Shown: piece by piece, positions 1 to 64,000 of the stretch
Position numbering within the stretch: position 1 is the stretch's first letter
How the letters are laid out: each line of letters opens with the position of its first letter
Sequence record: MT150133.1
DNA: 64,000 bases
Reading direction: 5' to 3' (one strand)
Source: Enterobacteria phage vB_EcoM_IME540
Notes under the pieces: model-generated
What the model was told of the DNA's origin: nothing
What the model saw: only the letters and a program-made list of their open reading frames with translations
Databases searched by the model: none
Program-made: the position numbers and the translations under genes

Positions 1-364
1 CACGTTTAGCTTTAATTAGTTGCCATTCCTTTTCTTCTTTACGTAAATCATACCAGGACCATAAATTCATTAGGCCATACATTAAACCAACGGCTACCGC
101 TAGAATAAGAGCCAGTGTAACCAGTCCTAAAATAAAACCTAAACTTAAACCAACAGGAGTACTCAATACAAAGAACTGCTCCAATATACCGGCACCTGCA
201 ACAGTTAAGCCGAAAATAGTACTACCTGCAAGCACAGAACATATAAAGCACACCCAAACCATTTTCCAGAAGTAAGCACACAAAGAGTGTGGTCGAGAAT
301 GACGGTCATAAAAACGGTCATGAAGTTTAGCGTGCCAAGAGTTTGCATTGATAATCATAATCAT
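1..364 (-). CDS. hypothetical multi-pass membrane protein (N-terminal part; C-terminus lies beyond window start)
   Basis: Hand translation of reverse strand from ATG at 364 is open to position 1 (MIMIINANSWHAKLHDRFYDRHS... followed by long hydrophobic stretches); not in ORF track because truncated. Confidence 0.4.
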   Translation of the reverse strand, partial: MIMIINANSWHAKLHDRFYDRHSRPHSLCAYFWKMVWVCFICSVLAGSTIFGLTVAGAGILEQFFVLSTPVGLSLGFILGLVTLALILAVAVGLMYGLMNLWSWYDLRKEEKEWQLIKAKR

Positions 365-374
365 AATATTTTCC

Positions 375-935
375 TTAAGAGTTCATAGTTGGGATAACAG
401 AGTTCAGATAAGAGACTAAAACTTTTAGTTCGTCTTTAGTAAATACCACTTCACTTTCACCATCGTGTCTTTGGGTCAAGGATAGCAAATCACGACCCTG
501 ATATTGATACACGGTTAATTCAGTATCATAATCCAGTTCTTCTTCGTCGCCTTCAAATGTTTCACTAGAGCGAATTACAGCATCTTGGCCAGGGACTTTC
601 CATTCGACTTCTGGCTTGCATTCTTCCTGGAACAGTTTGAAAATACAATCAAAGAATTTATCAGAATCGCTGATGCTCAGACATTCAATACCATTTTCCA
701 GATTAAACCCAGTTTCATTTTTATAGATATAGGCAAACACATCATCATTGATATCGATAGGAGCCCTATGTCGACCGTTAAGATAATCATGTCTATCTAA
801 AACCATTAAATCATAAAGCGGTTTAATATCAGCGATAGTCAGTACGATTTTATCGTCTTCTTGTGAAAGCTCAATTGCGTTATTAACTACTTCAGCGGAC
901 AGTTCGCCAAACAATTCAGTTGTTTCAATAATCAT
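375..935 (-). CDS. hypothetical acidic protein (186 aa)
   Basis: ORF track; tightly packed in minus-strand early gene array; no recognisable motif. Confidence 0.45.
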   Translation of the reverse strand: MIIETTELFGELSAEVVNNAIELSQEDDKIVLTIADIKPLYDLMVLDRHDYLNGRHRAPIDINDDVFAYIYKNETGFNLENGIECLSISDSDKFFDCIFKLFQEECKPEVEWKVPGQDAVIRSSETFEGDEEELDYDTELTVYQYQGRDLLSLTQRHDGESEVVFTKDELKVLVSYLNSVIPTMNS

Positions 936-945
936 TTTCTATTCC

Positions 946-1212
946 TCAACGGTTATGTTTTAAAATACTATAAAGCTCTTCGACTTGGTCTGCATTCAGA
1001 CAAATCATATCATTTTCTTGTTGGAGCGTAATTCCACCTTTTTCTTCCCAATCTTTAACAAAGACGTCATCGTCAGATTCTTCAACATCTGCTAAAAGGA
1101 CAATCACACCATCTTCAGAACAACCATTTGGGTCATATAACATTACAGTTTCCTCGCTAACCATGAAAAGAATAAACCAATTAAAACAGGCCCTACAGCC
1201 ATTGTTAACCAA
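946..1212 (-). CDS. hypothetical small protein (true start may be an internal ATG)
   Basis: ORF track; same strand and packing as neighbours. Confidence 0.35.
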   Translation of the reverse strand: MVNNGCRACFNWFILFMVSEETVMLYDPNGCSEDGVIVLLADVEESDDDVFVKDWEEKGGITLQQENDMICLNADQVEELYSILKHNR

Positions 1213-1262
1213 GCCCAGGGTTCTAAGTAATAAATCATCTCATACTCCTGTGCCAATAGCCA

Positions 1263-1445
1263 TTATGCTTTCAACTCATTAAGATACTCAACCAATGCCG
1301 CTTTAGAGTTATCCAAATCTCGTTTACACTGCTCTATTGCGGAATATGAATAGCCTTCACAATGTTCTACTGCACTATCATAAGAATCACGTTCAATAGC
1401 AGTAGCCAGCTTAAGGATTTGTTCAATCTGTTCAGTAGTTAACAT
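1263..1445 (-). CDS. hypothetical small protein (60 aa)
   Basis: ORF track; 4-nt gap to upstream gene. Confidence 0.35.
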   Translation of the reverse strand: MLTTEQIEQILKLATAIERDSYDSAVEHCEGYSYSAIEQCKRDLDNSKAALVEYLNELKA

Positions 1446-1449
1446 ATTA

Positions 1450-1686
1450 TCACCAGTATTTGTTGATGGTAGAAATCAATTCTTGGGCTTGAGTAGTCTT
1501 CAGCTTACACCCACAACCCTTTAATGTATCTTTAAGGAGCCATGGTTCCTTGAGCTCGTCCTTTTCTAGGCGAATTCTGTATCCTCGATAATCGACAAAG
1601 ATGCTTCGGTCGTCGAATATCTTAACCTCAAGAAGGCGGTTATTAATTTCATATTCTAATGAAACCGTAGTACTTGTAAGTTTCAT
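1450..1686 (-). CDS. hypothetical small protein (78 aa)
   Basis: ORF track; ATG at 1684-1686 preceded on minus strand by AGGAG and the conserved early-promoter cassette (core 1704-1743). Confidence 0.55.
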   Translation of the reverse strand: MKLTSTTVSLEYEINNRLLEVKIFDDRSIFVDYRGYRIRLEKDELKEPWLLKDTLKGCGCKLKTTQAQELISTINKYW

Positions 1687-1703
1687 TTTGTTCTCCTCAT
1701 TAG

Positions 1704-1743
1704 TTGATAGGTCTATAGTATCACGTTCCTAGAGGATGTAAAC
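1704..1743 (-). promoter_or_regulatory. early promoter cassette (PeSL-like) copy 1
   Basis: Minus strand reads GTTTACA-N16-TACTATAGACCTATCAA; shared ~40-nt core with 7 other copies. Confidence 0.6.
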
Positions 1744-1752
1744 ACCTAAACG

Positions 1753-1779
1753 AAAAAAGGTCCCACCGAAGTGAGACCT
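1753..1779 (-). terminator. intrinsic terminator (hairpin + U-run)
   Basis: Minus strand GGTCTCAC-TTCG-GTGGGACC followed by TTTTTT. Confidence 0.6.
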
Positions 1780-1783
1780 TTGA

Positions 1784-2167
1784 TTATTCTAACGTTAGCA
1801 AATACTTAGTCTGGTAAAAGACCCCAGTGATATCGTCCAAAGTCGACTGGATGGCCTTAGGAAGGGTATCATAGATTTTATCAGATGCTTTAAGAAGCTC
1901 GTCAAGAAAATCTACCGGGTCCTTAGGCAAGTCTGAAGCAGACGGTAATGATGCTTTATATTCTTTGCCACTGAACCCGAGATATTGCTCGCTAAATTGG
2001 TCCAGCGGTCCTTGAACTTCTACATAATAGAAGTCATATGCTTTGTGTCTTGCATAGCTTTTGGTTTCTAAATGGGCTGACTTAAAATAGGCTAAAGAAA
2101 CCAGTAGCCAACCAATATAAGAATCCACTTCAGACCCTCGACCGGGTACGAAATCATTGAACTTCAT
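1784..2167 (-). CDS. hypothetical protein (127 aa)
   Basis: ORF track; followed downstream by hairpin+T-run terminator at 1753-1779. Confidence 0.5.
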   Translation of the reverse strand: MKFNDFVPGRGSEVDSYIGWLLVSLAYFKSAHLETKSYARHKAYDFYYVEVQGPLDQFSEQYLGFSGKEYKASLPSASDLPKDPVDFLDELLKASDKIYDTLPKAIQSTLDDITGVFYQTKYLLTLE

Positions 2168-2447
2168 CTTCCACCTTCATTAGTTTTGCATAACGCTCTC
2201 CGATGGCGCGACCTTCAATTGAGCACGCTTCTATAGTCCGACAACTTGAAATCTTCCAAGAAGCCGTAACATAGGCCCAATAGTCTTCGGAGGCTTTTAC
2301 GCTGGGTCTACTCATTTGCGCATAAACAGGCATCGCACTACTAGCAAATGCATCCATCAATTTATCGTTGGTACCATTTGCTAGTGAAACTGTAGGGCTT
2401 AAACATCCCGCCATAAGGATACAAGCCGCTGTACGGAAAATATCCAT
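2154..2447 (-). CDS. putative secreted protein/lipoprotein (97 aa)
   Basis: N-terminal hydrophobic segment ending ...ILMAGC (lipobox-like), then hydrophilic body. Confidence 0.4.
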   Translation of the reverse strand: MDIFRTAACILMAGCLSPTVSLANGTNDKLMDAFASSAMPVYAQMSRPSVKASEDYWAYVTASWKISSCRTIEACSIEGRAIGERYAKLMKVEDEVQ

Positions 2448-2693
2448 ACAAAAGTCCTTTGTTGTTTTATACTATTTGCCTTTCGGCCTTAACCGATAGC
2501 GATTACCAAAAGCTAAAGCTCTACGGTTAGTATTATTATTTATAGCTTTTTAAGCTTACGACAATAAGAATAGAACACGTCGTTAAAATTATGCTCAACC
2601 CAATTCCTCTGTATAGGCGAGGTAATGGAAAGCATATAATGCGCTTTAATTAAATCCATCCCATTTTTATTAGGACACTCTTTATTATTAGCA

Positions 2694-2819
2694 TTATACG
2701 TCGCTGCTACAACCTTCTATCTCTCTTTTGTAAGCCACATCATCCATGATAGGCGAAAGAACAATATAAGAAATAGCCACAGCGAACGCTAGAATTAAAA
2801 TCTTTGAATTTAGGTCCAT
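2694..2819 (-). CDS. small hydrophobic peptide (~41 aa), speculative
   Basis: Hand translation: ATG 2817-2819 preceded by GAGGG; MDLNSKILILAFAVAISYIVLSPIMDD...; below ORF-track size cutoff. Confidence 0.25.
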   Translation of the reverse strand: MDLNSKILILAFAVAISYIVLSPIMDDVAYKREIEGCSSDV

Positions 2820-2826
2820 AGTACCC

Positions 2827-3399
2827 TCAACTCGTTATTTCTATCCAGTGCTTCCTGCACAATGACACGTAAGAATCGTTGCCACCTATAGAAACTTGGG
2901 CTCCGTCCTTAATTGCGATACCATCTTGGATACGAGCCGTCATAGTAGCTTTACGGCCGCAATGGCACACACCTTTGTACTCAACGAGTTTATCTGCCGT
3001 AGCGAGTAATTCAGCAGAGCCAGGAAACAGTTTACCCTGAAAATCAGTTCTTAGCCCATAACACATAACTGGAACATTATAATTGTCTACTATCTTCGCC
3101 AGTTGTTTTATCTGTGCAGGTTCTAAGAACTGTGCTTCATCCACAAATACACAGTGGATATCTTTTTGAGATTCAGCCCAACGATAGAACTCGTATAGGT
3201 CCATATCCGGAGTCACGGCATTAGCCTCTTGACTAATCCCTATACGAGACGAAATGCTATGGCTTGATTCTCTATTGTCTACCGCGGGCTTTAAAAGGAG
3301 TACGCCCATACCACGTTCTTTGTAGTTATGAGCTGCCGTTAGCAATGAAGCGGTTTTCCCGGAATTCATCGCCGCATAGTGAAACATCAAGCTTGCCAT
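2827..3399 (-). CDS. tk: thymidine kinase
   Basis: 190 aa; P-loop AAMNSGKTASLL, C-terminal CHCG...SLCRKHW zinc motif; close match to T4 Tk as recalled. Confidence 0.92.
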   Translation of the reverse strand: MASLMFHYAAMNSGKTASLLTAAHNYKERGMGVLLLKPAVDNRESSHSISSRIGISQEANAVTPDMDLYEFYRWAESQKDIHCVFVDEAQFLEPAQIKQLAKIVDNYNVPVMCYGLRTDFQGKLFPGSAELLATADKLVEYKGVCHCGRKATMTARIQDGIAIKDGAQVSIGGNDSYVSLCRKHWIEITS

Positions 3400-4124
3400 T
3401 TAAATACAACTCCTCTATAAGAGCAATTAGGATAACCTTTGCTTATAGCTATCTTTTTAAACATATATGCTGAAGGCTTATTGGATTCTTCCCATAAGAG
3501 TTTTAATTCATCGTAAAATTTCCAAGATTCGTTTCTTATAGGAGAAGGTTTTCCTGCCATAGCGCCCTTTTTACCGTACATGGGATTCTTTTTGCCCTTT
3601 TTGGCGTTACTCATATTTTCTATGGTTTCAGCGCTATGTTTAAATCCTTTTAATTTTTTAGAGGCTAATCCTATTTTAGCTTTATGCTCATCACTAAATC
3701 CTATTCTATTGGAATAATGGTTTAAACCTTTATTAGAAGTGGTGAATTTAGAAGCTTCTATTCTGGCTTTGCTCCATTTAACTCCTTTTCTAGACCTAGA
3801 CATTTTCTGTTTAGTTAAATTAGATAATTTGGTTCCTTTCTTTTTACCTCTTCCGCCATCAGCAAAATTTAAAGAATGCTTACCATATTTTAATTTAGCC
3901 TTTTCAACTAAAGGAATTTCGGCGGCATACGCCTCTTCTTCAGATTCGAAGAATTCTAATATACGAGTTTTATAAGGATGCTTTTTACAAATATTTTTAA
4001 CTACCGTACCACTTCCATAATACCCGTCTGAAAGATTATCAGTGGAGTGTTTACCTACATAGTAATAATTTGCCTTATGGGTTTTTATTACAGTCAAGTA
4101 ATTATAATGGAATTCCTTTGCCAT
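3387..4124 (-). CDS. GIY-YIG-family homing endonuclease-like protein (seg-like)
   Basis: N-terminal YLTVIK...YYYVGKHST...GYYGSG (GIY-YIG variant); basic region with repeated K/G-rich NPMYGKKG (NUMOD3-like) motifs. Confidence 0.65.
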   Translation of the reverse strand: MAKEFHYNYLTVIKTHKANYYYVGKHSTDNLSDGYYGSGTVVKNICKKHPYKTRILEFFESEEEAYAAEIPLVEKAKLKYGKHSLNFADGGRGKKKGTKLSNLTKQKMSRSRKGVKWSKARIEASKFTTSNKGLNHYSNRIGFSDEHKAKIGLASKKLKGFKHSAETIENMSNAKKGKKNPMYGKKGAMAGKPSPIRNESWKFYDELKLLWEESNKPSAYMFKKIAISKGYPNCSYRGVVFKWQA

Positions 4125-4133
4125 ATTACCTTC

Positions 4134-4340
4134 TTAAAGCGTATTCACATAAGCTATTAATTCGTTTTCTTTCTCATCAAATCGATTGACAAATTCTTCC
4201 TGATGTTCGGGAGATAGCGGGCCATATTCATCATAAAAAGAATTTGCTTCTGCATGCTCATCTAGAAGTTCATGGATAAGCTCAAACAATTTATCTTTCT
4301 GTTCTTTACTCAGACTCATAACCATTGTACCTTTAAGCAA
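4134..4340 (-). CDS. hypothetical small protein (68 aa)
   Basis: ORF track. Confidence 0.4.
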   Translation of the reverse strand: MLKGTMVMSLSKEQKDKLFELIHELLDEHAEANSFYDEYGPLSPEHQEEFVNRFDEKENELIAYVNTL

Positions 4341-4528
4341 TATTCTTCTACATGCTGCTTACGTTTATTTTTATCTATAAAAGTATATTCAACATATTCA
4401 CCGATATACCATTTATCGGTGTTGTGTTGACTTTTTATAGGGCATTTAGTTACTCGGGTTTCGGACCAGTGTCGAATAATTTCCGCTTTATTTTTAGGGT
4501 CAAACGGATGCGGGTAATGGGCTTTCAT
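4316..4528 (-). CDS. hypothetical small protein (70 aa)
   Basis: ORF track; overlaps neighbours, start uncertain. Confidence 0.3.
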   Translation of the reverse strand: MKAHYPHPFDPKNKAEIIRHWSETRVTKCPIKSQHNTDKWYIGEYVEYTFIDKNKRKQHVEEYCLKVQWL

Positions 4529-4967
4529 AATCTACCACCACTAAATTAATATCAGGAGTAAACAAATTAATCAATTGGTAAACCTTGTCCCAATCACCAC
4601 CAGCAATACCACAACCGATGCGAGGAATATAAATTCTTGGTTTAAACAAAAGACCTTTTGCTTGTTGATTTAATTCTATCATACAGTTTACTAAAGCACC
4701 GTAATCAAGATTAGGGCCTGGTTCGTATTGGGTGTATAAATTATAGCAAATTTGGCCCTTATTACCTGTGGCTTGAGTAAACGTGCCAAGTTTTTCCAAA
4801 TGGCCTAAATAAGTGGTTTTATCGATAGCGAGAATAGGCGGATAAGCCTTAGCCAATTGCCCAGCTACACCTGAACCCATTGTGTGGAAACAGTTACACC
4901 CGTGTGCAACATTATTACCTTGAAGAAATAGGGCGACAATATCGCCCTTAATATAATCAATAATCAT
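4500..4967 (-). CDS. macro-domain-like protein (putative ADP-ribose binding/hydrolase)
   Basis: 155 aa; motifs GDIVALF...N...GSGVAGQ and C-terminal IPRIGCGIAGGDW resemble macro-domain glycine-rich loops; assignment from motif recognition only. Confidence 0.45.
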   Translation of the reverse strand: MIIDYIKGDIVALFLQGNNVAHGCNCFHTMGSGVAGQLAKAYPPILAIDKTTYLGHLEKLGTFTQATGNKGQICYNLYTQYEPGPNLDYGALVNCMIELNQQAKGLLFKPRIYIPRIGCGIAGGDWDKVYQLINLFTPDINLVVVDYESPLPASV

Positions 4968-5320
4968 TTAGAGTTTAATCCTCGATTGTATGAATCAACG
5001 AGTCTGTCTACCATAGACGCGCACATTTCTTTGTACTTTTTATCAGATGGAATACATTCAGTAACGTTTAGACGTTGCTCGTATCTTTTAGAAAGAGTTT
5101 TCTCTTTCATTCGACGATGCTCTACGTCGTTCTGCCCATCTTTAAAAGCAGCCGTGATTTTTGAACTGAATTCGATAATGCATTCAGTATTACTCGGATG
5201 ACAATAATCTTTTGCTGTACGGGTAGCATACTCGACAATTGAATTATTACTATCATAAACTTGTGACGCTAATACTCCCGGAGCAATCAACATAAGCGCT
5301 ATAGTCATCTGCTTAATCAT
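4964..5320 (-). CDS. putative secreted/periplasmic Cys-containing protein (118 aa)
   Basis: N-terminal signal-peptide-like MIKQMTIALMLIAPGVLASQ; four Cys in mature part. Confidence 0.45.
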   Translation of the reverse strand: MIKQMTIALMLIAPGVLASQVYDSNNSIVEYATRTAKDYCHPSNTECIIEFSSKITAAFKDGQNDVEHRRMKEKTLSKRYEQRLNVTECIPSDKKYKEMCASMVDRLVDSYNRGLNSK

Positions 5321-5884
5321 TTAATATACCGCCTCAAACATCTTTTTAGATTTTAGATAATTGGCCTTTTCTAGAACTTCAGAAGCATATTTACTGCCTG
5401 CTTCGACGTTCCAGCCCGCATTATAAGAAGCAATCGCTTTTCTCAGGTCACCTTTGTGAACATCAATCCAATAAGACAGTTCAATGTAGGCCCAAGAGGC
5501 ACTGTTCTGTCGTTTTTGGACCATACGAATTATTTCTTTGTCTGACATCTTCCAACCTACCTGTTGAACACGACTTCTTAACGTAGGCAAGTAATTTTGG
5601 AACATGCCATAAGCATGGTGCTTATCTTTATTTAAACCCTGATTAATTCCGGCAGATGATTCCTGCCATAGTAATCCGGCCATAATATATCCTAATCCTT
5701 TTTGATTAGGGGTTTCTTTGAACTTTCCCGACTTTTGGTATTGTTCACCGAAAGCATACGCATAATGTAAATTATCGAGCTGGGTTTCTGTAAATACGGG
5801 TTCTGCTGCACTTACAGAAAACGAACCACACATAATAGCCGCTATTAAAGAATATTTAAGTTTTTTTAGAAAAATCATAATCAA
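5321..5884 (-). CDS. putative secreted lytic transglycosylase (SLT-domain-like)
   Basis: Signal-peptide-like N-terminus; motifs LLWQESS ... AYGMFQ ... ASYNAGW match the E-S / GLMQ / AYNxG pattern of SLT domains. Confidence 0.5.
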   Translation of the reverse strand: MIMIFLKKLKYSLIAAIMCGSFSVSAAEPVFTETQLDNLHYAYAFGEQYQKSGKFKETPNQKGLGYIMAGLLWQESSAGINQGLNKDKHHAYGMFQNYLPTLRSRVQQVGWKMSDKEIIRMVQKRQNSASWAYIELSYWIDVHKGDLRKAIASYNAGWNVEAGSKYASEVLEKANYLKSKKMFEAVY

Positions 5885-6590
5885 TAAGTCCTCGGTAATC
5901 TACATTAGGGAAGCCGTTCTTAATTGCGATTTTACTAAATCTTCCACACTTGAGCTTATTATTATCTACCCATAATTTATATAATTGTGAATACATCGGT
6001 TCATGCCATATAGGGGATTTACGCAAAGAGGCTTTTTTCCTTTCTATAGTTTCTTTAGAATTTTGTATGGCTTTAAATTTTTGTCTATTTTCAGGATTTT
6101 CAAAATACTTAACCCGTTTTTCAGACATTTTAGCTTTTACTTTTGGCGAATTTAAAATTTCTTTGAGCCGTTCTTTAGAGCCTTCCTTTTCAAAATACTT
6201 TATTAAAGCCATTGAATGAGCAGCCCTATTTTCCTTTTTAGAGAAAAATAAAATTTTATTAATAGATTGCAATTTTGAAAATGATTCTTTAGCCAACTTA
6301 TAATTTTCAGAATCTACAAAATAAGACCTTTGTTTTGAATTTGAAGTAGAGCTCATATTTAACCAGGCAAAATTCAACCCATAGTGGTTTGGATTAGCTT
6401 TGGCTAGATACATATGGGCCAAATAATGTTCATCAGCATAAAGCTCAACTAAATTGTCTTGAGTGTCAGGACCACCAACACAACTCGGAATTATATGATG
6501 CTTTTCTGTATAGGCGTCATTAGGTGTATCCCTAGATAAGGCCGCATTTATTATTTTATAGTAGTCATATGGATATTTTATAGTTTCCAT
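5856..6590 (-). CDS. HNH-family homing endonuclease-like protein (mob-like)
   Basis: N-terminal EKHHIIPSCVGGPDTQDNLVELYADEH (HNH motif); basic C-terminal region; C-terminal KIAIKNGFPNVDYRG module shared with the ORF at 3387-4124. Confidence 0.65.
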   Translation of the reverse strand: METIKYPYDYYKIINAALSRDTPNDAYTEKHHIIPSCVGGPDTQDNLVELYADEHYLAHMYLAKANPNHYGLNFAWLNMSSTSNSKQRSYFVDSENYKLAKESFSKLQSINKILFFSKKENRAAHSMALIKYFEKEGSKERLKEILNSPKVKAKMSEKRVKYFENPENRQKFKAIQNSKETIERKKASLRKSPIWHEPMYSQLYKLWVDNNKLKCGRFSKIAIKNGFPNVDYRGLIDYDFSKKT

Positions 6591-6597
6591 ACTGTCC

Positions 6598-7056
6598 TCA
6601 CAAGTAAATTACTTTCGTGCTGGTTTTACCTTCTAAACGTTTAGAGTTAACAAATGCCATACGACATTTAAGGGAATATCCTTTATCAGGATGTTTACGG
6701 TCTACTGTCATACCTAGCCATAAGGTTTTATCGGTAATTTCGAGACGCAATGGCCGATACACTTTACCAGGGACAATTTCGGATTCTACATCAGGCAGAG
6801 GTTCCTGGATTAAGAATTCATGGATTTCTTTAACATGGTTATGGAGTTGCTTGAATAAAGCAAAAACGTATTTTTCGTCGATTTCACGTTGGATAGCACG
6901 GTCCAACAAGTGGTTAGAGTACTTAATAAAGAAGGCTGGGACTCCGCTCTTAATGGCGGCTTTTTTGATGGACGTATTCAGTTCACGGAATTCGGTTTCG
7001 AACTGACGACGTAATTTATTGCGGCGGATGAATACTTCTGAATTAATTTCTGACAT
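6598..7056 (-). CDS. regB: RegB-like endoribonuclease
   Basis: 152 aa; EVFIRRNKLRR...HLLDRAIQREIDE...LEITD..LWLG resemble T4 RegB as recalled; position between tk and denV as in T4. Confidence 0.6.
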   Translation of the reverse strand: MSEINSEVFIRRNKLRRQFETEFRELNTSIKKAAIKSGVPAFFIKYSNHLLDRAIQREIDEKYVFALFKQLHNHVKEIHEFLIQEPLPDVESEIVPGKVYRPLRLEITDKTLWLGMTVDRKHPDKGYSLKCRMAFVNSKRLEGKTSTKVIYL

Positions 7057-7073
7057 TTTGTAATCTCCTGTAG

Positions 7074-7113
7074 TTGATAGGTCTATAGTACCACGTCTAC
7101 AGGAGATGTAAAC
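7074..7113 (-). promoter_or_regulatory. early promoter cassette (PeSL-like) copy 2, upstream of regB
   Basis: Same core; flanked by inverted repeat CTCCTGTAG / CTACAGGAG. Confidence 0.6.
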
Positions 7114-7117
7114 TGCT

Positions 7118-7327
7118 TTATTCTTGGAATGGGGTAAGTTTTCCAGCAGCTGAACAAATTTCTACCAGTACAGGGTAAAACTCTTTCACTTGTTCAAGGC
7201 GTTGGGCTGCATACTGTACTTCACCTTCTTCGAGACAAGCCATTTGGTCGTCAAGCAAGTATTTGTGGTAGCCAGTACAGGCTTCACCGATGATACGCTG
7301 GAAATCTTGTAAACTTTCAATTTTCAT
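7118..7327 (-). CDS. hypothetical small protein (start taken at ATG overlapping upstream stop, ATGA)
   Basis: ORF track 7118-7369; internal ATG at 7327 gives translational coupling with upstream ORF. Confidence 0.4.
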   Translation of the reverse strand: MKIESLQDFQRIIGEACTGYHKYLLDDQMACLEEGEVQYAAQRLEQVKEFYPVLVEICSAAGKLTPFQE

Positions 7328-7605
7328 CAGTATTTTTCCTCGGGTTGGAAAACGGAACGACACGCCCACATACTTGCTTCTTTCAGACGGTCAATTGCAT
7401 TACGAATCTGGGTGATGCGTTCATGAGCCTGGTCTAGTTCTTGTTCAGAAACCTCTTCGGTATCTAAGTTCATATAATGAGTAACATGTTCTTCTTCCAG
7501 AGCTTTAAACATTAACCCAAGACGAACTTCAGCATCTTTGATAGCGTTTACTTTACCGATTTTATCGTCGGTATGCGGCTTATAACCCTTGATATCTTCA
7601 ATCAT
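7327..7605 (-). CDS. hypothetical small protein (92 aa)
   Basis: ORF track; position in regB-denV interval. Confidence 0.45.
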   Translation of the reverse strand: MIEDIKGYKPHTDDKIGKVNAIKDAEVRLGLMFKALEEEHVTHYMNLDTEEVSEQELDQAHERITQIRNAIDRLKEASMWACRSVFQPEEKY

Positions 7606-7820
7606 TTCACTTCCTCGCCAGTTGCGATATCATATTCTACCAAACGAAGGCCTTCAGTCCAACCTTGCACGGAGATATAGGTAGTCGGGTAAATCATTTC
7701 TTTACCATTCCACCGACCGCCATCCCAGACTTCCAGAAAGTCTTGTTCACCTGGTCCATTAAGCCATTCAACAAATCTTTTCAGAGCTTCTTCAGAACCT
7801 TCAATTGTCAATTTAGACAT
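7602..7820 (-). CDS. hypothetical small protein (72 aa)
   Basis: ORF track; 4-nt overlap with neighbour. Confidence 0.45.
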   Translation of the reverse strand: MSKLTIEGSEEALKRFVEWLNGPGEQDFLEVWDGGRWNGKEMIYPTTYISVQGWTEGLRLVEYDIATGEEVK

Positions 7821-8109
7821 ATTTTTTCCAATCAGAAATCATATGAATCTCTTGGTCATAAGTCAAGAGACTACGAGCAATAATACCCTTACAAGGCCCT
7901 GAGATGAACTCGAGAGTGAAGTAAGGAACCTGTTTCATTAATCGGATACTAGGAGCATGACATCTAAAACGAGAGCCCTTAAAGGGCCCTGTCATGAATA
8001 CATATTCCAATGGGTAGAAATAAGCATATTCGAAATTTGCAGTAAGGTCCTCTCTTCGAACCTTACGTGAGAAATAACAGAACTCAAAAAGTTCTTCATC
8101 AGTCATCAT
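7813..8109 (-). CDS. hypothetical protein (start at internal ATG overlapping upstream stop)
   Basis: ORF track 7813-8157; ATG ATG at 8109/8106 coupled to stop of 8106-8633. Confidence 0.4.
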   Translation of the reverse strand: MMTDEELFEFCYFSRKVRREDLTANFEYAYFYPLEYVFMTGPFKGSRFRCHAPSIRLMKQVPYFTLEFISGPCKGIIARSLLTYDQEIHMISDWKKYV

Positions 8110-8633
8110 TGCATTCCTATCACAAAGAACAGAGGCAAAGGCTTGTCGCCTTGGCACATAAATTTATTAATCATTACCTGGTAAGCTTCATAGAACTTAT
8201 CCATCGCTGGAAGGCGCATTGGCTCTTCGATAATAATCAATAATCGAGTAACAGATAGTCCACGATACTTATGGAAATTGTCTTCATCAAGGAAACTGCG
8301 CACAGTATCATAGACAACAAAACCAGGACCTTCGACTTGGAGATGTGGGTGTGCCTTAGAAACCTGTTTTATTACATTACAAATTTCTCGCGAGCGATGC
8401 GAAGAACTCGACATAACAATCACATCATTACCCTTGGAAACCCAATCAGCGGCGAACTGAGCAAGGGCACTTGTTTTACCTGTTTGGCGTCCGCCATCAA
8501 GTCGAAGAGTACCAAACTCTTGCATTCTTGAAGCAGGTTCATACCATGTGTATTGGTCTGAGTCTAAACGTTCAATGGCGCGTTCAGCGAAGGCGTGCAT
8601 TAAGGTTAGATAAATGGGAGTTAAAAATTTCAT
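8106..8633 (-). CDS. P-loop NTPase-like protein
   Basis: 175 aa; Walker A GGRQTGKTS and Walker-B-like LLIIIEEP. Confidence 0.5.
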   Translation of the reverse strand: MKFLTPIYLTLMHAFAERAIERLDSDQYTWYEPASRMQEFGTLRLDGGRQTGKTSALAQFAADWVSKGNDVIVMSSSSHRSREICNVIKQVSKAHPHLQVEGPGFVVYDTVRSFLDEDNFHKYRGLSVTRLLIIIEEPMRLPAMDKFYEAYQVMINKFMCQGDKPLPLFFVIGMQ

Positions 8634-8793
8634 AGTAGTCTCTTAGTGGTGGGGCCATTCCTTGGCACATAATTCGTCCATGTATCCGTATGTAAACCCT
8701 TTACCGCACTTGGGCTCGACCTTATTACAGGTAGGGAAAGGTCCATCACTCAGAGGACGCGACGTTCATGAGGAGAGGGCCGGCTTGCCTTTA

Positions 8794-9093
8794 TTAGAAA
8801 GAACCAGAACCTCTAATTGTGTTCTGGCGACCTTTATTTTCTAATTCGGAGTGGTCGATTTCATATGCTTGTGCTACGCCAAAGGCCTTTTTAACTTTAG
8901 CTAAAGAACCTTTAGATGTAACAATATTAAAAGTATTACCTTTGGTAAAATCAACAAAATCGACTTGTACGCCCTGTTTACCGAGGCTTGCTACAATAGC
9001 ATCAACATATTCTTGGTCTAAATTGCCTTGAACTCCAATTTGAAATGCTTTAGGAGCTTTGGCTTCTGTGATAAATTCTTGATAAGTTTTCAT
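8794..9093 (-). CDS. internal-protein-like (capsid-targeted) protein, ipII position
   Basis: N-terminus MKTYQEFITEAK matches the T4 IP capsid-targeting sequence MKTYQEFIAE; adjacent to denV as ipII is in T4. Confidence 0.6.
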   Translation of the reverse strand: MKTYQEFITEAKAPKAFQIGVQGNLDQEYVDAIVASLGKQGVQVDFVDFTKGNTFNIVTSKGSLAKVKKAFGVAQAYEIDHSELENKGRQNTIRGSGSF

Positions 9094-9136
9094 TGTTATT
9101 CCTTAAGTTGATAGAAGTATTCTATCACGGATTTAA

Positions 9137-9553
9137 TTAAGCGTAAATAGCCTTGCCATAATGTTTGTACCAGGTAGGACGCTGTGCAATTTTTTCATCC
9201 AAACGGGTCTGAGATATAGCAATAGAAGCTTCGTGTGGAGTATAGTCACCACGGAATTCCTGAGGAATGCCACTAATGTCCTGGACAGTAGTATCCTTGA
9301 TATTAAAACCACGTTTTAAACATTCGGCTATAAGCTCAATTTGTCGCTTACGTAAAAATTCAAGCTTATCGTAAAAGAATGTAACATGGCCTGTGCCAAG
9401 GATAAAAGTAGGACTGATTTTGAAATCACGGACACGTTTACCATTAGCAACATGCTTACGAACTGCACCGAAAACACGTGGTAATTCACGATATTCAGCC
9501 ATTAAGTGTTGGTCGGCCAATTCAGATACTAAGGTAAGGTTGATACGAGTCAT
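9137..9553 (-). CDS. denV: endonuclease V (pyrimidine dimer DNA glycosylase)
   Basis: 138 aa, near-identical to T4 DenV as recalled ([34 protein letters not shown]...). Confidence 0.93.
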
Positions 9554-9570
9554 TTTTTAATCTCCTGTAG

Positions 9571-9610
9571 TTGATAGGTCTATAGTATCATGCCTACAGG
9601 AGATGTAAAC
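9571..9610 (-). promoter_or_regulatory. early promoter cassette (PeSL-like) copy 3, upstream of denV
   Basis: Same core; flanked by inverted repeat CTCCTGTAG / CTACAGGAG. Confidence 0.6.
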
Positions 9611-10009
9611 TTATTTATAGGTTTTCATCCAATTCTTGAACAAAGCTGCGACGTCTTTCTCTTTAACGTTCAGTTTAACGTCCAACATTTTACCACCGGC
9701 AGCACGTGTCTGACGAATCTTAGCAGTACCGGTTTCGCCATTCCACTCAACATAATACTGTCCGGTGTTCATTGCAATACCGTCGCCGTAGTCTTCATTT
9801 TTAGAAGTGGTGAATGCCAGCTTCATAGTCTTAGATACACGAGCCTGCATGCCTGTCTGAAGGGCATTACGAACGCGAATAACCTGAGGAGTGGCCTGGG
9901 TCAGGTTTTCATTCAGTTCTTCAGTGAACTCTTCAGATTCAAACATCGCCAAAAGTTCTTTAGATGCAGGAATTACATTCTCTGCGATAAATTCATTATA
10001 AGTTTTCAT
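9611..10009 (-). CDS. internal-protein-like (capsid-targeted) protein, ipIII position
   Basis: N-terminus [11 protein letters not shown] (capsid-targeting-like); between denV and e. Confidence 0.6.
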
Positions 10010-10490
10010 ATGCTTTCCAAGTACCTGTTTTAAATGTGGAAATCACGCGCTTAGCACGATTAGGAGTTTGTTTATACCAACGGGATTGAGCCAGGTTAAC
10101 TGCTGCATCATCCCAACGTTTTTGCTGAAGCATACGCAGAGAGTTAGTGAACCCTGCTACGCCTGCTTCACCCATTTGGAAGACCATGTTAATTAAAGCA
10201 CAACGACGAACTTCGTCCAGTACATCATAAACAGGTTTCAATTTAGGATTACGCAGAATAGCTCTACGAGCATTTTCAACCGACCGGTTAAAGAGTTGTT
10301 CGGCTTCAGCCATAGTAATACGACCATTGCAAACTCGACCCATAAGCTTATCAAGTTCAGCCCGAGCAACATCTTTAGAAGGATTCTTAGTAATCAATTG
10401 GCCAATACCAATAGTATAGTATCCCTCAGTATCCTTATATAAGTCTAATTTACAGCCTTCATCAAGGCGTAACATATCAAAAATATCCAT
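9996..10490 (-). CDS. e: lysozyme (endolysin, T4 e)
   Basis: 164 aa; [12 protein letters not shown]...[15 protein letters not shown]... closely matches T4 lysozyme incl. catalytic Glu/Asp/Thr context. Confidence 0.95.
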
Positions 10491-10494
10491 AATA

Positions 10495-10520
10495 CCTCCT
10501 GAGTATAGGAGGTATTTATA
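10495..10520 (-). promoter_or_regulatory. lysozyme e late promoter plus SD-sequestering hairpin
   Basis: Minus strand TATAAATA (10513-10520) followed by CCTCC-TATACTC-AGGAGG hairpin (10495-10512) that pairs the e SD. Confidence 0.6.
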
Positions 10521-10970
10521 TCAAAAGAGCGAGTCTAAAACCTTAAACATCGACGGGCCCATGACATATTCCCATTGAGGTCGTTTAATCAAGGCGAACG
10601 CATCGAATTCAGGAATAGTACGACCCTCAGGGAATGTATGGTAAGCCGTACATTTGCAATCCTTGAACTGCTCGTGTTCCACAGGCACCGTATATAAGAA
10701 CAGATGTAGATTCTTATTGCTTGAATATTTGAACTCACCTAGGTCTTTCAGGAATGCAGGATCGTATGCTGTGAATCCAATCTCTTCTTCGGTTTCGCGC
10801 ATTGCCGCTTGAATAGGCTCTTCGCCTGGTTCGACATGACCTTTAGGAATGTCCCATTTATGACGCATATTCTCTGGATTACGAGAGCCTGTTACACGAC
10901 CCATGACCAGTTCTTTATCAACGGTCATGAATAAAATACCTGCCGATAATTCCTTAGCTTTCTTACTCAT
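10521..10970 (-). CDS. nudE: Nudix hydrolase (NudE / e.1)
   Basis: Nudix box GHVEPGEEPIQAAMRETEEEIG; start placed at ATG 10968-10970 (MSKKAKEL...) rather than track start 11075. Confidence 0.8.
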   Translation of the reverse strand: MSKKAKELSAGILFMTVDKELVMGRVTGSRNPENMRHKWDIPKGHVEPGEEPIQAAMRETEEEIGFTAYDPAFLKDLGEFKYSSNKNLHLFLYTVPVEHEQFKDCKCTAYHTFPEGRTIPEFDAFALIKRPQWEYVMGPSMFKVLDSLF

Positions 10971-11199
10971 CGTCTCGTTCCCATGATTGTTTAAAAATAT
11001 CTTGCATAATAATTTGAAGTCTATTTTCTGTTGATGGACTTTCACTATCAGACACTTGAAGCATATAGTCACCAATAGGACAGAACATATCCAAGTCGCT
11101 TTCTAAATCTTCTTTGATTTTCTCTTCTGACGTTCCGGTATCATAGGAATACAGATAAGAATCACATGACTCGGATTTAATATAAATCGCAATACTCAT
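10963..11199 (-). CDS. hypothetical small acidic protein
   Basis: ORF track. Confidence 0.35.
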   Translation of the reverse strand: MSIAIYIKSESCDSYLYSYDTGTSEEKIKEDLESDLDMFCPIGDYMLQVSDSESPSTENRLQIIMQDIFKQSWERDDE

Positions 11200-11789
11200 T
11201 TACGGCATTCCTCAATAAACTCATTTAAATTCCGTTTGATTTTACCTTCGTCGTAAAGACGTTGTTGACGACGTAAACGCCATGGCATTTCAATAGCCAA
11301 GCACCAAATACTTAAAGCAGCGCCAGCTGTGAAAAGGTTCATTAATCCAGCACCAATAATAGTTCGTTCTAGCGCATCATTCCAGTTAGCATCGATTAAA
11401 AATGAACTCAACACTAACATTGGAAGTAAAGTAATAAAATATGCTACAACATATCGTCTGAACGTAAGCCATTCAGTATCGATGAGCTTAGCCTTTCCAT
11501 CTTGGAGACAAATATACTTATCGTCAGTGCGGGTGATTTTCTTTACTGGTTGCCAGCCGTTTACGATATAGCCCATTTTATATTCCTCAATTAAAAGCTG
11601 TTTCATTTCGGCAGTACAACCTGACCAATCTATTGTACTGGCTGAAATTCCTTCATCACCGTCATCGATATTTCGCCAGGACTTTTTAATAATCATATGT
11701 TCACCACTTGGGATAATAATTCCAGCATTTTCCGACCGACGGATGAAGTTTGTATCAATACCCATACAACCGGGTTCATAAAGGGCCAT
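11196..11789 (-). CDS. hypothetical membrane protein with C-terminal NEFIEECRK motif
   Basis: 197 aa; two hydrophobic segments near C-terminus, then basic tail. Confidence 0.5.
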   Translation of the reverse strand: MALYEPGCMGIDTNFIRRSENAGIIIPSGEHMIIKKSWRNIDDGDEGISASTIDWSGCTAEMKQLLIEEYKMGYIVNGWQPVKKITRTDDKYICLQDGKAKLIDTEWLTFRRYVVAYFITLLPMLVLSSFLIDANWNDALERTIIGAGLMNLFTAGAALSIWCLAIEMPWRLRRQQRLYDEGKIKRNLNEFIEECRK

Positions 11790-12478
11790 TACCAGCCCTC
11801 CATAGGGAATTCCAGATATACTTGAGCATTAACGCGGATTTCATTAGTAATCTTTTTAACTCGGTCGGTATTACGAGACACACGACCAAACCAGCGCCAA
11901 CCGTTACTTACTGCACGAGAACCTGTATGCCATGTCTGCCAATCAAACTGGAGCAACGTGCGGTCGGGGGCATCCCACTTGGTTAATTCATTAGACTCAA
12001 TTTTTTCCAGAACTTCTTTATGCCACTGGCGATAGATAAGTTCGCCTTCAGGAATCTGACTGAATTGTGCAGTTCCGGTTGCAAAATGAGTAGGACACAC
12101 ATCAGCGTTAACAAGACCAAGAATATGTTCAGAATGGTATCGAGGATTATCATAATCAGGTTGCCCTGCGGTAATAAAGTGTTGACCCACCGGAATATCC
12201 GGGCGTGGTACATCATCATGGTGGAAGCCTGGAATTGCAGGGTACCAGCCAGGCATTAACATGTGTACACGGGAATCAAATACAATATCAGGGCCACATT
12301 GCCAATCTTCAGGCAGGTTTTCAATAAAGCTACGAGTAATAGGACCGCCATGTTTATGAGCAAAATAAGCATCGCAATTAAAGAACATAGGCTCATTTTT
12401 AATCATATCATTACTGATATCTTGAGCAAAACCACCTACTGCACGAGCTTTAGAATTAAAAATTTTTGGACCGTTCAT
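11789..12478 (-). CDS. hypothetical protein (229 aa)
   Basis: ORF track; long ORF on gene strand. Confidence 0.5.
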   Translation of the reverse strand: MNGPKIFNSKARAVGGFAQDISNDMIKNEPMFFNCDAYFAHKHGGPITRSFIENLPEDWQCGPDIVFDSRVHMLMPGWYPAIPGFHHDDVPRPDIPVGQHFITAGQPDYDNPRYHSEHILGLVNADVCPTHFATGTAQFSQIPEGELIYRQWHKEVLEKIESNELTKWDAPDRTLLQFDWQTWHTGSRAVSNGWRWFGRVSRNTDRVKKITNEIRVNAQVYLEFPMEGW

Positions 12479-12492
12479 AATATTTTCCTCAC

Positions 12493-12705
12493 TTACTTTT
12501 TGTTGAAAAAGTACATTTTACCTTTAGGGGATAAGGATACACGAAGTGCGTTACCAATACCAACTGAACATTTAACCAGGTCAGCAGATTTCAATTCACC
12601 AAATGCTTGACGAAGGTCACCGTCACGAGTGTTAACCATCAGGCATTTAGCACCAGCTGCACGAACTTCGTTTAACATGTTGATTGCTTGGTTAGAAAGT
12701 TTCAT
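12493..12705 (-). CDS. hypothetical small protein (start at ATG 12705)
   Basis: Track ORF begins with TTG at 12783 inside the promoter cassette; ATG at 12703-12705 is preceded by GGAG and the leader AGTGAAATGGAGAATAAAATG. Confidence 0.45.
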   Translation of the reverse strand: MKLSNQAINMLNEVRAAGAKCLMVNTRDGDLRQAFGELKSADLVKCSVGIGNALRVSLSPKGKMYFFNKK

Positions 12706-12731
12706 TTTATTCTCCATTTCACTCTGTTGTT

Positions 12732-12771
12732 TTGATAGGTCTATAGTATCACACCTATAGACCTTGTACAC
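12732..12771 (-). promoter_or_regulatory. early promoter cassette (PeSL-like) copy 4
   Basis: Same core with GTGTACA -35 variant; inverted repeat AGGTCTATAG / CTATAGACCT. Confidence 0.55.
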
Positions 12772-12783
12772 TGTTTTGTGCAA

Positions 12784-13743
12784 TTATTTTTCGAAAGGAC
12801 GAATTAAATGTTGGTTACGCTTAAACCGTTCAATGTAGTCGTTTTCACCTAAAGTCTTGTACATATTAACCACAGCTTGGTAGTTTTCCCATGCATAAGT
12901 GCGGAACCAACCTGAAGTGATTGAGGTGCACACTTTCTCAAGGGCCATATAGAAACTTAATGATGGTGAAATATTGAAGTCATTAGGAACCTGTGAACGT
13001 TCTAGTGCCAGGACACAAGTTTCTTCATACACACCAGCCAGTTTAATAGCTTCAGGCAAAGCCTCGAACTTCTCACGAGAGGTCATGACTTCAGAACCTT
13101 CCTTCATATAAAAGGTATATGCAGGGCGCCCTGCCAATGCCACTGCTTCATGGATAGAGTCGTGGTCCAGAGTATAAATGGGATCATTAAAGAACGATGA
13201 TTTGTTTACATCCAATTTAGGGTGGGAATAGCTCAACGTTTCTTTTTGACGTTGCAACATAATTTCCTGGAGTTCTTCGTTAAGGGTGATACCTTTATTA
13301 CGAAGGTATTTGATGTGGGACATGGTTTTCAAGAAGAACGGATTATTCTTCAAGAAACGATGGGAGGTTTTGATAGCCAGACAGATATCAGGGGTTGCCC
13401 AATAGAAACCTGTAAGACGGTCCTTTTTAATATGATTTTCGGCATATTTCAGGAGACGATAACTTGAGGTGAAATCTTCGTCTTGAAGCTCACCGGTAAT
13501 TTCTCGTACGTTAGTCAGGGCACGAACGATATAAGCTTCAAAATAGGTTTCTTTACCATTGTACATGCATTTAAAAGCCTGGACATCAGGGTTATCCACA
13601 GGAACATGGGCACCAAACATCCGAGCTTTAAAGTGATTCCATGAGCCTTGGTCGGCAATGAAATCCCAATCAGAATTTTCGATATGCTTACTTTCAATCA
13701 GACCAGCGTGGTGCAGTGCACGAGAACCAATAACTAACATCAT
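12784..13743 (-). CDS. hypothetical protein (319 aa) with nucleotidyltransferase-like GS...DxD signature
   Basis: Start set at MM (13743/13740) with GAGGA SD; N-terminal LVIGSRALHHAG...SDWDF resembles pol-beta-type NTase motif; weak. Confidence 0.45.
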   Translation of the reverse strand: MMLVIGSRALHHAGLIESKHIENSDWDFIADQGSWNHFKARMFGAHVPVDNPDVQAFKCMYNGKETYFEAYIVRALTNVREITGELQDEDFTSSYRLLKYAENHIKKDRLTGFYWATPDICLAIKTSHRFLKNNPFFLKTMSHIKYLRNKGITLNEELQEIMLQRQKETLSYSHPKLDVNKSSFFNDPIYTLDHDSIHEAVALAGRPAYTFYMKEGSEVMTSREKFEALPEAIKLAGVYEETCVLALERSQVPNDFNISPSLSFYMALEKVCTSITSGWFRTYAWENYQAVVNMYKTLGENDYIERFKRNQHLIRPFEK

Positions 13744-13762
13744 AATATTTTCCTCAGTAAAC

Positions 13763-14002
13763 TTAAATTTCAGCGACGTAATCGTTATGCAATTCCCACA
13801 TATCATCAGAATTATTCTTAATGATAGGAATTATCTCATTAGAGATTTCTTCAGCATAAGGGTCATTGATACAGTGGGCATCTTCAAAACGAACACCGTA
13901 ATCAGACTTCTTATAAGAGAAGCCATAAATCTTTTTAAACTTGGCGCGAGTAATGCGTACCGGTTCATTAGACTTATCGGACATCGGAGCGTAATACCAC
14001 AT
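13763..14002 (-). CDS. hypothetical small protein (79 aa)
   Basis: ORF track. Confidence 0.4.
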   Translation of the reverse strand: MWYYAPMSDKSNEPVRITRAKFKKIYGFSYKKSDYGVRFEDAHCINDPYAEEISNEIIPIIKNNSDDMWELHNDYVAEI

Positions 14003-14045
14003 ATGTTCTCCTCATGTTTGTGTAGGGTAATAGTAACATGATTTT

Positions 14046-14396
14046 CTAGAGTTGTACATCACTTCTGCAATATTCTAAAAATAATTTATCATTGTCTACT
14101 GTATCCCAACGACGCCAAGACGGGTTCCAGACCAAAGCGTTGTCACCACAATCATTGAGCTTAAAATGGTCGTAGTACATAGCTATGTGTCTAGTCTCGT
14201 CACCAGAGAACCCCAGTATAGGCTCACCGTGGGTGTGATACATATGATGGTGCATTGAGAGGTCGCATTTGTAAAACATCTCACGTTTACCACGAACGAA
14301 CAAGAAGGCCTGTCCATTCATATAGAATTCTTTATTTGTTTTCAAAAGATATTTGAATACTGAATCTTTATGCATAAGTCCTCCTACCACATCCAT
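14046..14396 (-). CDS. hypothetical protein (116 aa), His/Cys-rich
   Basis: ORF track. Confidence 0.45.
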   Translation of the reverse strand: MDVVGGLMHKDSVFKYLLKTNKEFYMNGQAFLFVRGKREMFYKCDLSMHHHMYHTHGEPILGFSGDETRHIAMYYDHFKLNDCGDNALVWNPSWRRWDTVDNDKLFLEYCRSDVQL

Positions 14397-14405
14397 GTGG
14401 TTAAA

Positions 14406-14633
14406 TTATTTTCCTAACGAAATACGAGTAGGTTTTTTACCGAAATAGTCTTCATAAGAACCATCTAAACGACCTGCTTTAGACCGACAATATGAATCGT
14501 ACTTTTTGTAATAAGTCATCTCAGTATTATAACGCGGGTGTCTATCAGCCATAATAATACTTAACGGCCAACCTTTGGCATAATCGCGAAGACCATTTAT
14601 TTTACGAATGTATCTTTTCTTTAATTTTAGCAT
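14406..14633 (-). CDS. hypothetical small basic protein (75 aa)
   Basis: ORF track. Confidence 0.4.
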   Translation of the reverse strand: MLKLKKRYIRKINGLRDYAKGWPLSIIMADRHPRYNTEMTYYKKYDSYCRSKAGRLDGSYEDYFGKKPTRISLGK

Positions 14634-14851
14634 GAGCTCGGATACCAGATTTTACCATCGGCCTGAGCAACGAAGGTGCGTCCAGCTTCTTCACCATAAC
14701 AAGAGCTATTCAGCCAATCTTCGAGACGAACTTCACCGTCATAATCGTCGAGCTCAACACCAAAACTTTGAGCAGAAGCCATATCTTTTACTTTCTTATA
14801 CAGTGCAGCCAGTTCAAGTGCGGCTTTTTCTAATTCATTAATATCAGTCAT
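14627..14851 (-). CDS. small acidic protein, member D of C-terminal-Cys paralog family
   Basis: Start at ATG 14849-14851 (MTDINELEK...), ends ...GKIWYPSSC; junction TAAGG-N-ATG to upstream paralog. Confidence 0.5.
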   Translation of the reverse strand: MTDINELEKAALELAALYKKVKDMASAQSFGVELDDYDGEVRLEDWLNSSCYGEEAGRTFVAQADGKIWYPSSC

Positions 14852-14861
14852 TTTTATCACC

Positions 14862-15074
14862 TTAGCAAGACATAGAGGATGTAAACCAGAAACCTTCACC
14901 ATCTGGGATACCGTAATCATCACGGGCCCATTCATAATCATCATATTCCGGATTCTTTGGAGAAATGTATTGTCCACGACCAGAAACATGGAACTCTTCA
15001 CCCGTTTCGTCAGCCACGGCCTGGCCTTTACGTACTAATTCGCGGATTTGTTTTTCAATTTCATCAATAGTCAT
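14862..15074 (-). CDS. small acidic protein, member C of C-terminal-Cys paralog family
   Basis: MTIDEIEKQ... ends ...GFWFTSSMSC. Confidence 0.55.
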   Translation of the reverse strand: MTIDEIEKQIRELVRKGQAVADETGEEFHVSGRGQYISPKNPEYDDYEWARDDYGIPDGEGFWFTSSMSC

Positions 15075-15083
15075 TTTATTTCC

Positions 15084-15365
15084 TTAACATTCAGAAGAAG
15101 AGGACACCCAACCGCCATTTTCTAGGCTGGTGGTGTAATCATGCTGGTTTACAATAGCATACTGGGCTTCACCGTATTCTTCCCAGTGGGCAAGGTCGGC
15201 TTTCAAGGCGCCAGGAGAATAATAGTCACCGCCCATACCGCGAGCAGGGTATATATTAAAATGAGTCTCATATTTGTTAGCAATTTCCTCGGCACGACGA
15301 ATAGCTTTATGGATATCATTTACTGCGTCAGCCAGCTCTTTATTTTTACGGTAATCATTCATCAT
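15084..15365 (-). CDS. small acidic protein, member B of C-terminal-Cys paralog family
   Basis: ends ...ENGGWVSSSSEC; Gly/Tyr-rich middle. Confidence 0.55.
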   Translation of the reverse strand: MMNDYRKNKELADAVNDIHKAIRRAEEIANKYETHFNIYPARGMGGDYYSPGALKADLAHWEEYGEAQYAIVNQHDYTTSLENGGWVSSSSEC

Positions 15366-15374
15366 AGCGTTTCC

Positions 15375-15665
15375 TTAGCACATTGCCGAAGAGGAGACCC
15401 AAGCACCAACTGTAACGACACCGTTTTCAACTTCACCGCCATTGTTTTCAATTTCATCTTTAAACCATTGGGAGCATTCATAACCGACAGGATAATATGT
15501 ACGGCCTGAACCATAACCACCGGTACTGAATTCAATACCATATTCATCTGCGATTTCTTCACATTTGGATTCGATGGTGCCTACTTTACCCAGCAGGTCA
15601 TAGATAGCCTTTTCTGCGGACAGCGCGCTGTTGTATTCAGGGATTTCAATTTCAATTTTATTCAT
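15375..15665 (-). CDS. small acidic protein, member A of C-terminal-Cys paralog family
   Basis: ends ...VGAWVSSSAMC; Gly/Tyr-rich middle GGYGSGRTYYPVGYE. Confidence 0.55.
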   Translation of the reverse strand: MNKIEIEIPEYNSALSAEKAIYDLLGKVGTIESKCEEIADEYGIEFSTGGYGSGRTYYPVGYECSQWFKDEIENNGGEVENGVVTVGAWVSSSAMC

Positions 15666-16015
15666 GATTTACATTCCTTAATAAAGGTTTCAAGGTCATT
15701 ACGTTTAGTTTGTTTTACATACTCATTATAATTAACCATAGCTAAAGCATATCTCTTTTTACGCGGCTTGTTTATTTTATTAGTTTGGGCAATATCAAAG
15801 ACCCATGGGATAAAAAATCCTATTAAAGCCGGAACCCAAATCCATGCAAGGCTCATATCTTCAAACGGATGGCGAGGCATACCATTAATAATCCCACCGA
15901 CAAGAAATCCAATTATCCCTGCAGTCATACTAGTAGCAATGCCGAGGAATAAGGAAATAGCTATATCATAATCTGCTAATGCGTAACCAGGGTCGGTTTT
16001 ACTAGGCTTATGCAT
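15662..16015 (-). CDS. hypothetical 3-TM membrane protein with C-terminal LETFIKECKS motif
   Basis: Start at ATG 16013-16015 (MHKPSK...); three hydrophobic segments; stop overlaps start of downstream paralog A. Confidence 0.5.
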   Translation of the reverse strand: MHKPSKTDPGYALADYDIAISLFLGIATSMTAGIIGFLVGGIINGMPRHPFEDMSLAWIWVPALIGFFIPWVFDIAQTNKINKPRKKRYALAMVNYNEYVKQTKRNDLETFIKECKS

Positions 16016-16544
16016 TTTGAACCTCTTTAGCGTATTCGCGACATTCAGTAATAAAACGATTAAGTTTACGTTGTTGTTTACGAATCTCTGATGTATACTC
16101 ATTGGCTAAAATAATAAGCTCATCTTTATCGTAATTTTTAATATCCGAATAACTCGGGCGGCGGTCGACCATACCAAAGTGGTCACCATTTTCTAACATC
16201 AAATAGCATACTAAATGGTAATCATCGTCGGCATCAACAAGCTGTTTATAATCGCTTGGTTCATTTAAAGAGTATACTGAATAGCGTAGCCCAGCGAATT
16301 CCACTCGTTGAATAGCCAGATTTACGTCAATAATTTCTAAAGCATCTGCAAAAGAAAGGTCCTCAGCTAAAGCAAAGATAAAGGGTAATTTGGTAGTATG
16401 CCCACGGCTAGATGTTCTGCTTAAGAAATCGTTTGAATAACCTAGGTCTTGGCGAATTCTATAAAGAACTGCATTAGTTTCATGTGAAAGACCACTATGT
16501 TTAAACCAATCAATATTTGATATCAGGTCGTCGTATAAACTCAT
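16008..16544 (-). CDS. hypothetical protein (178 aa) with C-terminal NRFITECREY motif
   Basis: ORF track. Confidence 0.5.
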   Translation of the reverse strand: MSLYDDLISNIDWFKHSGLSHETNAVLYRIRQDLGYSNDFLSRTSSRGHTTKLPFIFALAEDLSFADALEIIDVNLAIQRVEFAGLRYSVYSLNEPSDYKQLVDADDDYHLVCYLMLENGDHFGMVDRRPSYSDIKNYDKDELIILANEYTSEIRKQQRKLNRFITECREYAKEVQNA

Positions 16545-16592
16545 AATATTCTCCTCTCCTCCAAATAGGGAGACCGAAGTCTCCCGGTAACA

Positions 16593-17186
16593 TTACTTAA
16601 GTGAATTAATGTAGTCTTCGATATCAGCAGAAGTCGTATCCATTCCAACTTGCGGGCCTTTAAACGTTTCTACGCGCATCAGGGTGTCTTCGATATCAAT
16701 CTTGGTCAGTGCAGCAATTTCAACAACATCGTCGGCAGTAGCAATACCAAGGGCAGCCATATTACGAGTTTCACGGATGTACTCGAGCTTAACAGCCAGT
16801 TCCTGACGAGAGTCATCAAGTTCCTTAACCTTCAGTTTAATTTCATTACGCATTTCGATATAATCATCGGCTTTCTTACGAAGCTGAGTAGCTGTACGAC
16901 GATAAAGGAGACCGAGTTTAGCATGTACCTGGACATCAGAGCCTTCGGCAATCAGTTTACGAATTTCACGTTCTTTAGAAGCAGCGAGCTGGTCTTTTTC
17001 ATTAGCCAAAGCACGAATACGTTTTTCTTCATTCACAGACTTAACATGAGCAGTCTGGAGTTCAGTGATTTTATCAATCAGAGTAGAAGCAGCTTTGGTG
17101 TATTGGTCTTCGATTGACAGGTTCTGAGCCATTGCGGTGCCCAGTTTAGAACGAATGAATTCAACGATTTTCTTTAAAGTGTTCAT
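16593..17186 (-). CDS. coiled-coil protein, possibly PspA/IM30-like
   Basis: Start at ATG 17184-17186 with GAAGGA SD; predicted long helical/coiled-coil protein with N-terminal amphipathic FxxIVxxI pattern; assignment tentative. Confidence 0.35.
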
Positions 17187-17262
17187 AGTATTTCCTTCAG
17201 TTGGTTGATATTTTGTAATCCATGAGGACATTATACCCTGTCCTCTGAGGTTTGTAAACATT

Positions 17263-17661
17263 TTATTTCATTTTTGCGAGGCAGATTTCATTGGCTTCCC
17301 ATTGAGCTTGCTTAATAATAGCTTTGGATACAGGAGCCCTTTGCCCATAAGTTTTTGACGTTGAGAGAACAATACATTTGTTTGCTTCATTATGCCAGCC
17401 CCATGATTTTTCGCCATGAGTACCTTTAACTACAGCTGACACCTCAACAGAGCAACCGCCATCAGAAATCTTGGTTTCGACAACCCATTCATTTCTCTCA
17501 GCAGCTTCAATTTCTAATCTAGTTTTTTCTTCATACATCGCGGCCCAATCAGTTTTTGCCAAGTTGAAAGTAAGAGCTTTCTCTAATTCTTTGGCATATT
17601 TTTGTTGTTCAGGTGTTAATGAATTATACAACTCTTGCATTTCTTTATCTTCGATATTCAT
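17263..17661 (-). CDS. hypothetical protein (132 aa)
   Basis: ORF track. Confidence 0.5.
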
Positions 17662-17719
17662 TATGTTCTCCTCAAATTATGGGCTCATAATATCTTAATC
17701 ATGAGCCCATGTAAACGTT

Positions 17720-17983
17720 TTATTTCATATTATTGAAATAATTTTCTGCATCAAAATCATTACCATGGTAAACTTTGGTAGACGATTTGGCGTAACCTTC
17801 AGCTGAGAACATATTAATCACAACTTTAATTGTATACCACTGTCCATCTTCATTACCCATTACTGCATAGGTTTCATACACCGGGTGTTCAGGACCGATA
17901 ACCTTAATATCGTTAACTGTGGCACCAAATTCTTCCGGAACGCATTTCATAAAGAAATTAAACACTTCACCATAATTATCCAT
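17720..17983 (-). CDS. hypothetical small protein (start at ATG 17983)
   Basis: Track start is GTG at 17998; ATG 17981-17983 preceded by GAAGGAG; promoter cassette immediately upstream. Confidence 0.5.
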   Translation of the reverse strand: MDNYGEVFNFFMKCVPEEFGATVNDIKVIGPEHPVYETYAVMGNEDGQWYTIKVVINMFSAEGYAKSSTKVYHGNDFDAENYFNNMK

Positions 17984-18007
17984 TTTACTCTCCTTCACTC
18001 TGTTGTT

Positions 18008-18047
18008 TTGATAGGTCTATAGTATCATGTTTAAAGGAGGTGTAAAC
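18008..18047 (-). promoter_or_regulatory. early promoter cassette (PeSL-like) copy 5
   Basis: Same core; lies between terminator 18069-18099 and gene start 17983. Confidence 0.6.
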
Positions 18048-18068
18048 ATCTTTTTTAAACTTTTAGAA

Positions 18069-18099
18069 ACAAAAAAGGCCCAACCTTTCGGAAGGGCCG
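18069..18099 (-). terminator. intrinsic terminator
   Basis: Minus strand GGCCCTTCCGAAAGGTTGGGCC followed by TTTTTT; downstream of ORF 18104-18658. Confidence 0.6.
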
Positions 18100-18103
18100 T
18101 GAA

Positions 18104-18658
18104 TCAGTTCTTGTAGAACCGGAACGGGTTTATGTGGAAGGCTAACATAGCCTTAGGGATTTTACGAGACAAAAGACTCTTAAGTTTCCAACCACAGTAC
18201 ACGCGAAGGTAAAAGGTAATTCCACCTACTTTAAGATACGGAACCGAAGCAAAGACTCCCCATGCTTCATCATTCCACATCCATAACCAACCATGGTGAG
18301 CTTTATCAGGAGAACCAGATTCTACATCAGGATTACCGCGATAATGGAATTCTGAACTACAATCACGTCCTAGTTTATGATAAGCAAAGTTATAAGCTTT
18401 ATTTCGCCATAGCCAAGCTACTCTCTGGAGGTAAACACCACCAGGCATTTTCCTGATTTTAGCCCAACGTTTAATATGACCTTTGTCGCCATCAATTGGA
18501 TTATCGTATGTCATCATCCAATCAAAGCCATAAGGCAATTTACCGGTCTTTTTATTGTAGAAAGGAACTACAAAAGGCGCAAGGATAACGGCTAGAACCA
18601 TAGAGATAAAATCCAGCGGGACCAACAGAATCCAACTCAAATATTTTAAAAGTTTCAT
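18104..18658 (-). CDS. hypothetical membrane-anchored protein (184 aa), Trp-rich
   Basis: N-terminal hydrophobic segment; followed downstream by terminator 18069-18099. Confidence 0.5.
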   Translation of the reverse strand: MKLLKYLSWILLVPLDFISMVLAVILAPFVVPFYNKKTGKLPYGFDWMMTYDNPIDGDKGHIKRWAKIRKMPGGVYLQRVAWLWRNKAYNFAYHKLGRDCSSEFHYRGNPDVESGSPDKAHHGWLWMWNDEAWGVFASVPYLKVGGITFYLRVYCGWKLKSLLSRKIPKAMLAFHINPFRFYKN

Positions 18659-18691
18659 ATTATTTCCTAAGTTAGTTTACTACATATTTAT

Positions 18692-18722
18692 ACAAAAAAG
18701 GCCCAACCTTTCGGAAGGGCCT
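18692..18722 (-). terminator. intrinsic terminator (same hairpin as 18069-18099)
   Basis: Identical 22-nt hairpin followed by TTTTTT on minus strand; downstream of tRNA/small-RNA region. Confidence 0.6.
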
Positions 18723-18952
18723 TTAACCTAGGGTAACCTTGTCGGGGTTCCACCTGCTAGGCAAGTGTTCGGTGCGCCGTTTCAGCTGTGATAGTAAAGA
18801 GCCAGAACACAGTAAAACTGTGGGAGGAACTATACTCCAGGGAACATCAGTCCGACGACTTACCGGTAGCGACCCGGTTTCTTGTTTGGTGCGCCGGTGA
18901 ATGCTGGTAATCAGTCTTCATACGACGGCTTGACTATATAATAGTCTTCATT

Positions 18953-19027
18953 TGGTATCCCGCCCTGGGATCGAACCAGGACCGCAAACTTAGAAGGATC
19001 GTATGCTATCCATTACACCAGCGGGAC
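18953..19027 (-). tRNA. tRNA-Arg (anticodon UCU), CCA encoded
   Basis: Reverse complement GTCCCGC...GATCCTTCTAAGTTTG...CCTGGTTCGATCCCAGG GCGGGAT ACCA folds as cloverleaf: 7-bp acceptor, T-arm with TTCGATC loop, anticodon loop CTTCTAA; one T-T mismatch in anticodon stem. Confidence 0.7.
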
Positions 19028-19032
19028 GTAAT

Positions 19033-19698
19033 TCAAAATTTTATTTTACGGCCTTTATTCCAACCTTCAGGAATAATATCCGTTTTGTTAATACGTTTAG
19101 AAACTTTTTCTTCTAAAGAATGAATCCACATTTTTCCATATCCGGAATTATTTTCACCTTGTTGGTGTTTATTTCTGGCGTGAGATTCTTTCATTTTATT
19201 TTTGGTTTCATCTGAATGGGTCTTACCCAAGAAAGATTTAGTATTTGAAAATTTCTCTCTATACTTAGGATTATCCCAAAGTTGTTTAAACCTTTCCGAA
19301 CCCATTTTACGATATTTTTCTTTAAGGTCTGGGTCGTTCTCAAATCTGGTTTTAAAAGCGGCAACTCCTTTTAAGGAAGCTTCTTTCTTTTTATCTAAAT
19401 ATTCTTCAGTGTTTAAATGGTCCCAACCACCTTCACCACCTAATTTCAAATTATAAACATCAGGGCGCTTTAAAAACTCTTCAGTCACAATATTCTTTTC
19501 TGACTCAAACATAGAGGTTTTATCGTCAAAGAACTCTAATATTTCTTTAGAGAAATTTTCTATACCGTATTTGACCTGGGCCCTTTTTAAGAGTTTACCA
19601 GAACCAAAATATGCATCATTCAAATTTTCGGTTGAATGGGCGCCTATATAGATTTTATTATTAATTTTGTTTGTTATTTTATAAGTGTAATGGAACAT
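19033..19698 (-). CDS. GIY-YIG homing endonuclease-like protein (segB-like, within tRNA cluster)
   Basis: N-terminus YTYKITNKINNKIYIGAHST...YFGSG; sits between two tRNA genes as segB does in T4. Confidence 0.7.
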   Translation of the reverse strand: MFHYTYKITNKINNKIYIGAHSTENLNDAYFGSGKLLKRAQVKYGIENFSKEILEFFDDKTSMFESEKNIVTEEFLKRPDVYNLKLGGEGGWDHLNTEEYLDKKKEASLKGVAAFKTRFENDPDLKEKYRKMGSERFKQLWDNPKYREKFSNTKSFLGKTHSDETKNKMKESHARNKHQQGENNSGYGKMWIHSLEEKVSKRINKTDIIPEGWNKGRKIKF

Positions 19699-19739
19699 AA
19701 ATATCTCCTATTTCTAAGAGTATTTATGTTCTCAAAATA

Positions 19740-19810
19740 TGGCCCTGGGTGGAATCGAACCACCATCCAGCGATTATGAGTCGCTCGCTTGACCGTCCAG
19801 CTACAGGGCC
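19740..19810 (-). tRNA. tRNA with anticodon CAU (Ile2-type or Met); CCA not encoded
   Basis: Reverse complement GGCCCTG TA GCTGGACGGTCAAGC G AGCGA CTCATAA TCGCT GGATG GGTGG TTCGATT CCACC CAGGGCC A; perfect anticodon and T stems. Confidence 0.75.
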
Positions 19811-19815
19811 TTAAA

Positions 19816-20088
19816 TCAAACTACAAATCCAGCAGGAGCATTATCATCTTTAGCCATGTGCTGAATTGTATGATAAGTCATTTCTTCAGGAGCAACCAGA
19901 TAAGCCGCAGCGTTAACTAGTGGAATTATTTTTGGTTTAGCGAATGTGCTATCGGCAATTGCCATAAAGGGCTCGCCATCAGTCTCAACTTCGCCAAATT
20001 GACATTCATATGAAATAGAACAACGTTTGGTAGTTGTTGTCTTGGTTTCTGGGTCGTAAAAAGCTAATTTTAATACTAACATAAACAC
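19816..20088 (-). CDS. hypothetical small protein (90 aa)
   Basis: ORF track. Confidence 0.4.
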   Translation of the reverse strand: MFMLVLKLAFYDPETKTTTTKRCSISYECQFGEVETDGEPFMAIADSTFAKPKIIPLVNAAAYLVAPEEMTYHTIQHMAKDDNAPAGFVV

Positions 20089-20256
20089 CTCAAATAAAAT
20101 TAAGTAAAGTAAGTTTGATTAATAGACCTTGTCTATTATGAAAGGTTCTTTGAGGGAAGAACCTTTGGTAATAGAGGGTATTAATGATAGAGTAATAATA
20201 ACACATTACTCTTAAAGCATATTACTATTTTTAGGAATAGTCTGGTCAAATTTGAT

Positions 20257-20547
20257 TCATTGTGGCCACATATTAATGTAATCAAGTTTAATAGAAGCAA
20301 TCTTCAAAGGATTTTTAAAGATGTCGTATTCGATCAATCCGTTTTCAGTTGCGGTGTAGAAAGTAAAGTTAACAGAATTATAACGGCGACCATTAACTTT
20401 TAGTTTAACGTCGCTTGAACTACGACCAATATTAACCTGTTGGACATCAAGCACAGCACCTTTGCCAAAGTTGCGAATCAGTAGCTCTGCTGCAACCTGG
20501 TCTGAATTATAGCCATTCTCTGGATTAGTAACCTTAACGTATAGCAT
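20257..20547 (-). CDS. hypothetical protein (96 aa)
   Basis: ORF track. Confidence 0.45.
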   Translation of the reverse strand: MLYVKVTNPENGYNSDQVAAELLIRNFGKGAVLDVQQVNIGRSSSDVKLKVNGRRYNSVNFTFYTATENGLIEYDIFKNPLKIASIKLDYINMWPQ

Positions 20548-20955
20548 TTAACCCTCGTCTACAATAGTATGGGTATTAGCATTAACAATCTGCCACCAGT
20601 CACAGTCAAAACGATTAGAACCGTAACGAGGCTTTTTCTCATTTTCGTTAATAATATCACGTAGTTCGTCTTCAGAAAATGCTTTAGCGATTAAATCGGT
20701 ATAGCCGCCACGTGGATAATAGTTATCACCTGCGAACAGAAGGAAATTTACTTTACCAGAAGGAACATATGCTTCCTTAGGATACTTGTTTCCTGCTTGG
20801 TCTACCACTTCAATATAACGGTAAGGAATATCGGTACTTTCAACCCATTGCCAAGCTGCAGCAGGGGATTCAAAAGCATCTACACCTAAACGGTTATCTT
20901 CATCTTTAGACGGATTATTTTCATAATCCGCATATACATAATATTCAATGTTCAT
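20548..20955 (-). CDS. hypothetical protein (135 aa)
   Basis: ORF track; adjacent stop/start with neighbours. Confidence 0.5.
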   Translation of the reverse strand: MNIEYYVYADYENNPSKDEDNRLGVDAFESPAAAWQWVESTDIPYRYIEVVDQAGNKYPKEAYVPSGKVNFLLFAGDNYYPRGGYTDLIAKAFSEDELRDIINENEKKPRYGSNRFDCDWWQIVNANTHTIVDEG

Positions 20956-21140
20956 TATTCACCTTTAGAGATTTTATCCATAACGAAAGAAATTGAACCA
21001 ATTAAGAATGCCACTACTAAAGAGATTATATTCTCGGAAGTTGAAAGCATATCGAGCATGAATCCTGCAAACATACTAAAGCCAAAAGCAGTAACAGCGG
21101 CCAGTGCAGTAACATTTCTAATTAATTCACAAGGTTTCAT
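20955..21140 (-). CDS. small membrane protein (~61 aa)
   Basis: Start at ATG 21138-21140 with leader GGAGAATAAAATG identical to that at 12705; two hydrophobic helices. Confidence 0.45.
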   Translation of the reverse strand: MKPCELIRNVTALAAVTAFGFSMFAGFMLDMLSTSENIISLVVAFLIGSISFVMDKISKGE

Positions 21141-21165
21141 TTTATTCTCCAATCACTCATTTGTT

Positions 21166-21206
21166 TTGATAGGGCTATAGTACCATCACTAAAGCCCGTT
21201 GTAAAC
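21166..21206 (-). promoter_or_regulatory. early promoter cassette (PeSL-like) copy 6
   Basis: Variant core TTGATAGGGCTATAGTACCA with inverted repeat GGGCT / AGCCC. Confidence 0.55.
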
Positions 21207-21208
21207 AA

Positions 21209-21481
21209 TTATTTTAAATAAATTGCATATTTTTTATAACCAGCCGTCTCGTGGCGCAGCCCTTTTTCATTAGCAAAACGTTCAATATTGTTAATTTGAT
21301 TCTGGTCGAGTTCTGAAGTATCAAATACAAAAAAGTTTCGCTTATTGCCTAAAGTTACGTGATTAGTCAAATCGATGTTATAGAGATGATTTATATTATC
21401 AATCATGGTCTTAACAGATTTGTTAATTTTTACTTCTTCATTAAGAATAGATTCAGCGATAAATTCTTGGTATGATTTCAT
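21209..21481 (-). CDS. internal-protein-like (capsid-targeted) protein
   Basis: N-terminus MKSYQEFIAES (capsid-targeting-like). Confidence 0.55.
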   Translation of the reverse strand: MKSYQEFIAESILNEEVKINKSVKTMIDNINHLYNIDLTNHVTLGNKRNFFVFDTSELDQNQINNIERFANEKGLRHETAGYKKYAIYLK

Positions 21482-21482
21482 T

Positions 21483-21707
21483 TTATTCAGCGCCAGCAGC
21501 TTTCAAAAGTTTTTTAAGATTGGCTATGCCGCCAGCAGAAAACGTGACCTTGCCACCTTTTTCATTGATAGAGCCAGTCAATTTAGCAAGCTTATCACTA
21601 GGGACTTTTTTAAAATCAGCCAGTGTGCCATCAAAGGTTTTTGTAACAATTGGCAGTTCATCTTCATGTCTTTTAGCTTCGGTGATAAATTCTTGATAAG
21701 TTTTCAT
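21483..21707 (-). CDS. internal-protein-like (capsid-targeted) protein, ipI position
   Basis: N-terminus MKTYQEFITEAK; located next to 57B as ipI in T4; promoter cassette upstream. Confidence 0.6.
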   Translation of the reverse strand: MKTYQEFITEAKRHEDELPIVTKTFDGTLADFKKVPSDKLAKLTGSINEKGGKVTFSAGGIANLKKLLKAAGAE

Positions 21708-21733
21708 TTTGATTTCCGTTTGGTTAGTTTGTT

Positions 21734-21773
21734 TTGATAGGTCTATAGTATCATGCCTATAGACCTTGTAAAC
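21734..21773 (-). promoter_or_regulatory. early promoter cassette (PeSL-like) copy 7, upstream of ipI-like gene
   Basis: Same core; inverted repeat AGGTCTATAG / CTATAGACCT. Confidence 0.6.
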
Positions 21774-21784
21774 AACTTTTTAAA

Positions 21785-22477
<693 letters not shown>

Positions 22478-22485
<8 letters not shown>

Positions 22486-23239
22486 TTTTATTTCCTAATA
22501 ATTTATCAATAGTGGTGTATAGTTCAGAAAGAGTGCCGTTATTTTCAACAACAACGTCACCAGGTAAAATTGGTAGACCCGCTTCAGTGATGTGCGAGTC
22601 TTGTACTTGACCGGTTTCAGCGCGAACTACATGAATAATCGTAGCACCCATCGCTCTGAGCGAATCAATTTCGTGTGTTTGACGAACATCAGGTACGACA
22701 TAGTATTTCGCATCAGAGTATATTTTATCAAAATAGTCTAAAGCGAACAACTTAACCCAATACATCTTATCAAATTGGTTAACAATAATATCAGTCCCAA
22801 GGGTCTGCATGAGACGACGTACTGACCAATTGTTATTTTTATTTATTACTTCAAACAGTTGGTCTTTTGTTTCTTCAGACAGATACTGGACTGCGGTAAG
22901 ACCATAATGATATGCGGTACGAACATCCATTCCTGGAATAGGAAGGATATTATTCAGTTTGACAATAGCATTTTCAAAGATATCAATCACATCATATGGT
23001 TTTAAAGGAATGATTTCTTCACGGTCGTAACCGATACCTTCAAAACAGTTAAAATCTAGTTTAGGCATGTAACTACGGTCGAATACAGGGTCATCAGAGA
23101 TGTATTCATAGGCTTCAGCCAGATACTTTTTAATAGGACCTGCGAGCTGAAATTTTACCGAATCCATATTTTCGATTACATAGTTAGCAACGGTATCCTT
23201 ACCGCTACGTTTGATTCCTACAATTGATATTAGTTTCAT
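22478..23239 (-). CDS. 1: deoxynucleoside monophosphate kinase (gp1)
   Basis: 253 aa; P-loop GIKRSGKDT; synteny. Confidence 0.85.
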
Positions 23240-23829
23240 TATTTTCTCATAGATGGATGCATAGACATACGAGCCACTCGTTGTTCGGCATACGAATCAA
23301 TTTGTGGACGACCTGTAACTATTGTACCATCTATTTCTACAGCAAACGATTTGAAGTTGAATGTTGCTGTAGCGATTATCGCTGGGTCAGAATCCTCTTT
23401 ATAAGAGTACTGGATTTCCGAGAGGTCAGATGGCCAACCACCGTAGTAATGAATGCTCATTACGATTTTTTGTTTGTTGTTATCAAGGATGTGGAGGGTG
23501 ATAGCTTCCGGTTGTCCTTTAGGGTGCCAGGCTTCTGAATCATGGGTTACATAGTTGTTTAATGACAACATCCACTTATAAACACCAAGCCATGATTTCA
23601 ATTCACGGTCTACAAGAAAGTTCACAATCAATGGATCGAATTCTACCGTAGAACCTGGCAGCTTAGCACGATGTATGCCCTGGGTCGATCCCGGGACGTC
23701 TGAGACCGGAATATGGATACCCGGTAGTGTTACATCTTGTACGTTCAATTTGAATGCCTGCGTCATTCCTGCGTCACTAACCTCTAAGATAAAGTTAGTA
23801 GTGTTAGTTTGGTTAAATAAACCGTTCAT
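23239..23829 (-). CDS. 3: gp3 tail completion/tube terminator protein
   Basis: Synteny between genes 1 and 2; start set at ATG 23827-23829 to avoid overlap with gene 2 (track start 23964). Confidence 0.65.
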   Translation of the reverse strand: MNGLFNQTNTTNFILEVSDAGMTQAFKLNVQDVTLPGIHIPVSDVPGSTQGIHRAKLPGSTVEFDPLIVNFLVDRELKSWLGVYKWMLSLNNYVTHDSEAWHPKGQPEAITLHILDNNKQKIVMSIHYYGGWPSDLSEIQYSYKEDSDPAIIATATFNFKSFAVEIDGTIVTGRPQIDSYAEQRVARMSMHPSMRK

Positions 23830-23911
23830 AGGGTTCCTATATTGCTTAAGTCCCAGACAGTGTATAATGGTCCTAGGTCTGTTCCATTCAATAACTGGCT
23901 GGGATAATAGA

Positions 23912-24748
23912 TTAAGAATTCTTCCATACTTTCTGAGCTGAGTAACGCTTACCTTTCGATACAAATTGCTGAAGCGGTAATCCTATTACATTAGCCCAAT
24001 CAGACGGTTTTATCTCTACTAAAGGTCCCTTGATATTTCCAGGGATATAAGCTTTAATCATCACGTCGGCGCCAGCGAATCCTTTTACCTTACTCCAATC
24101 GATTTTTAATTTAGTCGAGTTCGTAATGGTAGGCGTACTCGCGTATTGCTTCAGCAATTCTTCCAGAAATTGTTGACGTGCTTTAGGTGGAATATAGTGT
24201 AAGTTCAGTCCGTACATTAAATTATGCTTACCTAACCCAAGATAAATTATTAAAGGATATTTGTCCCAGTATGGTAGGGTATCCTTATGTTTGGCATCAT
24301 AGATATAAGCATAAAGCTTACCAGGAGACGGTTTAGATACCTGGTGTCCACGAATTCCTTTCTTTAATGTTTCTGTAAACCATTTAGCTGATTTATTGTT
24401 TATGGCAGCGCCTTCGTTAGCAATCTTATCGCGAATACTCTTTCTAAAACTATTCACCAAAATTAATTGACGTTCTGCTTTGGTTAATTTATTGCCAGGT
24501 TTCTTCTGAAGTTTTTCAACCTGTACAGCAGTTTTAATTCGACTCGAGTATCGAGACATCGCAGATGTAAAGCTAGAATACTTGATGCCTTTATCTTCAG
24601 CGAATTTCTTAGCCGAAACACCTTTAGCCTTAGCGTTGGCATATTCAACGCCTAAAGTTATCCATTGTTGTTCTGAACGAGTAGGCTTGGAACCTTTTGT
24701 AGTTTCAGTAGCCTCGTTGATGTAAGAAAATATACTCATCCTTTCCAT
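23912..24748 (-). CDS. 2: gp2 DNA end-protector protein
   Basis: 278 aa; synteny between 3 and 4; size matches T4 gp2. Confidence 0.75.
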
Positions 24749-25185
24749 CCTAATTTTTTCAGTGAGTTTTCGGTAATCAATCTGAAATTAATTCCCATTT
24801 TATCTGCTGTAGCTTTAGCAGCTTTCCATTTATCTTTATTTACACTCCATGTATAATGTTCGTTGATATATCTCTTTTTAGCAGCTGTAGTCATTTTAGC
24901 AGGCGCCGCTGGAGGATGGGTCTCTTTAAAAGGTTTGACTTCGAAAAAGAATTGTTGACCATTGTCGAACTTCACCCAGAAGTCCATAAAATACCGACGT
25001 TTCTTTCCATCAGCGTTACTAAAATATGGAATCACAACCTCTTCCGAGTTCCACTGGACGACATTAGGATGGTTATCAAGCCAACGCATAAGCCATGCTT
25101 CCCAAGAGGAACGATATTGGATTTTCTTCCAATCACCTTTATATTTTTGTAAGTTTGTAGGTTTAAATTTCCCTGAGTAGGCCAT
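24736..25185 (-). CDS. 4: gp4 head completion protein
   Basis: 149 aa; size/synteny; divergent from gene 53 across palindromic late promoter region. Confidence 0.85.
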
Positions 25186-25195
25186 AGTGCCTCCT

Positions 25196-25203
25196 TATAA
25201 ATA
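25196..25203 (+). promoter_or_regulatory. late promoter (TATAAATA) for gene 53
   Basis: Exact TATAAATA 28 nt upstream of ATG. Confidence 0.6.
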
Positions 25204-25210
25204 TTAATAT

Positions 25211-25218
25211 TATTTATA
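25211..25218 (-). promoter_or_regulatory. late promoter (TATAAATA) for gene 4
   Basis: Exact TATAAATA on minus strand 26 nt upstream of gene 4 ATG. Confidence 0.6.
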
Positions 25219-25230
25219 CTCGGAGGCACT

Positions 25231-25833
25231 ATGCTCTTCTCATTTTTCGATCCCATCGATTACGAATCAAAAACAGTCAAGCCAGATTCCGGCTCATTAA
25301 CTGATGCCGATGTACTGAGCGTACCGATGACTGATATATTTAGAAACTATAAAGAATATTTTGATAAAGTGGCTAAAAATTATACACTTAAAACATATTA
25401 TATCAGTGGGGCCCCTCGTCCAGAAGAATTAGCCCATCAACTTTATGGTAACGTGCAATTATATTGGGTCCTTTTAATGTGTAACAATATCTATGACCCT
25501 TATTACGGCTGGATTACAGGCCAAGAATCTGCGTATCAAGCAGCTATTCAACGTTATGCTACTGCAGGCGGAAACCAAGTCCTTTATCATGTCAATGAAA
25601 AGGGTGAGAAATTCTGGAATCTAGTAAATACTCCGGAAAATCCTTATACTTGGTACGATAAAGGTGATACAGAAAAACGTTATCCTCAATATGAAGGTCC
25701 TTTGGCTGCAGTAGATATTTACGAGGACGCCATTCGTAAAAATGAATATAAGCGCGAAATAAAGATTATAGACCCTAATGACATCGAGTCCTTTGTTTCC
25801 GCTTTAATTAGAGAAATGGAGAAGTCACTCTAA
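25231..25833 (+). CDS. 53: gp53 baseplate wedge protein
   Basis: 200 aa; MLFSFFDPIDYESKTV...PMTDIFRNYKEYF...YYISGAPRPEELA... close to T4 gp53. Confidence 0.9.
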   Translation: MLFSFFDPIDYESKTVKPDSGSLTDADVLSVPMTDIFRNYKEYFDKVAKNYTLKTYYISGAPRPEELAHQLYGNVQLYWVLLMCNNIYDPYYGWITGQESAYQAAIQRYATAGGNQVLYHVNEKGEKFWNLVNTPENPYTWYDKGDTEKRYPQYEGPLAAVDIYEDAIRKNEYKREIKIIDPNDIESFVSALIREMEKSL

Positions 25834-26468
25834 TGTTTTATTACGTCTATAAAATAACCAATATAATTAATGGTAAATTTTATATCGGTGCTCATAGTAC
25901 ATCAAATATGGATGACGGTTATATGGGCTCAGGTAAATTAATTAAACGCGCTATACTAAAATATGGCATTGAAAATTTCAAAAAAGAAATATTAAAATTT
26001 GTTGATTCTAAAAAAGAAATGTATGAACTCGAAAAAGAACTTGTTGTCCTTACTGAAAATTCATACAATTTAAAACCGGGCGGTTCCGGTGGGTTTTTAA
26101 AACATGATAACTTTAAAGGCAGGTCCCATAGTCAGAAAACCAAAGATATTATGAGCGCTAATAACTCAGGCAAAAACAATCCTATGTATGGTAGAAAACG
26201 AGACCAACACGGAGAAAAAGCACCTAATTATGGTAAAAAGTGCTCTGAGGCTAAAAGAAAATTACTTTCTGAAAAATCTAAATCCTATTTTGAAAACCTT
26301 CAAACCATAACTAAAAATCTCGGCTTTGGTCCTACATCGGTTGAAACTAGATATGTATCAAGACATATTAAAAAGCTAGGATTAGATTTTTATAAATTTA
26401 ATCGTGATATAACAGAAACTAATGTTTCCATAGTTAGAAATATTTTAGAACAAAGGAAAGCGCTATGA
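25833..26468 (+). CDS. GIY-YIG homing endonuclease-like protein inserted between genes 53 and 5
   Basis: N-terminus YVYKITNIINGKFYIGAHST...YMGSG, paralogous to 19033-19698; NPMYG motif. Confidence 0.7.
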   Translation: MFYYVYKITNIINGKFYIGAHSTSNMDDGYMGSGKLIKRAILKYGIENFKKEILKFVDSKKEMYELEKELVVLTENSYNLKPGGSGGFLKHDNFKGRSHSQKTKDIMSANNSGKNNPMYGRKRDQHGEKAPNYGKKCSEAKRKLLSEKSKSYFENLQTITKNLGFGPTSVETRYVSRHIKKLGLDFYKFNRDITETNVSIVRNILEQRKAL

Positions 26469-28207
26469 TTAACATGTCTGATAATGTAAGTTGGTTCGTC
26501 GGTGTGGTTGAAGACCGTATGGACCCACTCCAACAAGGACGCGTTCGAGTTCGTGTCTGGGGCCTGCATCCTTACGAAAAGGTCCAAGGTCCTGTAAAAG
26601 GCCTTCGTACAGAGGATTTACCGTGGATGTCCGTATTAATGCCTACATCTTCTGCCTCTGTTTCTGGTATCCAAACCGCTATGACTGGTATGGTTCCAGG
26701 TACTCAGGTTTATGGGCACTTTCTTGATAAGTGGAAATTAAACGGGCTTGTCCTCGGTACATATGGTTCCGCTTCAAGACAAAAGGCTAATCCTAATGAA
26801 GGTTTTAGTGACCCGACAGGTCAATACCCACTTTATTTGGGTAATGATGCTGCAGCACTAAACCGAGGTGGTGAAGTTGGATACGATGCCACTTCTAACG
26901 TAATACAAGATGCAAACACCGATGTAGGTATTAACCCAGACGGTTTGGATTTGAGCCAAGTCAAGCCTGATGATAATCCTAATTTCACAATAGAAAACAT
27001 GCTTCATCGTGATGAAGGGCTTAGACTGAAGGTATATTGGGATACCGAAGGTTATCCTACTATAGGTATAGGCCACCTTATCACACCACAACCTATTAGA
27101 GATATGAATCGAATAAACAAAATATTATCTAATCAGGTAGGACGAGAAGTTAAAGGTAACCCTGGTGCAATATCAATGGATGAGGCTTCTAAATTATTCC
27201 AAGAAGACCTTAAAAAAGTCCAAAACGATATAGGTCGGCATAGTGTTGTAGGTCCTGTTTACAATAAAGAAAACCGTTCAAGACAAATGGCTCTTGAAAA
27301 CATGGCTTTCCAAATGGGATTAGGTGGATTGGCTAAATTCCGTGGAATGCTTAGTGCAATGCTAATAGGCGATTATAAAAAGGCATTTGAGGAAGCTCGT
27401 AATTCAGTATGGTTTAACCAAACTAAAGGTCGCGCATCAAGGGTGTCAATGATTATCCTCACAGGTAACATGGAATCATATGGTATTATGGCCCCTAAAG
27501 AAAGGTCATTTAATGGCCGTTCGTATAGAATGATTCAAACCTTTGTGGCCCCTACAAATTCAGACCCTGCCGACCCGTGGACTCCAGAAGACACAAGGAT
27601 TCTTTTTAAAGAACCTGATTCTAGTTATAAAGGCGAATATCCATATGTCCAAACCATGCAAACTGAAGGCGGGCATATCCAAGAATTCGATAATACCCCA
27701 GGGCAAGAACGATACCGTTTAATCCATCCTACCGGTAGTTATGAAGAAGTTGCTCCTGACGGACGTAAAACTTCTAAGACGGTAGCCGATGGTTATTATA
27801 TGACCCAAGGCGATTCAAATACTTATGTTGGTGGTAATAATAAGGTCAATATAGGCGGCGATGAAACCTATTATAATATGGCAAACGTTCGTCGTCAAAC
27901 TGACGGGTCTGAAAGCATCCATATTCGTGGTAATGAAACTAAAACAGTAGAAGGTGACGGAACCCTTATTGTTAAAGGAAACGTAACAATTCTTGTCGAG
28001 GGTAGTGCTGATATAACTGTTAAGGGCGATGCTAAAACATTAGTTGAAGGCAATCATGACTATACCGTAAATGGAAACGTTAAATGGTCTGTAAATGGAA
28101 ACGTTGATATGACTGTTGCAGGTAATTGGTCTGAAACTATGTCAACTATGAGTTCTATTGCATCAGGTCAATATACTATTGATGGTTCGAGGATTGACAT
28201 TGGCTAA
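26465..28207 (+). CDS. 5: gp5 baseplate hub/tail lysozyme (cell-puncturing device)
   Basis: 580 aa; internal lysozyme domain (YWDTEGYPTIGIGHLI) and C-terminal beta-helix VxGxxxxx repeats. Confidence 0.92.
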   Translation: MINMSDNVSWFVGVVEDRMDPLQQGRVRVRVWGLHPYEKVQGPVKGLRTEDLPWMSVLMPTSSASVSGIQTAMTGMVPGTQVYGHFLDKWKLNGLVLGTYGSASRQKANPNEGFSDPTGQYPLYLGNDAAALNRGGEVGYDATSNVIQDANTDVGINPDGLDLSQVKPDDNPNFTIENMLHRDEGLRLKVYWDTEGYPTIGIGHLITPQPIRDMNRINKILSNQVGREVKGNPGAISMDEASKLFQEDLKKVQNDIGRHSVVGPVYNKENRSRQMALENMAFQMGLGGLAKFRGMLSAMLIGDYKKAFEEARNSVWFNQTKGRASRVSMIILTGNMESYGIMAPKERSFNGRSYRMIQTFVAPTNSDPADPWTPEDTRILFKEPDSSYKGEYPYVQTMQTEGGHIQEFDNTPGQERYRLIHPTGSYEEVAPDGRKTSKTVADGYYMTQGDSNTYVGGNNKVNIGGDETYYNMANVRRQTDGSESIHIRGNETKTVEGDGTLIVKGNVTILVEGSADITVKGDAKTLVEGNHDYTVNGNVKWSVNGNVDMTVAGNWSETMSTMSSIASGQYTIDGSRIDIG

Positions 28208-28241
28208 TATCCTACCGATGAGCACTGATTTAGGAGATTCC

Positions 28242-28739
28242 ATGGAAGGAAGCTCTATCGATGTTACGTTTACCGCTCAACTAGAAACAAACGAAACATT
28301 AGTCGAAATAAATATAACAGAATATGAGCCAACAGAAGGCATCACAGTTGATGGAGCTCATTTATATGGAACCTACGAATCGGTATTTGGATTCTCTGAG
28401 GATGCATTAAAATACCGATTAGGTGACGAATTTAAAACTGCTGGTTCATGGAAAGATTTACCGGAGGACGAGAGCACCCAATTATACCTCTGGAAAGCCC
28501 CTAGTAATCTCCAGAAGACTTTTTCTTATACGGTCACATTAATCTATGACTTTCAGGAAGAGACGTCAGGAGGTGATACAGGGAACTCAGGAGGTAGTAA
28601 TTCCAGAGCCGGTAACGAAACCGATCCGCCTCCTGCTCCAATAAGAAAAACCCTTACTAAGGTTTATACCAAGGTTATAGTGGGTAATTGGAGTCGCTGG
28701 GGAGACCAATTAAGAGAATATGTATATGCGAGGCCATAA
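28242..28739 (+). CDS. gp5.1-like hypothetical protein
   Basis: Start at ATG 28242 preceded by AGGAG; position between 5 and 5.4. Confidence 0.5.
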
Positions 28740-29032
28740 TGTCGGGCTTAAGTTATAACCAATGCGTAACCGCAGGTCATGAAGCATGGCCTCCTACAGT
28801 AATAAACGCCACCCAAGGTAAAGTATTTACGGGTGGTATTCCTGTATTAGTAGATGGTGACCCTATTACAGAACACACCGAAATTAAAAAACCATATGAA
28901 ACCCATGGTGGGGTAACCCAACCTAGAACATCAAAGGTATATGTTACAGGCAAAAAGGCCGTCCAGATGGCAGACCCTATTTCGTGCGGAGATACAGTCG
29001 CACAAGCCTCATCTAAAGTATTCATAAAATAG
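28739..29032 (+). CDS. 5.4: gp5.4 PAAR-repeat spike tip protein
   Basis: 97 aa from ATG 28739; Cys/His/Gly-rich PAAR-like sequence; T4 gp5.4 is also 97 aa. Confidence 0.75.
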
Positions 29033-29040
29033 GAATTAAA

Positions 29041-30999
29041 ATGGCTACTCCTACGAATTACCAATTAACAAGAACCGTTAACGCTATCCCAAAAGTATTT
29101 GTGGGAGCTACGTTTGAAGAGATTAAAAAGAATATTATCGATTGGCTTTCTAGTCAGAAAGAATTCCAGGATTATGATTTCGTAGGTTCGCGAATGAATA
29201 TCCTGATTGACATGTTAGCTTACAATACCCTGTATATGCAGCAATTTGCTAACACTGCTGTATATGAATCATTTATTGGCACAGCTAACTTGCGTTCCTC
29301 TGTAGTCCAGGCTGCACAGGATAATGGCTACCTTCCTAGTTCTAAATCAGCAGCAAAAACAAGTATCATGTTGACCTGTACCCAGGCTCTTAATGAAAAG
29401 AATATTCGTATCCCACGTGGTACTAAATTCTTGGCTTATGCCCGTGATACTTCGGCCGACCCGTATGCTTTTGTTACCACGGAAAACGTTATTGCCGTAC
29501 GTGATGTTAACAACCAATATCTTCCTATTGTATCTTTAGCACAGGGTCGTATTATCCGTACCGAACTCAAGTATGACCCTAAAACTCCTATTCTTATTCG
29601 CGACCCGGATATCGACCGTCAAGAAGTTAAGCTTTATGTTGATGGTGCAGAATGGATTAACTGGACTAATAAATCAATGGTTCACGCTGGTAGCACATCT
29701 ACCATTTATTATATGCGCGAAACCGTAGATGGTAATACAGAATTCTTCTTTGGTGAGGGTGAAGCTGAGAAATCTGTTGCTGGTGGAGTATTGGAAGCTA
29801 ATTATATTGGTGGTCTAAAACCGGTTAAAGATTCTACCATTGTTATAGAATACCTTCGAACAGATGGTGAAGTTGCAAACGGTGCAGTTGACTTTAGTTA
29901 TGCTGACTCCTTAGCATATATTACGGTAGAAAAAATTACTGAAAACTACAACAACGACCCTGATTATGTGGGTGCTGATGGTGGTGGTGACCCTGAAGAT
30001 ATTGAACGTATTCGTGAATTGGCTGTAGTTAAGCGCGAAGCCCAGATGCGTGCTGTAACTGGTACAGATTATGATACATTCGTTTCGGAACGATTTGGGT
30101 CTATTGTACAAGCAGTACAAACCTTTACCGATTCAAATAAACCAGGTTATGCTTTTGTTACTATTAAGCCTAAATCCGGATTATATTTGACGGCGGTACA
30201 ACGCGAAGATATCCAAAATTATCTTTCAGAATTTAACTTGGCACCTATTACTCCTTCGGTTATTTCTCCTGACTACTTGTTCTTGAAGCATAAAATTAAG
30301 GTTTCATATGCACTGAACAAATTACAGGAATCTGAACAGTGGTTGTCAGCCCAAATCCTTTCCCAAATAGACCGTTATTATATTAACGAAGTTGAGATAT
30401 TCAACCATGGGTTCGCTAAGTCTAAAATGTTGTCTTATATTGATAATGCCGACCATAGTATCCTTGGTTCTTCTGCTACGGTGACCATGGTTCGCGAGGT
30501 ATTGAACTTTTTCAAAACACCTGAATCAGGTATTAAATACTATAATCAATACACCAACCGTTCTGTAGCTTCTAGTGAATTTGAGTTCGTCCCAACAAAC
30601 GTATCTGATGATATTAAATCTTATAACGTGCGTATTGTTGCTACAGATAAAGACGAACGGGGCGATGGTAAAATGGTTATAGGTCCTTTCCGACCTGGTG
30701 ATGTAATTGAAAACCAATACATCCAACCTTATACCGGAGATGACTTCGATAAAATGGCAGCGCCTGCAGACCAATCAGTTTACTATGTTATTGGCGAAAT
30801 TGATTATTACTCAGACTTTATTTTCTGGGATATCGCCGCAATAGGCCTTACTTCAGATCGTTTTGAAGTCCAGTCTATTGAACTTTATGCAGGGCCAGAC
30901 CAAGACAACATCTTTACCAAAGACGGTTCTTTAATCGTATTTGAAGATGACCTTCGCCCTCAGTACACAACTATAGAGTTGGAACCCATTACAATATAA
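29041..30999 (+). CDS. 6: gp6 baseplate wedge protein
   Basis: 652 aa; size and synteny. Confidence 0.88.
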   Translation: MATPTNYQLTRTVNAIPKVFVGATFEEIKKNIIDWLSSQKEFQDYDFVGSRMNILIDMLAYNTLYMQQFANTAVYESFIGTANLRSSVVQAAQDNGYLPSSKSAAKTSIMLTCTQALNEKNIRIPRGTKFLAYARDTSADPYAFVTTENVIAVRDVNNQYLPIVSLAQGRIIRTELKYDPKTPILIRDPDIDRQEVKLYVDGAEWINWTNKSMVHAGSTSTIYYMRETVDGNTEFFFGEGEAEKSVAGGVLEANYIGGLKPVKDSTIVIEYLRTDGEVANGAVDFSYADSLAYITVEKITENYNNDPDYVGADGGGDPEDIERIRELAVVKREAQMRAVTGTDYDTFVSERFGSIVQAVQTFTDSNKPGYAFVTIKPKSGLYLTAVQREDIQNYLSEFNLAPITPSVISPDYLFLKHKIKVSYALNKLQESEQWLSAQILSQIDRYYINEVEIFNHGFAKSKMLSYIDNADHSILGSSATVTMVREVLNFFKTPESGIKYYNQYTNRSVASSEFEFVPTNVSDDIKSYNVRIVATDKDERGDGKMVIGPFRPGDVIENQYIQPYTGDDFDKMAAPADQSVYYVIGEIDYYSDFIFWDIAAIGLTSDRFEVQSIELYAGPDQDNIFTKDGSLIVFEDDLRPQYTTIELEPITI

Positions 31000-31026
31000 G
31001 CCTCTTCGGAGGTTTAAGGAGATTTA

Positions 31027-34000
31027 ATGTCTGTACAAGCGCCTTATGTTACTAGTCTGAGAATTGATAAACTCTCGGCTAACCATGTGAGCATTCTTTG
31101 GGATGACGTAGGCGCCAACTTCTATTATTTTGTAGAACTGGCCCAAACGAAGGATGCGGGTGTAGAAATTCCCGACGATAGATTATTTTGGAGAAATTTA
31201 GGTTACACCCCTAACAACGAATGGTTTGAAGAGGCATTCATTTCTCCTAATTCGTTTTATAAAATGCGAGTTGCGGTGGCAGCCCAGGGGTTTGAGCAGT
31301 CTGAATGGGTTTATACTGAAGAATTTGAAACTTTCTCTACCAACGCATATACATTTGAGCATATGCGTGAATTCACTTTGTCTAATAAGTTTATTGAAGA
31401 AAAATTCACAAACAATAACCAGAATTATGTGAACTTTAATACTGACGCCATTATGGCTTCTTTGATGAGTGAAGATTTTAACTTTACCCCTGCATATTCG
31501 CATTTGTCATCTATATCGAATTATGTTTTAAAAGCCGATCGTTTCCATGAAATCCAAGGAAGCATCCAAGCTGTTTGTAAAGACCCTAAACGTTCTATTT
31601 TAATGGAACTTGGTGGTGTACTTTACCTTTTAGAAAGATTCCAAAGCACCGCTAAGGTTTCTAATGATAAAGGGCAGAACTGGCATTATATCCGTTTGTT
31701 TAATGACCGGGTAGGTAATCCTGTTTCACGTACGGTACATTACCAAACCGACACGACCACTTATGTTCTAGGTTATGACCAAATATTTTACGGGCGTAAA
31801 TCAAGTGATATTCGTTGGTCTGCTGATGATGTTAGATTTAGTTCCCAAGATGTAACATTTGCTAAAATCGGTAGTGATATTGACCTTCCATTTGAAATCG
31901 AGATATTTGGTTCTTATGCGAAACTTCCTTTGCCTATTTCCACTATTGCTGAAGCTATGTGTGCTTCGGACGATTTCATTTATGTTGCAGGTAGAGACAG
32001 GGTTTATAAAGCAAAAACATCTGAGGCCCCTATCGACACGGACCCTAGTTCTCCGACTTACGGGGAGAAGATATTTGAAAGCGGTTATTCAACCATCACA
32101 GGGAACCCTAAAGCTGTTTGTTATAAATTAGATTCGATTCAAGGAAATACCTTTGCTTTAATTACAGGTGAAGTTAAAGAAGAGAAAATGGACCCTACAG
32201 TCGAATCCAATGTTATTGATTCTGAATCTAAAGGTGTTTATTGGTTAGACACTTCAACCGATACATGGACCCGTGTATTTGGAAACACCGAAGAAGAACG
32301 TCGTCGTATAGAACACGGATATACTAGCATGTCTACCGACGGAGAGGAATTATTTTTCAGTTCAAGCAACTTTAGATATGAAGTAGAGGTTGATTCTGAA
32401 CTTCCTTTGGAATATCCTGAAATTGTTACCTCAGCCGTTAAATATGTTAAAGACGAACAATGGATTCATGATAAGCATTATTTGATGATGAGTTTTAGGT
32501 CCAACTCTAAATCAGATTTTAAAGAATTTAAACCAGGGCGTATGGCTTATTATGCCGAACCATTCTTTAGTTGGTCCCGTCGTGATGGAACCCGTTCGTG
32601 GATTACTACTAGCGACCATGCGATGGTTGTTTATAATGATGCTTTATATCAGAAAATTATCGACCTGAACAGTGGTTCTTCACCTGAACGTATTGTTCAT
32701 GAGATTTGGAATAAAGGTTTTTGTAAAGTCACATCTCCTAATATAGAGTTTAATGGCTTTAAGAAATATTCTTCAGGAATGATGATTCATAAATCGACAG
32801 GTGAATTGGTTGGATATTTTGAATTCGACTATCGTGTACGTGATGAAGTTCGCGTCATTTGGAAGCCTAAAGAAATTATGTTTACGGCCGAATTACAAAA
32901 CCAGGAACATGAAATCCCATGGAAACCTAAAGAGGAAGTTGGTGAGCAGGACCCAGACCTCCAGCCTTTACTGGTTAAAATGATTCCAGATAGTTATTTG
33001 CTTCAAGATTCTAACTTTGAAAAATTCTGCGAATACTATCTCCAATTTATTAGTGATGGTTCCGGTACACACTATAATAATTTGTTGAATCTTATTCGTA
33101 ACCAATACCCACGTGAAGAAGATTCATGGGAATATTTGTGGTCAGAAATCTATAAGCGTAATATCTATTTGTCGAAGGAAAAACGTGATGAAGTTGTTCG
33201 TTTTTTCCAGGCACGCCAAAGCGATTTTTGGTCTACTAAAGGTACCGAAGCTTCTTATAAGTTCCTGTTTAAATTGCTTTATAACGAAGATGTTGAAATT
33301 GATATCGAGTCCAAGAACTCTATTGAATACGATATCATCGTAGAATCTGATAATATCAGTGAAGATATTGTCGGCCAAACCATTTATACTCCTACAGGAC
33401 GTAGTAATGTTACTTATATTGAACGTAACTATAAACAAGGTAAACTGCAATGGCGTTTAACCATTCATAACCTTTTGGGTCGTTTTATAGTCGGCCAGGA
33501 AATTAAATCTGAACGTACTTCGTTCAAGGGTATGATTGTGCGTGGTGTACGTGGTAAAGAACTTTTAAGTAACAATATAGACTATATCAACCGTAACCGC
33601 TCTTATTACGTGATGACTATTAAATCTAATCTCCCTACCTCTCGTTATCGCAACGATGTTTTGAGATTTGTCCATCCGGTAGGTTTCGGCTTTGTAGGTA
33701 TAACTTTGCTTTCTATGTTTGTTAACGTTGGTTTAACGCTAAAACATACAGAAACTATTATTAATGTCCTTAAGAACTACAAATGGGACTCTGGTTTGCC
33801 ATCTGAATGGTATGATAGAGTTGCTGTAATAGGTTTTGATGGTAATATAGAACGAGACCCTCGTACAGGTGCTCCGATGTACAACGTCGGCCCTAAAGCA
33901 GGTGAACCGTTTGATATTCCTGCCGATTATGATGCAGAAAACGATTTCTCTGTATTCCAAGGTCAATTACCACACGAACGTATTAAAAAGCATAGTCCAT

Positions 34001-34122
34001 TGTTTGACCAAAGTGCTGTGACCTTTGCCAATTGGCGTGCACTGGTTGATAAACGTCTTAAAGACGATATTGGAAATCCTAGAGACCCTAAAGTTCCAAC
34101 TCAGGTAAAAATTAATGATTAA
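31027..34122 (+). CDS. 7: gp7 baseplate wedge initiator
   Basis: 1031 aa (T4 gp7 1032 aa); synteny. Confidence 0.88.
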   Translation: MSVQAPYVTSLRIDKLSANHVSILWDDVGANFYYFVELAQTKDAGVEIPDDRLFWRNLGYTPNNEWFEEAFISPNSFYKMRVAVAAQGFEQSEWVYTEEFETFSTNAYTFEHMREFTLSNKFIEEKFTNNNQNYVNFNTDAIMASLMSEDFNFTPAYSHLSSISNYVLKADRFHEIQGSIQAVCKDPKRSILMELGGVLYLLERFQSTAKVSNDKGQNWHYIRLFNDRVGNPVSRTVHYQTDTTTYVLGYDQIFYGRKSSDIRWSADDVRFSSQDVTFAKIGSDIDLPFEIEIFGSYAKLPLPISTIAEAMCASDDFIYVAGRDRVYKAKTSEAPIDTDPSSPTYGEKIFESGYSTITGNPKAVCYKLDSIQGNTFALITGEVKEEKMDPTVESNVIDSESKGVYWLDTSTDTWTRVFGNTEEERRRIEHGYTSMSTDGEELFFSSSNFRYEVEVDSELPLEYPEIVTSAVKYVKDEQWIHDKHYLMMSFRSNSKSDFKEFKPGRMAYYAEPFFSWSRRDGTRSWITTSDHAMVVYNDALYQKIIDLNSGSSPERIVHEIWNKGFCKVTSPNIEFNGFKKYSSGMMIHKSTGELVGYFEFDYRVRDEVRVIWKPKEIMFTAELQNQEHEIPWKPKEEVGEQDPDLQPLLVKMIPDSYLLQDSNFEKFCEYYLQFISDGSGTHYNNLLNLIRNQYPREEDSWEYLWSEIYKRNIYLSKEKRDEVVRFFQARQSDFWSTKGTEASYKFLFKLLYNEDVEIDIESKNSIEYDIIVESDNISEDIVGQTIYTPTGRSNVTYIERNYKQGKLQWRLTIHNLLGRFIVGQEIKSERTSFKGMIVRGVRGKELLSNNIDYINRNRSYYVMTIKSNLPTSRYRNDVLRFVHPVGFGFVGITLLSMFVNVGLTLKHTETIINVLKNYKWDSGLPSEWYDRVAVIGFDGNIERDPRTGAPMYNVGPKAGEPFDIPADYDAENDFSVFQGQLPHERIKKHSPLFDQSAVTFANWRALVDKRLKDDIGNPRDPKVPTQVKIND

Positions 34123-35119
34123 TTCTACAGTAGTTTACCGTTCTATTGTTACTTCAAAATTTAGAACGGAAAAAATGTACAACTTTTACAGAACAATAGG
34201 TGATGGTGAAGATCAGAACACTATGTATGTATCTTTCGGAAGGGCCCGACCATGGGCCGATAACGAAAATGACCCAGGTTTTGCACCACCATATCCTGTA
34301 GATGATTCTGAAGGCGTAGAAGACGTCTGGACCAACATGATGGGTTGTGTTAAGGTTTATAAGAGTATGCTGGATTGTGTTGTCCCTCGCAAAGACTGGG
34401 GTGACACCTCTTATCCTAACCCGTTTACTTTCCAGATTGGTGAAATTGTAGTGGCGAACAGCCAGCCGCAAAACCGTACTGATGTCGGCGCTGGATGGAT
34501 GGTTTATCGTTGTGTAGATATTCCTGAATCGGGTACATGTTCTATTTTGTCCCTTGATAATAAAACCGAGTGTATTAAACTTGGTGGTAAATGGACTTCA
34601 AATGTACAGTCGGTTAAAGCCCCTGCAGGACAAGGCGATACGGAAGGTATGGTTGATACAGGAGATGGTTATCTCTGGGAATATTTGTATGAGATTCCAC
34701 CTGATGTAAGTATCAACCGTTGCACTAATGAATATATTGTGGTTCCATGGCCAGAAGAAATTGCTGAAGACCCAGAACGTTGGGGATACGAGAATAACCT
34801 TACTTGGCAGCAAGACGATTATGGATTGATTTATCGTATTAAAGGCAATACCATTCGTTTTAAAGCATTCTTAGATTCAGTTTACTTCCCTGAATTTAGT
34901 CTTCCCGGTAACAAAGGATTTAGACAGCTTTCGATAATTTCTAATCCATTAGAAGCTAAAGCTCACCCATCCGATCCGATCATTAAAGCCGAAAAAGAGT
35001 ACTATGATGTTATAGACCTCTCCCGCCATTCAGGTGAAATGATTTATATGGAAAACCGTCCTCCGGTTATTCGTTCCATGGACCAAACAGAAGAAATTAA
35101 CATTATCTTCGAATTCTAA
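34115..35119 (+). CDS. 8: gp8 baseplate wedge protein
   Basis: 334 aa (identical length to T4 gp8); ATGA overlap with gene 7. Confidence 0.88.
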   Translation: MINSTVVYRSIVTSKFRTEKMYNFYRTIGDGEDQNTMYVSFGRARPWADNENDPGFAPPYPVDDSEGVEDVWTNMMGCVKVYKSMLDCVVPRKDWGDTSYPNPFTFQIGEIVVANSQPQNRTDVGAGWMVYRCVDIPESGTCSILSLDNKTECIKLGGKWTSNVQSVKAPAGQGDTEGMVDTGDGYLWEYLYEIPPDVSINRCTNEYIVVPWPEEIAEDPERWGYENNLTWQQDDYGLIYRIKGNTIRFKAFLDSVYFPEFSLPGNKGFRQLSIISNPLEAKAHPSDPIIKAEKEYYDVIDLSRHSGEMIYMENRPPVIRSMDQTEEINIIFEF

Positions 35120-35120
35120 T

Positions 35121-35140
35121 AAGGGCCGCAAGGCCCTTTC
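35121..35140 (+). terminator. intrinsic terminator after gene 8
   Basis: GGGCC-GCAA-GGCCC followed by TTTC. Confidence 0.55.
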
Positions 35141-35181
35141 GGGGTTTAATAAATACAGTATATCAATAATGAGGCATACCT

Positions 35182-36042
35182 ATGATTAAGCAAACTGGTA
35201 AAGAACTAATTGACGTCGGTGAAATTGGTAATGCCAGCACCGGCGACATTCTTTATGACGGCGGTGTTAAACTGAACACTGACTTAAACAACATCTATAA
35301 TACTTTTGGCGACCAACGTAAAACTGCTTTAACCGGCGAATTAACAGGTCAGAAATTACACGCTACAGGCTACTATCAAAAATTTGGTGATACCGACCAA
35401 GCAAGTTCAGTTGATTTAGGCTCCTTGGTAGATATCGATGCTTCTACCGGTTCTATCGTATTAACCACTGTAAAAGGTGCAGTCGGTGAAGGAATCGAGA
35501 TTATCAACTCTAATGGAAGTATTTCTTCCACTAATTATCTTGAAATCCGTATATTGGATACTTTTGCAAGCCATTCAACTTCGACTTTGCGCATCGTAAC
35601 ACCTTATACACGAGTTCTTTTATGGTGTGTATCGGATACAAACGGCGTTGCGGTATGGGATTATTCAATTGAAAGTATGTTTGGCGATAAACGAGTTCCA
35701 TTAAATAAGACATATAATATATCTTCTGTCGCTCGTGATATCCCGGTGGTTTATTCCGGCCAGTACTCATTGCTCAAACTTTTAGTTACGGCAGTGAATG
35801 CTAATGAAACCATTTACAAAGCTTCAGAATATCTTGTGTTTATCGACAACCAAGCTAAAAAGATTTATTCCACTGAATACGGTGTTATTAAACGTGGACA
35901 AACTTCAGATGATGACGAAATTTATTCTCTAGATTTTAAATTCGATACATCAAACTATATTATCGCGACCGCTTCTTCTGTCAACCCTATGAGGCTTGCA
36001 ATTAAGGTCGTAGAAACCCAAACTATTGGAGTTCCAGTATAA
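35182..36042 (+). CDS. 9: gp9 baseplate protein (long tail fibre socket)
   Basis: 286 aa; synteny. Confidence 0.85.
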   Translation: MIKQTGKELIDVGEIGNASTGDILYDGGVKLNTDLNNIYNTFGDQRKTALTGELTGQKLHATGYYQKFGDTDQASSVDLGSLVDIDASTGSIVLTTVKGAVGEGIEIINSNGSISSTNYLEIRILDTFASHSTSTLRIVTPYTRVLLWCVSDTNGVAVWDYSIESMFGDKRVPLNKTYNISSVARDIPVVYSGQYSLLKLLVTAVNANETIYKASEYLVFIDNQAKKIYSTEYGVIKRGQTSDDDEIYSLDFKFDTSNYIIATASSVNPMRLAIKVVETQTIGVPV

Positions 36043-37853
36043 TGAAACAAGACTTAAAAGTAGGTTCCGCTGTTGATGACGGGTCCGGTGATTACCTGCG
36101 CGCAGGTGGTCTTAAAATTAATAACAACTTCAATGAGCTTTATTACCAATTAGGCGATGGCAATAACCCGCATGCAGCAGGTGCTTGGAAACAACATTCT
36201 ACTGAAGATGGTGCTTTGTTGAACGCCGTAATGGGTCATAGCTATACCCTGAATACCCAAGGCGGACGTATTAACGTTCAGCTTCCTAAAGGCTCCCCTG
36301 AAGAATATAACTTTGTTATCCGTGTACGTGACGTGTATTCTTCATGGCAAGCTAACCCGGTGACCCTAATCCCTGCCACAGGTGATACCATTAAGGGTTC
36401 AGCTACTCAAGTAGAAATTGCTCGCAACTTCTCTGACCTTGAATTAGTTTATTGTGCCCCAGGACGTTGGGAATATGTTGAAAATAAGCAAGTAAACCGT
36501 ATTCCAAATAACGACCTTGCTACTGTAGCAACCAAGCAGTTTATTGCCACCGAAGGTCAAACAGATTTTCTAGATGTTTTCCCAGGTCTTTCTTATAACG
36601 TAGCAAGTTTAAGCGTTTCACAACGTGGTAACAATTTGTTCTACGGTATTGATGATATTTTTGATGCGGCTACTGCAGAGTTCGGTTCCCCAGGTGCTCA
36701 ACCAGGTGAATTGGTTGCCTTGAATGGTAAGGACATCCGTTTAAAATATCCTTGTGAAGCAGGTGATACTGTTATTATCAAATCGTATAATGACGGGCTT
36801 GCTCAATGGCGTAGTTCTTATAACCGTCGTGATATAACAATCCAAAGTTCAGAATTGACTAAAAATGTTTCTGTTCCTGGTTCTTCTTTCGTCGGAGATT
36901 TGAATACTTCACATGTTATATCGGCCGCAGATTTGAATATTTCTGTTAATAGTCCTATCAACCCAAATGCTTGCCAAGTTATGCTGAATAGCACATTACT
37001 TCATCAAGCTGGTACGGCAGGACTTCCTTCGTTTTATTGTGAAGGCGCTGATGGTCGTACTGCTACCGAGTGTTTTAATGCTGGTGGCCAATGGACCCGA
37101 TCTAAATCTGATTATATTTTTAATTTGACTCCTGAAGATAAGATTGAATCCATCGAATTTGGACGTAACTTCGAACATGGCGATATTCTTACAGTAATTT
37201 GGTACAATAATGATATCGGTACTACCATGGAAATTGATGAGATTTTGGATTATACCAACAACATCTATATTTCTAAAGGTCCATCTATTGATATAACAGG
37301 CCAGGTTCGTATTACTGATGTAGATAATCCTTTTGCACCTAACGTTGAGCCGGTTGCCTCGTCTAATATTACAATAGACACAGCAGCAACATTTTTTGAT
37401 TTAATTTACCCTATAGGAACTATCTACGAGAACACCGTGAATCCTAATAACCCTAAAACTTATATGGGCTTTGGGTCATGGAAGCGTTTATCTGATGTGT
37501 TCTTGGTAGGTTGGTCTCCTGACGCGGCTTCTTTGTTTAATGCAAATAATAACGATCTGGATTCTGCTGGTATTCCACAGTCAACTGCAGGTGGTACTGG
37601 TGGTGCTCATGTGGCTAATTTGAAATATGAGAATATCCCTGAACTTAATACTGATGATAAAGTCCTTATTGCTGATAACGATGGCCCTATTTTTGTAGGT
37701 GGATGTTTAGTTGACCCTGATTCACAAGGACCGGCTTATACAAAATATCGTGAAGATAAAGCCAGTATTAATAAGGCTCAAGGAACCACTCCTATCCCGG
37801 TTAATACTCTACCACCATACTTAACTGTTCATCGCTGGATGAGGATTGCATAA
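36042..37853 (+). CDS. 10: gp10 baseplate wedge protein
   Basis: 603 aa; synteny. Confidence 0.85.
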   Translation: MKQDLKVGSAVDDGSGDYLRAGGLKINNNFNELYYQLGDGNNPHAAGAWKQHSTEDGALLNAVMGHSYTLNTQGGRINVQLPKGSPEEYNFVIRVRDVYSSWQANPVTLIPATGDTIKGSATQVEIARNFSDLELVYCAPGRWEYVENKQVNRIPNNDLATVATKQFIATEGQTDFLDVFPGLSYNVASLSVSQRGNNLFYGIDDIFDAATAEFGSPGAQPGELVALNGKDIRLKYPCEAGDTVIIKSYNDGLAQWRSSYNRRDITIQSSELTKNVSVPGSSFVGDLNTSHVISAADLNISVNSPINPNACQVMLNSTLLHQAGTAGLPSFYCEGADGRTATECFNAGGQWTRSKSDYIFNLTPEDKIESIEFGRNFEHGDILTVIWYNNDIGTTMEIDEILDYTNNIYISKGPSIDITGQVRITDVDNPFAPNVEPVASSNITIDTAATFFDLIYPIGTIYENTVNPNNPKTYMGFGSWKRLSDVFLVGWSPDAASLFNANNNDLDSAGIPQSTAGGTGGAHVANLKYENIPELNTDDKVLIADNDGPIFVGGCLVDPDSQGPAYTKYREDKASINKAQGTTPIPVNTLPPYLTVHRWMRIA

Positions 37854-38518
37854 TGACTTTAACTGAAATGAAAAGCGGGTTAAAATCCCGCTTAGCTGAT
37901 TATTTGGAATTATCTTATACCAGTGACAAGCCTACTGCTGTCGCTGACCAACGACCTATTGGTGGCCCTTCTGCAAACCAAACCCAGAAGGGTGTTTATT
38001 TTCCTACGGTCCAAAGTGCAATAGATGATATTGCATTTAGAGCAGAGCTTCCTGTGAACTCTGTTATTGTTACTACGGAAAATAGAGCCCCCGGATTTAT
38101 TCAGCAATCTGATAAAATTACATTTACTGGTTCTATTTCTTCGGGTGGTGAACTTGGCGACCCGGTTATTATTAAAGTGTTTGGACTTCCTGTAGAGGTC
38201 TTAGTTGGTGATTCATCCGTATTGGTTGCATCTAAAGTAAATGATGTGTTTTTAGACGCTATTGCTAATAGCTATATTTTGGCCGAAACTGCTATTGATG
38301 CCTTAGACCAATCTACCTTGAATATTAAATACAATGACTATCAGAATCATATTTTTTCACCATATAAACAATCGGGTTGTACAATTTCCCATACCATAGT
38401 CCAACAGCCGAGGGCTGGATACGGCAAGTGGGAATACTTAGGTAACTCTACCCAATCGTTAGCAGGTGGTACAGTTAACGGCACGATTCCTTTATATTAC
38501 TATAAGAGATTATATTAA
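37853..38518 (+). CDS. 11: gp11 baseplate wedge protein (short tail fibre attachment)
   Basis: 221 aa; synteny. Confidence 0.85.
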   Translation: MTLTEMKSGLKSRLADYLELSYTSDKPTAVADQRPIGGPSANQTQKGVYFPTVQSAIDDIAFRAELPVNSVIVTTENRAPGFIQQSDKITFTGSISSGGELGDPVIIKVFGLPVEVLVGDSSVLVASKVNDVFLDAIANSYILAETAIDALDQSTLNIKYNDYQNHIFSPYKQSGCTISHTIVQQPRAGYGKWEYLGNSTQSLAGGTVNGTIPLYYYKRLY

Positions 38519-40044
38519 TGTCAACAAACACACTAAAACACATTAGTGATAAATCGGAATTCAAATCATTCGACCCTACTGGGTCGAATTTCCCACCTGA
38601 TATTACTAATGTTCAAGAAGCATTGGCAACTATTTCATTAATCGGTGTCACAGGTAATGTTCCTTCAGCCACAGAAACATCCCAAGGTATTATTCGTCTG
38701 GCCACAACACAAGAAGTAATGGATGGATTGGATGCTTATAGTGCAGTGACCCCAGCAACTTTAAAAGCCCGTTTAGATATTCCTACTCAGGCAACAGAAA
38801 CTTATGTAGGTATCACCCGTTACGCTACTAACGCTGAAGCTATAGCAGGCACAGAGCCCCAGGCTGCAATCGTAGCAACCTCTTTGAAAGCGGTAATGGA
38901 TTATACATTTGAGAACCGTTTATCAACAGAGAACGCCACAGGCGTTATCAAGATTTCAACTACACCTGCTGCATTAGCTGGTACCGATGATACCACAGCG
39001 ATGTCCCCACTTAAAGTATCGCAAGCAATTGGTGCAGCGACAGCAGCTTTACCGGTTTATTCTACGGCAACGACTACAAATGAAGGTTTAGTTCGTTTAG
39101 CGACTAATGCTGAAGTTGGTAATGGAAATCTTTCTGTAGGTATCGCTATTTCTCCAGCAGGATTAGCCACATTAACTTCCACCGAAGAACGAAGCGGTAT
39201 TATTAAACTCGCTGGTTGGGATATGGTATCTAATGGTACTGACCACACCGCCGCTGTTACACCTGCTTCTTTGTTAGCTCGTACAGGTAATACCGGACGC
39301 ATTGGATTGGTTCGATTATCTACTACCGTAGGTCAAGGCGACGGTAATACAGCACTGGCTTATAATGCTAACGTTATTTCTACTTCAGGCGGTGAAATAT
39401 GGGGTACTTTAAACGTTAATGGCGCATTACGCCGTAATGGTGTTGATGTTGTTACCCACGACCAATTATCAGATAGCGTCCCGGTAGGTACTATTTGTAT
39501 GTGGGGTGGCCATGAAGGTAATATACCTGGTAAATGGCGTGCTTGTGTAGGTGGGACTTACACCGGTGGAGCATATTTAAATGCTGTTGGTGGACGTTGG
39601 GGATGGTGGGGTGCTATTCCGGATTTCCGTGGATTATATCCTCGTGGCGCTAACATGGTTGGCGGATATTCTGAAGGCGAAGTTAACCCACATATTGCCG
39701 GTAACCGAGGAGAAGACGGTAAAGGTAAAGCCCGTTTAGGTAATGGTGTTGGTTCGTTCCCACAATCTTCCGTTCAAGCCCAAGCATTACGTTATCATAA
39801 ACATGCTGGTGGTTTTGGTGAACACGATAACTATGGCGCTTTTGGTAACACCGCTAACTCCGGATATGTTGGTACTCGTAAAGGACTTGACTGGGATAAC
39901 CGTAGTTATTTTACTAACGAAGGGTTTGAAACCACCGATCCTTGGAACCGTGATGGCCATAGCACACTGAATAGTGAAGGACTTATTGCAAATGAAACAC
40001 GTCCTTGGACAATGTCCGTTCTTTTTATTATTAAAGTAGAATAA
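38518..40044 (+). CDS. 12: gp12 short tail fibre
   Basis: 508 aa; repeated beta-rich N-terminal units; C-terminal receptor-binding region; synteny. Confidence 0.85.
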   Translation: MSTNTLKHISDKSEFKSFDPTGSNFPPDITNVQEALATISLIGVTGNVPSATETSQGIIRLATTQEVMDGLDAYSAVTPATLKARLDIPTQATETYVGITRYATNAEAIAGTEPQAAIVATSLKAVMDYTFENRLSTENATGVIKISTTPAALAGTDDTTAMSPLKVSQAIGAATAALPVYSTATTTNEGLVRLATNAEVGNGNLSVGIAISPAGLATLTSTEERSGIIKLAGWDMVSNGTDHTAAVTPASLLARTGNTGRIGLVRLSTTVGQGDGNTALAYNANVISTSGGEIWGTLNVNGALRRNGVDVVTHDQLSDSVPVGTICMWGGHEGNIPGKWRACVGGTYTGGAYLNAVGGRWGWWGAIPDFRGLYPRGANMVGGYSEGEVNPHIAGNRGEDGKGKARLGNGVGSFPQSSVQAQALRYHKHAGGFGEHDNYGAFGNTANSGYVGTRKGLDWDNRSYFTNEGFETTDPWNRDGHSTLNSEGLIANETRPWTMSVLFIIKVE

Positions 40045-40053
40045 GGGTAAAAA

Positions 40054-42216
40054 ATGATTAACAAATTGGAACTTAGTGAGTTACCATTTGTTGACGGCGT
40101 ACCTGATGCTCCTCAAAAGCGTATCCAATGGATACGCGAGGGTGATTGTATGTCTGCAGCAAAAACAAAATACGGCAATGAAGGTAATTTGAACGCTGCT
40201 GCTTTAGGAGTTCAGAAAAACGTTGAAGCTCTTGATGCGAATGATTTGAAAACAGCAGATAAAGTTAACGAACTGGTAGAAAACGTTAATAATATCAATG
40301 ATGCCTTAGAAATGGCTACTGATATTTCCGTCATCCAGCAAATTGAGAAAAACCGTGTTGATATCGTGGACCTTAAAAAGGTTACTTCAGAAACAACAGG
40401 AAAATTGGATGAGTTAACCACCAATTTTGATTACTTGCGTGAAGACGTTGGTTACCATGACCCTTTACAAGACGGCCCATATTTAACTGTACGTGAAAAT
40501 ATTGTTCTTCTTAAAACCGAAATAGGTCATTATGAAAACCAGGATATAAATGGCAATCCATTGCCTCCGGGTGAAACCAATGAAGCCACTGGTATGAAAC
40601 GTCGCATCATTGATAATACCACTCAATTGGTCGACCATCGTCTTCGCATTGATACCCTTGAAAGGAATTATGAAGATTCTGACGTCGGGCAACTAGGTAT
40701 TAAATTAAATGAAATTCGTGCTGAACTTGGCCCTCATTCTGATACTGTAGGTAAACAACCGGCTTATACCCGAATTTCTGTATTAGAAACGGCTGCAATT
40801 AATTTCAATACATCTATCGACGAAATTAAGACTAATATTGATTTCTCCGGTATGCCTATAAAGGACCGAGTAACTACTTTAGAAAGCAAAACTCTTACCC
40901 TAGAAAATTCAGTCAACGTTGATTTAAAACCTCGTGTAACATCAATTGAAACCCAAATAGGATCCGAATCAACTCCTACTTCTATTAATGGGCGTTTGAG
41001 CGGTCTTCGCACCGATGTAAATGACCTTAAAACCATAGTAGGTGTTAGTTCAAGTGATGGCTTACGTTTCCAAGTTACTGATATCAACCGCCGTTTAGGT
41101 GGTGAAGTATCTCCGGCAGCTGGGACCATTAATAAGCGTTTAAATGACGTTATTATCCAAGCAAACCAATCTACTTCATCTATCCAGGATATTCAAGTAG
41201 AAATTGGAAATAACCAATCCGGTATTAAGGGTACTTTACTTAAACTCACCAATAAGGTTGACGGGACAAACCCTAACGGTGCTACTGTAGAAGAACGTGG
41301 TCTTATTAACGCGGTTACTTCTTTAGAAACCCAGATGTTAGGTAAGTTGAATGATGCCCCTTCCGATGGTAAACTTTATGCTCGTCGTAATGCTACATGG
41401 ACCGAAGTTCCTAACGTTTCTACTGAAATAGAATCTGTTAAGGATGATTTAGTTGTTACCGATGGTAAAGTGGCAGCTTTAACTTCTAGAGTCGATGGTA
41501 ATGATACCTCAATTTCTTCTCTTGATACTCGCACCGGTGCATTAAACACTTCGGTTGGTGAGATTAAAGCAGATATCGTTACTATAAAGGCTAAAGACCT
41601 TGAACAGGACAGTCGTTTAACAGCACTTGAATCTAGTGATGTTACTGTTAATGGAAAAATAACGGCACTTGAATCTAAAACCGATACCACCGATTCTGAT
41701 GTTACCGCTTTGGCCTTAGATGTGAGTTCTATAGAATCACAATTAATTCCTATTAAAGCTGATATAACTAAGAACAAAGGCGATATAGTTACTTTAACCG
41801 GACGAGTAGCTGCTAATGAAGGTGAAATTGCCGATATTAAATTAGACACCGCTAAAATAGCTCCTTTGGCTACTCGAGTCACTACTGCTGAAGGTAAAAT
41901 TACCACCTTAGAAACAGGTTTGGCAGCAGTTAAAGTTGAATCCGATAAAGTTGCAGGAATCAATACCCGTTTAGGTACGGTAGAAGGTAAAGTTGGTACT
42001 CTTGAAACAGGTTTAGCAGCGGTTAAAGTTGAATCTGATAAAGTTGCTGATTTAGGAACCCGTTTAACTGCGGCTGAAGGTAAAATCACTGCACTAGAAA
42101 CTGAGTTGGCCAAACGCCCTCCTGTTGCTCCTGTTGCTGATGGACTTCCATATGTTCTTGTTGATAATGCGTGGGTGCTATTGTCAGATTTTGTGACTTT
42201 AAACCCAGCACCATAA
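40054..42216 (+). CDS. wac: fibritin (whisker antigen control), extended
   Basis: 720 aa coiled-coil; N-terminus ELSELPFVDGVPDA; C-terminal foldon-like ...DGLPYVLVDNAWVLLSDFV; internal 93-bp tandem repeat. Confidence 0.88.
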   Translation: MINKLELSELPFVDGVPDAPQKRIQWIREGDCMSAAKTKYGNEGNLNAAALGVQKNVEALDANDLKTADKVNELVENVNNINDALEMATDISVIQQIEKNRVDIVDLKKVTSETTGKLDELTTNFDYLREDVGYHDPLQDGPYLTVRENIVLLKTEIGHYENQDINGNPLPPGETNEATGMKRRIIDNTTQLVDHRLRIDTLERNYEDSDVGQLGIKLNEIRAELGPHSDTVGKQPAYTRISVLETAAINFNTSIDEIKTNIDFSGMPIKDRVTTLESKTLTLENSVNVDLKPRVTSIETQIGSESTPTSINGRLSGLRTDVNDLKTIVGVSSSDGLRFQVTDINRRLGGEVSPAAGTINKRLNDVIIQANQSTSSIQDIQVEIGNNQSGIKGTLLKLTNKVDGTNPNGATVEERGLINAVTSLETQMLGKLNDAPSDGKLYARRNATWTEVPNVSTEIESVKDDLVVTDGKVAALTSRVDGNDTSISSLDTRTGALNTSVGEIKADIVTIKAKDLEQDSRLTALESSDVTVNGKITALESKTDTTDSDVTALALDVSSIESQLIPIKADITKNKGDIVTLTGRVAANEGEIADIKLDTAKIAPLATRVTTAEGKITTLETGLAAVKVESDKVAGINTRLGTVEGKVGTLETGLAAVKVESDKVADLGTRLTAAEGKITALETELAKRPPVAPVADGLPYVLVDNAWVLLSDFVTLNPAP
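41890..42110 (+). repeat. in-frame 93-bp tandem repeat (~2.4 units) inside wac
   Basis: GAAGGTAAA(A/G)T... units start at 41890, 41983 and 42076; encode repeated TLETGLAAVKVESDKVA segments. Confidence 0.7.
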
Positions 42217-42239
42217 TAAAAGGGCTTCGGCCCTTTTTT
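42217..42239 (+). terminator. intrinsic terminator after wac
   Basis: GGGC-TTCG-GCCC followed by TTTTTT. Confidence 0.6.
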
Positions 42240-42241
42240 GC

Positions 42242-42249
42242 TATAAATA
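42242..42249 (+). promoter_or_regulatory. late promoter (TATAAATA) for gene 13
   Basis: Exact TATAAATA 22 nt upstream of ATG. Confidence 0.6.
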
Positions 42250-42270
42250 CGGTTATTAGAGGAATAAACC

Positions 42271-43206
42271 ATGGCAAGTGAATCATATAACCCTAAGCAA
42301 CTCAAGGACGCAATCCTGCGCCGCCTGGGTGCACCGATTACGAATATTGAAGTAACTACAGACCAAGTATACGATTGCATCCAGCGCGCCCTGGAGCTCT
42401 ACGGTGAGTATCATTATAACGGCTATAACAAAGGTTATCAGGCTTTTTATATAGGCCATGATGACGAAGAAAAATTCCGTAACGGCGTATTTGACCTTAA
42501 AGGCCGTAATATATTTGCGGTAACACAAATTTTAAGAACTAATGTAGGTTCTTTAACATCTATGGATGGCCAAGCGACTTATCCATGGTTTACTGATTTT
42601 GTATTAGGCCTAGCTGGTATTAATGGCGGTCTTGGAACTTCTTGTAACAGCTTTGGGCCTAATGCCTTTGGTGCTGACCTCGGGTATTTTACACAATTAA
42701 TGCAATATCGTTCTATGATGCAGGACCTTTTGGTTCCATTGCCTGATTATTGGTATAACGATGCCACTGAACAGTTGAAGGTAATGGGTAACTTTGTTAA
42801 AGGCGATTTTATTGTAATTGAAGTTTATACTCGCTCTTTTAATGGGGTCGATTCTATGGTAGGAAATACCGCAGGATATGGATATGCCTCTGGTGGGTGC
42901 GACGAAAATGAATGGAGCCCCGGAGCTATTTGGGATAACCCGGCTCGTCGTATTTCAGGTATGAGGGCAGGTGAAGACCTTGGTTTGCAAGATGGTTCAT
43001 ATAATAACCGTTGGGTCAAAGATTATGCGACGGCATTGGTTAAAGAAGTCAATGGTAATATTTTGGCCAAACACCAAGGCATGCAACTTGCGGGTGGAAC
43101 CACTGTAGATGGTATTCGATTGATTGAAGAAGCTCGTTTAGAAAAAGAACGCCTTCGCGAAGAATTAGATTTACTCGACCCACCAACACCTATTTTAATT
43201 GGATAA
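42271..43206 (+). CDS. 13: gp13 neck protein
   Basis: 311 aa; synteny; TATAAATA upstream. Confidence 0.85.
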
Positions 43207-43208
43207 TT

Positions 43209-43982
43209 ATGGCTACTTTCGATTCGAGTTTATTTGCCAAGCTGGAAAATAATACTGGCTATGCTAACACGAACGAAACTGAAATAATGAATCCGTTCGT
43301 CAACTTCTACAAGCATGAGAATACCCAAACATTGGCTGATGCTTTAGTTGCTGAGTCTATTCAAATGCGTGGTATTGAGCTTTATTATATACCACGTGAA
43401 TACGTTAATCCAGACCAGATATTTGGCGAAGACCTTCAGAACAAATTTACTAAAGCCTGGAAATTTGCAGGTTATTTGGATTCCTTTGAAGGTTATTCCG
43501 GTGACAATACTTATTTCAGTAAGTTCGGTATGATGGTTAATGATGAAGTAACAATCACAATTAACCCTAACCTTTTTAAACATCAATGCAATGGCACTGA
43601 ACCTGTTTCAGGTGATTTGATTTATTTCCCTATGGATAACAGCCTATTCGAAATTAACTGGGTGCAACCTTATGACCCGTTCTATCAAGTGGGTGCTAAT
43701 GTCCAGCGTCGAATCACTGCTACCAAGTTCATTTACAATGGTGAAGAACTTCGTCCTGAATTACAGAGAAATGAAGGTATTAATATTCCTGAGTTTAGTG
43801 AGCTTGATTTAATGCCTGTTAAGAATATCGACGGATTGGCTGATATCTCCGACATTCAATATGAAGAGGTCAATGAGATTAATGCTGAAGCGGCGGAATT
43901 CGTACATCCTTATGTTGTAATTAATGGACGAGGAGAAGATGCTCCTCCTACAGCATTCGATGATGCTTTTTTAGATGATTAA
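43209..43982 (+). CDS. 14: gp14 neck protein
   Basis: 257 aa; synteny. Confidence 0.85.
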
Positions 43983-43989
43983 ATAATAC

Positions 43990-44012
43990 ATGGCGCATGG
44001 TGCGCCATTTTA
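43990..44012 (+). terminator. intrinsic terminator after gene 14
   Basis: TGGCGCA-TGG-TGCGCCA followed by TTTT. Confidence 0.55.
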
Positions 44013-44018
44013 GGAGGT

Positions 44019-44884
44019 TTGATGTTTGGACATTGGTATAATAGTTCGCTACGTCGCTATATTGTTTTGATGGGTGATTTATTTTCCCATGTTCAAGTAG
44101 CACGTCAAAGAGAAGATACAGGGCTTAAATTTATTAAAGTTCCTATTACGTATGCTTCTAAAGAAAGATTTATGGCAAATTTGGGTAAATGGACGGCAGT
44201 ACAGAATATTCCAAATCCTAATATGACAGCTAAAGAACGGGCCGAACAAAAAGCTAAAGTGGAAACAGTTCTTCCGCGTATGAACCTCCAAATGGTTGAT
44301 ATGCTTTACAACTCACAATATAAAACAGCCCTTCAAAACAGAACACAAATTCAATTTGAGAATGGCGACCCACGTAAGCGTGTCAGCCAATATTCTCCTA
44401 CTCCGGTTAAAATGATTTTCGAACTGGGTATTTACACTAGAACCCAAGATGATATGTTCCAAATTGTAGAACAGATTATGCCTTATTTCCAACCTCACTT
44501 CAATACAACTATCACTGAACTCTATACAAACGAAATTAAATTTGACCGTGATATCCGTATTGTGTTCCAATCTATAGCAATGGATGAACAATTAGAAGGT
44601 GATACCACTTCTAGACGTCGCTTAGAGTGGTCTATGATGTTTGAGGTTAATGGTTGGTTATATCCTCCTGTGAAGGAAATGGAAGGCGAAATTAAAACCA
44701 TTTATCTTGATTTCTTTGCCAACTCAAAGGAACTCGCTCCTGAAGGTAATTTCGAATCGGTTGATAGCGAAGTGGTTCCTAGAGGTGTAGAAGAAAAAGA
44801 ATGGGACGGTAAGTCCATTCAAACATATTCACAAGATATTCCAGTGCCTGTCGAGCCAGCGCCTCCAGCACCAAGGAGAAACCC

Positions 44885-44888
<4 letters not shown>
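44019..44888 (+). CDS. 15: gp15 tail sheath stabiliser/terminator
   Basis: 289 aa; synteny between 14 and 16. Confidence 0.82.
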
Positions 44889-47198
<2,310 letters not shown>

Positions 47199-47227
47199 AC
47201 AATAAAGCATAACCAAGAGGATTCAAA

Positions 47228-49210
47228 ATGGCTTTATTATCACCGGGCATTGAGCTCAAAGAAACGTCCGTACAGAGTACTGTCGTTCGTAACGCAACGG
47301 GTCGTGCAGCGCTGGTTGGTAAATTCCAGTGGGGCCCTGCTTTCCAGGTAACTCAAATTACTAACGAAGTTGAACTGGTGGATTTGTTTGGAGGTCCTAA
47401 TAACGAAGTTGCTGATTACTTCATGTCGGGTATGAACTTCCTCCAGTATGGTAACGACCTTCGTACTGTTCGTGTTGTTAACCGTGAATTCGCTAAAAAC
47501 GCGTCTCCGGTAGCGGGTAACGTCCAAACCACTATTACTACTGCAGGTTCTAACTATGCGGTAGGCGATAAAATTAATATCAAATATAACCAGACTGTTG
47601 TTGAATCTGAAGGTCGTGTAACTTCGGTCGATACAGACGGTAAAATTCTATCAGTGTTTATTCCTACCGGCAAGATTATTTCTTATGCTCGTTCTGTTAA
47701 CCAGTATCCGAACCTAGGCCCTGCGTGGACTGCTGAAGTTACTTCTGCCTCTTCCGGTGTTTCTGGTACTATTACTGTCGGTAAAATTGTAACCGATTCC
47801 GGTATTCTGTTGACTGAAGCAGAGAACAGTGAAGAAGCTATTACTTCCCTGGAGTTCCAAGCATCTCTTAAACAGTTTGGTATGCCTGGTGTGGTCGCCC
47901 TTTATCCTGGTGAAATTGGTAGTACTCTAGAAGTTGAAATTGTTTCTAAAGCGGCTTATGATGCTGGTTCTACTAAAATGTTGGATATTTATCCAAACGG
48001 TGGTACTCGTGCTTCTGTAGCTAAAGCGGTATTCAACTACGGCCCTCAGTCCGATAACCAGTATGCTATTATTGTTCGTCGTGATGGTGCAATCGTAGAA
48101 TCCGTCGTACTTTCTACCAAAGAAGGCGAAAAAGACGTTTACGGTAATAACATCTATCTGGATGATTATTTCGCTAAAGGCACTTCGAACTATATCTTCG
48201 CTACCTCTCTGAACTGGCCGGCCGGTTTTAGTGGTATCATCAATCTTATGGGTGGTGTATCTGCTAACGATCAGGTTACTGCGAGTGATTTGATGCAGGG
48301 TTGGGATTTGTTTGCCGACCGTGAAGCACTCCATATTAACCTTTTGATTGCTGGTGCCGTTGCCGGTGAAGGTGATGAAGTTGCTTCTACCGTCCAGAAA
48401 CACGTTGTTAGTATTGCTGATGAACGTCAGGATTGCTTGGCATTTATTTCTCCTCCTAAAGGACTGTTGGTTAACGTTCCATTGACTCGTGCAGTAGATA
48501 ATCTTATCGACTGGCGTACCGGTGCAGGTACTTTCGATACCAACAACATGAACATTAGCACCACTTATGCTGCTATTGATGGTAACTATAAATATCAGTA
48601 TGACAAATATAATGACGTAAACCGTTGGGTGCCTCTGGCCGCTGATATGGCTGGTTTGTGTGCACGTACTGATGATGTTTCTCAGCCTTGGATGTCTCCG
48701 GCAGGTTATAACCGTGGCCAGATTCTTAACGTTCTGAAATTGGCAATTGAACCACGTCAAGCACAACGTGACCGCATGTACCAGGAAGCTATTAACCCAG
48801 TTGTTGGTTTTGCTGGCGGTGATGGTTTCGTATTGTTTGGTGATAAGACTGCAACTAAAGTTCCATCTCCGATGGACCACATTAACGTTCGCCGTCTGTT
48901 CAACATGCTTAAGAAAAATATCGGTGATGCCTCTAAATATAAACTGTTTGAATTGAACGACAACTTCACTCGTTCAAGCTTCCGTATGGAAGTTTCTCAG
49001 TACTTAGATGGTATTAAGGCACTTGGTGGGATTTATGAAGGACGCGTGGTTTGTGATACTACAGTGAACACCCCTGCGGTTATCGACCGTAATGAGTTTA
49101 TTGCTAATATCTACGTTAAACCGGCCCGTTCTATTAACTACATCACGTTGAACTTCGTTGCAACGAGCACTGGTGCTGATTTTGATGAATTGATTGGACC
49201 TTTAGTATAA
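47228..49210 (+). CDS. 18: tail sheath protein gp18
   Basis: 660 aa; MALLSPGIELKET... ; synteny. Confidence 0.92.
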   Translation: MALLSPGIELKETSVQSTVVRNATGRAALVGKFQWGPAFQVTQITNEVELVDLFGGPNNEVADYFMSGMNFLQYGNDLRTVRVVNREFAKNASPVAGNVQTTITTAGSNYAVGDKINIKYNQTVVESEGRVTSVDTDGKILSVFIPTGKIISYARSVNQYPNLGPAWTAEVTSASSGVSGTITVGKIVTDSGILLTEAENSEEAITSLEFQASLKQFGMPGVVALYPGEIGSTLEVEIVSKAAYDAGSTKMLDIYPNGGTRASVAKAVFNYGPQSDNQYAIIVRRDGAIVESVVLSTKEGEKDVYGNNIYLDDYFAKGTSNYIFATSLNWPAGFSGIINLMGGVSANDQVTASDLMQGWDLFADREALHINLLIAGAVAGEGDEVASTVQKHVVSIADERQDCLAFISPPKGLLVNVPLTRAVDNLIDWRTGAGTFDTNNMNISTTYAAIDGNYKYQYDKYNDVNRWVPLAADMAGLCARTDDVSQPWMSPAGYNRGQILNVLKLAIEPRQAQRDRMYQEAINPVVGFAGGDGFVLFGDKTATKVPSPMDHINVRRLFNMLKKNIGDASKYKLFELNDNFTRSSFRMEVSQYLDGIKALGGIYEGRVVCDTTVNTPAVIDRNEFIANIYVKPARSINYITLNFVATSTGADFDELIGPLV

Positions 49211-49347
49211 TCTATTATCCCAGGCTGTAATATAAAGAACCTAAAACCATTATACCATGTGTTTGGTTACAGCGTACATCACGTAGAATTGCGCCTGGGA
49301 TTGATTATTCTCTTGGAATATGATTTATCAACTGTATAACTAAAAAC

Positions 49348-49375
49348 GTCGCAGGCGCAATCCTGCGACTTTCTG
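49348..49375 (+). terminator. hairpin/terminator after gene 18
   Basis: GTCGCAGG-CGCAAT-CCTGCGAC followed by TTTCT. Confidence 0.45.
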
Positions 49376-49378
49376 GTA

Positions 49379-49386
49379 TATAAATA
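49379..49386 (+). promoter_or_regulatory. TATAAATA motif upstream of HNH gene (function uncertain)
   Basis: Exact TATAAATA only 5 nt upstream of ATG 49392; too close for a normal leader. Confidence 0.3.
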
Positions 49387-49391
49387 TAAGT

Positions 49392-50075
49392 ATGATTACT
49401 AATACTCTATTTGAAATACCTATAACAAATCGTAACGTTTCTGCTTTTAAAAATCTTGGGTATCAAGTTAAAAGTGGGAGCTCCCATTTAATAAAATTAG
49501 AAGACTGCCCTGGAAAAATTGCTGTTACGTGTAAATGTGATAAATGTGGCACTTATTATACTGTAACAAAAGGGCGACTTAATGAAACCAATTCTAAGTT
49601 CTGTAAAGAGCATCGTTGGGAAGTCTATTCAGAAACAAGAAAAGAATATTGGAATTCTGATGAAGGCATAAAAATCCGTAAAACCAAAGGGCCTAAAATT
49701 TCTAAGTCTAAAAAAGGTATAAAGATTGAAGCTTGTTCAGGACCTAAAAACGGAAGATGGAATCCTAACAAATCTGAACGTAATAAATATTATTATTCAG
49801 TGAGGTCTTTTACTAATAAGACTTTTAAAGAAGAAGTTGATAATCTACCAAATAGACATCTAAGCGGGATATGTGGTGTTAAAGGAGCTTATCAATTAGA
49901 CCATAGGGTATCTATCAAATATGGATTTGAAAATGGCGTCCCTCCCGAAATAATAGGACACATTTGCAATCTAGAAATGATTCCTTGGGAAAAGAATCGA
50001 AGTAAAGATTCTAAAAATAGTATAGATTTAGATATGCTATTCCATTTAATTGAAGAATATGATAGGAAACACTAA
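49392..50075 (+). CDS. HNH homing endonuclease-like protein inserted between genes 18 and 19
   Basis: 227 aa; Cys-rich N-terminal zinc-finger-like CKCDKCG...CKEH; C-terminal HNH-like LDHRVSIKYGFENG...NLEMIPWEKNRSK. Confidence 0.6.
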   Translation: MITNTLFEIPITNRNVSAFKNLGYQVKSGSSHLIKLEDCPGKIAVTCKCDKCGTYYTVTKGRLNETNSKFCKEHRWEVYSETRKEYWNSDEGIKIRKTKGPKISKSKKGIKIEACSGPKNGRWNPNKSERNKYYYSVRSFTNKTFKEEVDNLPNRHLSGICGVKGAYQLDHRVSIKYGFENGVPPEIIGHICNLEMIPWEKNRSKDSKNSIDLDMLFHLIEEYDRKH

Positions 50076-50078
50076 CTT

Positions 50079-50570
50079 ATGGAACTTACGGATATCACTA
50101 GGGCCTTCGAGTCAGGTGACTTTGCACGCCCTAACCTTTTCGAAGTGGAAATTCCATTTCTGGGTAAAAACTTTAGCTTTAAATGTAAAGCAGCACCTAT
50201 GCCGGCAGGCATTGTAGAAAAAGTACCGGTTGGCTACATGAACCGTAAAATTAACGTAGCCGGTGACCGTACGTTTGATGATTGGACCATTACCATTTAT
50301 AACGATGATGCACATGACACCCGTCAAGCAATTGTCGATTGGCAGAATCTCTGTCACGGTATGACCAATGAAATTACCGGTGCAGCACCTGCAGAATATA
50401 AGAAACAAGCAGTAGTTCGCCAGTTCCATCGTGACGGCAAGACTGTGACCAAAGAAGTTACAATTTACGGCTTATGGCCTACTAACGTTGGTGAAGTCCA
50501 GATGGACTGGGACTCGAATAACGAGGTAGAAACATTTGAAAGCACATTTGCTATTGACTGGTGGGAATAA
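50079..50570 (+). CDS. 19: tail tube protein gp19
   Basis: 163 aa (same as T4 gp19); synteny. Confidence 0.9.
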   Translation: MELTDITRAFESGDFARPNLFEVEIPFLGKNFSFKCKAAPMPAGIVEKVPVGYMNRKINVAGDRTFDDWTITIYNDDAHDTRQAIVDWQNLCHGMTNEITGAAPAEYKKQAVVRQFHRDGKTVTKEVTIYGLWPTNVGEVQMDWDSNNEVETFESTFAIDWWE

Positions 50571-50599
50571 GTTTTTACTTTTATAGCAAATTATGATAG

Positions 50600-50607
50600 T
50601 ATAAATA
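50600..50607 (+). promoter_or_regulatory. late promoter (TATAAATA) upstream of GIY-YIG-like gene
   Basis: Exact TATAAATA 30 nt upstream of ATG 50638. Confidence 0.5.
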
Positions 50608-50637
50608 CATTCAAACAATGAAGTCAAGGAGTTTAGA

Positions 50638-51219
50638 ATGTATTGTACTTACTTAACCATATACACGGGGTCTAAACTACCCCGTCGTTATATTGGCTCA
50701 ACATACGTTGAAAGGATTCTCAAAGAAGGATATAATGGTTCTGTATTATCCCAAGCATATAAAAAGATTTGGAATCTAGAACGTAAAGAAAATCCGCACC
50801 TTTTCAAAACCAGAATTTTATCTTTATTTGAAACCGATAAAGAAGCTCGTATAGCTGAGAAAGAGCTTCAAATAAAGTATAATGTAGTTAAATCTAAAAA
50901 CTATATAAATATGTCATTAGCTCAGCCTGACGGGTTCTTTGGAATGTCTCGTAAAGGGATTCCAATGAGTGAACATGCCAAACAGCTACAAAGAGATTGT
51001 AGGTTAGGTAAAAAGAGGCCTGAACATTCTAAAGCTCTAAAAGGACGTAAGCGACCAGACCAAGCCAAAGCTATGTCTGGTGAAGGTAATCCGATGTTTG
51101 GTAAAGAACATCCGGCTAAAGGCAAAAAGATTAATCAGCCAAGGATGATTTGCCCTATCTGTGGTGTTGAATCAACTCGTTCGGCTATAACACGTTATCA
51201 CAAACATGAAAATGAATGA
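50638..51219 (+). CDS. GIY-YIG-like homing endonuclease-like protein inserted between genes 19 and 20
   Basis: N-terminus YLTIYTGSKLPRRYIGST; basic C-terminus with NPMFGKEHP motif and CPICG. Confidence 0.55.
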   Translation: MYCTYLTIYTGSKLPRRYIGSTYVERILKEGYNGSVLSQAYKKIWNLERKENPHLFKTRILSLFETDKEARIAEKELQIKYNVVKSKNYINMSLAQPDGFFGMSRKGIPMSEHAKQLQRDCRLGKKRPEHSKALKGRKRPDQAKAMSGEGNPMFGKEHPAKGKKINQPRMICPICGVESTRSAITRYHKHENE

Positions 51220-51220
51220 G

Positions 51221-51228
51221 TATAAATA
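51221..51228 (+). promoter_or_regulatory. late promoter (TATAAATA) for gene 20
   Basis: Exact TATAAATA; followed by 5' hairpin AAGGAGC-TTCG-GCTCCTT (51237-51254) and GGAG SD. Confidence 0.6.
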
Positions 51229-51276
51229 GAATTATCAAGGAGCTTCGGCTCCTTATCCCATTCATCGGAGACTCTA

Positions 51277-52851
51277 ATGGCAAACTTTAATACAATATTA
51301 AGTTTTCTTAAGCCATGGGCTAATGAAGACGAAAAAGAATATAAACAACAAATTAATAACAATTTAGAGTCTGTCACCGCACCTAAGCTTGATGATGGCG
51401 CTCGCGAAATTGAGACACAAGAGCAAAATATTCCTTATAATGCTCTTATGCAACAGATGTTTGGTAGTAATGAGCCTGAAGTTAAAAATACCAGGGAACT
51501 TATTGATACCTACCGTAATTTAATGAACAACTATGAAGTCGACAATGCCGTACAGGAAATTGTGTCTGACGCTATTGTCTATGAGGATGATAAAGAAGTA
51601 GTTGCATTGAATTTAGACGGGACAGAATTTAGTCAAGCAATTAAAGATAAAATCTTGGCCGAATTCAGTGAAGTTTTAAACCTTTTAAATTTCCAACGTA
51701 AAGGTACTGACCATTTCCAACGCTGGTATGTAGACTCAAGAATTTTCTTTCATAAAATTATAAACCCTAAAAAAATGAAAGATGGCGTACAAGAGCTTCG
51801 TCGCTTAGACCCACGCCAAGTCCAATATATTCGTGAAATCGTTACACGTATGGAAGATGGCGTTAAAGTTGTAGACGGATATCGCGAGTTTTTCGTTTAT
51901 GATACAGGCCATGAAAGTTATTGCGCTGATGGACGCATTTATTCAGCCGGGACTAAAGTTAAAATTCCTCGTGCTGCAGTGGTTTATGCTCATTCTGGAT
52001 TATTAGATTGTTGTGGTAAAAACATCATTGGCTATTTGCAACGTGCTATTAAGCCTGCAAACCAGCTTAAATTGATGGAAGACGCAATGGTCATCTACCG
52101 TATTACACGTGCTCCTGACCGTCGTGTGTTTTATATCGATACAGGTAATATGCCTTCACGTAAGGCTGCAGCACAAATGCAACATATCATGAACACGATG
52201 AAAAACCGTGTGGTGTATGATGCTTCGACAGGTAAAATTAAAAACCAACAACACAATATGTCCATGACTGAAGACTATTGGTTGCAACGTCGTGATGGTA
52301 AAGCGGTAACAGAAGTTGATACAATGCCAGGTGCTACTGGTATGAGTGATATGGATGACGTTCTTTATTTCCGCACAGCACTTTACCGTGCGTTGCGTGT
52401 TCCTGAATCACGTATCCCTAGCGAGTCTAATTCTGGTGTTATGTTTGATGCCGGTACAGCAATCACTCGTGACGAATTAAAATTCTCTAAATGGATTCGT
52501 CAACTACAAAACAAATTTGAAGAAATTTTCCTAGACCCGTTAAAAACAAACCTCATTCTTAAAAAGATTATTACAGAAGATGAGTGGGAAAAGGAAATAA
52601 ATAATATTAAAGTTACGTTTAACCGTGATAGCTATTTCAGTGAAATGAAAGATGCTGAAATCATGGAACGCAGAATCAATATGCTAACGATGGCTGAACC
52701 ATTTATTGGTAAGTATATTTCACATCAAACGGCTATGAAAGATTTCCTCCAAATGACCGACGAAGAAATTAATCAAGAAGCTAAGCAAATTGAAGAAGAG
52801 TCTAAAGAGGCTCGTTTCCAAAACCCAGATGAAGAAGAAGAGGATTTCTAA
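51277..52851 (+). CDS. 20: portal protein gp20
   Basis: 524 aa (same as T4 gp20); synteny. Confidence 0.92.
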
Positions 52852-53096
52852 TGGAAGATTTAATCGAAGCTATTAAATCAAACGACCTCGTAGCAGTTCG
52901 TAAAGCAGCAGCCCCGCTTATCGAATCTCGAGTAACCGCTTTGATTGAAGCCCGTAAAGCAGAAATTGCTCGCTCCGTTATGATTGAAGGCGAAGAAGCT
53001 GACGAAGATGACGAAGACGACGAAAAATCCGATAAAGCAGATAAGAAAGACAAAAAAGAATCTGACGATGCGGATGATGACGAGGACGACGAATAA
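52851..53096 (+). CDS. 67: prohead core protein gp67
   Basis: 81 aa; highly acidic C-terminus (DEDDEDDE...). Confidence 0.85.
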
Positions 53097-53524
53097 TGTT
53101 CCTTATCCCTGATGATTACGAATTAACTCTAGAAAGCGTAGAGGCCAAAATTCCAGAAGCACAGGGACGTTTTGCTGCTCTTTCTGAAGCGCTCGAGAAA
53201 AGCGATATAAATAATCTTGTAGAGAACATGATTGCTGAAGGCGATATCGAATGTGCTATCGCTCTTGGTTCTTTAAATGAATCAATGGCTCTTAACGAAT
53301 TTATAGTTAAACACGTTTCCTCTAAAGGTGAGCTTACTCGTACTAAAGATATTAAAACCCGTCAACGTAATGCGTTCCAAACGACAGGTTTATCTAAAGC
53401 AAAACGCCGTCAGATTGCTCGTAAAGCATCTAAAACCAAACGTGCTAATCCGTCTACTCAAGTACGTGCCGAACGTAAGCGTAAGAAAGCCCGTTCTAAA
53501 CGTAAAGCTTTTGGACTCAACTAA
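53096..53524 (+). CDS. 68: prohead core protein gp68
   Basis: 142 aa; basic C-terminus; synteny. Confidence 0.85.
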
Positions 53525-54159
53525 TGAAACCTGAATTGCTCATCGAACATTGGGGACAACCAGGTGAAATTATCGATGGGGTTCCTATGTTGGAATCTCA
53601 TGATGGAAAAAATTCTGGGCTTGCTCCCGGCCTTTATATAGAAGGCATTTTCATGCAAGCAGAGGTAGTTAACCGTAATAAACGCCTTTACCCAAAACCT
53701 ATTTTGGAAAAAGCCGTTGCCGATTATATGGCAGAACAGGTTGCTACTAAACAAGCTTTAGGAGAATTAAACCACCCACCTCGTGCTAACGTTGACCCTA
53801 TGCAAGCTGCTATCATTATTGAAGATATGTGGTGGAAAGGTAATGATGTTTATGGACGTGCACGTATCATCGAAGGTGACCATGGCCCTGGTGATAAACT
53901 AGCTGCAAATATCCGAGCTGGCTGGGTTCCTGGTGTTAGTTCTCGCGGTCTTGGTTCTTTAACTGAAACCAATAAAGGATATAAGCGTGTAAACGAAGGT
54001 TATAAATTAACCGTCGGTGTTGATGCAGTATGGGGACCATCTGCTCCTGATGCTTATGTAACTCCGAAGCAAATTACAGAATCACAAACGGTAGAAACCG
54101 ATACCAGTGCCGATGACGCCTTTATGGCTCTCGCAGAGGCCATGAAAAAAGCGTTATAA
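53524..54159 (+). CDS. 21: prohead core protease gp21
   Basis: 211 aa; synteny. Confidence 0.88.
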   Translation: MKPELLIEHWGQPGEIIDGVPMLESHDGKNSGLAPGLYIEGIFMQAEVVNRNKRLYPKPILEKAVADYMAEQVATKQALGELNHPPRANVDPMQAAIIIEDMWWKGNDVYGRARIIEGDHGPGDKLAANIRAGWVPGVSSRGLGSLTETNKGYKRVNEGYKLTVGVDAVWGPSAPDAYVTPKQITESQTVETDTSADDAFMALAEAMKKAL

Positions 54160-54162
54160 ATA
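54155..54162 (+). promoter_or_regulatory. late promoter (TATAAATA) for gene 22
   Basis: Exact TATAAATA 27 nt upstream of ATG. Confidence 0.6.
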
Positions 54163-54189
54163 TTATTATCTAAACAACAGGACTACAAA

Positions 54190-55005
54190 ATGCTTAAAGA
54201 ACAACTGATCGCCGAAGCACAGAATATTGATGCTTCCGTTGCTCTTGACAGTATTTTCGAATCAGTTAATATTTCTCCGGAAGCAAAAGAAACTTTCGGC
54301 ACTGTATTCGAAGCTACCGTCAAGCAACACGCCGTGAAACTGGCTGAATCTCACATCGCTAAAATCGCTGAAAAAGCGGAAGAAGAAGTCGAGAAAAATA
54401 AAGAAGAAGCTGAAGAAAAAGCCGATAAGAAAATCCAAGAAGCTGCCGGTCGTTTCCTTGACCACGTTGCTAAAGAATGGATGGCTGAAAACCAGCTGGC
54501 TGTTGATAAAGGTATTAAAGCCGAACTGTTCGAATCCATGTTGATGGGTATGAAAGAACTGTTTGTTGAACACAATGTGGTTGTTCCAGAAGAAGCAGTA
54601 GATGTTGTTGCTGAAATGGAAGAAGAACTCCAAGAGCAGAAAGATGAAACCGCTCGTCTGTTCGAAGAAGTTGGTAAGCGCGACGCGTATATTAATTACG
54701 TACAGCGTGAAGTTGCTGTTACGGAAGCAACTAAAGACCTGACTGAATCCCAAAAAGAAAAAGTTAGTTCTCTGGTAGAAGGCATGGATTATTCCGATGC
54801 ATTCGGTAAAAAAATTGGCGCTATTGTTGAAATGGTTAAAGGTCAATCTGACGTTGAAAACCCAATCACCGAAGCCGCTATAAATAAAAATGTAGACGAT
54901 GCTGCGGCACTGAATTACATTTCAGAAGCAGTTGAAGAAAAAGGCGCTAAGCCTACCCTGTCCTTCGCGGACCTGTCTGCAATCGCAGCATCACGAATTT
55001 CTTAA
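54190..55005 (+). CDS. 22: prohead core scaffold protein gp22
   Basis: 271 aa, Glu/Lys-rich helical; TATAAATA at 54155-54162 upstream. Confidence 0.88.
   Translation: MLKEQLIAEAQNIDASVALDSIFESVNISPEAKETFGTVFEATVKQHAVKLAESHIAKIAEKAEEEVEKNKEEAEEKADKKIQEAAGRFLDHVAKEWMAENQLAVDKGIKAELFESMLMGMKELFVEHNVVVPEEAVDVVAEMEEELQEQKDETARLFEEVGKRDAYINYVQREVAVTEATKDLTESQKEKVSSLVEGMDYSDAFGKKIGAIVEMVKGQSDVENPITEAAINKNVDDAAALNYISEAVEEKGAKPTLSFADLSAIAASRIS
54889..54896 (+). promoter_or_regulatory. late promoter (TATAAATA) for gene 23, inside 3' end of gene 22
   Basis: Exact TATAAATA ~130 nt upstream of gene 23 ATG. Confidence 0.5.
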
Positions 55006-55026
55006 TTTAATAAGGTTATACAACAC

Positions 55027-56586
55027 ATGAAAAAGAATGCATTAGTTCAAAAATGGTCCGCTCTGCTGGAAAACGAAGCCCTTCCTGAAATCGTGGGTGC
55101 TTCTAAACAAGCTATCATTGCTAAAATTTTCGAAAACCAGGAACAAGATATTCTGACCGCTCCTGAATACCGTGACGAAAAAATCTCCGAAGCATTTGGT
55201 TCTTTCCTGACCGAAGCTGAAATTGGCGGTGACCACGGTTATGATGCTACCAATATCGCAGCTGGCCAGACTTCTGGTGCTGTAACTCAGATTGGGCCGG
55301 CAGTAATGGGTATGGTTCGTCGTGCTATTCCTCATCTGATTGCTTTTGATATTTGTGGTGTTCAGCCTCTGAATAACCCTACCGGCCAGGTATTTGCCCT
55401 TCGTGCAGTTTATGGTAAAGACCCTATCGCTGCTGGCGCTAAAGAAGCTTTCCATCCGATGTATTCTCCGGACGCTATGTTCTCTGGTCAGGGCGCTGCT
55501 GAAACTTTCGAAGCACTGGCTGCAAGCAAAGTTCTGGAAGTTGGTAAAATTTATTCTCACTTCTTCGAAGCTACCGGTGCTGCACACTTCCAGGCTGTTG
55601 AAGCCGTAACCGTTGATGCTGCTGCTACTGATGCCGCTAAACTGGATGCTGCTATTACCGCTTTGATTGAAGCTGGTAAGTTGGCTGAATTGGCTGAAGG
55701 TATGGCTACTTCTATCGCTGAACTTCAGGAAGGCTTTAACGGTTCCCAGGACAACCCGTGGAACGAAATGGGCTTCCGCATCGACAAACAAGTTATCGAA
55801 GCTAAATCCCGTCAGCTGAAAGCAAGCTATTCTATCGAACTGGCACAGGACCTTCGTGCAGTACACGGTATGGATGCAGATGCTGAACTGTCCGGTATCC
55901 TTGCTACCGAAATTATGCTCGAAATCAACCGTGAAGTTATCGATTGGATTAACTACTCTGCACAGGTTGGTAAATCTGGTATGACCAACACCGTTGGCGC
56001 TAAAGCTGGTGTGTTTGACTTCCAGGACCCGATTGATATCCGTGGTGCTCGTTGGGCCGGTGAGAGCTTTAAAGCCCTTCTGTTCCAGATTGATAAAGAA
56101 GCAGCCGAAATCGCTCGTCAGACCGGTCGTGGTGCTGGTAACTTCATCATCGCTTCCCGTAACGTAGTTAACGTACTGGCTGCAGTTGATACTTCTGTAA
56201 GTTATGCAGCTCAAGGTCTGGGTCAAGGTTTCAACGTTGACACAACCAAAGCAGTATTTGCCGGTGTTCTTGGTGGTAAATATCGCGTTTACATCGACCA
56301 GTATGCACGTTCCGATTACTTCACCATCGGTTATAAAGGCGCTAACGAAATGGACGCAGGTATCTACTATGCTCCGTACGTTGCACTGACCCCGCTGCGT
56401 GGTTCCGATCCGAAGAACTTCCAACCGGTAATGGGCTTCAAAACTCGTTACGGTATCGGTATCAACCCGTTCGCTGACCCGTCTGCACAGGCTCCTACCA
56501 AACGTATTCAGAGCGGTATGCCTGACATCGTTAACAGCCTTGGTCTGAATGGTTACTTCCGTCGCGTATATGTTAAAGGTATCTAA
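55027..56586 (+). CDS. 23: major capsid protein gp23
   Basis: 519 aa; synteny; late promoter within 3' end of gene 22. Confidence 0.95.
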   Translation: MKKNALVQKWSALLENEALPEIVGASKQAIIAKIFENQEQDILTAPEYRDEKISEAFGSFLTEAEIGGDHGYDATNIAAGQTSGAVTQIGPAVMGMVRRAIPHLIAFDICGVQPLNNPTGQVFALRAVYGKDPIAAGAKEAFHPMYSPDAMFSGQGAAETFEALAASKVLEVGKIYSHFFEATGAAHFQAVEAVTVDAAATDAAKLDAAITALIEAGKLAELAEGMATSIAELQEGFNGSQDNPWNEMGFRIDKQVIEAKSRQLKASYSIELAQDLRAVHGMDADAELSGILATEIMLEINREVIDWINYSAQVGKSGMTNTVGAKAGVFDFQDPIDIRGARWAGESFKALLFQIDKEAAEIARQTGRGAGNFIIASRNVVNVLAAVDTSVSYAAQGLGQGFNVDTTKAVFAGVLGGKYRVYIDQYARSDYFTIGYKGANEMDAGIYYAPYVALTPLRGSDPKNFQPVMGFKTRYGIGINPFADPSAQAPTKRIQSGMPDIVNSLGLNGYFRRVYVKGI

Positions 56587-56602
56587 GATATAACCTTATT
56601 AT

Positions 56603-56630
56603 GGGAGACTTCGGTCTCCCATTCTTGTTT
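56603..56630. terminator. bidirectional terminator hairpin between gene 23 (+) and small ORF (-)
   Basis: GGGAGAC-TTCG-GTCTCCC then ATTCTTGTTT; same 18-nt hairpin also at 16568-16585. Confidence 0.55.
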
Positions 56631-56635
56631 CTGTA

Positions 56636-56902
56636 TTATGCAATCTTAACTCGGCGGTTGATGATATCACGGAAGTCAATACGATTTTCTTGGATTTTCA
56701 GCCAGTTACCAGATTTGTCTTTGGTATGGGTAGAGTATTCACCGTTCCACCAGAAGTCGGTAGCATAAGCCATGGCTTCGTATTTCTTAACTAAGGCATT
56801 CACTGCATTACCATTAGGATTGTTACCGAATTTTTCTACCAGAGCTTTGATGTCTTTATCAAGAGCGGAAAGAGTAGTACGAATAAAGTTTAACTTGTTC
56901 AT
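56636..56902 (-). CDS. small hypothetical early protein antisense to capsid module
   Basis: Start at ATG 56900-56902 preceded by GAGGAG; early-promoter cassette (core 56921-56961) immediately upstream. Confidence 0.5.
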   Translation of the reverse strand: MNKLNFIRTTLSALDKDIKALVEKFGNNPNGNAVNALVKKYEAMAYATDFWWNGEYSTHTKDKSGNWLKIQENRIDFRDIINRRVKIA

Positions 56903-56920
56903 TTTTAATCTCCTCATGTT

Positions 56921-56961
56921 TTGATAGGTCTATAGTAACATGTGAGAATCTTGCTGTAAAC
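56921..56961 (-). promoter_or_regulatory. early promoter cassette (PeSL-like) copy 8, in late region
   Basis: Same core upstream of small ORF 56636-56902; back-to-back with gp24 late promoter. Confidence 0.55.
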
Positions 56962-56967
56962 AACTTT

Positions 56968-56975
56968 TATAAATA
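56968..56975 (+). promoter_or_regulatory. late promoter (TATAAATA) for gene 24
   Basis: Exact TATAAATA 28 nt upstream of ATG. Confidence 0.6.
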
Positions 56976-57003
56976 AACATATACCCTCAATAAGGAAAGC
57001 GCA

Positions 57004-58287
57004 ATGGCAAAGATTAACGAATTACTGCGCGAGTCAACAACTACTTCCAGCAACTCATTGGGTCGCCCTAATCTTGTTGCTTTGACCCGTGCTACAACCA
57101 AATTGATTTACCGTGATATTATCGCCGAACAACGTACTAGCCAGCCTATTGCTGCACTGTATGGTGTCAAATATCTTACCCCTGATAATGAATTTAGTTT
57201 CCAGACAGGTGCCTCTTATGGTGGTGAAGTTGGTTCTAAAGACCGTGAAACTATCCCAGAACTCACAGATAAGGCCCAGGCGATTGCTCAGGGTGAATAT
57301 TTCAAGTACCAGAATGTGGTTTATAAGGCTCTTAAAGCAAGCCCACTCGCGTCCACTAGCGCCACAGAATTGGCTGATGCTCTTCAAGAAGGTTTAGTGT
57401 CATTAACATGTCGTCTGGTTCCTGATGCTGCCCATACCACTAAATTTGAAGCGAGTGATGTAGAAATCTCTGATGCTGTATTCCAGGTTAATAAATGGAA
57501 TGCTCCGGTTAAGACCCGTAAATTGAAGACGGCTTTGACTGTAGAATTAGCGCAGGATATGGAATCAAATGGCTTTGACGCGCCGGCGTTCTTAGAAGAC
57601 CTCTTGGCTACAGTAATGGCAGATGAAATTAATAAAGACGTTCTGCAATCTCTAATAACCGTATCCAAACGTTATAAAGTTACTGGTGTATCTGATAACG
57701 GCATCATCGATTTGTCTTATGACAGTGCTCCTGAATCTGCACGTAAACTTTATGAACTCGTTTGTGAGATGAATTCTGAAATCCAGAAAACTACTTCTTA
57801 TTCTGGCACGTTTGTTGTGGCTTCAAGTCGTGTGGCTGCAATGCTTGCAGGTTCTGGCTGGTTAAAACATAAACCCGAAGATAATAATTGGCTTCCGGAA
57901 ACTGCATACGGATATTTGTTGAATGGTCTGCCTCTGTTTTGTGACGTTAACAGTCCATTAGATTATGTTACCGTTGGTGTTAAAGAGAATTACGGCGGTA
58001 ATGAAGTTGTCGGTTCTATTTTCTACGCTCCCTATACCGAAGGCTTAGATTTAGATGACCAAGAACACGTCGGTGCTTATAAGGTTATTGTTGACCCGGA
58101 TTCATTACAACCTTCTATTTCTCTGATGGTTCGTTATGCACTATCAGCTAACCCGTACACCGTGGCTAAAGACGATAAAGAAGCTCGTGTTATCGATGCA
58201 ACCAATATGGATTTAATGGCTGGACAGAGCAATATGTCTTATCTGGTTGGCGTTAAACTTCCGGCAATTATTTACGAGGCTGATTAA
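57004..58287 (+). CDS. 24: capsid vertex protein gp24
   Basis: 427 aa (same length as T4 gp24); TATAAATA at 56968-56975. Confidence 0.88.
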   Translation: MAKINELLRESTTTSSNSLGRPNLVALTRATTKLIYRDIIAEQRTSQPIAALYGVKYLTPDNEFSFQTGASYGGEVGSKDRETIPELTDKAQAIAQGEYFKYQNVVYKALKASPLASTSATELADALQEGLVSLTCRLVPDAAHTTKFEASDVEISDAVFQVNKWNAPVKTRKLKTALTVELAQDMESNGFDAPAFLEDLLATVMADEINKDVLQSLITVSKRYKVTGVSDNGIIDLSYDSAPESARKLYELVCEMNSEIQKTTSYSGTFVVASSRVAAMLAGSGWLKHKPEDNNWLPETAYGYLLNGLPLFCDVNSPLDYVTVGVKENYGGNEVVGSIFYAPYTEGLDLDDQEHVGAYKVIVDPDSLQPSISLMVRYALSANPYTVAKDDKEARVIDATNMDLMAGQSNMSYLVGVKLPAIIYEAD

Positions 58288-59567
58288 TGTCTAAGATTGT
58301 AGACCTAATTAAAGAATCCACATTGACGGCTGCCAGCTCGGTTGGCCGTCCTGCTCTTCTTTCATACACCCAAGCAACTAATAAACGAATCTTTAAAGCC
58401 CTAGTTGCTGAACAAAAAACAAATCAACCGGTTGCTGCTCTGTATGGGGTACGTGTACTGAATCCTGACGACAAAATGACTTATCTTGGTGGAGCAACAT
58501 TTGCGGGCCAGATTGGTATGACGGAACGTGAAAATATTCCAGAATTTACTGATTCATCTACAGCTTATGCGGTCGGTGATATGTTCCAGTTTGAAAGCGT
58601 AGTGTTTAAAGTTCTAGAAGCATCTCCTTTCGCCGGAACCACAGAAACCAACCTCAGCGAAGTTATTTCTGAAGCAGTGGCAGCCGGCCATATCCGTATG
58701 GCGTCGGATGCTGCTATTACTTCTAAATTTGAACAAGGCCATCCTGAAATTGCTGAAACCGGATTCCGTATCGACAAATGGCAATCTGAAGTTAAATCGC
58801 GTAAACTGAAAACTTCATTGACAGTCGAATTAGCCCAAGACCTAGAATCTAACGGGTTTAATGCTCCTAATTTCGTTGAAAATCTGCTAGGCATTCAAAT
58901 GGCAGAAGAAATTAATAAGGATGTATTACAGTCATTAATTACCGTGAGCTCTCGTTTTAAAGTCCAGGGTGTTTCTGAAAAGGGTGTATTAGACCTTACC
59001 AACCCTCGCTACGATAATGCCCAGGACCGTGCTCGCACATTATATTATTATATGTGTGAGATGAACTCTGCCGTCCAACGACAGACTTCTTTTGCCGGGA
59101 CTTATGCAGTAGCTAGTTCTCGTTGTGCTGCTATTCTCGCCGCCTCTGGTTGGGTTGAGAAAAAGGAAGACCAGGACGAATTGGCTTATGGTATATTAAA
59201 GAATGGCCTACCACTTTATGCTGATATGAATAGTCCATGTGATTATGTTATTGTTGGTGTAAATGCCCAGATGGGTGAAGGACAGACGGTCGCATCTTTA
59301 TATTATGCGCCTTATACGGAAGGTTTGAATGTGGTTGACGAAGAAGGTGATACTTCAGTTGGTGAATTTAAGGTTATTGTTGACCCGGAAAGCTTACAAC
59401 CTACAGTAGCATTGCTTGCTCGTTATGCATTGACTGCAAACCCTTATACCGTCGCTAAGGACGATAAAGAAGCCCGCATTATTGATGGTTCTGATATGGA
59501 CAAAATGGCTAATCAAAGTCAATTGAGTTCTTATCTCGGCGTAAAATTACCGCCTTTAGAAAAATAA
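58287..59567 (+). CDS. capsid vertex protein gp24 paralog (second copy)
   Basis: 426 aa, alignable along full length with the upstream gp24 copy, roughly half identical by eye; ATGA-coupled. Confidence 0.8.
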   Translation: MSKIVDLIKESTLTAASSVGRPALLSYTQATNKRIFKALVAEQKTNQPVAALYGVRVLNPDDKMTYLGGATFAGQIGMTERENIPEFTDSSTAYAVGDMFQFESVVFKVLEASPFAGTTETNLSEVISEAVAAGHIRMASDAAITSKFEQGHPEIAETGFRIDKWQSEVKSRKLKTSLTVELAQDLESNGFNAPNFVENLLGIQMAEEINKDVLQSLITVSSRFKVQGVSEKGVLDLTNPRYDNAQDRARTLYYYMCEMNSAVQRQTSFAGTYAVASSRCAAILAASGWVEKKEDQDELAYGILKNGLPLYADMNSPCDYVIVGVNAQMGEGQTVASLYYAPYTEGLNVVDEEGDTSVGEFKVIVDPESLQPTVALLARYALTANPYTVAKDDKEARIIDGSDMDKMANQSQLSSYLGVKLPPLEK

Positions 59568-59590
59568 AAGGGACCTTGCGGCCCTTTATC
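59567..59590. terminator. bidirectional terminator between gp24 paralog (+) and rnlB (-)
   Basis: A-run, GGGACC-TTGC-GGCCC hairpin, T-run. Confidence 0.55.
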
Positions 59591-59592
59591 AT

Positions 59593-60600
59593 TTATTTGG
59601 ATACTAGTTCAATCCATACGGCTCGTAGGGTATCTTTTACACACTCAACGAGCTGCTTTTTAACTTCAACAGGATTTTCTGCATCAGTTAATTCTAATTC
59701 TTCACGGGCAGCTTCTTCTAAGATATCTTGGACTGCCAAGCCCATTACCTTTCCAAAATCCTTCGGCGATACTTCGCCAATCTTACTGATAACGTTGTTA
59801 ATACGGTTAACAGTCACATAATCAGTGAATTGCCACATCAAATCCATATCGTCTTGGGACAAAACTACAGCCGCCTTAATAGGCTTATCAGACTTTTTCT
59901 TCTCGCTGAATTTAGAGTTCTTACATTTAATCGCCACGCGATTTCCATTAGGAAGCCAGATAGGAATATCGGGTTTAAGTACAAAGCCTTCAGCCGTGAA
60001 TACTTTACCTTCTACCTTAGGAATAAAGTCTGTAGAGTTTGCAATAGTTAGGCCTGCGTTATCAACCGCAAAATTATAATCAGGAATAACTGAATCAAAG
60101 TCATTAGGTAATTTAATAAGGTCTTCAAAGCTACCAGTAGCCAGACATGGCGCGACCTTAAACTTATGGATAATACAGAAGGCTTCCATCAATGTATCGG
60201 TTAGAACAGATTCTGAACCATCTTCTTTAGTAACTCGGATATCGAACACATAAAAGTCTTTATCGCCGTAGTCCACATTCTTCTGGATGCCTGTCCCAGC
60301 GAATTCGCCATAAATCTGGTATGACTGATAATTAATCGATTCAATTAGATGTTGAACTGATTTAATAGAATCAGCGTAGTTCTTAAGTACAATTTCATAA
60401 CCATAGAAATCTTCAGCAGGGAGGATAGGGCCAGTGCGCTTGGCGCATGTGACTGCGTCACGTTCTATGATTAAACTAAAGTTGGTTCCATGAATCTTCT
60501 CACGTGCTACCCATTCACCACCAGTCAAACCGTTAGTACGGAGTTTTTCGATAAACTTACTGTTGTAGTGGTTTTCGAGACTGCTATATTTCTTGAACAT
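59593..60600 (-). CDS. rnlB: RNA ligase 2
   Basis: 335 aa; [20 protein letters not shown]...[16 protein letters not shown]... near-identical N-terminus to T4 Rnl2 incl. ligase motif I KxHGxN. Confidence 0.93.
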
Positions 60601-60714
60601 AAATCACCATAATAAATATAATTAAATAGAAGAGCTAGTAGTCTTCTGTCACCAAGCCAAATGGGTTAACGGAAGGACCTAGACCCATTATATCACACCT
60701 AAATTTAAAGCATA

Positions 60715-60963
60715 TTACTTTGAACTAGAACGCGCTTTGCGCCGAACCTTGTTGTTCAATCTTTTACGATAAACAACCTTTTCTTTCGCTTTAAATTTGG
60801 CCTTGGCTTGTTCTACATCAACCCATGCTTTGGCCATGTCCTTAGCGGTCCCACCCATTTTTTTAGCAATTTCTATAAAATTCAACCCAGATTCGTGTAA
60901 AAAATGTACTTTAACCTTATCCATAACAATTCTCTCGTTGAGTTGGTAAACCCATCTTAACAT
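60715..60963 (-). CDS. hypothetical small basic protein (possible HTH), start uncertain
   Basis: ORF track; basic C-terminal tail. Confidence 0.4.
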   Translation of the reverse strand: MLRWVYQLNERIVMDKVKVHFLHESGLNFIEIAKKMGGTAKDMAKAWVDVEQAKAKFKAKEKVVYRKRLNNKVRRKARSSSK

Positions 60964-61002
60964 AGAATTTTTAACTTGTAAACAGGAATTTTGTACTTTA
61001 AC

Positions 61003-61026
61003 GCAAAATGGGCCTTGCGGCCCATT
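61003..61026 (-). terminator. intrinsic terminator after hoc
   Basis: Minus strand ATGGGCC-GCAA-GGCCCAT followed by TTTTG. Confidence 0.55.
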
Positions 61027-61027
61027 A

Positions 61028-61876
61028 TTAATAAATGTAATCGTATATAATACCAGCTTCTAAAGCGGTGCGATGAATAATTCGACCATTACGAGATTCT
61101 TGTACATCAACCTCTGAATAGTCGGTAATCATTTTTTGAAGTGTATATCGGTGCAAATAATACGGGCTATCCGGGTCATCTGTTTTCCAGTCTTTGCCTT
61201 CAAGAGTCATTTTCTGGATTTCATCCATAACCCACCAACCAACCCAAATATATGCTGAATTACGAACAGGGAGTGGATGAACGTAAGGTAATTCGCCATC
61301 CGGAACCGGTGCGACTTTAGCCGTGACTGTTACATTACCGGTTTTTGTGACAGTCGCCGGGTTATAATCAGTCGCCGAAACCACAACAGAAACTTCAATA
61401 ACCTGCGAACCTTCAGTGCTTGTATCGATTGCTAGAGTATCCGTGGTGCCAACTACAGGAGAACCGTCTTTCTTCCAAGAATAGGCAAAAGTAGCACCAG
61501 CAGGAGCGCCGACCACATCCGCTTTAAAAGAAGCTGGAGTGCCTTCCGGAACATTAATCGAAGCTGGGGTTAATGTCACAGAAACACCGGAAATGGTTTT
61601 ATTCTGGATAGTTAAAGTTGTTTCAGCTTCAGCTGTTTCTGGTTCGCCGTCCGCCGGTGTAGTTGTTGCAACAACTTTAATAGTCTTGCTGCCTGCCGGG
61701 CCAACAGCAACATAATCCATTGCAGCAGTCACAGAAGATTGAGGAACGCCATCAACGGTCCAGACAAATGATTCGGTACCTTCAGCTGCAGCACCGGAAC
61801 CGGTCGCAGTGAAATTGGTTGTTGCTCCAATAACGGCCGTAGCCGCCAAAGGAGCCATATCTACGGTATAAGCCAT
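61028..61876 (-). CDS. hoc: highly immunogenic outer capsid protein Hoc (shortened)
   Basis: C-terminal ~100 aa (TVTKTGNVTVTAKVAPVPDGELPYVHPLP...WVMDEIQKMT...) match T4 Hoc; Ig-like N-terminal repeats; 282 aa vs ~376 aa in T4. Confidence 0.88.
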   Translation of the reverse strand: MAYTVDMAPLAATAVIGATTNFTATGSGAAAEGTESFVWTVDGVPQSSVTAAMDYVAVGPAGSKTIKVVATTTPADGEPETAEAETTLTIQNKTISGVSVTLTPASINVPEGTPASFKADVVGAPAGATFAYSWKKDGSPVVGTTDTLAIDTSTEGSQVIEVSVVVSATDYNPATVTKTGNVTVTAKVAPVPDGELPYVHPLPVRNSAYIWVGWWVMDEIQKMTLEGKDWKTDDPDSPYYLHRYTLQKMITDYSEVDVQESRNGRIIHRTALEAGIIYDYIY

Positions 61877-61885
61877 AATAAACCC

Positions 61886-62557
61886 TTATTTTAAAGTGAC
61901 AAAAGATGAGTTACGAGTTTCACGTACTAATACTGAACCATTACGATTAATGTAATAAATCAGACTAAATAATGTTTGGTGGGCAGAAGGATGTTGGAAA
62001 GCAGTTGGACGTTCTTTCCAATCCGGAGTCTCAGAAATCCATTGGTAAATCCACCAAGGAACGGTGCAATAACCTGGGTTCTTACCGATAAGCAAAAGAT
62101 TAGGACTGAAGTTTTCAGGTAAAGAGAATACAGGTTTTTCAGATTCAACAACCTTGGCTATAGCCCCTTTGAATTTCTCTTCGTCAAATGGAACATCCTC
62201 TTCGATAATCTCTACCTTAGGAAGTTCGGCTACCTCAACGACTTCTACTGCAGCCTCAGGGGCATCGAACAACAGGGTGGCTTCTTCTTTAGCTGGTTCA
62301 GCACCATCAACAAATTCGTTAGCACCTGTAAGTTCGTCGGCAGCATCAATCAAATCAGAAATGGACAACCCTTCGGTTTCTGGAAGTGGTTCGTCAGCCA
62401 AGGCTTTAAAGCCTTCAGAGATATCGATAATCAAATTATCAAACGAACGGGTTTTCTTAAGTTTTAAACCGAACTGTTCGCCGTATTCGATTAACTTAGC
62501 TTTAGCTTCTTTTTTATCTTCGAGTGCACGAAGCTCTTCAATATATTGAGTATCCAT
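61886..62557 (-). CDS. inh: prohead protease inhibitor Inh-like
   Basis: 223 aa; position between hoc and uvsW as in T4. Confidence 0.7.
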   Translation of the reverse strand: MDTQYIEELRALEDKKEAKAKLIEYGEQFGLKLKKTRSFDNLIIDISEGFKALADEPLPETEGLSISDLIDAADELTGANEFVDGAEPAKEEATLLFDAPEAAVEVVEVAELPKVEIIEEDVPFDEEKFKGAIAKVVESEKPVFSLPENFSPNLLLIGKNPGYCTVPWWIYQWISETPDWKERPTAFQHPSAHQTLFSLIYYINRNGSVLVRETRNSSFVTLK

Positions 62558-62576
62558 AATTAGTCTCTTGTTGGTG

Positions 62577-62584
62577 TATAAATA
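62577..62584 (+). promoter_or_regulatory. late promoter (TATAAATA) for uvsW
   Basis: Exact TATAAATA 28 nt upstream of ATG 62613. Confidence 0.55.
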
Positions 62585-62590
62585 TAACTA

Positions 62591-62598
62591 TATTTATA
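62591..62598 (-). promoter_or_regulatory. late promoter (TATAAATA) for inh
   Basis: Exact TATAAATA on minus strand 33 nt upstream of inh ATG. Confidence 0.55.
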
Positions 62599-62612
62599 AC
62601 TGAGAATTACTT

Positions 62613-64000
62613 ATGCAAATTCAAGTACATTTTGATAATTTTAGTCATGTCCGTATTGAATGCGATGAATCTACATTCTACGAACTCAGAGACTATTTTA
62701 GCTTTGAAGCTGATGGATATAAATTCAACCCTAAATTTCGTTATGGCCAATGGGACGGACGTATTCGCCTTCTGGATTACAACCGTAAACTTCCTTATGG
62801 ATTGGTCCCTCAAATTAAAAAGTTCGCTGAACAATTTGAATACTCTCTGTGGATTGACCCACGTATTCTTGAACAGGAAGATATTTCTCGTGAAGATTTT
62901 GATTCATGGGTAGCTTCTCAAGAAATTTATTCAGGGTCTACCAAGATTGAGCCTCATTGGTATCAGAATGAAGCCGTATACAACGGCCTGACAAAACGTC
63001 GTGCAATTCTGAATTTACCTACATCCGCAGGTAAATCATTAATCCAGGCGCTCCTGAGTCGATATTACGTTGAGAACTATGAAGGTAAAATCCTCATCTT
63101 AGTTCCTACTACTGCACTTGTCGACCAGATGATTAATGACTTCATCGATTATCGATTGTTCCCTAAAGCAGCAATGCTTGGTATTCGTTCAGGTACTGCT
63201 CGTGATTCCGATGCAATGATTTATGTTTCAACTTATCAAACCGCTATCAAGCAACCTAAAGAATGGTTTGCTCAGTTCGGTATGTTTATGAACGACGAAT
63301 GCCATTTGGCTACAGGTAAATCTATTTCTACTATCATCGAAGGCCTAACCAACTGTATGTTTAAATTCGGTTTGTCGGGTTCTTTAAAAGATGGTAAAGC
63401 TAATTTAATGCAATATATGGGCTTGTTTGGTGATGTGTTTAAGCCAGTATCCACCTCCCAATTAATGGAAGAAGGACAGGTTACTGACCTTAAAATCAAC
63501 AGTATTTTCCTTCGATACCCAGACGAATTCACGGTTAAAATGAAAGGTAAAGATTACCAATCAGAAATCAAGGTCATTACTAAGGCTACTCGTCGTAATA
63601 AATGGGTTGCTAATTTAGCTGTTAAACTCGCTAAGAAAGAAGAGAACGTATTCCTGATGTTTAAAAACATCGAACACGGTAAAACTCTTTTTGAAATGGT
63701 TAAAGAGCAACATAAAGAAGTTTATTACGTATCAGGTGAAGTTAATACCGAAACGCGTAATGCTCTGAAGGTAATGGCGGAAAATGGTAAGGGTATTATT
63801 GTTGTGGCAAGTTATGGTGTGTTCTCTACAGGTATTTCCGTTAAGAACCTTCACCACGTTGTATTTGCCCATCCAGTAAAATCTAAAATCATTGTACTCC
63901 AGACAATTGGTCGTGTACTCCGTAAACATGCCTCTAAATCAACAGCACAGGTGTGGGATATCATCGACGACATGGGTGTTAAGCCTAAATCAGCTACGGC
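62613..64000 (+). CDS. uvsW: UvsW DNA helicase (5' partial, continues past window end)
   Basis: Hand translation from ATG 62613: MQIQVHFDNF...; helicase motif I LPTSAGKS, motif II MNDECH; not in ORF track because no stop in window. Confidence 0.85.
   Translation, partial: MQIQVHFDNFSHVRIECDESTFYELRDYFSFEADGYKFNPKFRYGQWDGRIRLLDYNRKLPYGLVPQIKKFAEQFEYSLWIDPRILEQEDISREDFDSWVASQEIYSGSTKIEPHWYQNEAVYNGLTKRRAILNLPTSAGKSLIQALLSRYYVENYEGKILILVPTTALVDQMINDFIDYRLFPKAAMLGIRSGTARDSDAMIYVSTYQTAIKQPKEWFAQFGMFMNDECHLATGKSISTIIEGLTNCMFKFGLSGSLKDGKANLMQYMGLFGDVFKPVSTSQLMEEGQVTDLKINSIFLRYPDEFTVKMKGKDYQSEIKVITKATRRNKWVANLAVKLAKKEENVFLMFKNIEHGKTLFEMVKEQHKEVYYVSGEVNTETRNALKVMAENGKGIIVVASYGVFSTGISVKNLHHVVFAHPVKSKIIVLQTIGRVLRKHASKSTAQVWDIIDDMGVKPKSAT

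Follow-up and report, generated by a model that had tools for sequence, protein, structure and literature searches.

The 64,000-nt stretch of Enterobacteria phage vB_EcoM_IME540 that was analysed (MT150133.1; the window) contains nearly identical repeats ahead of a number of its minus-strand genes. The question is what these repeats are and whether the inverted repeats carried by them would act in the DNA or in the RNA. The window is from a Dhakavirus, a T4-like phage (JS98/Bp7/MX01 group), and the region concerned is the T4 mobD-tk-regB-denV-IP-e-tRNA hyperplastic region.

Repeated early promoters of the window

The minus-strand 17-mer TACTATAGACCTATCAA was found in seven exact copies and in one copy with a single mismatch (Table 1), while 0.24 matches are expected by chance even if up to three mismatches are allowed, which bears out the eight copies of the preliminary description. 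GTTTACA stands 16-17 nt ahead of each copy, being replaced by GTGTACA at 12771, and 17-35 nt beyond it come an SD and the ATG that opens a minus-strand ORF. Judged by their motifs, the repeats are strong sigma-70 early promoters. Their earlier assignment to the T4 type was supported, as GTTTAC, TGn and TAnnAT are present, orthologues of T4 early genes lie downstream of the copies and the 17-mer matches the T4 denV promoter. The denV promoters of T4 and of the window are identical at 48 of 49 positions from the -35 to the SD and share the 17-mer and the stem; the T4 regB promoter has been described as a typical early promoter. The layout would consist of an UP-like A-tract, GTTTAC, a spacer of 17-18 nt ending in TGn, TACTAT and the discriminator AGACCT, with transcription probably starting at the A of ATCAA. 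The weaker variant mentioned previously is present at 9108-9148, and the leader said to be common to the copies at 12705 and 21140 reads AGTGA-n2/3-GGAGAATAAAATGAAAC in both, their lengths differing by 1 nt. Three more early-promoter-like sites, which lack the 17-mer and go beyond the preliminary description, were noticed at 17716, 17259 and 14059.

Table 1. Putative early promoters and intrinsic terminators of the window, with their predicted pairings and fold z values
Feature	Position	Strand	Elements	Downstream gene	Pairing	Fold z (kcal/mol)
P1720, early promoter	1704..1743	minus	-35 GTTTAC 1738-1743; exact 17-mer 1704-1720	78-aa ORF 1450-1686	weak, bulged spacer:SD, TCCTCTAG (1729-1736) with CTAatGAGGA (1694-1703); SD predicted paired in read-through RNA	-1.0
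Intrinsic terminator	1750..1781	minus	UUCG-loop hairpin and T run, directly upstream of P1720
P7090, early promoter	7054..7113	minus	-35 7108-7113; exact 17-mer 7074-7090; ATG 7054-7056	regB	anti-SD arm ATCTCCTGTAG (7097-7107) with SD arm CTACAGGAGAT (7063-7073)	-3.8 (-18.3)
P9147, weaker early-promoter variant	9091..9148	minus	ATTTAC-N18-TAGAAT...TATCAA	internal-protein gene 8794-9093		-2.0
P9587, early promoter	9551..9610	minus	-35 9605-9610; exact 17-mer 9571-9587; ATG 9551-9553	denV	anti-SD arm 9594-9604, SD arm 9560-9570	-5.8 (-19.3)
P12748, early promoter	12703..12771	minus	-35 GTGTAC 12766-12771; exact 17-mer 12732-12748	70-aa ORF 12493-12705	spacer:discriminator, AGGTCTATAG (12755-12764) with CTATAGACCT (12737-12746)	-2.8
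Early-promoter-like site	14000..14059	minus	ATGTAC-N18-TACTAT TACCCTACAC; no 17-mer	ORF 13763-14002	weak spacer:SD	-0.5
Early promoter	17184..17259	minus	GTTTAC-N18-TATAAT	e.6	7-bp spacer:discriminator repeat, GAGGACA (17239-17245) / TGTCCTC (17224-17230)
Early promoter	17659..17716	minus	GTTTAC-N18-TATTAT	ORF 17263-17661	10-13 bp spacer:discriminator hairpin, ATGGGCTCAT (17701-17710) / ATGAGCCCAT (17679-17688)	-5.5 (-20.1)
P18024, early promoter	17981..18047	minus	exact 17-mer 18008-18024	e.8	only 6 bp, CTCCTT/AAGGAG	-1.8
Intrinsic terminator	18071..18098	minus	GGCCCTTCCGAAAGGTTGGGCC and T6, upstream of P18024
P21182, early promoter	21138..21206	minus	17-mer variant TACTATAGCCCTATCAA (one mismatch, AGCCCT) 21166-21182	trna.4-like ORF 20955-21140	spacer arm GGGCTTTAGT (21188-21197), discriminator arm ACTATAGCCC (21172-21181)	-2.0
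P21750, early promoter	21705..21773	minus	exact 17-mer 21734-21750	internal-protein gene 21483-21707	spacer:discriminator, 21757-21766 with 21739-21748	-5.7 (-16.8)
P56937, isolated early promoter	56900..56961	minus	exact 17-mer 56921-56937	88-aa ORF 56636-56902	weak stem	-1.2

Stem geometries and selection on the stems

The inverted repeats reported around the TAGTATCA centre are real, but they belong to two geometries and not to one structure. In the spacer:SD geometry, represented by regB and denV (7090 and 9587), ATCTCCTGTAG pairs with CTACAGGAGAT, the anti-SD TCTCC adjoins the -35 and the entire 17-mer lies within the loop. In the spacer:-10/discriminator geometry the arms AGGTCTATAG and CTATAGACCT pair at 12748 and 21750, and GGGCTtTAGT pairs with ACTATAGCCC at 21182, where the spacer arm covaries with an A-to-C change in the discriminator arm. 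Since the 5' arm belongs to the spacer in both geometries and so precedes the -10, the hairpin cannot form in the transcript of the promoter itself. Four of the eight stems were strong, two were marginal and two were like shuffles.

The inverted repeats are under selection. In a family-wide set of 148 unique promoter contexts, which are not phylogenetically independent and, being collected with regular expressions, include some false promoters, a perfect stem of at least 8 bp was observed in 40 cases (27%) compared with 0.65% of the spacer shuffles, and more than 20 distinct arm pairs occurred. The spacer contained the reverse complement of its own discriminator 5-mer in 36 of 116 promoters (31%), while the same spacers matched other discriminator classes in 43 of 2320 comparisons (1.9%); at least nine discriminator classes were matched. 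When the spacer:SD promoters (type A) were aligned in a fixed register, 70.9% of the cells were paired (61.8±1.7 in shuffles), and the covariation score was 0.353 against 0.235 (0/500 shuffles), slid controls giving 0.10-0.19. Thus the compensatory variation from which selection on the stem had been argued was upheld by the shuffles, by the matching of the own discriminator and by the formal pair count. Among the regB promoters of seven relatives the variable positions were 0/22 in the arms and 7/17 in the loop (p=0.0013), and in T4 regB the anti-SD:SD helix is kept with a different sequence (-22.4 kcal/mol, z -5.8). The denV gene of MX01, KIT01 and IME08 is served by another promoter, and there it is the discriminator GTGTTCTC that pairs with the SD GAGAACAC.

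Several of the repeats are palindromes of the conserved CTATAGACCT, as would suit a dimeric DNA-binding regulator that acts on the early promoters through an operator. However, the arms are wholly different among promoters while their complementarity is kept (GAGGACA/TGTCCTC, ATGGGCTCAT/ATGAGCCCAT, TGATAGGACTA/TAGTCCTATCA and others) and the loop lengths vary from 4 to 25 nt; the operator reading is already disfavoured on these grounds and is hardly credible. T4 is known to undergo templated mutagenesis at quasi-palindromes and the promoter copies clearly homogenise, which would agree with functionless repeats left behind by templated mutation and gene conversion among the copies. Such by-products, which we regard as very unlikely, would predict neither the rule of position (a 5' arm invariably placed in the spacer and a 3' arm at the SD or the discriminator) nor the G.U bias and the terminator exclusivity described below, nor the SD pairing that regB has retained in T4 and in Dhakavirus despite different sequences.

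Action of the stems in read-through RNA

Together with the covariation, three further observations point to a role of the stem in read-through RNA, namely the restriction of mismatches to G.U, the folding of the sense strand and the near-exclusivity with terminators. Internal mismatches of the stems were G.T or T.G in eight arm pairs and A.C in none, and the sense strand folded better than the antisense strand in 19 of 27 representatives (-17.05 vs -15.06 kcal/mol, p=0.001). Stems of at least 8 bp were present in 2 of the 31 promoters with an upstream intrinsic terminator and in 42 of the 108 without one (p=3.6e-4), or in 2/14 and 22/47 when counted by gene group (p=0.033). The statement that several copies are preceded by a terminator held for two of the eight (those with the terminators of Table 1) and not for the other copies; embedded stems and upstream terminators appear to be alternatives, not companions. 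P56937, the ORF of which lies in antisense orientation between late genes 23 and 24, lacks a co-directional gene upstream, and its weak stem was counted toward the link with read-through.

The near-exclusivity would also be expected if the stem-loops were terminators or attenuators of upstream transcription, the function proposed for PeSLs, and limited read-through without altering translation or RNA decay. For one RB49 PeSL stem-loop the reduction of downstream lacZ was as strong as with rrnB T1 (Arbiol 2010, PMC2839356), and the geometry of spacer:-10/discriminator stems (type B) is the same as that of the RB49 stems overlapping the -10. On the other hand, no U tract follows any hairpin of the window, the sequence after them being AUCAAAAC..., UUAAAAAAUG or UUACAAAAUG, and in this respect they seem unlike efficient intrinsic terminators. 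The AT-rich stems measure just 7-13 bp, and termination does not account for a 3' arm that so often coincides exactly with the SD, the anti-SD adjoining the -35. We give this explanation some, though limited, credence.

The repeats could instead act in the DNA, either as a cruciform/hairpin or through their ~40-bp homology, as recombination signals of mobile promoter-plus-gene cassettes (PeSL shuffling, mini-circles). Hybrid promoters show exchange within the core: identical leaders occur with different spacers, one chimera unites TCTCCATTAG with CTACTGGAGG, and the upstream flank and GTTTACATCTCCT of the hybrid P9587 match the MX01/KIT01 promoter upstream of ipIII. The regB and denV promoters of the window are near-identical paralogous copies, whereas in T4 the two differ. 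Such hybrids and promoter swapping are in line with action in the DNA, as are the PeSL mini-circles demonstrated in RB49 and phi1. The cassettes had been proposed to bound shuffled genes, and a trend was indeed obtained, with a breakpoint at 9/11 promoter junctions and at 21/42 other junctions, but this enrichment falls short of significance (p=0.089); homing endonucleases make up the three largest inserts. Mismatches that are G.T and never A.C and the better folding of the sense strand are not expected of a symmetrical DNA cruciform, homology alone does not need an inverted repeat, and neither SD complementarity nor terminator exclusivity is predicted. Action in the DNA is, in our judgement, rather unlikely.

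We favour, with a probability of about 0.6, early promoters whose hairpins form in read-through RNA, where they would insulate cistrons and, in the spacer:SD class, mask the SD. The positions left free by RNA polymerase (spacer, discriminator, leader) encode the hairpin in about one third of the promoters, and the hairpin could form only in RNA that was started at an upstream promoter and reads through. We infer the presence and abundance of such RNA, and its effects on translation and decay, from sequence. In type A the anti-SD (TCTCC...) directly after the -35 would pair with the downstream gene's SD (in regB, denV and others), the read-through RNA would be translationally silent for that gene with its GGAG shielded from RegB, and the short promoter-proximal transcript would have a free SD. 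In the related type C the discriminator would pair with the SD. SD masking has its precedent in T4 e, soc, 49 and I-TevI, and protection of GGAG from RegB by secondary structure is known. In 35 of 171 contexts (approx. 8 expected) the SD was predicted to be more paired in the read-through RNA than in any of the 20 controls with shuffled upstream sequence, with an unpaired probability of ~0.00-0.02 compared with 0.36-0.87 in the own transcript. Averaged over all promoters, SD accessibility did not drop (0.38 in read-through RNA and 0.39 with shuffled upstream sequence, p=0.62), thus SD masking would be limited to a subclass. In type B the spacer would pair with the end of the -10 and the discriminator, the helix ending at about -1. 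This leaves the SD free, and the intercistronic hairpin may serve as a stabilising decay barrier or as an attenuator where no intrinsic terminator parts two cistrons; the account is weakest as to its role. Since each genome has ~14 copies in which ~40 nt are near-identical, the cassettes could in addition serve as homology patches for the exchange of neighbouring genes and promoter halves.

Comparison with known systems

The comparison with PeSLs made in the preliminary description is apt, as Arbiol et al. 2010 (PMC2839356) name T-even analogues and the IP loci lie within this window. According to these authors, analogous 'PeSL-like' elements that combine T4 early promoters with AT-rich stem-loops exist in T-even phages; they were first noticed at the IP loci by Repoila et al. 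1994 and are termed analogues, not homologues. The promoters of the window are the T-even analogue of PeSLs, hence of a known kind (Repoila 1994; Arbiol 2010; Comeau 2014), and the finding is real and mostly ordinary, promoter/stem-loop cassettes having been described already for T4-type phages. In RB49 and phi1, as in the window, a composite of strong early promoter, stem-loop, SD and start codon recurs and is concentrated in hyperplastic regions, and gene shuffling has been proposed for both. The commonest stem-loop sites of PeSLs, in the interval that separates the -35 from the -10 or overlapping the -10 (PMC2839356), also occur in the window, while the spacer:SD geometry is absent from the five PeSL subclasses listed there and from the RB49 sample. 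The GGGGGTA-gtaata-TACCCCC hairpins of RB49 have exactly the type-B geometry. RB49 has TTGACA/TATAAT promoters and G_n/C_n stems, whereas the window has GTTTAC/TACTAT promoters and AT-rich stems of variable sequence.

T-even early promoters with an overlapping inverted repeat were reportedly observed at internal-protein loci by Repoila et al. 1994. The T-even IP-locus promoters (Repoila 1994) and the PST/T4 PeSLs (Comeau 2014) share with the window the lineage, the loci (denV-ipII-ipIII-e, trna.4-ipI-57B) and the promoter type TTTACW-N17-TAYWAT, and the T4 ipI and denV promoters have the same hairpins. The PST/T4 stem-loops are placed by Comeau et al. 2014 (PMC4122927) immediately upstream of the promoter and correspond to the terminator class, whereas the class catalogued here, in a Dhakavirus, is the embedded one, which reaches beyond the IP loci to regB, the e.6 and e.8 neighbours and the mobD region.

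The hairpins of T4 e, soc, 49 and I-TevI likewise sequester the SD in long transcripts, and the promoter lies within the DNA encoding the 5' strand, therefore its transcripts lack the 5' arm and are translated. In these genes the internal promoter is late and translation is late-only, whereas in the window the internal promoter is early and translation is predicted only from the promoter-proximal early transcript. The T4 Pe consensus shares with the window the UP-like A-tract, GTTTAC, TGn, the -10, the conserved post-10 positions and the C-rich -3 to -1, and T4 promoters also have ...CTATCAA at the start region. In contrast to T4, Dhakavirus is dominated by one discriminator, AGACCT, thus the exact 17-mer occurs ~14 times per genome.

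An early promoter repeated along the minus strand

The minus-strand 17-mer TACTATAGACCTATCAA, which spans the -10 element, the discriminator and the start region, was found in exact form at 1704, 7074, 9571, 12732, 18008, 21734 and 56921 and with one mismatch at 21166, against 0.24 matches expected by chance when up to three mismatches are allowed. The eight cassette copies of the preliminary description were thus confirmed, and the window also contains the inverted repeats quoted there, the weaker variant (9108-9148) and the leader common to 12705 and 21140. Its statement that several copies are preceded by a terminator holds for two promoters, those at 1720 and 18024, and not for the other copies.

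GTTTACA (GTGTACA in one case) lies 16-17 nt 5' of every 17-mer copy, and 17-35 nt separate each copy from the Shine-Dalgarno sequence (SD) and ATG of a minus-strand ORF. A -35 element GTTTAC(A/T) (GTGTAC once), a spacer of 16-18 nt, a TGn extended -10 and a -10 element TAnnAT could be recognised in all eight. The copies are located 5' of, and co-oriented with, orthologues of early genes (regB, denV, internal protein (IP) genes, e.6, e.8, trna.4 and ORFs of the mobD region). The region upstream of T4 denV is identical at 48 of 49 positions from the -35 element to the SD, and T4 regB has a typical early promoter according to the literature. Three further early-promoter-like sites, at 17716, 17259 and 14059, do not contain the 17-mer and had been overlooked in the preliminary description. 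Scanning the window with a generic sigma-70 consensus was uninformative (63 sites, 58±8 in shuffled sequences), only the family-specific pattern being significant, and the literature yielded no genome-wide T4 start-site table.

The window is 94-98% identical to the Dhakavirus phages ABTNLS3, MX01, Bp7, IME08, AnYang and KIT01, with no exact match. According to the annotation of these relatives its first 22 kb correspond to the T4 nrdC.11-mobD-rI-tk-vs-regB-vs.x-IP-denV-e-nudE-e.x-tRNA-IP-57B region, all on the minus strand. Seven of the eight copies fall within 1.7-21.8 kb, the mobD-tRNA hyperplastic region, and such numerous copies concentrated in hyperplastic regions are typical of the promoter-early stem-loop (PeSL) cassettes. 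In each of two complete relatives about 14 exact 17-mers were counted per 170-kb genome. An Rfam scan of the whole window returned two tRNAs only; at the cassettes it recognised none of its families.

Minus-strand early promoters (P, named by window position) and homing endonuclease genes; folding refers to the -35-to-ATG stretch as RNA
Feature	Position (nt)	Strand	Gene behind or content	Folding	z
P7090	7090	minus	regB	strong	-3.8
P9147	9147	minus	internal-protein gene		
P9587	9587	minus	denV	strong	-5.8
P12748	12748	minus		strong	-2.8
P17258	17258 (site 17259)	minus	e.6		
P18024	18024	minus	e.8	marginal	-1.8
P21182	21182	minus		marginal	-2.0
P21750	21750	minus	internal-protein gene	strong	-5.7
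P56937	56636-56961	minus	complete early-promoter cassette and 88-aa small ORF (phrog_6003), antisense between late genes 23 (major capsid) and 24		
Homing endonuclease gene	3387-4124	minus	NUMOD3 motif		
Homing endonuclease gene	5856-6590	minus	phrog_655 match, no Pfam match; absent from 7/7 relatives		
Homing endonuclease gene	19033-19698	minus	GIY-YIG and NUMOD3		

Stems within the promoters and exchange between them

The stretch from the -35 element to the ATG of each promoter was folded as RNA. Five of the 12 promoters of the window reached z <= -2.8, three more lay at about -2, and two others carry an upstream terminator hairpin. The hairpin at 17716 is among the best of the window (-20.1 kcal/mol, z -5.5), and the folds at 1720 and 56937 were no different from those of shuffled sequences. 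A strong early promoter with a stable stem-loop within or adjoining it, ending in an SD and ATG, is again the PeSL arrangement, and the interpretation of the copies as PeSL-like cassettes is supported.

Two geometries could be distinguished. Type A has as its 5' arm an anti-SD that directly follows GTTTAC in the spacer (arms include ATCTCCTGTAG, TTCTCCTCATG, ATCTCCATTAG, CTCCAGTAG and TTCTCCTCTGGTT), and as its 3' arm the SD region. Type B stems join the spacer to the discriminator and the final bases of the -10 element, the helix ending at about -1. A third solution, type C, joins discriminator and SD and was seen at denV of MX01, KIT01 and IME08 (GTGTTCTC/GAGAACAC, z -3.5). In addition, the core of every copy (e.g. 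9571-9591) contains a 5-bp inverted repeat, TGATA of the extended -10 with TATCA of the start region, which is predicted by RNAfold to close the large loop of the type A hairpins; TATCAA may owe part of its conservation to this pairing.

The IMG/VR database was scanned with the exact 17-mer, yielding 73 loci, and a relaxed early-promoter pattern gave, for these loci and the window, 139-171 unique promoter contexts depending on the flanks required. A perfect stem of at least 8 bp joining the spacer to the -10-to-ATG segment was present in 40 of 148 contexts and in 0.65% of spacer shuffles, with more than 20 distinct arm sequences. For type B, the reverse complement of a promoter's own discriminator 5-mer occurred in its spacer in 36/116 cases and those of the other classes in 43/2320, at least nine discriminator classes being matched by spacers. 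The single mismatch within the 17-mer set of the window belongs here: AGCCC at P21182 is paired with GGGCT in its spacer. When 30 type A candidates were aligned in fixed register, 70.9% of the cells were paired (61.8±1.7 in shuffles) and covariation scored 0.353, compared with 0.235 in shuffles, none of 500 shuffles attaining the observed score; slid controls gave 0.10-0.19. Among the regB promoters of seven Dhakaviruses none of 22 arm positions varied, compared with 7 of 17 loop positions outside the -10 element (p=0.0013). T4 regB, with 61% CDS identity to that of the window, has a different promoter sequence in which anti-SD and SD again pair, in a helix of -22.4 kcal/mol (z -5.8) that includes two G.U pairs. 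The covariation, the variety of the arms and the matching of spacers to their own discriminators bear out the earlier proposal that the stem itself is selected. The idea of a dimeric operator was rejected because the arms differ in sequence from promoter to promoter.

It had further been proposed that the cassettes bound shuffled genes. Compared with seven relatives, 114 of 136 indel edges lie at gene junctions in general; breakpoints were found at 9/11 promoter-bearing junctions and 21/42 of the others (OR 4.5, p=0.089). Since this enrichment is only a trend, the strong form of the claim was rejected, and homing endonuclease genes make up the three largest window-specific inserts and the largest differences from these relatives. 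The window denV promoter is a hybrid, in which the upstream flank and the GTTTACATCTCCT of the ipIII-side promoter of MX01/KIT01 are joined to a denV promoter of the Bp7/T4 type. Identical leaders are joined to four different spacers in the family-wide set, one chimeric promoter has mismatched arms, and regB and denV have almost the same promoter in the window but different ones in T4. Exchange inside the promoter core is thus visible in these sequences. The IP-gene indels relative to ABTNLS3, AnYang and KIT01 use the ~40-bp leader/MKTYQEF repeat, not the promoter core, and a T4 amplification study (eLife 2022) makes no connection between early promoters and the recombination joints it describes.

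Several local observations can be added. The IP genes 8794-9093, 21209-21481 and 21483-21707 have a common leader and the capsid-targeting start MKTYQEF (repeat at 21448-21484, 21674-21710 and 9064-9106). A segment of ~210 bp (7121-7328, with ORF 7118-7369, phrog_2037) is present in the window, IME08 and AnYang and absent from MX01, ABTNLS3, Bp7 and KIT01; one of its edges lies 7 nt 5' of the regB -35. The endonuclease gene at 19033-19698 sits between tRNA-Arg (18953-19027) and tRNA-Met (19740-19810), like segB in T4. The 43-bp stretch 15069-15111, where no promoter was recognised, aligns twice to ABTNLS3, IME08, AnYang and SP18 and bounds a ~165-bp extra segment of these phages which the window lacks. 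In three IMG/VR contexts a MotA-box-like AAGGATGCTTAAAT precedes the 17-mer at middle-promoter spacing, therefore the -10/discriminator module may be common to early and middle promoters.

Read-through RNA and access to the Shine-Dalgarno sequence

The 5' arm is invariably part of the promoter spacer and thus precedes the -10 element. RNA begun at that promoter therefore cannot contain this arm, and the hairpin must act either in DNA or in RNA begun further upstream which crosses the promoter (read-through RNA). Single mismatches inside the stems were G.T or T.G in eight arm pairs and A.C in none. For 27 representative promoters the sense strand folded better than the antisense in 19 (-17.05 vs -15.06 kcal/mol, p=0.001; z-scores p=0.015), and the 3' arm is often exactly the SD. 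Embedded stems occurred in 2 of 31 unique contexts with a canonical terminator upstream and in 42 of 108 without one (p=3.6e-4); at the level of gene groups the values were 2/14 and 22/47 (p=0.033). P56937, the antisense promoter between the late genes, has no co-directional gene upstream and only a weak stem. Taken together, the G.U bias, the sense folding, the match to the SD, the near-exclusion with terminators and P56937 favour sense-strand RNA over DNA as the site of action. The embedded stems could themselves be considered intrinsic terminators, but no U tract follows them in the window and this interpretation was therefore not adopted.

SD accessibility was calculated by partition-function folding, with the start assumed 7 nt after the -10 element; the C-rich positions -3 to -1 of T4-like early promoters are consistent with such a start. 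The mean accessibility in read-through RNA was 0.38, compared with 0.39 when the upstream sequence was shuffled, and since there is no average difference the idea that all hairpins mask the SD was dropped. The distribution is bimodal, masking being confined to a subclass: in 35 of 171 contexts (8 expected) the SD was more paired than in all 20 controls. In this subclass, which consists of the type A and type C families and includes regB and denV, the predicted probability that the SD is unpaired was ~0.00-0.02 in read-through RNA as opposed to 0.36-0.87 in the promoter's own transcript. At P7090 (regB) and P9587 (denV) GGAG is contained in a predicted 11-bp helix of -18 to -19 kcal/mol, and the respective values were ~0.00 and 0.4-0.7. 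The position of the promoter leaves the 5' arm out of the own transcript, the exact +1 being a predicted one.

The promoter inside these hairpins is of the sigma-70 early type and not a late (gp55) promoter TATAAATA. With an early internal promoter, translation of the anti-SD class would be restricted to the promoter-proximal transcript. In T4 the regB early promoter is shut off after 2-3 min, production is tightly limited, RegB cleaves its own GGAG and this cleavage is blocked by secondary structure. The behaviour reported for T4 regB fits translation from the promoter-proximal transcript only. Type B, in which the SD is left free, may be an intercistronic hairpin serving either as a decay barrier or as an attenuator; of all the steps proposed, this one has the least support. 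The proposed hairpin, which would exist only in read-through RNA, and the putative subclass of anti-SD stems which would gate translation are well motivated by the sequence statistics.

A possible design rule and its known relatives

A rule of three parts may be proposed for the early transcription units. Each co-directional early cistron junction would have either an intrinsic terminator or a hairpin placed in the free positions of the next promoter; the promoter-encoded hairpin would be present only in read-through RNA; and one class of these hairpins would be an anti-SD beside the -35 element. As a consequence of the third part, genes such as regB and denV would be translated only from their own immediate-early transcripts and never from delayed-early read-through RNA. 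That this so far unformulated rule is general in T-even phages, including T4 (regB, denV, ipI and the mobD region), is a tentative proposal, to which we would give a probability of roughly 40%.

As a catalogue entry the cassettes add little, because a Dhakavirus, being of the T4 type, would be expected to have PeSL-like early promoters. Their value lies in the mechanism, a clean and testable case for stems acting in read-through RNA, and the same architecture exists in T4, a phage well suited to genetic and reporter work. Confirmation would show how early genes that are densely packed and share overlapping transcripts obtain individual translational timing, e.g. the toxic nuclease RegB, and why supposedly neutral spacer and discriminator positions are conserved. 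Annotators and phage engineers should be aware that swapping or deleting such a promoter also removes the putative translational gate.

In a 48-kb stretch of T4, stems of at least 7 bp were found in 6 of 13 promoters (2.8% expected). T4 denV has the identical 17-mer and stem, ipI has the stem TGATGAGGTA/TACCTCATCA and the mobD region contains a 14-bp type B stem, which indicates that promoter-embedded stems are not peculiar to the phage of the window. The loci of T4 (NC_000866) at 29991, 34798, 37414 and 45940, the promoters of the mobD.2a side, regB, denV and ipI, have embedded hairpins of 10-15 bp (z -4.2 to -5.8), and the predicted regB hairpin sequesters the GGAG cleaved by RegB.

The element of the window belongs to a kind already covered by the PeSL literature. 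PeSLs were defined in Arbiol 2010 (PMC2839356), with stem-loops mostly between the -35 and -10 elements or overlapping the -10, and were extended to PST/T4 and nt-1/KVP40 in Comeau 2014 (PMC4122927); for JS98 no more than 'PeSL-like' sequences are mentioned. According to Arbiol 2010, analogous elements, built on T4 early promoters and AT-rich stem-loops, had been seen by Repoila 1994 at the two IP loci of T-even phages. The spacer:SD geometry, the exclusivity with terminators and the G.U bias were not found in the texts of Arbiol 2010 and Comeau 2014. The original PeSLs of RB49 include the type B geometry, but with G/C-rich arms. In T4 e, soc, 49 and I-TevI, a promoter lying inside the DNA for the 5' strand of the hairpin frees the SD. 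The elements of the window share this promoter-in-hairpin logic, but they lie outside that set and their internal promoter is early. The proposed rule, if true, would mirror the gate that confines lysozyme translation to late transcripts.

Follow-up and report, generated by a model that had tools for sequence, protein, structure and literature searches.

A Tk.4 (AdfM)-type stand-alone macrodomain protein in the tk-vs-regB cluster of a Dhakavirus-like T-even phage, with probable glutamine-dependent action on DarT2-modified DNA

The similarity of tk.4 orthologues to A1pp/macro domains was noted in 2006 (PMC1524935), and the T4 gene was connected with a function in the HIDEN-SEQ preprint of November 2025, in which tk.4 alone among the T4 genes was significantly depleted when the host expressed DarTG2, T4 with a clean tk.4 knockout was sensitised to DarTG2, and the gene was named adfM, for anti-DarT factor Macrodomain (bioRxiv 10.1101/2025.11.20.689424). 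Enzymatic removal of ADP-ribose from DNA by AdfM was inferred by the authors of the preprint, who wrote that it 'seems likely' (bioRxiv 10.1101/2025.11.20.689424). Gp104 of phage PhiKZ, which is also named AdfM, is another stand-alone phage macrodomain that counters DarTG2 (Cell Rep 2026, PMC13309987); it enters the phage nucleus by import, strips DarT2-installed ADP-ribose off DNA in vitro and loses part of its activity on the substitution N23A of a conserved active-site Asn (PMC13309987). For the cellular macrodomain SCO6735, it was reported that thymidine-linked ADP-ribose on DNA is removed faster than by DarG or TARG1, that DarT toxicity is rescued, that Q85 is structurally equivalent to K80 of DarG and K84 of TARG1 and that the Q85A and Q85E variants are inactive, with H24 and N27 also probed by mutagenesis; in the proposed mechanism an activated water takes the place of a Lys nucleophile, and an extended (+5 aa) 'mobile loop' was described as characteristic of the SCO6735/BT1257 subclass (PMC9411070).

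The window, by which we mean the whole 64,000-nucleotide stretch of Enterobacteria phage vB_EcoM_IME540 (MT150133.1) that was analysed, carries at 4500..4967 on the minus strand an ATG-initiated open reading frame of 155 aa. Its product aligns with T4 Tk.4 over 155/155 aa with 53% identity and 72% positives (E 8e-62), and the gene order regB-vs.1-vs-tk.4-tk.3-tk.2-tk is identical in T4, Bp7 and WG01, whose records name the gene tk.4. This full-length similarity together with the shared gene order identifies the window gene as the tk.4 (adfM) orthologue, encoding a stand-alone macrodomain protein. The phage itself is, judged from its sequence, a Dhakavirus-like T-even phage, and nucleotide searches returned approximately 96% identity of the window to PSD2002, C6, WG01 and Bp7. 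Immediately upstream of tk.4 lies vs, the valyl-tRNA synthetase modifier gene (4964..5320, minus strand; PHROG 1256, E 4e-34), followed by the SLT-like vs.1 (5321..5884) and regB (6598..7056), with denV and the e lysozyme gene farther along beyond regB; immediately downstream lies tk.3 (4316..4528, minus strand; Pfam DUF7202, E 7e-37), then tk.2 (DUF7438) and the thymidine kinase gene tk (2827..3399). Among 79 sampled viral loci of the tk.4 family, 37 have this vs/tk.3 context, which we refer to as the T4 context.

The tk.2-tk.3-tk.4-vs-vs.1 block is flanked on both sides by homing-endonuclease-like ORFs. One of them, a NUMOD3 homing-endonuclease-like ORF of 245 aa whose N-terminus is GIY-YIG-like by eye, lies at 3387..4124 (minus strand) between tk and tk.2, so that tk.2 is found between this ORF and tk.3, and the other, a weak-HNH endonuclease-like ORF of 244 aa, lies at 5856..6590 (minus strand) between vs.1 and regB. 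Neither is present in Bp7 or WG01, which are collinear apart from this and in which tk adjoins tk.2 and vs.1 adjoins regB, and Salmonella phage ABTNLS3 has a NUMOD3 gene at the same site.

The reading frame is tightly embedded among its neighbours. The tk.4 ATG shares the ATGA at 4964..4967 with the TGA stop of the upstream vs, an arrangement which suggests translational coupling, and a Shine-Dalgarno sequence, GAGGA at 4979..4983 (minus strand), was read 11 nt upstream of the ATG within the 3' end of vs. At its own 3' end the gene overlaps the start of tk.3 by 29 nt, and given these tight overlaps on both sides the ORF is part of a packed co-directional gene string. The pN/pS of tk.4 was 0.08 to 0.20 when the window was compared with Bp7 and WG01, its closest relatives, with changes overwhelmingly synonymous; the gene is under purifying selection and a chance ORF is excluded. 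Relatives of the window gene were found by tblastn in 2,732 phage records, and 356 protein clusters matched its product at E<=1e-3, while no second copy or paralogue was found within the window. The idea that tk.4 is a recent foreign insertion was ruled out by its local-like GC content (0.385, surroundings 0.396) and by synteny kept across Tevenvirinae. In terms of expression signals, we take the tk-vs-regB cluster to be prereplicative from what is known of T4, and a sigma-70 promoter scan of 2500-9200 gave 23 sites in comparison to 20.8 +/- 5.0 in shuffles, a difference which carries no information. At 4930..4948 (minus strand), within codons 7-13 of tk.4, there is a GC-rich hairpin of 8 bp with a T-rich tail after it (AGGGCGATATTGTCGCCCT ATTTCTT); the terminator scan overall gave 8 sites in comparison to 4.4 +/- 2.0 in shuffles, which is a modest excess, and this hairpin may be due to chance or may be a translational or RNA-stability element.

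The earlier note on this DNA had guessed at a macro fold for the 155-aa ORF from two motifs, GSGVAGQ and IGCGIAGG, which were indeed located at residues 31-37 and 117-124, and it had proposed a profile search as a check. That search matched residues 22-132 of the protein to positions 2-117 of the 118 in the Pfam Macro model (PF01661) with 32.6 bits, where the gathering score is 22, and the guess was further borne out by matches to solved macrodomains. A single-sequence search of solved structures with the window Tk.4 returned BT1257, SCO6735, Poa1p, DarG and TARG1, and a profile built from 72 family sequences returned the same proteins at E values of 1e-19 for BT1257, 1.5e-17 for TARG1, 1e-16 for SCO6735, 2e-14 for Poa1p and 6e-11 for DarG. 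The three-layer alpha/beta/alpha macro fold and the two glycine-rich loops which bind ADP-ribose and diphosphate were both recognised in the window protein, which is thus, by its profile matches, a genuine macrodomain and belongs to the ALC1-like (TARG1/DarG/SCO6735) class.

The residues expected to form the active site were located by aligning the distant reference proteins to the family HMM with hmmalign, since in a MAFFT alignment the central strand was misplaced for BT1257 and SCO6735. A motif H22-G-C-N25-C (4890..4904, minus strand) ends strand beta-2, its H22 and N25 corresponding to H24 and N27 of SCO6735, and both residues were present in 118 of 120 homologues, the remaining two having gaps; N23 of PhiKZ AdfM would be the counterpart of N25. 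The first glycine-rich loop, GSGVAGQ (4857..4877, minus strand), is the predicted GxG ADP-ribose-binding loop of macrodomains and was aligned to MGAGIA of TARG1 and WGKGF of BT1257/SCO6735, with G33 and A35 present in 120/120 homologues. The second, IGCGIAGG (4596..4619, minus strand), is the predicted diphosphate-binding loop and was aligned to RIGCGLAGG of BT1257/SCO6735 and RIGCGLDRL of TARG1; G118 and G120 do not vary within the family, and A122 falls at the position of Asp125 in TARG1. Between the two loops, profile-anchored alignments placed the strand N76-L-Y-T-Q80 (4728..4742, minus strand) such that Q80, encoded by CAA at 4728..4730 (minus strand), was aligned to the catalytic Lys84 of TARG1, Lys80 of DarG, Gln85 of SCO6735 and the Gln of BT1257, and Q80 was kept in 119 of the 120 homologues with a gap as the sole exception. 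Our residue count for SCO6735 reproduced the published numbering (H24, V25, N27, K34, Q85 and K89; PMC9411070), so Q80 can be equated with SCO6735 Q85. The equivalence of these two residues, along with the near-invariant H22, N25 and glycine residues, makes a Gln-dependent, SCO6735-like chemistry most likely in preference to a DarG-like one.

A Gln was also observed at the position of DarG K80, TARG1 K84 and SCO6735 Q85 in the macrodomain of ALC1/CHD1L (…IVAQHRD…; PDB 7ENN/7EPU/7OTQ), which is non-catalytic. As a reader and a fast hydrolase share this residue, Gln alone is no predictor of hydrolase activity. This bears on the question of whether protection from DarTG2 could come mainly from binding and inhibiting DarT2, or from shielding ADP-ribosylated DNA, with the adduct left unhydrolysed, which we regard as quite unlikely. 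The window protein is without the catalytic Lys and has in common with the ALC1 reader a Gln in its place, and inhibition of DarT in vitro persists in the dead variants SCO6735 Q85A, DarG K80A and TARG1 K84A, being strongest for SCO6735 (PMC9411070). Against this, SCO6735, of the Gln type, hydrolyses fast and depends on its Gln (PMC9411070), and the near-invariance of Q80, H22 and N25 argues for catalysis, since a binding surface that had to keep pace with diverse DarT2 toxins would be less expected to stay so constant. Moreover, at only 155 aa the protein has no counterpart of the C-terminal DarT-binding domain of DarG, and DNA which has already been modified would not be repaired by binding alone.

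[quoted passage not shown] In this case the ADP-ribosyl marks or RNAylated host proteins left by Alt, ModA and ModB would be erased, timing or limiting the takeover of the host. The location of tk.4 in a prereplicative region agrees with such a role, protein-linked ADP-ribose is a possible substrate of TARG1-class macrodomains, and auto-modified PARP1 is acted upon to some extent by SCO6735 (PMC9411070). No ADP-ribosyltransferase gene, however, was found adjacent to tk.4 or elsewhere in the window, and the family is spread over many phages, including Pseudomonas PaP1-like phages, Felixounavirus, Campylobacter phages and others. The residue modified by Alt and the Mod enzymes is arginine, and to our knowledge no macrodomain cleaves arginine-linked ADP-ribose. 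Furthermore, no defect has been reported for the T4 tk.4 knockout unless DarTG2 is present. With the linkage, the gene content of the window and the breadth of the family all speaking against it, the alternative went unsupported, and we consider it very improbable.

Near-identical proteins (98%) are already held by public databases, with inconsistent labels: 'phosphatase' (derived from RefSeq/PHROG), 'hypothetical protein', 'macro domain protein' or 'O-acetyl-ADP-ribose deacetylase (regulator of RNase III)'. The reported anti-DarTG2 role is not reflected in any of them. The window tk.4 product matches PHROG 335 ('phosphatase') with E 3e-67, and T4 Tk.4 is also in PHROG 335. Such phosphatase and deacetylase labels are in line with a further possibility, that the substrates are ADP-ribose-1''-phosphate, O-acetyl-ADP-ribose, or derivatives arising from immune signals or toxins, acted upon for clean-up or NAD+ recycling, and not DNA adducts. 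Iyer et al. 2022 made the case that low-molecular-weight ADP-ribose derivatives are what most phage macrodomain activity is directed at, and in structure Poa1p is a close neighbour of the window protein. The labels, however, are inherited domain names with no assays behind them. In addition, weak in vitro ADP-ribose-1''-phosphate phosphatase activity is common among macrodomains and has no physiological meaning, and the sole conditional phenotype reported in T4 is against DarTG2, a DNA-modifying system.

Homologues in other phages provide a further hint at other substrates, as some are found within cassettes resembling those for NAD reconstitution. Among 42 viral loci outside the T4 context, 5 have Prs-like and nicotinamide/nicotinate phosphoribosyltransferase-like (NamPT/Namat-like) genes directly beside the Tk.4-type gene. 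NARP-like neighbours of this kind were recorded in Acinetobacter phage Aci01-1 (locus L004, 404..3974), in Vibrio phage Cilsick (locus L005, 2632..5638), at 4281..7170 of locus L080, at 5001..6965 of locus L083, and in loci L062, L063 and L040. The NARP-linked homologues have the same H, N, Q and Gly-loop residues, and RNA ligase genes are often near these loci. NARP1 rebuilds NAD+ from free ADP-ribose according to its published description, and the Prs-like and NamPT-like neighbours fit, as far as gene content goes, a NARP1/NARP2-like NAD+ reconstitution cassette. The linkage may be a functional coupling, in which the released ADP-ribose is converted to NAD+, or the adjacency to NAD genes may reflect only anti-defence islands. 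NAD-salvage neighbours were seen in 0 of the 37 T4-context loci, nor were they seen in the window, and overall we consider it unlikely that small molecules are the substrates of the window protein in place of DNA adducts.

We therefore prefer, with good but not complete confidence, to regard the window gene as a T4 Tk.4 (AdfM) orthologue whose product is a stand-alone macrodomain that hydrolyses DarT2-type thymidine-ADP-ribose on phage DNA in the manner of SCO6735. In the proposed sequence of events, the host DarT2 toxin would ADP-ribosylate thymidines in single-stranded phage DNA and thereby block replication, and Tk.4 would be made from the prereplicative tk-vs-regB cluster. The ADP-ribose moiety would be held between the glycine-rich loops GSGVAGQ and IGCGIAGG, and the N-glycosidic bond between thymine and ribose would be hydrolysed to give unmodified DNA and free ADP-ribose, with the essential Gln positioning the substrate and an activated water as in SCO6735, and with no catalytic Lys of the DarG/TARG1 kind. 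Tk.4 would thus be in effect an orphan antitoxin. That the window protein itself hydrolyses thymidine-linked ADP-ribose on DNA is what we infer from these comparisons. The suggestion in the earlier note that a phage macrodomain could reverse DNA ADP-ribosylation of the DarT type is supported by the published genetics on the T4 orthologue, but with the function assigned in 2025 it is not new. The finding as a whole was already known, because 98% identical proteins are public, the macro annotation dates from 2006 and the function from 2025.

A broader idea can be put forward with considerable doubt, namely that the Tk.4 family is a distinct lineage of Gln-dependent thymidine-ADP-ribose glycohydrolases which came from SCO6735/BT1257-like cellular enzymes with loss of the mobile loop, and not from a captured DarG, and which in some phages is also wired into NARP1-like cassettes that recycle the released ADP-ribose, or a related small-molecule substrate, to NAD+. 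If this is true, NARP1-wired Tk.4 proteins would couple counter-defence against DarT with counter-defence against NAD depletion. The current understanding is not overturned by the present analysis, and the residual interest is modest, lying in the Gln-type mechanism and in the NARP-linked homologues. What the analysis does is to carry the AdfM assignment beyond T4, into the Dhakavirus lineage and thousands of further phage genomes. A conserved T-even gene listed as a 'hypothetical protein/phosphatase' is most likely a counter-defence enzyme. The label 'macrodomain ADP-ribosylglycohydrolase, AdfM-like' would be better for it, as 'phosphatase' is misleading, and the assignment aids host-range prediction for therapeutic T4-like phages on strains which carry DarTG2.

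In comparison with T4 Tk.4, the window protein has the same length of 155 aa, the same slot between vs and tk.3, the same H22, N25 and Q80 and both Gly loops, and DarG is the sole PADLOC model matched by each. The two differ in the diphosphate loop, which is IGAGIGKGNW in T4 Tk.4 and IGCGIAGGDW, the family consensus, in the window protein, and in their origin, T4 being a Tequatrovirus and the window phage Dhakavirus-like. It is thus the characterised T4 allele that is atypical, departing from the consensus loop of the family, and with 53% identity and a differing diphosphate loop, equal specificity of the two proteins is an assumption. The loop of the window protein is also nearer to that of BT1257/SCO6735 (RIGCGLAGGxW) than the loop of T4 Tk.4 is (3001..3468 in the T4 locus).

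Among the cellular proteins, SCO6735 of Streptomyces coelicolor (PDB 5E3B) and BT1257 of Bacteroides (PDB 2FG1/2AFC) form the Gln-type ALC1-like subclass and have approximately 24-26% identity to the window protein, with which they have in common the Gln at the position of DarG K80 and TARG1 K84. They are, however, cellular and not phage-borne, and after this Gln they have a 'mobile loop' which is longer by 5-6 residues and which the Tk.4 family does not have, its loop length being as in TARG1 and DarG; K34 and K89 of SCO6735, which have been linked to DNA binding, correspond to S32 and G84 in the window protein. A straightforward placement of the Tk.4 family in the SCO6735/BT1257 subclass was rejected on the missing mobile loop and these two replacements. 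The catalytic dyad K84/D125 of human TARG1/OARD1 is replaced by Q80/A122 in the window protein. Yeast Poa1p, whose role as an ADP-ribose-1''-phosphate phosphatase has no known phage context, aligns in sequence with Tk.4 only over the N-terminal half.

The antitoxin DarG (DarG2; PDB 5M3I, 5M31/5M3E and 7OMU) differs from the window protein in its catalytic Lys80 (Taq DarG), where the window protein has Q80, and in its C-terminal DarT-binding domain, the DarG models being approximately 330-340 aa long in comparison to 155 aa for the macro-only window protein. The DarG equivalog NF048014 was the best NCBIfam match but scored 20.3 bits in comparison to a cut-off of 250 bits, over model positions 3-138 of 338, and the one PADLOC match, to DarG, was weak at 23.8 bits and confined to the macro part (positions 3-142 of 329). 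No darT was found next to the window tk.4, the neighbours of which are vs and tk.3. A 'stolen DarG antitoxin' was rejected, as the protein falls far below the equivalog cut-off and has neither the catalytic Lys nor the C-terminal domain.

Turning to other phage factors directed against DarT, PhiKZ gp104 is similar to the window protein in being a stand-alone macrodomain, but the two have only 19% identity (BLASTP E 0.001). Its …PTKDNW resembles by eye the Lys of the DarG/TARG1 type, although at 19% identity the alignment is ambiguous and does not decide whether this Lys falls at the position of Q80. PhiKZ gp104 and Tk.4 are probably independent acquisitions. AdfA and AdfB are DarT counter-defences too, but they are small, non-enzymatic, putative binders of DarT. 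AdfN (T4 gp30.3) has the unrelated NADAR fold and acts on the guanine-ADP-ribose produced by DarT1, not on the products of DarT2, and it is at the same time an orphan antitoxin-like glycohydrolase countering DarT, which is the kind of role proposed here for Tk.4.

Follow-up and report, generated by a model that had tools for sequence, protein, structure and literature searches.

Does the phage protein Vs, which carries the label 'valyl-tRNA synthetase modifier' in more than 800 phage genomes, act in the cytoplasm as its label says, or in the cell envelope? The question is raised by two open reading frames (ORFs) in a stretch of 64,000 nucleotides of Enterobacteria phage vB_EcoM_IME540 (MT150133.1), referred to here as the window. 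An earlier note on this DNA had described the pair as adjacent secreted proteins expressed early, one of them SLT-like and the other a small periplasmic protein with four cysteines, and had suggested a role in superinfection exclusion or in modulation of the tail lysozyme. Our analysis partly supports this reading; what the note missed is that both ORFs correspond to genes already named in T4, vs.1 and vs. Since the genes are named, and the SLT likeness, export and toxicity of Vs.1 have already been reported, the finding as first described adds little. The pair looks like ordinary known genes, save for a conflict between the label of Vs, which is that of a cytoplasmic tRNA synthetase modifier, and its exported, disulfide-bonded appearance. 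The useful outcome is the documentation of this conflict between the valyl-tRNA synthetase (ValRS) modifier label and hallmarks of export and disulfide bonding that extend across the family. We assign a probability of roughly 0.7 to the joint reading that the two genes are orthologs of T4 vs.1 and vs, that Vs.1 is an exported GH23 enzyme that cuts the cell wall, and that Vs is an exported protein of the envelope.

Identity and genomic context of the gene pair

Both ORFs were present in the ORF list of the window, back to back on the minus strand, and represent the vs.1 and vs orthologs of a Dhakavirus-like relative of T4. The vs.1 ortholog (5321..5884, minus strand) encodes 187 amino acids when read from a TTG at 5884, and ends in a TAA stop codon at 5321-5323. 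Its product is 61% identical to T4 Vs.1 over the full length, matches PHROG 600 (E=1.4e-63), and is 98% identical to a database protein of 185 amino acids (P0001); vs.1 is also the annotation of the corresponding gene in IME08 and T4. The ATG at 5878, giving 185 amino acids, is more likely to be the start of vs.1 than the TTG at 5884, because this length matches that of the database protein and a GAGGA lies 10 nt upstream. The ATG of the vs ortholog (4964..5320, minus strand; 118 amino acids) follows immediately after the TAA of vs.1, with a gap of 0 nt. The protein is 45% identical to T4 Vs (E=1e-29), matches PHROG 1256 (E=3.8e-34), and is annotated in relatives as the 'valyl-tRNA synthetase modifier'. 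The precomputed Pfam family PF26829 was found on all Vs homologs, and NCBIfam contains no model for either Vs or Vs.1. The pair is thus the known T4 gene pair vs.1 and vs, and its identity is not new.

The two genes belong to a conserved block, regB-vs.1-vs-tk.4. In the window, an ORF for an HNH homing endonuclease (5856..6590, minus strand; PHROG 655, E=2.5e-36, with a weak match to Pfam HNH) lies between regB and vs.1, and its 3' end overlaps the start of vs.1. This ORF is missing in IME08 and T4, and DNA alignment shows a divergent junction; it is part of the context and lies outside the function of the pair. Directly downstream, and overlapping the vs stop codon, is the tk.4 ortholog (4500..4967, minus strand), which encodes a macro domain (Pfam Macro, E=8.5e-8). 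In T4, tk.4 has been named AdfM, an anti-DarTG2 factor (preprint 10.1101/2025.11.20.689424).

Early expression, as the earlier note had it, is supported for the T4 orthologs, since T4 vs and vs.1 are both classified as 'early RNA / middle protein', and both proteins were found (supplementary files 4 and 6 of PMC9697503). We also scanned the surroundings of the pair for promoters and terminators, with shuffled sequence as a control for promoters; the promoter count was 18 against 17.2 in the shuffled sequence, and a claim for promoters was dropped. The window also encodes two other lysozymes, which are distinct from the pair as had been stated, namely an ortholog of endolysin e (9999-10490, minus strand; 75% identical to T4 e) and the lysozyme domain of gp5 (26990-27481, plus strand).

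Signal peptides of Vs.1 and Vs

Signal peptides were called by rules for the n-, h- and c-regions (positive charge in the n-region, 10-18 hydrophobic residues in the h-region, and small residues at -3/-1), together with conservation. In both proteins a positively charged n-region and a hydrophobic h-region precede an AxA-type site, and the N-terminus splits as MIFLKKLK-YSLIAAIMCGSFSVSAA|EP in Vs.1 and as MIK-QMTIALMLIAPGVLA|SQ in Vs. The n/h/c-region analysis places the predicted signal peptide of Vs.1 at residues 1-27 (MIMIFLKKLKYSLIAAIMCGSFSVSAA|EP; 5804..5884, minus strand) and that of Vs at residues 1-18 (MIKQMTIALMLIAPGVLA|SQ; 5267..5320, minus strand). The Vs.1 signal sequence differs from that of its closest relatives, MKKVLATLLLTVSMSAHSV|EP, yet its signal character is kept. 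A lipobox in Vs.1 of the window (A-I-M-C-G) was considered and rejected, since a Met is unusual at -1 and orthologs lack the cysteine.

The window has 84 ORFs that do not overlap and are 70 or more amino acids long; by the same crude rule four of them had such an N-terminus, and two of these four were vs.1 and vs. We estimate roughly that two of four such ORFs would be adjacent by chance about once in seven times, and the case for export therefore leans on conservation. A signal-type N-terminus was called in all 47 Vs-like proteins and at 45 of 47 loci for Vs.1, where the two misses arose from a wrong start picked by the ORF caller. The two adjacent signal-like N-termini of the earlier note are therefore borne out. 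The N-terminal 20 residues of Vs are variable in sequence but hydrophobic in 47/47 copies, and when 1.84 billion proteins were searched exhaustively with a profile, every full-length Vs member recovered had a signal-type N-terminus. In a divergent clade the Vs signal is replaced by a canonical lipobox (L-x-G-C), found in 7 of 7 members and at five viral loci. Homologs of Vs.1 in Ackermannviridae, Felixounavirus and Vibrio phages similarly carry signal or lipoprotein peptides.

AlphaFold models left the N-terminal segments of both proteins unstructured (pLDDT below 50-60, and about 50 for residues 1-24 of Vs.1), and the signal segment of Vs lies outside the predicted fold. Export of T4 Vs.1 has been described by the Belin laboratory, who call vs.1 'an exported lysozyme' and report its toxicity on expression from pBAD (PMC11434276). 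For Vs, we infer export from the sequence features described above.

Fold and predicted chemistry of Vs.1

The three SLT motifs recognised in the earlier note are all present in Vs.1, at Q74-E75-S76-S77, A91-Y-G-M-F-Q96 and Y154-N-A-G-W158, and lie in a predicted GH23, or SLT-type, lysozyme-like catalytic domain (~residues 65-180; 5345..5692, minus strand). E75, within W-Q-E-S, is predicted to be the only catalytic glutamate, and its codon (5660..5662, minus strand) was read directly as gaa. Motif II, G93-M-F-Q96 (5597..5608, minus strand), is the counterpart of GLMQ in the family-1 lytic transglycosylases, and motif III, Y154-N155-A-G157 (5414..5425, minus strand), that of AYNxG. Across the 36 aligned family members, eight residues never vary (E75, S77, G93, F95, Q96, Y154, N155 and G157). 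Homologs in Ackermannviridae, Felixounavirus, Vibrio, Acinetobacter and Aeromonas phages, at 27-46% identity, retain E75-S76 in the form E-[ST].

Pfam SLT (PF01464) was matched at E<=0.1 by 35 of the 36 aligned members, with a best E of 1.3e-7, and a precomputed PF01464 match exists on several database relatives. Vs.1 of the window itself scored 15.6 bits (E=0.012) against a gathering cut-off of 21.3 bits, and sequence and profile searches of PDB chains with Vs.1 returned nothing usable. As a consequence, what places Vs.1 in the GH23 fold is its predicted structure together with its motifs. The model (pLDDT 80, pTM 0.74) shows a lysozyme-like alpha-helical fold with an active-site cleft, and its best Foldseek matches were MltD, Slt, EtgA, MltE and Slt70, with probabilities up to 0.99. 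The model and motifs thus support the presence of a peptidoglycan-cleaving SLT/GH23 fold in Vs.1. A signal peptide and a peptidoglycan-related fold, on which the earlier note had staked its reading, were looked for and both are predicted, which leaves the core of that reading standing. Similarity of vs.1 to SLT had been published in 2006 (PMC1524935).

The alignment of Vs.1 proteins contains no Asp or Glu conserved between E75 and G93, which favours transglycosylase over hydrolase chemistry. Vs.1 is most likely a lytic transglycosylase that would generate 1,6-anhydro-MurNAc ends, a chemistry deduced from these residues.

Cysteines and predicted fold of Vs

The four cysteines attributed to the protein encoded at 4964-5320 were confirmed, and their codons were checked by hand. 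They lie within 5021..5203 (minus strand), at C40 (5201-5203), C47 (5180-5182), C89 (5054-5056) and C100 (5021-5023). All four are invariant in the main Vs alignment, and are present in 47/47 copies and in every full-length distant Vs member; C89 is missing from the invariant columns of a broader alignment because the third cysteine of the divergent clade falls in a nearby column. The spacing within the cysteine loops varies (C-x5-10-C and C-x8-10-C), unlike that of CxxC zinc sites.

AlphaFold predicted a four-helix bundle for Vs, in which the cysteines flank the H1-H2 and H3-H4 loops. On this model the cysteines are predicted to form two disulfides, C40-C47 and C89-C100, each stapling a helical hairpin. 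A Foldseek search of the PDB with the Vs model gave only generic helical bundles among the 50 matches listed, at probabilities of at most 0.23, and a PDB sequence search with Vs gave nothing relevant.

Where does Vs act, and is it a partner of Vs.1?

According to its label, Vs would be a cytoplasmic peptide of ~10-13 kDa, the tau factor, which binds host ValRS and alters its stability and tRNA affinity. Its hydrophobic N-terminus would be unused, or partly used, for export, and its adjacency to vs.1 would reflect the T4-type gene order. This explanation appears rather unlikely to us, although the annotation is universal, synteny is no stronger for vs.1 than for regB and tk.4, and Vs shows no special co-variation with Vs.1. 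Neidhardt, Marchin and colleagues reportedly found that the vs locus alters host ValRS in vivo, which implies a cytoplasmic product, and vs is said to have been needed for phage growth on temperature-sensitive valS hosts, vs mutants having been isolated through that effect. Binding of Vs to ValRS is cited, with reference to Muller and Marchin (1975/1977), in PMC8076793. In addition, a T4 vs knockout was defective specifically on minimal medium (M9-glucose) in a 2025 HIDEN-SEQ preprint; this first clear vs phenotype was interpreted there through the old label, and fits a role in translation, amino-acid supply or aminoacylation. Against a cytoplasmic Vs stands the canonical signal peptide on every family member, which lies outside the predicted fold, and a lipobox in one whole clade would commit Vs to the membrane. 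The four conserved cysteines, with their variable spacing, point to disulfides, a type of bond that does not arise in the cytoplasm of E. coli. Purified tau factor was reportedly about 10 kDa in size, nearer to the mass computed for mature T4 Vs (11.05 kDa) than to that of its precursor (13.06 kDa), which fits a processed, exported protein. Full-length T4 Vs with an N-terminal His tag was insoluble in the E. coli cytoplasm (PMC8076793).

The juxtaposition of the two genes suggests another explanation, in which Vs would serve in the periplasm as the dedicated inhibitor of Vs.1, or as its 'immunity' partner, in the manner of a toxin-antidote pair or of Spackle and gp5. Co-translation and co-export would stop an early transglycosylase from lysing the cell prematurely, and the minimal-medium defect of the vs knockout would come from unrestrained Vs.1. 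Both proteins carry export signals, the vs.1/vs junction measures -8 to +3 nt in 47/47 loci, adjacency persists in distant Acinetobacter phages, Vs.1 alone is toxic, and phages without vs are impaired in some conditions. However, the pair is split by two unrelated genes in GAP161, a truncated vs lies beside an intact vs.1 at two loci (L003 and L036), and no Vs-like neighbour was found beside the Vs.1 homologs of Ackermannviridae and Felixounavirus. A mirror-tree analysis of Vs and Vs.1 gave a partial r of 0.26, against 0.32 and 0.30 with flanking genes, and was rejected as support for a partnership, there being no signal above these controls; Vs also diverges at twice the rate of Vs.1, its supposed target. 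As regB and tk.4 are equally syntenic, and adjacency is lost outside Straboviridae, we discounted adjacency as evidence for a partnership, so that the support for it is weak, and positional within Straboviridae. No fold likeness to known lysozyme inhibitors was seen among the 50 Foldseek matches listed for Vs, and we regard a dedicated inhibitor as improbable. A role of the pair in superinfection exclusion, resistance to lysis from without, or lysis inhibition, for example through modulation of the gp5 tail lysozyme as by Spackle or conditioning of the periplasm for RI antiholin signalling, appears more improbable still. Both proteins are early and, by sequence, periplasmic; in Acinetobacter phage PhaR5, vs.1 and vs are followed without a break by two further secreted ORFs and an rI-like gene, and in T4 rI lies ~2 kb downstream of the pair in the same orientation, an order which hints at an envelope or lysis-control module. 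Nevertheless, T4 already has dedicated Sp and Imm proteins, Vs has no detected likeness to Spackle or to any lysozyme inhibitor, and no link of either protein to gp5 was seen. Further, the sole published vs phenotype is one of medium-dependent plaque formation in single infection.

Taken together, the universal signal peptides, the one lipobox clade and the four disulfide-like cysteines argue against placing Vs in the cytoplasm, where ValRS is, though an unexported fraction is possible. The physiological site of Vs is most likely the cell envelope. We suggest tentatively, at less than even odds, that the 'valyl-tRNA synthetase modifier' protein of Straboviridae may be no cytoplasmic ValRS factor but a disulfide-bonded protein of the envelope, exported by Sec and, in some phages, anchored as a lipoprotein. 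If this is true, the defect of the T4 vs knockout on minimal medium would be one of the envelope or of peptidoglycan, and the classical tau factor would be encoded elsewhere in the region, or would be bound to ValRS only after cell breakage. A widespread annotation would be corrected, work on the vs phenotype redirected, and the ValRS-modifying factor of T4 would need another explanation.

Proposed mechanism

We propose that vs.1 and vs are co-transcribed early from the minus strand, within regB-vs.1-vs-tk.4. The Vs.1 precursor would be exported by Sec and most likely cleaved after Ala27, giving a mature single-domain GH23 (goose-lysozyme / SLT) enzyme of ~18.5 kDa. With Glu75 as its single acid/base residue, Vs.1 would cut the glycan strands of host peptidoglycan from inside the periplasm, in the early and middle period, and would thereby be a third wall-cleaving enzyme, apart from endolysin e and gp5. 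Vs would most likely be exported as well and cleaved after Ala18, and its sequence and model suggest that it folds in the periplasm as a four-helix bundle of ~11.6 kDa with two disulfides; in one phage clade it would be tethered as a lipoprotein. In the envelope, Vs may tune or restrain Vs.1, or act in another process. The ValRS label would then reflect a small unexported pool of Vs, binding that takes place only once cells are broken, or a genetic locus that was long ago assigned to the wrong ORF.

In three groups, Straboviridae, Ackermannviridae and Felixounavirus, large virulent myoviruses encode a Vs.1-type transglycosylase with an export signal, and the enzyme is early in T4.

Comparison with known systems

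The closest known counterparts are the T4 proteins themselves. T4 Vs (NP_049724, UniProt P13310) is the ortholog by sequence and position; it likewise bears a signal peptide (MTKILVLCIGLISFSASASA|D) and shares all four cysteines. Vs of the window does not differ from it in kind, and the conflict is one between the sequence picture and the functional label. T4 Vs.1 (NP_049725, UniProt P13311) occupies the same slot between regB and vs, and has a signal peptide and SLT motifs as the window copy does. The two differ in the sequence of the signal peptide and in the first mature residues, a difference which we attribute to insertion of the HNH homing-endonuclease gene just upstream, overlapping the vs.1 start.

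Small periplasmic lysozyme inhibitors, namely Spackle (gp61.3), Ivy, MliC/PliC and PliG, resemble Vs in being small and signal-bearing, and in that their carrier also has an enzyme of the lysozyme fold. A PDB sequence search with Vs showed no likeness to Spackle, Ivy, MliC or PliG, and none appeared among the 50 Foldseek matches listed. Spackle of T4 is also made early, and its target is the GH24 domain of gp5, whereas Vs.1 belongs to GH23. Spackle is helical (PMC7650644 and PMC7677548), as is the model of Vs.

Vs.1 was compared with a family-1 / GH23 set comprising Slt70, MltC, MltD and MltE of E. coli, MltF and Slt of P. aeruginosa, EtgA, which is a T3SS enzyme, and goose-type lysozyme. It shares only 10-20% sequence identity with the family-1 lytic transglycosylases and GH23 enzymes, and it is a minimal single domain that carries no LysM, doughnut or lipid anchor. 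In being phage-encoded and made early, Vs.1 also differs from an endolysin or a virion protein.

Gene order and annotation

The two adjacent ORFs proposed in the earlier note lie back-to-back on the minus strand. The upstream ORF, the vs.1 ortholog (5321-5884), encodes 187 aa from a TTG codon and stops at TAA; the ATG at 5878, the more likely start, with GAGGA 10 nt upstream of it, gives 185 aa, the length of a database protein (P0001) that is 98% identical. The downstream ORF, the vs ortholog (4964-5320, 118 aa), has its ATG at the base right after this TAA. Hundreds of T4-like phages match the DNA around the pair, the best being Dhakavirus-type genomes such as IME08, Bp7 and QL01. The genes are named vs.1 and vs in T4 and its annotated relatives, in a regB-vs.1-vs-tk.4 block, and the products are 61% (Vs.1) and 45% (Vs) identical to their T4 orthologs. 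Vs.1 matched PHROG 600 (unknown function, E=1.4e-63) and Vs matched PHROG 1256 ('valyl tRNA synthetase modifier', E=3.8e-34). Homologs of Vs.1 are often mislabelled in GenBank and UniRef as 'RegB endoribonuclease' or 'site-specific RNA endonuclease' (for example KF669653.1 Marshall_110, L048 2001-2618, and database hits H34, H36 and H53-H55), apparently because the label was transferred from the neighbouring gene, and the Vs label is often cut down to 'valyl-tRNA synthetase' in public records.

An inserted HNH homing-endonuclease ORF (5856-6590, minus strand, PHROG 655), whose 3' end overlaps the start of vs.1, separates vs.1 from the upstream regB gene (6598-7056). Elsewhere in this early region lies a second mobile-endonuclease gene (3387-4124, minus strand, PHROG 314), seg-like and containing NUMOD3, which only some relatives have. 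Downstream of vs lies the macro-domain gene tk.4 (4500-4967, minus strand; Pfam Macro E=8.5e-8), renamed AdfM in T4, where it is an anti-DarTG2 counter-defence factor (2025 preprint, 10.1101/2025.11.20.689424). A terminator-like hairpin (4930-4948, minus strand) with an 8-bp stem, 5 G-C pairs and a T-rich tail is located 16 nt past the vs stop codon, within the first codons of tk.4, where it might act as an attenuator or influence translation of tk.4; the scanned region held 8 terminator-like sites, against 4.0 +/- 2.2 in shuffles.

As a discovery, T4 vs.1 and vs are already known, and the nature and export of the enzyme have been reported previously. Nolan et al. (2006; PMC1524935) found vs.1 of six T4-like genomes to match SLT marginally yet consistently, and mentioned earlier PSI-BLAST matches to lysozyme. 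The Belin laboratory employed pBAD18-vs.1 as a toxic construct (PMC11434276, also in a preprint version) and called T4 vs.1 'an exported lysozyme', with a 2009 Geneva thesis as source (PMC11434276). Early expression, as originally proposed, agrees with the T4 orthologs, which are both classed as early RNA and middle protein, with both proteins detected (PMC9697503 supplementary files).

Predicted export and enzymatic assignment of Vs.1

Both N-termini showed the three-part layout of a Sec signal peptide (Vs, MIK-QMTIALMLIAPGVLA/SQ; Vs.1, MIFLKKLK-YSLIAAIMCGSFSVSAA/EP). Export was called from an n/h/c rule combined with conservation across the family, in a set of 47 loci drawn from relatives of the window, T4, IME08 and 45 viral contigs. 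A signal-type segment was present in all 47 Vs-like proteins and in 45 of the 47 Vs.1 copies, the two misses being start-codon artefacts of ORF calling, in line with the predicted signal-peptide-like starts. Family alignments of both proteins revealed segments whose residues vary freely while their hydrophobic character is retained, AlphaFold left them unstructured, and only 4 of the 84 ORFs in the window satisfied the crude signal rule, Vs and Vs.1 among them. The signal peptide of Vs.1 in the window is unlike that of its closest relatives (MKKVLATLLLTVSMSAHSV -> MIFLKKLKYSLIAAIMCGSFSVSAA), with export character kept. At this HNH/vs.1 junction (~5780-5884, minus strand) the DNA diverges from the closest relatives between the HNH insertion and about codon 35 of vs.1 and is near-identical beyond, so that the mobile-element junction has swapped the export signal for another functional-looking one.

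Family-1 lytic transglycosylases are defined by the motifs E-S, G-L-M-Q and A-Y-N-x-G. Vs.1 carries all the SLT-type motifs noted before (QESS 74-77, AYGMFQ 91-96, YNAGW 154-158), and its residues E75, S77, G93, F95, Q96, Y154, N155 and G157, invariant among the 36 aligned family members, equate to these motifs. The window protein scored 15.6 bits against Pfam SLT, under the threshold of 21.3, while 35 of the 36 aligned members matched it (best E=1.3e-7). Foldseek searches with the AlphaFold model (pLDDT 80, pTM 0.74) gave lytic transglycosylases as top matches. No second conserved acidic residue was found after E75 in the family alignment, which would favour transglycosylase chemistry over hydrolysis. 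Since the window separately encodes an endolysin e ortholog and a gp5 lysozyme domain, Vs.1 is a putative third wall-cleaving enzyme, distinct from both as the earlier note had held. Export of both proteins together with assignment of Vs.1 to GH23 is probable (roughly 0.7-0.85).

Vs: envelope protein or synthetase modifier

The predicted small four-cysteine protein was borne out (Cys 40, 47, 89 and 100); the codons of all four, and of Vs.1 E75, were verified by direct reading of the DNA. The Vs family is small: searching 1.84 billion representative proteins exhaustively with a profile brought up only 22 clusters. A signal peptide is common to all full-length members, as are four cysteines spaced as FC-x5-10-C ... 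C-x8-10-C ... GL. In a divergent clade a canonical lipobox (L-x-G-C) replaces the ordinary signal peptide (7/7 database members), as also in Vs of five viral loci, and these proteins still fall in Pfam PF26829. AlphaFold modelled Vs as a four-helix bundle (pLDDT 76.5) in which the H1-H2 and H3-H4 loops are bracketed by the cysteine pairs, and the variable loop lengths between cysteines are a better fit to disulfide staples than to a zinc site. Foldseek returned no meaningful neighbour of this model among the 50 matches listed. Full-length T4 Vs with an N-terminal tag was insoluble on expression in the E. coli cytoplasm (PMC8076793). Taken together, the signal peptides, cysteines, lipobox clade, model, Foldseek outcome and insolubility point to a probable envelope protein. 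Export and the SLT fold hold up from the original interpretation of the pair, while a spackle-like or superinfection role received no direct support from the PDB sequence search or Foldseek.

[quoted passage not shown] In classical work the locus reportedly affected temperature-sensitive valS hosts in vivo, and the factor, once purified, was said to be ~10 kDa; the computed mass of T4 Vs is 11.05 kDa when mature (predicted cleavage) and 13.06 kDa as precursor. According to a 2025 HIDEN-SEQ preprint, no T4 gene was more depleted than vs in M9-glucose compared with LB; a clean knockout bore this out, and the interpretation given there rested on the ValRS label; the phenotype is compatible with both the ValRS and the envelope readings. 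That Vs has no physiological action on ValRS we consider possible, at rather less than even odds. What remains of value is the conflict between family-wide sequence features and the functional label, which is directly testable.

Vs as a possible partner of Vs.1

A minority hypothesis is that Vs is an inhibitor partner of Vs.1. T4 Vs.1 is toxic on its own (PMC11434276), both proteins are predicted to be exported, and the vs.1/vs junction spans -8 to +3 nt in 47/47 loci; however, regB and tk.4 are equally syntenic, a mirror-tree test detected no specific Vs/Vs.1 co-variation, and Vs has diverged at twice the rate of Vs.1. The genes are still adjacent in the distant Acinetobacter phage PhaR5, directly followed by two further secreted ORFs and an rI-like gene, but in GAP161 the pair is split by two unrelated genes, and in two phages an intact vs.1 stands beside a truncated vs. 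These short genes, one encoding 85 aa after an internal deletion (Escherichia phage vB_EcoM_005, L003 3541-3795) and the other cut to 65 aa (L036), are either genuine losses or sequencing errors. Among the 2,039 phage records with a Vs.1 homolog are those of Ackermannviridae, Felixounavirus and Vibrio phages, whose homologs retain a signal or lipoprotein peptide and stand without a Vs-like neighbour. On balance, Vs is therefore a companion specific to Straboviridae rather than an obligate partner.

Neighbourhoods in other phages

Many related phages carry a third ORF directly 3' of the Vs-like gene (L013 3875-4312, L035 3818-4234, L042 3851-4243, L045 3805-4248, L046 3845-4291 and L051 2776-3201), absent from the window and T4. 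It encodes 126-148 aa with a GYPE motif and 2-4 Cys, and the N-terminus of most copies is a signal peptide whose last residues are ...A(F/V)AW. In PhaR5 a fourth ORF, for a secreted or membrane protein, comes after it, and then the rI-like gene; together these look like an envelope-protein cluster. In Felix-O1-like phages, a signal-peptide-bearing Vs.1 homolog annotated as 'putative lysin' (1980-2528 in L049, Escherichia phage fjerdesal, Felixounavirus) directly follows rIIA-rIIB, with spanin genes ~1.2 kb downstream, a different setting that might help clarify the role of the enzyme.

Follow-up and report, generated by a model that had tools for sequence, protein, structure and literature searches.

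In phage T4, several products of the vs genes have been characterised. Vs.3 is TadIV-1, a sponge for the type IV Thoeris signal N7-cADPR (PMC13243611). The same study defined a short group of TadIV-1 homologues of about 70 aa that are inactive against type IV Thoeris, and reported that activity is lost when TadIV-1 residues 2-32 are deleted (PMC13243611); in this work, Vs.3-Vs.8 were expressed from 'the promoter of vs.8'. Vs.4 is Acb2, whose residues Y8 and F82 are nucleotide contacts (PMC12657218). A 2026 preprint describes T4 Vs.8 as resembling terminase ATPases, and reports that it triggers Avs2, an immune sensor, and that co-expression of the two is toxic. The T4 protein was predicted to lie in the terminase pocket of Avs2, and an anti-defence origin was proposed by the authors. 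Vs.5 and Vs.7 are uncharacterised early proteins.

The DNA analysed here (the window) is a stretch of 64,000 nucleotides from Enterobacteria phage vB_EcoM_IME540 (MT150133.1). It belongs to a Dhakavirus-type T4-like phage and has 99.4% nucleotide identity to Escherichia phage vB_EcoM_FB. An earlier note on this sequence had described an array of five translationally coupled small ORFs in an interval equated with the T4 'vs' gene region. Comparative analyses indicate that this array is very probably the Dhakavirus version of the T4 vs.8-vs.7-vs.5-vs.4-vs.3 cluster, at least part of which serves counter-defence (Table 1). The five ORFs were found in the sequence at exactly the coordinates given in that note, which did not state their strand; all five are on the minus strand, and the cluster is read leftwards. 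Its placement between regB (6598-7056) and denV (9137-9553) was confirmed, and ORF5 and denV are also separated by a gene for an internal head protein (8794-9093) and by 160 nt of non-coding sequence. Equating the interval with the T4 vs region was correct, each ORF having a T4 counterpart and the gene order being syntenic with T4 regB-vs.3...vs.8-denV.

Table 1. Features of the vs cluster of phage IME540 and its surroundings (positions in the window).
Feature	Position	Strand	Evidence or details
ORF1, 69 aa: short-group Vs.3/TadIV-1 homologue, helical core only	7118..7327	-	T4 Vs.3, 9WIW
ORF2, 92 aa: Acb2 (Vs.4), predicted cyclic-oligonucleotide sponge against CBASS	7327..7605	-	Pfam, PDB, contact residues
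ORF3, 72 aa: full-length Vs.5 orthologue	7602..7820	-	phrog_1986, E 1.5e-35
ORF4, 98 aa: Vs.7 orthologue, precomputed Pfam PF26834	7813..8109	-	
ORF5, 175 aa: Vs.8 orthologue, minimal single-domain terminase-type P-loop ATPase	8106..8633	-	
ORF5/ORF4 junction	8106-8109	-	ATGA, 4-nt overlap
ORF4/ORF3 junction	7813-7820	-	8-nt overlap, ATGTCTAA
ORF3/ORF2 junction	7602-7605	-	ATGA, 4-nt overlap
ORF2/ORF1 junction	7327	-	TGATG, 1-nt overlap
Sigma-70-like promoter candidate, 36 nt 5' of ORF5 start	8669..8696	-	TTTACA-16-AATTAT, 9/12 consensus
Downstream boundary: repeated early-promoter/stem-loop cassette ahead of regB	7057..7117	-	TTTACA-16-TACTAT, upstream TG
Structured RNA in the spacer 5' of ORF5 (vs.8)	8685..8792	-	Covariance model 56.3 bits, E 5.6e-12

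Several lines of evidence, including dN/dS values of 0.04-0.34 against relatives (purifying selection in all five ORFs), PHROG family matches for each of them (E 1e-29 to 5e-69), and exact copies of all five proteins already deposited publicly from many Dhakavirus genomes, argue that the ORFs are genuine genes and not chance frames. Searches of Pfam, NCBIfam, and PADLOC with ORF1, ORF3, ORF4, and ORF5 returned nothing above cut-off. Of the four junctions, two fit the earlier description (ATGA or 4-nt overlaps), whereas the remaining overlaps are of 8 nt and 1 nt. A Shine-Dalgarno-like purine run can be read 5-11 nt 5' of every ORF start, and the tight overlaps are consistent with the translational coupling put forward earlier. 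One transcript starting upstream of ORF5 would carry all five genes, and the 1-8-nt overlaps would couple their translation, so that the five products would be made together. The use of 'the promoter of vs.8' for expressing Vs.3-Vs.8 in the TadIV-1 study speaks for such an operon. A consensus scan revealed a promoter-like site within ORF4 (7866-7838, 10/12) that is stronger than the candidate ahead of ORF5, and a single transcription unit may therefore not hold. The T4 sequence at the position of the ORF5 promoter candidate is not promoter-like, the IME540 call being a consensus match only. The cassette at the downstream boundary shares 91% identity across 68 nt with the spacer ahead of denV (9551-9618), and the window contains further copies of it.

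The content of the cluster is mosaic among relatives. T4 vs.6 has no counterpart in the IME540 cluster, and ORF1 is missing from that of phage JS10, the annotation of which already carries the names vs.4, vs.7, and vs.8. In JS10, ORF2 is only 75% identical, and ORF4 and ORF5 are 96-97% identical. This mosaicism, as illustrated by JS10, disfavours an obligate machine made of five parts.

On the evidence of homology, ORF2 is the orthologue of Acb2 (Vs.4), as had been guessed for this 92-aa product. It covers the whole Pfam profile PF24729 (Acb2_Tad1_hairpin; positions 1-58 of 58) with 57.7 bits and an E-value of 1.3e-15, for a gathering cut-off of 27 bits. Comparison with T4 Vs.4, a check suggested in the earlier note, gave a full-length match, with residues 1-92 of the query aligned end to end on residues 2-89 of the solved T4 protein (PDB 7UQ2_A, E 2.6e-28), and the residues contacting cyclic dinucleotides are kept in this alignment as Y8 and F86, the latter corresponding to T4 F82. 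The two proteins are of a similar length class (92 aa in IME540, 88 aa in T4), are nearly identical over their N-terminal 31 and C-terminal 19 residues, which include Y8 and the dinucleotide-stacking Phe, and are encoded between vs.5 and vs.3 in both genomes. They differ at the tip of the central helical hairpin (ca. residues 33-72), which has diverged and is 4 residues longer in ORF2. Like the T4 Acb2 hexamer, ORF2 would sequester cyclic nucleotides, such as 3',3'-cGAMP, and CBASS effectors would stay off. Acb2 alone among the five products can be assigned a predicted counter-defence mechanism with confidence.

ORF1 represents a second characterised sponge family, Vs.3/TadIV-1, that was overlooked in the earlier note. 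Its product is 44% identical to residues 25-92 of T4 Vs.3 and matches the homologue from phage UPEC07 (PDB 9WIW_A, E 1.1e-13) over chain residues 34-101 only, which form the two-helix dimerisation core. As in T4, the gene directly follows acb2 with a 1-nt stop/start overlap. In contrast to TadIV-1, ORF1 is devoid of the flexible loop of about 23-32 residues (T4 R17/R18; UPEC07 R18, R19, S21, and S23), the N-terminal Arg/Ser element that binds N7-cADPR, and its first residue lines up with T4 K24/K25. Mapping from the alignments also revealed that the UPEC07 basic patch K57/K60 is replaced by L25/Q28. Since the N-terminal loop of the binding pocket is missing, ORF1 most likely cannot sequester N7-cADPR; it would either bind another ligand or be a relic.

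ORF3 and ORF4 are orthologous, by sequence and position, to Vs.5 and Vs.7. ORF4 is 47% identical to T4 Vs.7, and ORF3 is 57% identical to intact Vs.5 proteins of 71-73 aa encoded on T4-like contigs, its protein cluster being named 'Vs.5' in phage VR7. While ORF3 is intact, the vs.5 gene of the T4 reference has a 1-nt deletion that cuts the product to 58 aa, and the match to ORF3 is found after frameshift correction. In some relatives, Vs.5 carries C-terminal extensions (up to 163 aa) and Vs.7 carries N-terminal ones. Neither protein displayed similarity to known anti-defence proteins, and PADLOC and Pfam (above cut-off) provided no clue. A match of ORF3 to the 'circular tendon repeat protein' PDB 7RDR (E 8e-6) was rejected as a low-complexity artefact, as no stretch passes alone.

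ORF5 is homologous to T4 Vs.8 (39% identity, E 4e-37, query residues 3-175) and aligns throughout with phrog_1488 (1-175 on 1-177 of 177). It reproduces, as a separate protein, only the first of the ATPase subdomains found in the T4-type large terminase. The Walker motifs noticed earlier are indeed present (Walker A GGRQTGKT, aa 47-54; Walker B LLIIIEE, aa 131-137) and align to gp17 residues 161-167 and 251-256 (hhalign, E 9e-6); within the Vs.8 family, no variation is seen at G48, R49, G52, K53, and E137, and conservation of Q50 is at least 90%. The structure model comprises a single domain (pLDDT 88.9), and an ASCE-fold test placed ORF5 closest to terminase ATPase subdomain I. Weak Terminase_6N matches were detected in 31 of 47 family members, the best with an E-value of 2.4e-6; ORF5 itself scored 13.5 bits against this Pfam family, below the gathering score of 22 bits, and no Pfam family exceeded its cut-off. 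In contrast to T4 gp17 (PDB 2O0H), ORF5 has only 175 aa, lacks both ATPase subdomain II and the C-terminal nuclease domain, and belongs to a family with its own invariant C-terminal motif, LPLFFVIGxQ. With the Arg, Gln, and Lys of Walker A and the Glu of Walker B intact, ORF5 probably binds and hydrolyses ATP. A set of 1.84 billion proteins yielded 65 representatives of the Vs.8 family, all of 93-259 aa; they are small stand-alone proteins, and the family occurs in T4-like phages only. The only known Vs.8 phenotype, Avs2 triggering, harms the phage; established for the T4 protein by co-expression in the preprint, it may extend by analogy to ORF5, which is 39% identical.

The most novel observation lies beyond the five-ORF finding of the earlier note and concerns a structured RNA in the spacer ahead of ORF5. 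Compensatory changes were identified at 5 of 5 P1 pairs and 3 of 3 P2 pairs, and 94.4% of the alignment cells are paired, compared with 50-58% when partners are slid by one column. Folded as a single sequence, the 160-nt spacer is no better than its shuffles (z 0.2), so that the structure is visible by comparative analysis only. A pseudoknot proposed by eye between the P1 interior loop and the 3' tail was dropped, the mean longest duplex being 3.8 nt for 3.6 nt after shuffling. Rfam gave no match for the window copy at E-values up to 10, and scans of the stretches with the isim, Ivi, and L021 copies produced weak matches only, judged to be chance. The element is common to T4-like phages, rV5-like phages, and phage genomes or contigs of ca. 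45-70 kb, and is also found in or beside the tRNA clusters of unrelated coliphages. In the rV5-like and 45-70-kb groups, it is either preceded by a promoter of its own or located within tRNA operons. Phage copies of the element number roughly 1,000. A scan of 596 Gb of genome contigs with an 18-base pattern of the RNA core revealed 93 matches, a number within a few-fold of chance by rough estimate; all were non-enteric, largely from high-GC taxa, and mostly in metagenome-assembled genomes. The core had no match in 5,426 E. coli genomes. These near-chance matches and the negative E. coli search argue that the element is not host-derived. The annotated T4 Vs.8 differs from ORF5 by 44 additional N-terminal residues that overlie this conserved RNA, and these first 44 residues are probably not protein. 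In IME540, a possible sixth gene overlapping the same region (8630-8749), ATGA-coupled to ORF5 and encoding 39 aa from its GTG or 38 aa from an ATG at 8746, was rejected as the likelier reading because Vs.8 homologues with N-terminal 'extensions' use three different reading frames over this DNA; in phage isim, a stop closes the candidate's frame.

Other readings were considered for two of the genes. An 83-aa version of ORF1, starting from a GTG at 7369, would have the extra N-terminus VGVSFRFPTRGKIL and restore the TadIV-1 ligand loop. The open frame and the GTG exist, and Arg and Lys occur among the added residues, but the extension falls within the 3' end of acb2, which is conserved, and the 'TRGKIL' out-of-frame reading is also found ahead of the T4 Vs.3 Met. 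Relatives do not conserve the upstream frame, with a stop codon in one (L019) and a GTG start exactly at the ATG position in another (L130), and T4 has the identical 1-nt stop/start overlap at this junction with acb2. On these grounds, the extended form was rejected as very improbable, and the 69-aa product is retained. The absence of a Pfam family past cut-off would suit the earlier statement that ORF5 had no obvious T4 counterpart, which would make it a novel P-loop NTPase with a new accessory function. Yet this statement was wrong, being refuted by the end-to-end homology with T4 Vs.8; the JS10 annotators already named the gene Vs.8, and the exact protein has been deposited from at least 15 phages, leaving the novel-enzyme reading hardly credible and ORF5 as Vs.8.

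For the cluster as a whole, it can tentatively be proposed that all genes except acb2 are ordinary, dispensable members of a 'hyperplastic region', with unrelated roles (e.g. nucleotide or DNA metabolism for Vs.8) and a packing that reflects genome compaction only. Stop/start codon overlaps are common throughout T4-type genomes, and the mosaic gene content points in the same direction, but the ORF1 family has a proven anti-defence member, and the restricted distribution of the Vs.8 family is more in line with an accessory role in host interaction than with core metabolism. Anti-defence genes are often found together, and two adjacent genes of the array come from proven sponge families. These points, together with the predicted position of Vs.8 in the Avs2 pocket and its proposed origin, would suit a dedicated anti-defence island, in which each protein, and perhaps the RNA, is directed against a different immune system and Vs.8 is a decoy occupying terminase sensors. 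This reading is rather unlikely: when Vs.3-Vs.8 were tested singly in the TadIV-1 study, only Vs.3 countered type IV Thoeris, co-expressed T4 Vs.8 activates Avs2 and does not block it, and ORF3 and ORF4 are unlike any known anti-defence protein. A further proposal, in which the RNA is an undescribed phage family (P1 and P2 closing an invariant loop of about 35 nt, ACCUGUAAnAAGGUCGAGCCnAAGnGCGGUAA) that forms a counter-defence module with the five proteins, in which the RNA would be a sponge or decoy drawing off an immune nuclease or a conserved host factor and Vs.8 would mimic a terminase, is distinctly improbable. We keep to the reading of the array as the Dhakavirus vs cluster, serving counter-defence at least in part.

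The finding is real and mostly already described, and the five genes hold no new biology. A seemingly anonymous small-ORF array becomes a set of T4 orthologues with established names, and two of these belong to families of anti-defence sponges proven by experiment. The T4 reference annotation looks faulty in two places, vs.5 for its frameshift and vs.8 for its first 44 codons over the conserved RNA, which matters for the cloning of these genes. As a lead in its own right, the RNA element is worth a separate study. Being conserved, co-located, and tightly overlapping with the sponge and Vs.8 genes, Vs.5 and Vs.7 are reasonable candidates for counter-defence screens. IME540 should resist cGAMP-type CBASS via Acb2, and it may be sensed by Panoptes, which is triggered by Acb2, and by Avs2, which is triggered by Vs.8. 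As its TadIV-1 homologue is of the truncated kind, the prediction for type IV Thoeris is that the phage is sensitive, which bears on its host range.

The five small ORFs between regB and denV belong to known kinds that are already in public records. They lie in a Dhakavirus-group myovirus of T4 type, in which window positions 6500-9600 share 99.4% identity with Escherichia phage vB_EcoM_FB and 99.5% with QL01. The array described in the earlier note is a real observation, and a mechanical ORF list returned all five ORFs at the same coordinates and on the minus strand. The four junctions read in the sequence are an ATGA common to the ORF5 stop and the ORF4 start (8106-8109), an 8-nt overlap of ORF4 and ORF3 (7813-7820), a second common ATGA for ORF3 and ORF2 (7602-7605), and a single common base within TGATG for ORF2 and ORF1 (7327). 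A Shine-Dalgarno-like purine-rich run occurs 5-11 nt 5' of every start, and that of ORF5 is fixed by a TAA in the same frame, 12 nt before its ATG. Codon-wise comparisons with relatives gave dN/dS values of 0.04-0.34 across all five ORFs, each of which matches a PHROG family (E 1e-29 to 5e-69). Judged on sequence, they are real genes; the exact proteins are already public in Dhakavirus and related phages (Bp7, QL01, WG01, E33, and others), mostly labelled 'hypothetical protein'.

Features of the array and its surroundings, with related copies in other phages
Feature	Sequence	Position	Strand	Remark
ORF1	window	7118-7327	minus	assigned to Vs.3/TadIV-1
ORF2	window	7327-7605	minus	assigned to Vs.4/Acb2
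ORF3	window	7602-7820	minus	assigned to Vs.5
ORF4	window	7813-8109	minus	assigned to Vs.7
ORF5	window	8106-8633	minus	assigned to Vs.8
vs.5	L002 (T4, NC_000866)	4347-4558		58 aa, frameshifted
vs.5	L017	4891-5103		intact
RNA element	window	8685-8792	minus	upstream of vs.8
RNA element	L002 (T4)	5849-5939
RNA element	L003 (isim)	1468-1551
RNA element	L004 (Ivi)	1470-1548
RNA element	L021	5333-5409
Early-promoter/stem-loop cassette (repeated)	window	7057-7117		precedes regB; downstream bound of cluster
Sigma-70-like site TTTACA-16-AATTAT	window	8696-8669		in 160-nt spacer upstream of cluster
Sigma-70-like site TTGACT-17-TATGAT	window	7866-7838	minus	best match of the region (10/12); inside ORF4, 18 nt upstream of ORF3 start

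Between vs.1 and regB sits an inserted gene for a 244-aa HNH-type homing endonuclease (5856-6590, minus strand; phrog_655, E 2.5e-36); it has no counterpart at this position in T4 and JS10, and the megablast match to most relatives begins directly past it. The denV gene is flanked by two small proteins (8794-9093 and 9611-10009, minus strand) with a common N-terminus, MKTY(Q/N)EFI; the former is an internal head protein (phrog_2667) located between vs.8 and denV, a position that is empty in T4, and the JS10 counterpart of the latter is annotated as hypothetical. Related starts were also found near 21452-21488 and 21672-21714.

In the T4 reference, the same interval and strand carry regB, vs.3, vs.4, vs.5, vs.6, vs.7, vs.8 and denV. 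Pairwise comparisons revealed 44% identity between ORF1 and residues 25-92 of Vs.3, 47% between ORF4 and Vs.7, and 39% between ORF5 and Vs.8 over the whole length (E 4e-37), so that the earlier description of ORF5 as a P-loop ORF without a recognised T4 counterpart was wrong. The initial match of ORF3 to the 58-aa T4 Vs.5 was restricted to the first 30 residues, and the remainder matched T4 DNA in another frame in tblastn searches: vs.5 of the T4 reference is frameshifted by the loss of one nucleotide (GCGAGTGG versus GCCGAATGG in the intact T4-like copy). In T4-like contigs, intact Vs.5 proteins have 71-73 aa and share 57% identity with ORF3, which is itself intact in the window and whose cluster is named 'Vs.5' in one record (VR7). 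Because of these pairwise matches, the corrected vs.5 frame and the match of ORF2 to T4 Vs.4 given below, a T4 counterpart can be assigned to each of the five ORFs. In contrast to T4, the array lacks the GrcA-like vs.6.

The suggestion that the 92-aa ORF2 might be Acb2 proved right. ORF2 matches Pfam PF24729 (Acb2/Tad1 hairpin; 57.7 bits versus a cut-off of 27) and aligns end to end with the solved T4 Vs.4 structure 7UQ2 (E 2.6e-28). ORF2 hardly differs from T4 Vs.4 in its first 31 and last 19 residues, whereas the hairpin tip has diverged, and the nucleotide-binding residues Y8 and F82 of T4 are kept as Y8 and F86. T4 Vs.4 is a cyclic-nucleotide sponge that blunts CBASS and forms a hexamer with three cGAMP molecules bound (PMC10449767); Y8 and F82 are required for nucleotide binding, and the Panoptes system is also triggered by Acb2 (PMC12657218).

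ORF1 corresponds to TadIV-1 in truncated form. T4 Vs.3 (TadIV-1) is a dimeric, two-helix protein that acts as a sponge for the type IV Thoeris signal N7-cADPR, and this binding depends on a flexible N-terminal loop; its homologues fall into a long, active group (~90 aa) and a short, inactive one (~70 aa) (PMC13243611). T4 Vs.3 matches PDB 9WIW_A (Chen et al., Nat Commun 2026, PMC13243611) end to end, whereas the 69-aa ORF1 matches chain residues 34-101 only (E 1.1e-13), its start coinciding with that of the helical core. An alternative GTG start at 7369 would yield an 83-aa form, but the extension is the conserved acb2 3' end read out of frame, and the same 'TRGKIL' reading also precedes the Met of T4 Vs.3; moreover, this frame is closed by a stop in one relative (L019), and another (L130) uses a GTG start exactly at the ATG position. 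This start-site evidence places ORF1 in the short group, as a TadIV-1 homologue without the feature that defines the known activity.

The Walker A and B motifs noticed earlier in ORF5 were borne out by an alignment of 47 homologues, in which D46, G48, R49, G52 and K53 of the Walker A region (GGRQTGKT) are invariant, as is E137 after the hydrophobic strand LLIIIEE; Q50 is at least 90% conserved, and the family shares a C-terminal motif, LPLFFVIGxQ. A Pfam scan of ORF5 gave nothing above family cut-offs, and 31 of the 47 family members have weak Terminase_6N matches (best E 2.4e-6). An AlphaFold2 model built from 46 sequences predicts one alpha/beta domain (pLDDT 88.9), for which Foldseek returned weak generic P-loop matches only. 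Aligned by hhalign with gp17 residues 1-360 (probability 82.9%, E 9e-6), the family profile pairs GGRQTGKT with SRQLGKT (161-167) and IIIEE with IYIDE (251-256). The family is small and of uniform size: among 1.84 billion proteins, 65 representatives were found (E<=1e-3), all of 93-259 aa and none a full-length terminase. ORF5 is Vs.8, a minimal ATPase of the terminase type. T4 vs.8 has been described in agreement with this, as an ATPase-like protein, so far uncharacterised, with homology to the ATPase domain of terminases; its native role was left open, with the suggestion that it may serve anti-defence and that Avs2 came to recognise it (Evans et al., bioRxiv 10.64898/2026.04.30.721860). The N-terminal 'extensions' of several homologues, including the annotated T4 Vs.8, correspond to DNA 5' of a conserved Met, in three frames; annotated codons 1-44 of T4 vs.8 (NC_000866, 5782-5913) overlap a conserved RNA element, and the true start is probably the conserved Met (MRTFLTG in T4, MKFLTP in the window).

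This conserved, structured RNA element is a lead beside the array, outside the verdict on the array itself. Its 37-nt core, ACCTGTAATAAGGTCGAGCCCAAGTGCGGTAAAGGGT, is identical between the window phage and T4 at 35 of 37 positions, and the flanking Vs.8 proteins are just 39% identical. Blastn searches detected the element in 1,021 phage records, non-T4-like phages among them, with none found in E. coli genomes and no matching family in Rfam. It occupies the spacer upstream of the tRNA cluster in the Vequintavirus isim and the spacer past the endolysin gene in Ivi, a phage of 44.9 kb; in rV5-like phages and in phage genomes or contigs of ~45-70 kb it lies next to or within tRNA clusters, some copies having their own promoter, and viral and metagenome scans placed it within or adjoining tRNA arrays, on the same strand, in ~46-70-kb contigs. 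A TTGATA-17-TAAAAT-type promoter, read from the sequences of isim-type phages and Ivi, ends a few bases 5' of the first helix. Two helices, P1 and P2, close an invariant ~35-nt loop, and the helix at the interior loop changes by lineage with full complementarity (AAAGG/CCTTT, GGGAA/TTCCC, GGGAG/CTCCC, GAGGG/CCCTC, GAATG/CATTC, GAGTG/CACTC, GGAAC/GTTCC, AAAGC/GCTTT). A covariance model from 13 sequences recovered 54 copies (window copy, 56.3 bits); in the resulting alignment, which had been fitted to the model, 94.4% of cells are paired, falling to 50-58% when partners are slid one column, with both-side changes in 5/5 P1 and 3/3 P2 pairs and a covariation score of 0.526 versus 0.178 in shuffles (reached by 0/500). 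A pseudoknot proposed by eye was not better than shuffles. Two Enterobacter/Klebsiella-type T4-like contigs carry a second, degenerate tandem copy downstream of the first, one (L030, 9104-9187) matching the model at 25.7 bits with an altered core, AAGGTCAGCCCGCGGCGGTAA, the other (L027, about 5050-5130) read in the sequence only, with no model match and the altered core AAGGCCAGTCCGCGACGGTAA. The window encodes tRNA-Arg(UCU) (18953-19027) and tRNA-Met(CAU) (19740-19810) on the minus strand, and the same two species adjoin the element in several unrelated phage contigs.

The cassette preceding regB and the spacer upstream of denV share 91% identity. Spacer cassettes of ~50-70 nt, each composed of an early-type promoter (TTTACA-16-TACTAT) and an inverted repeat, ATCTCCTGTAG...CTACAGGAGAT, were seen at 7054-7121 and 9551-9618 and, in weaker form, near 1684-1743, 12732-12777, 18008-18056, 21734-21779 and 56900-56943. 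They are similar to the 'promoter-early stem-loop' elements for which a role in module shuffling has been proposed in T4-type phages. As the ORFs overlap, their translation is likely coupled, and a single transcription unit would fit the expression of Vs.3-Vs.8 from 'the promoter of vs.8' in the TadIV-1 study (PMC13243611); the sigma-70-like candidate inside ORF4 may provide a second, internal start for ORF3-ORF1. In JS10, ORF1 is missing, ORF2 is 75% identical, and ORF4 and ORF5 are 96-97% identical; the cluster is mosaic, and its genes are therefore exchangeable modules and not parts of one machine.

The array itself is of low to moderate interest, and the parts deserving more work are the upstream RNA and two uncharacterised proteins. 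The cluster is best read as accessory and enriched in counter-defence: Acb2 would be the one member with a clear mechanism, ORF1 a sponge either disabled or retargeted, and Vs.8 a terminase-like ATPase that would be visible to host sensors, with ORF3 and ORF4 as the two uncharacterised members.
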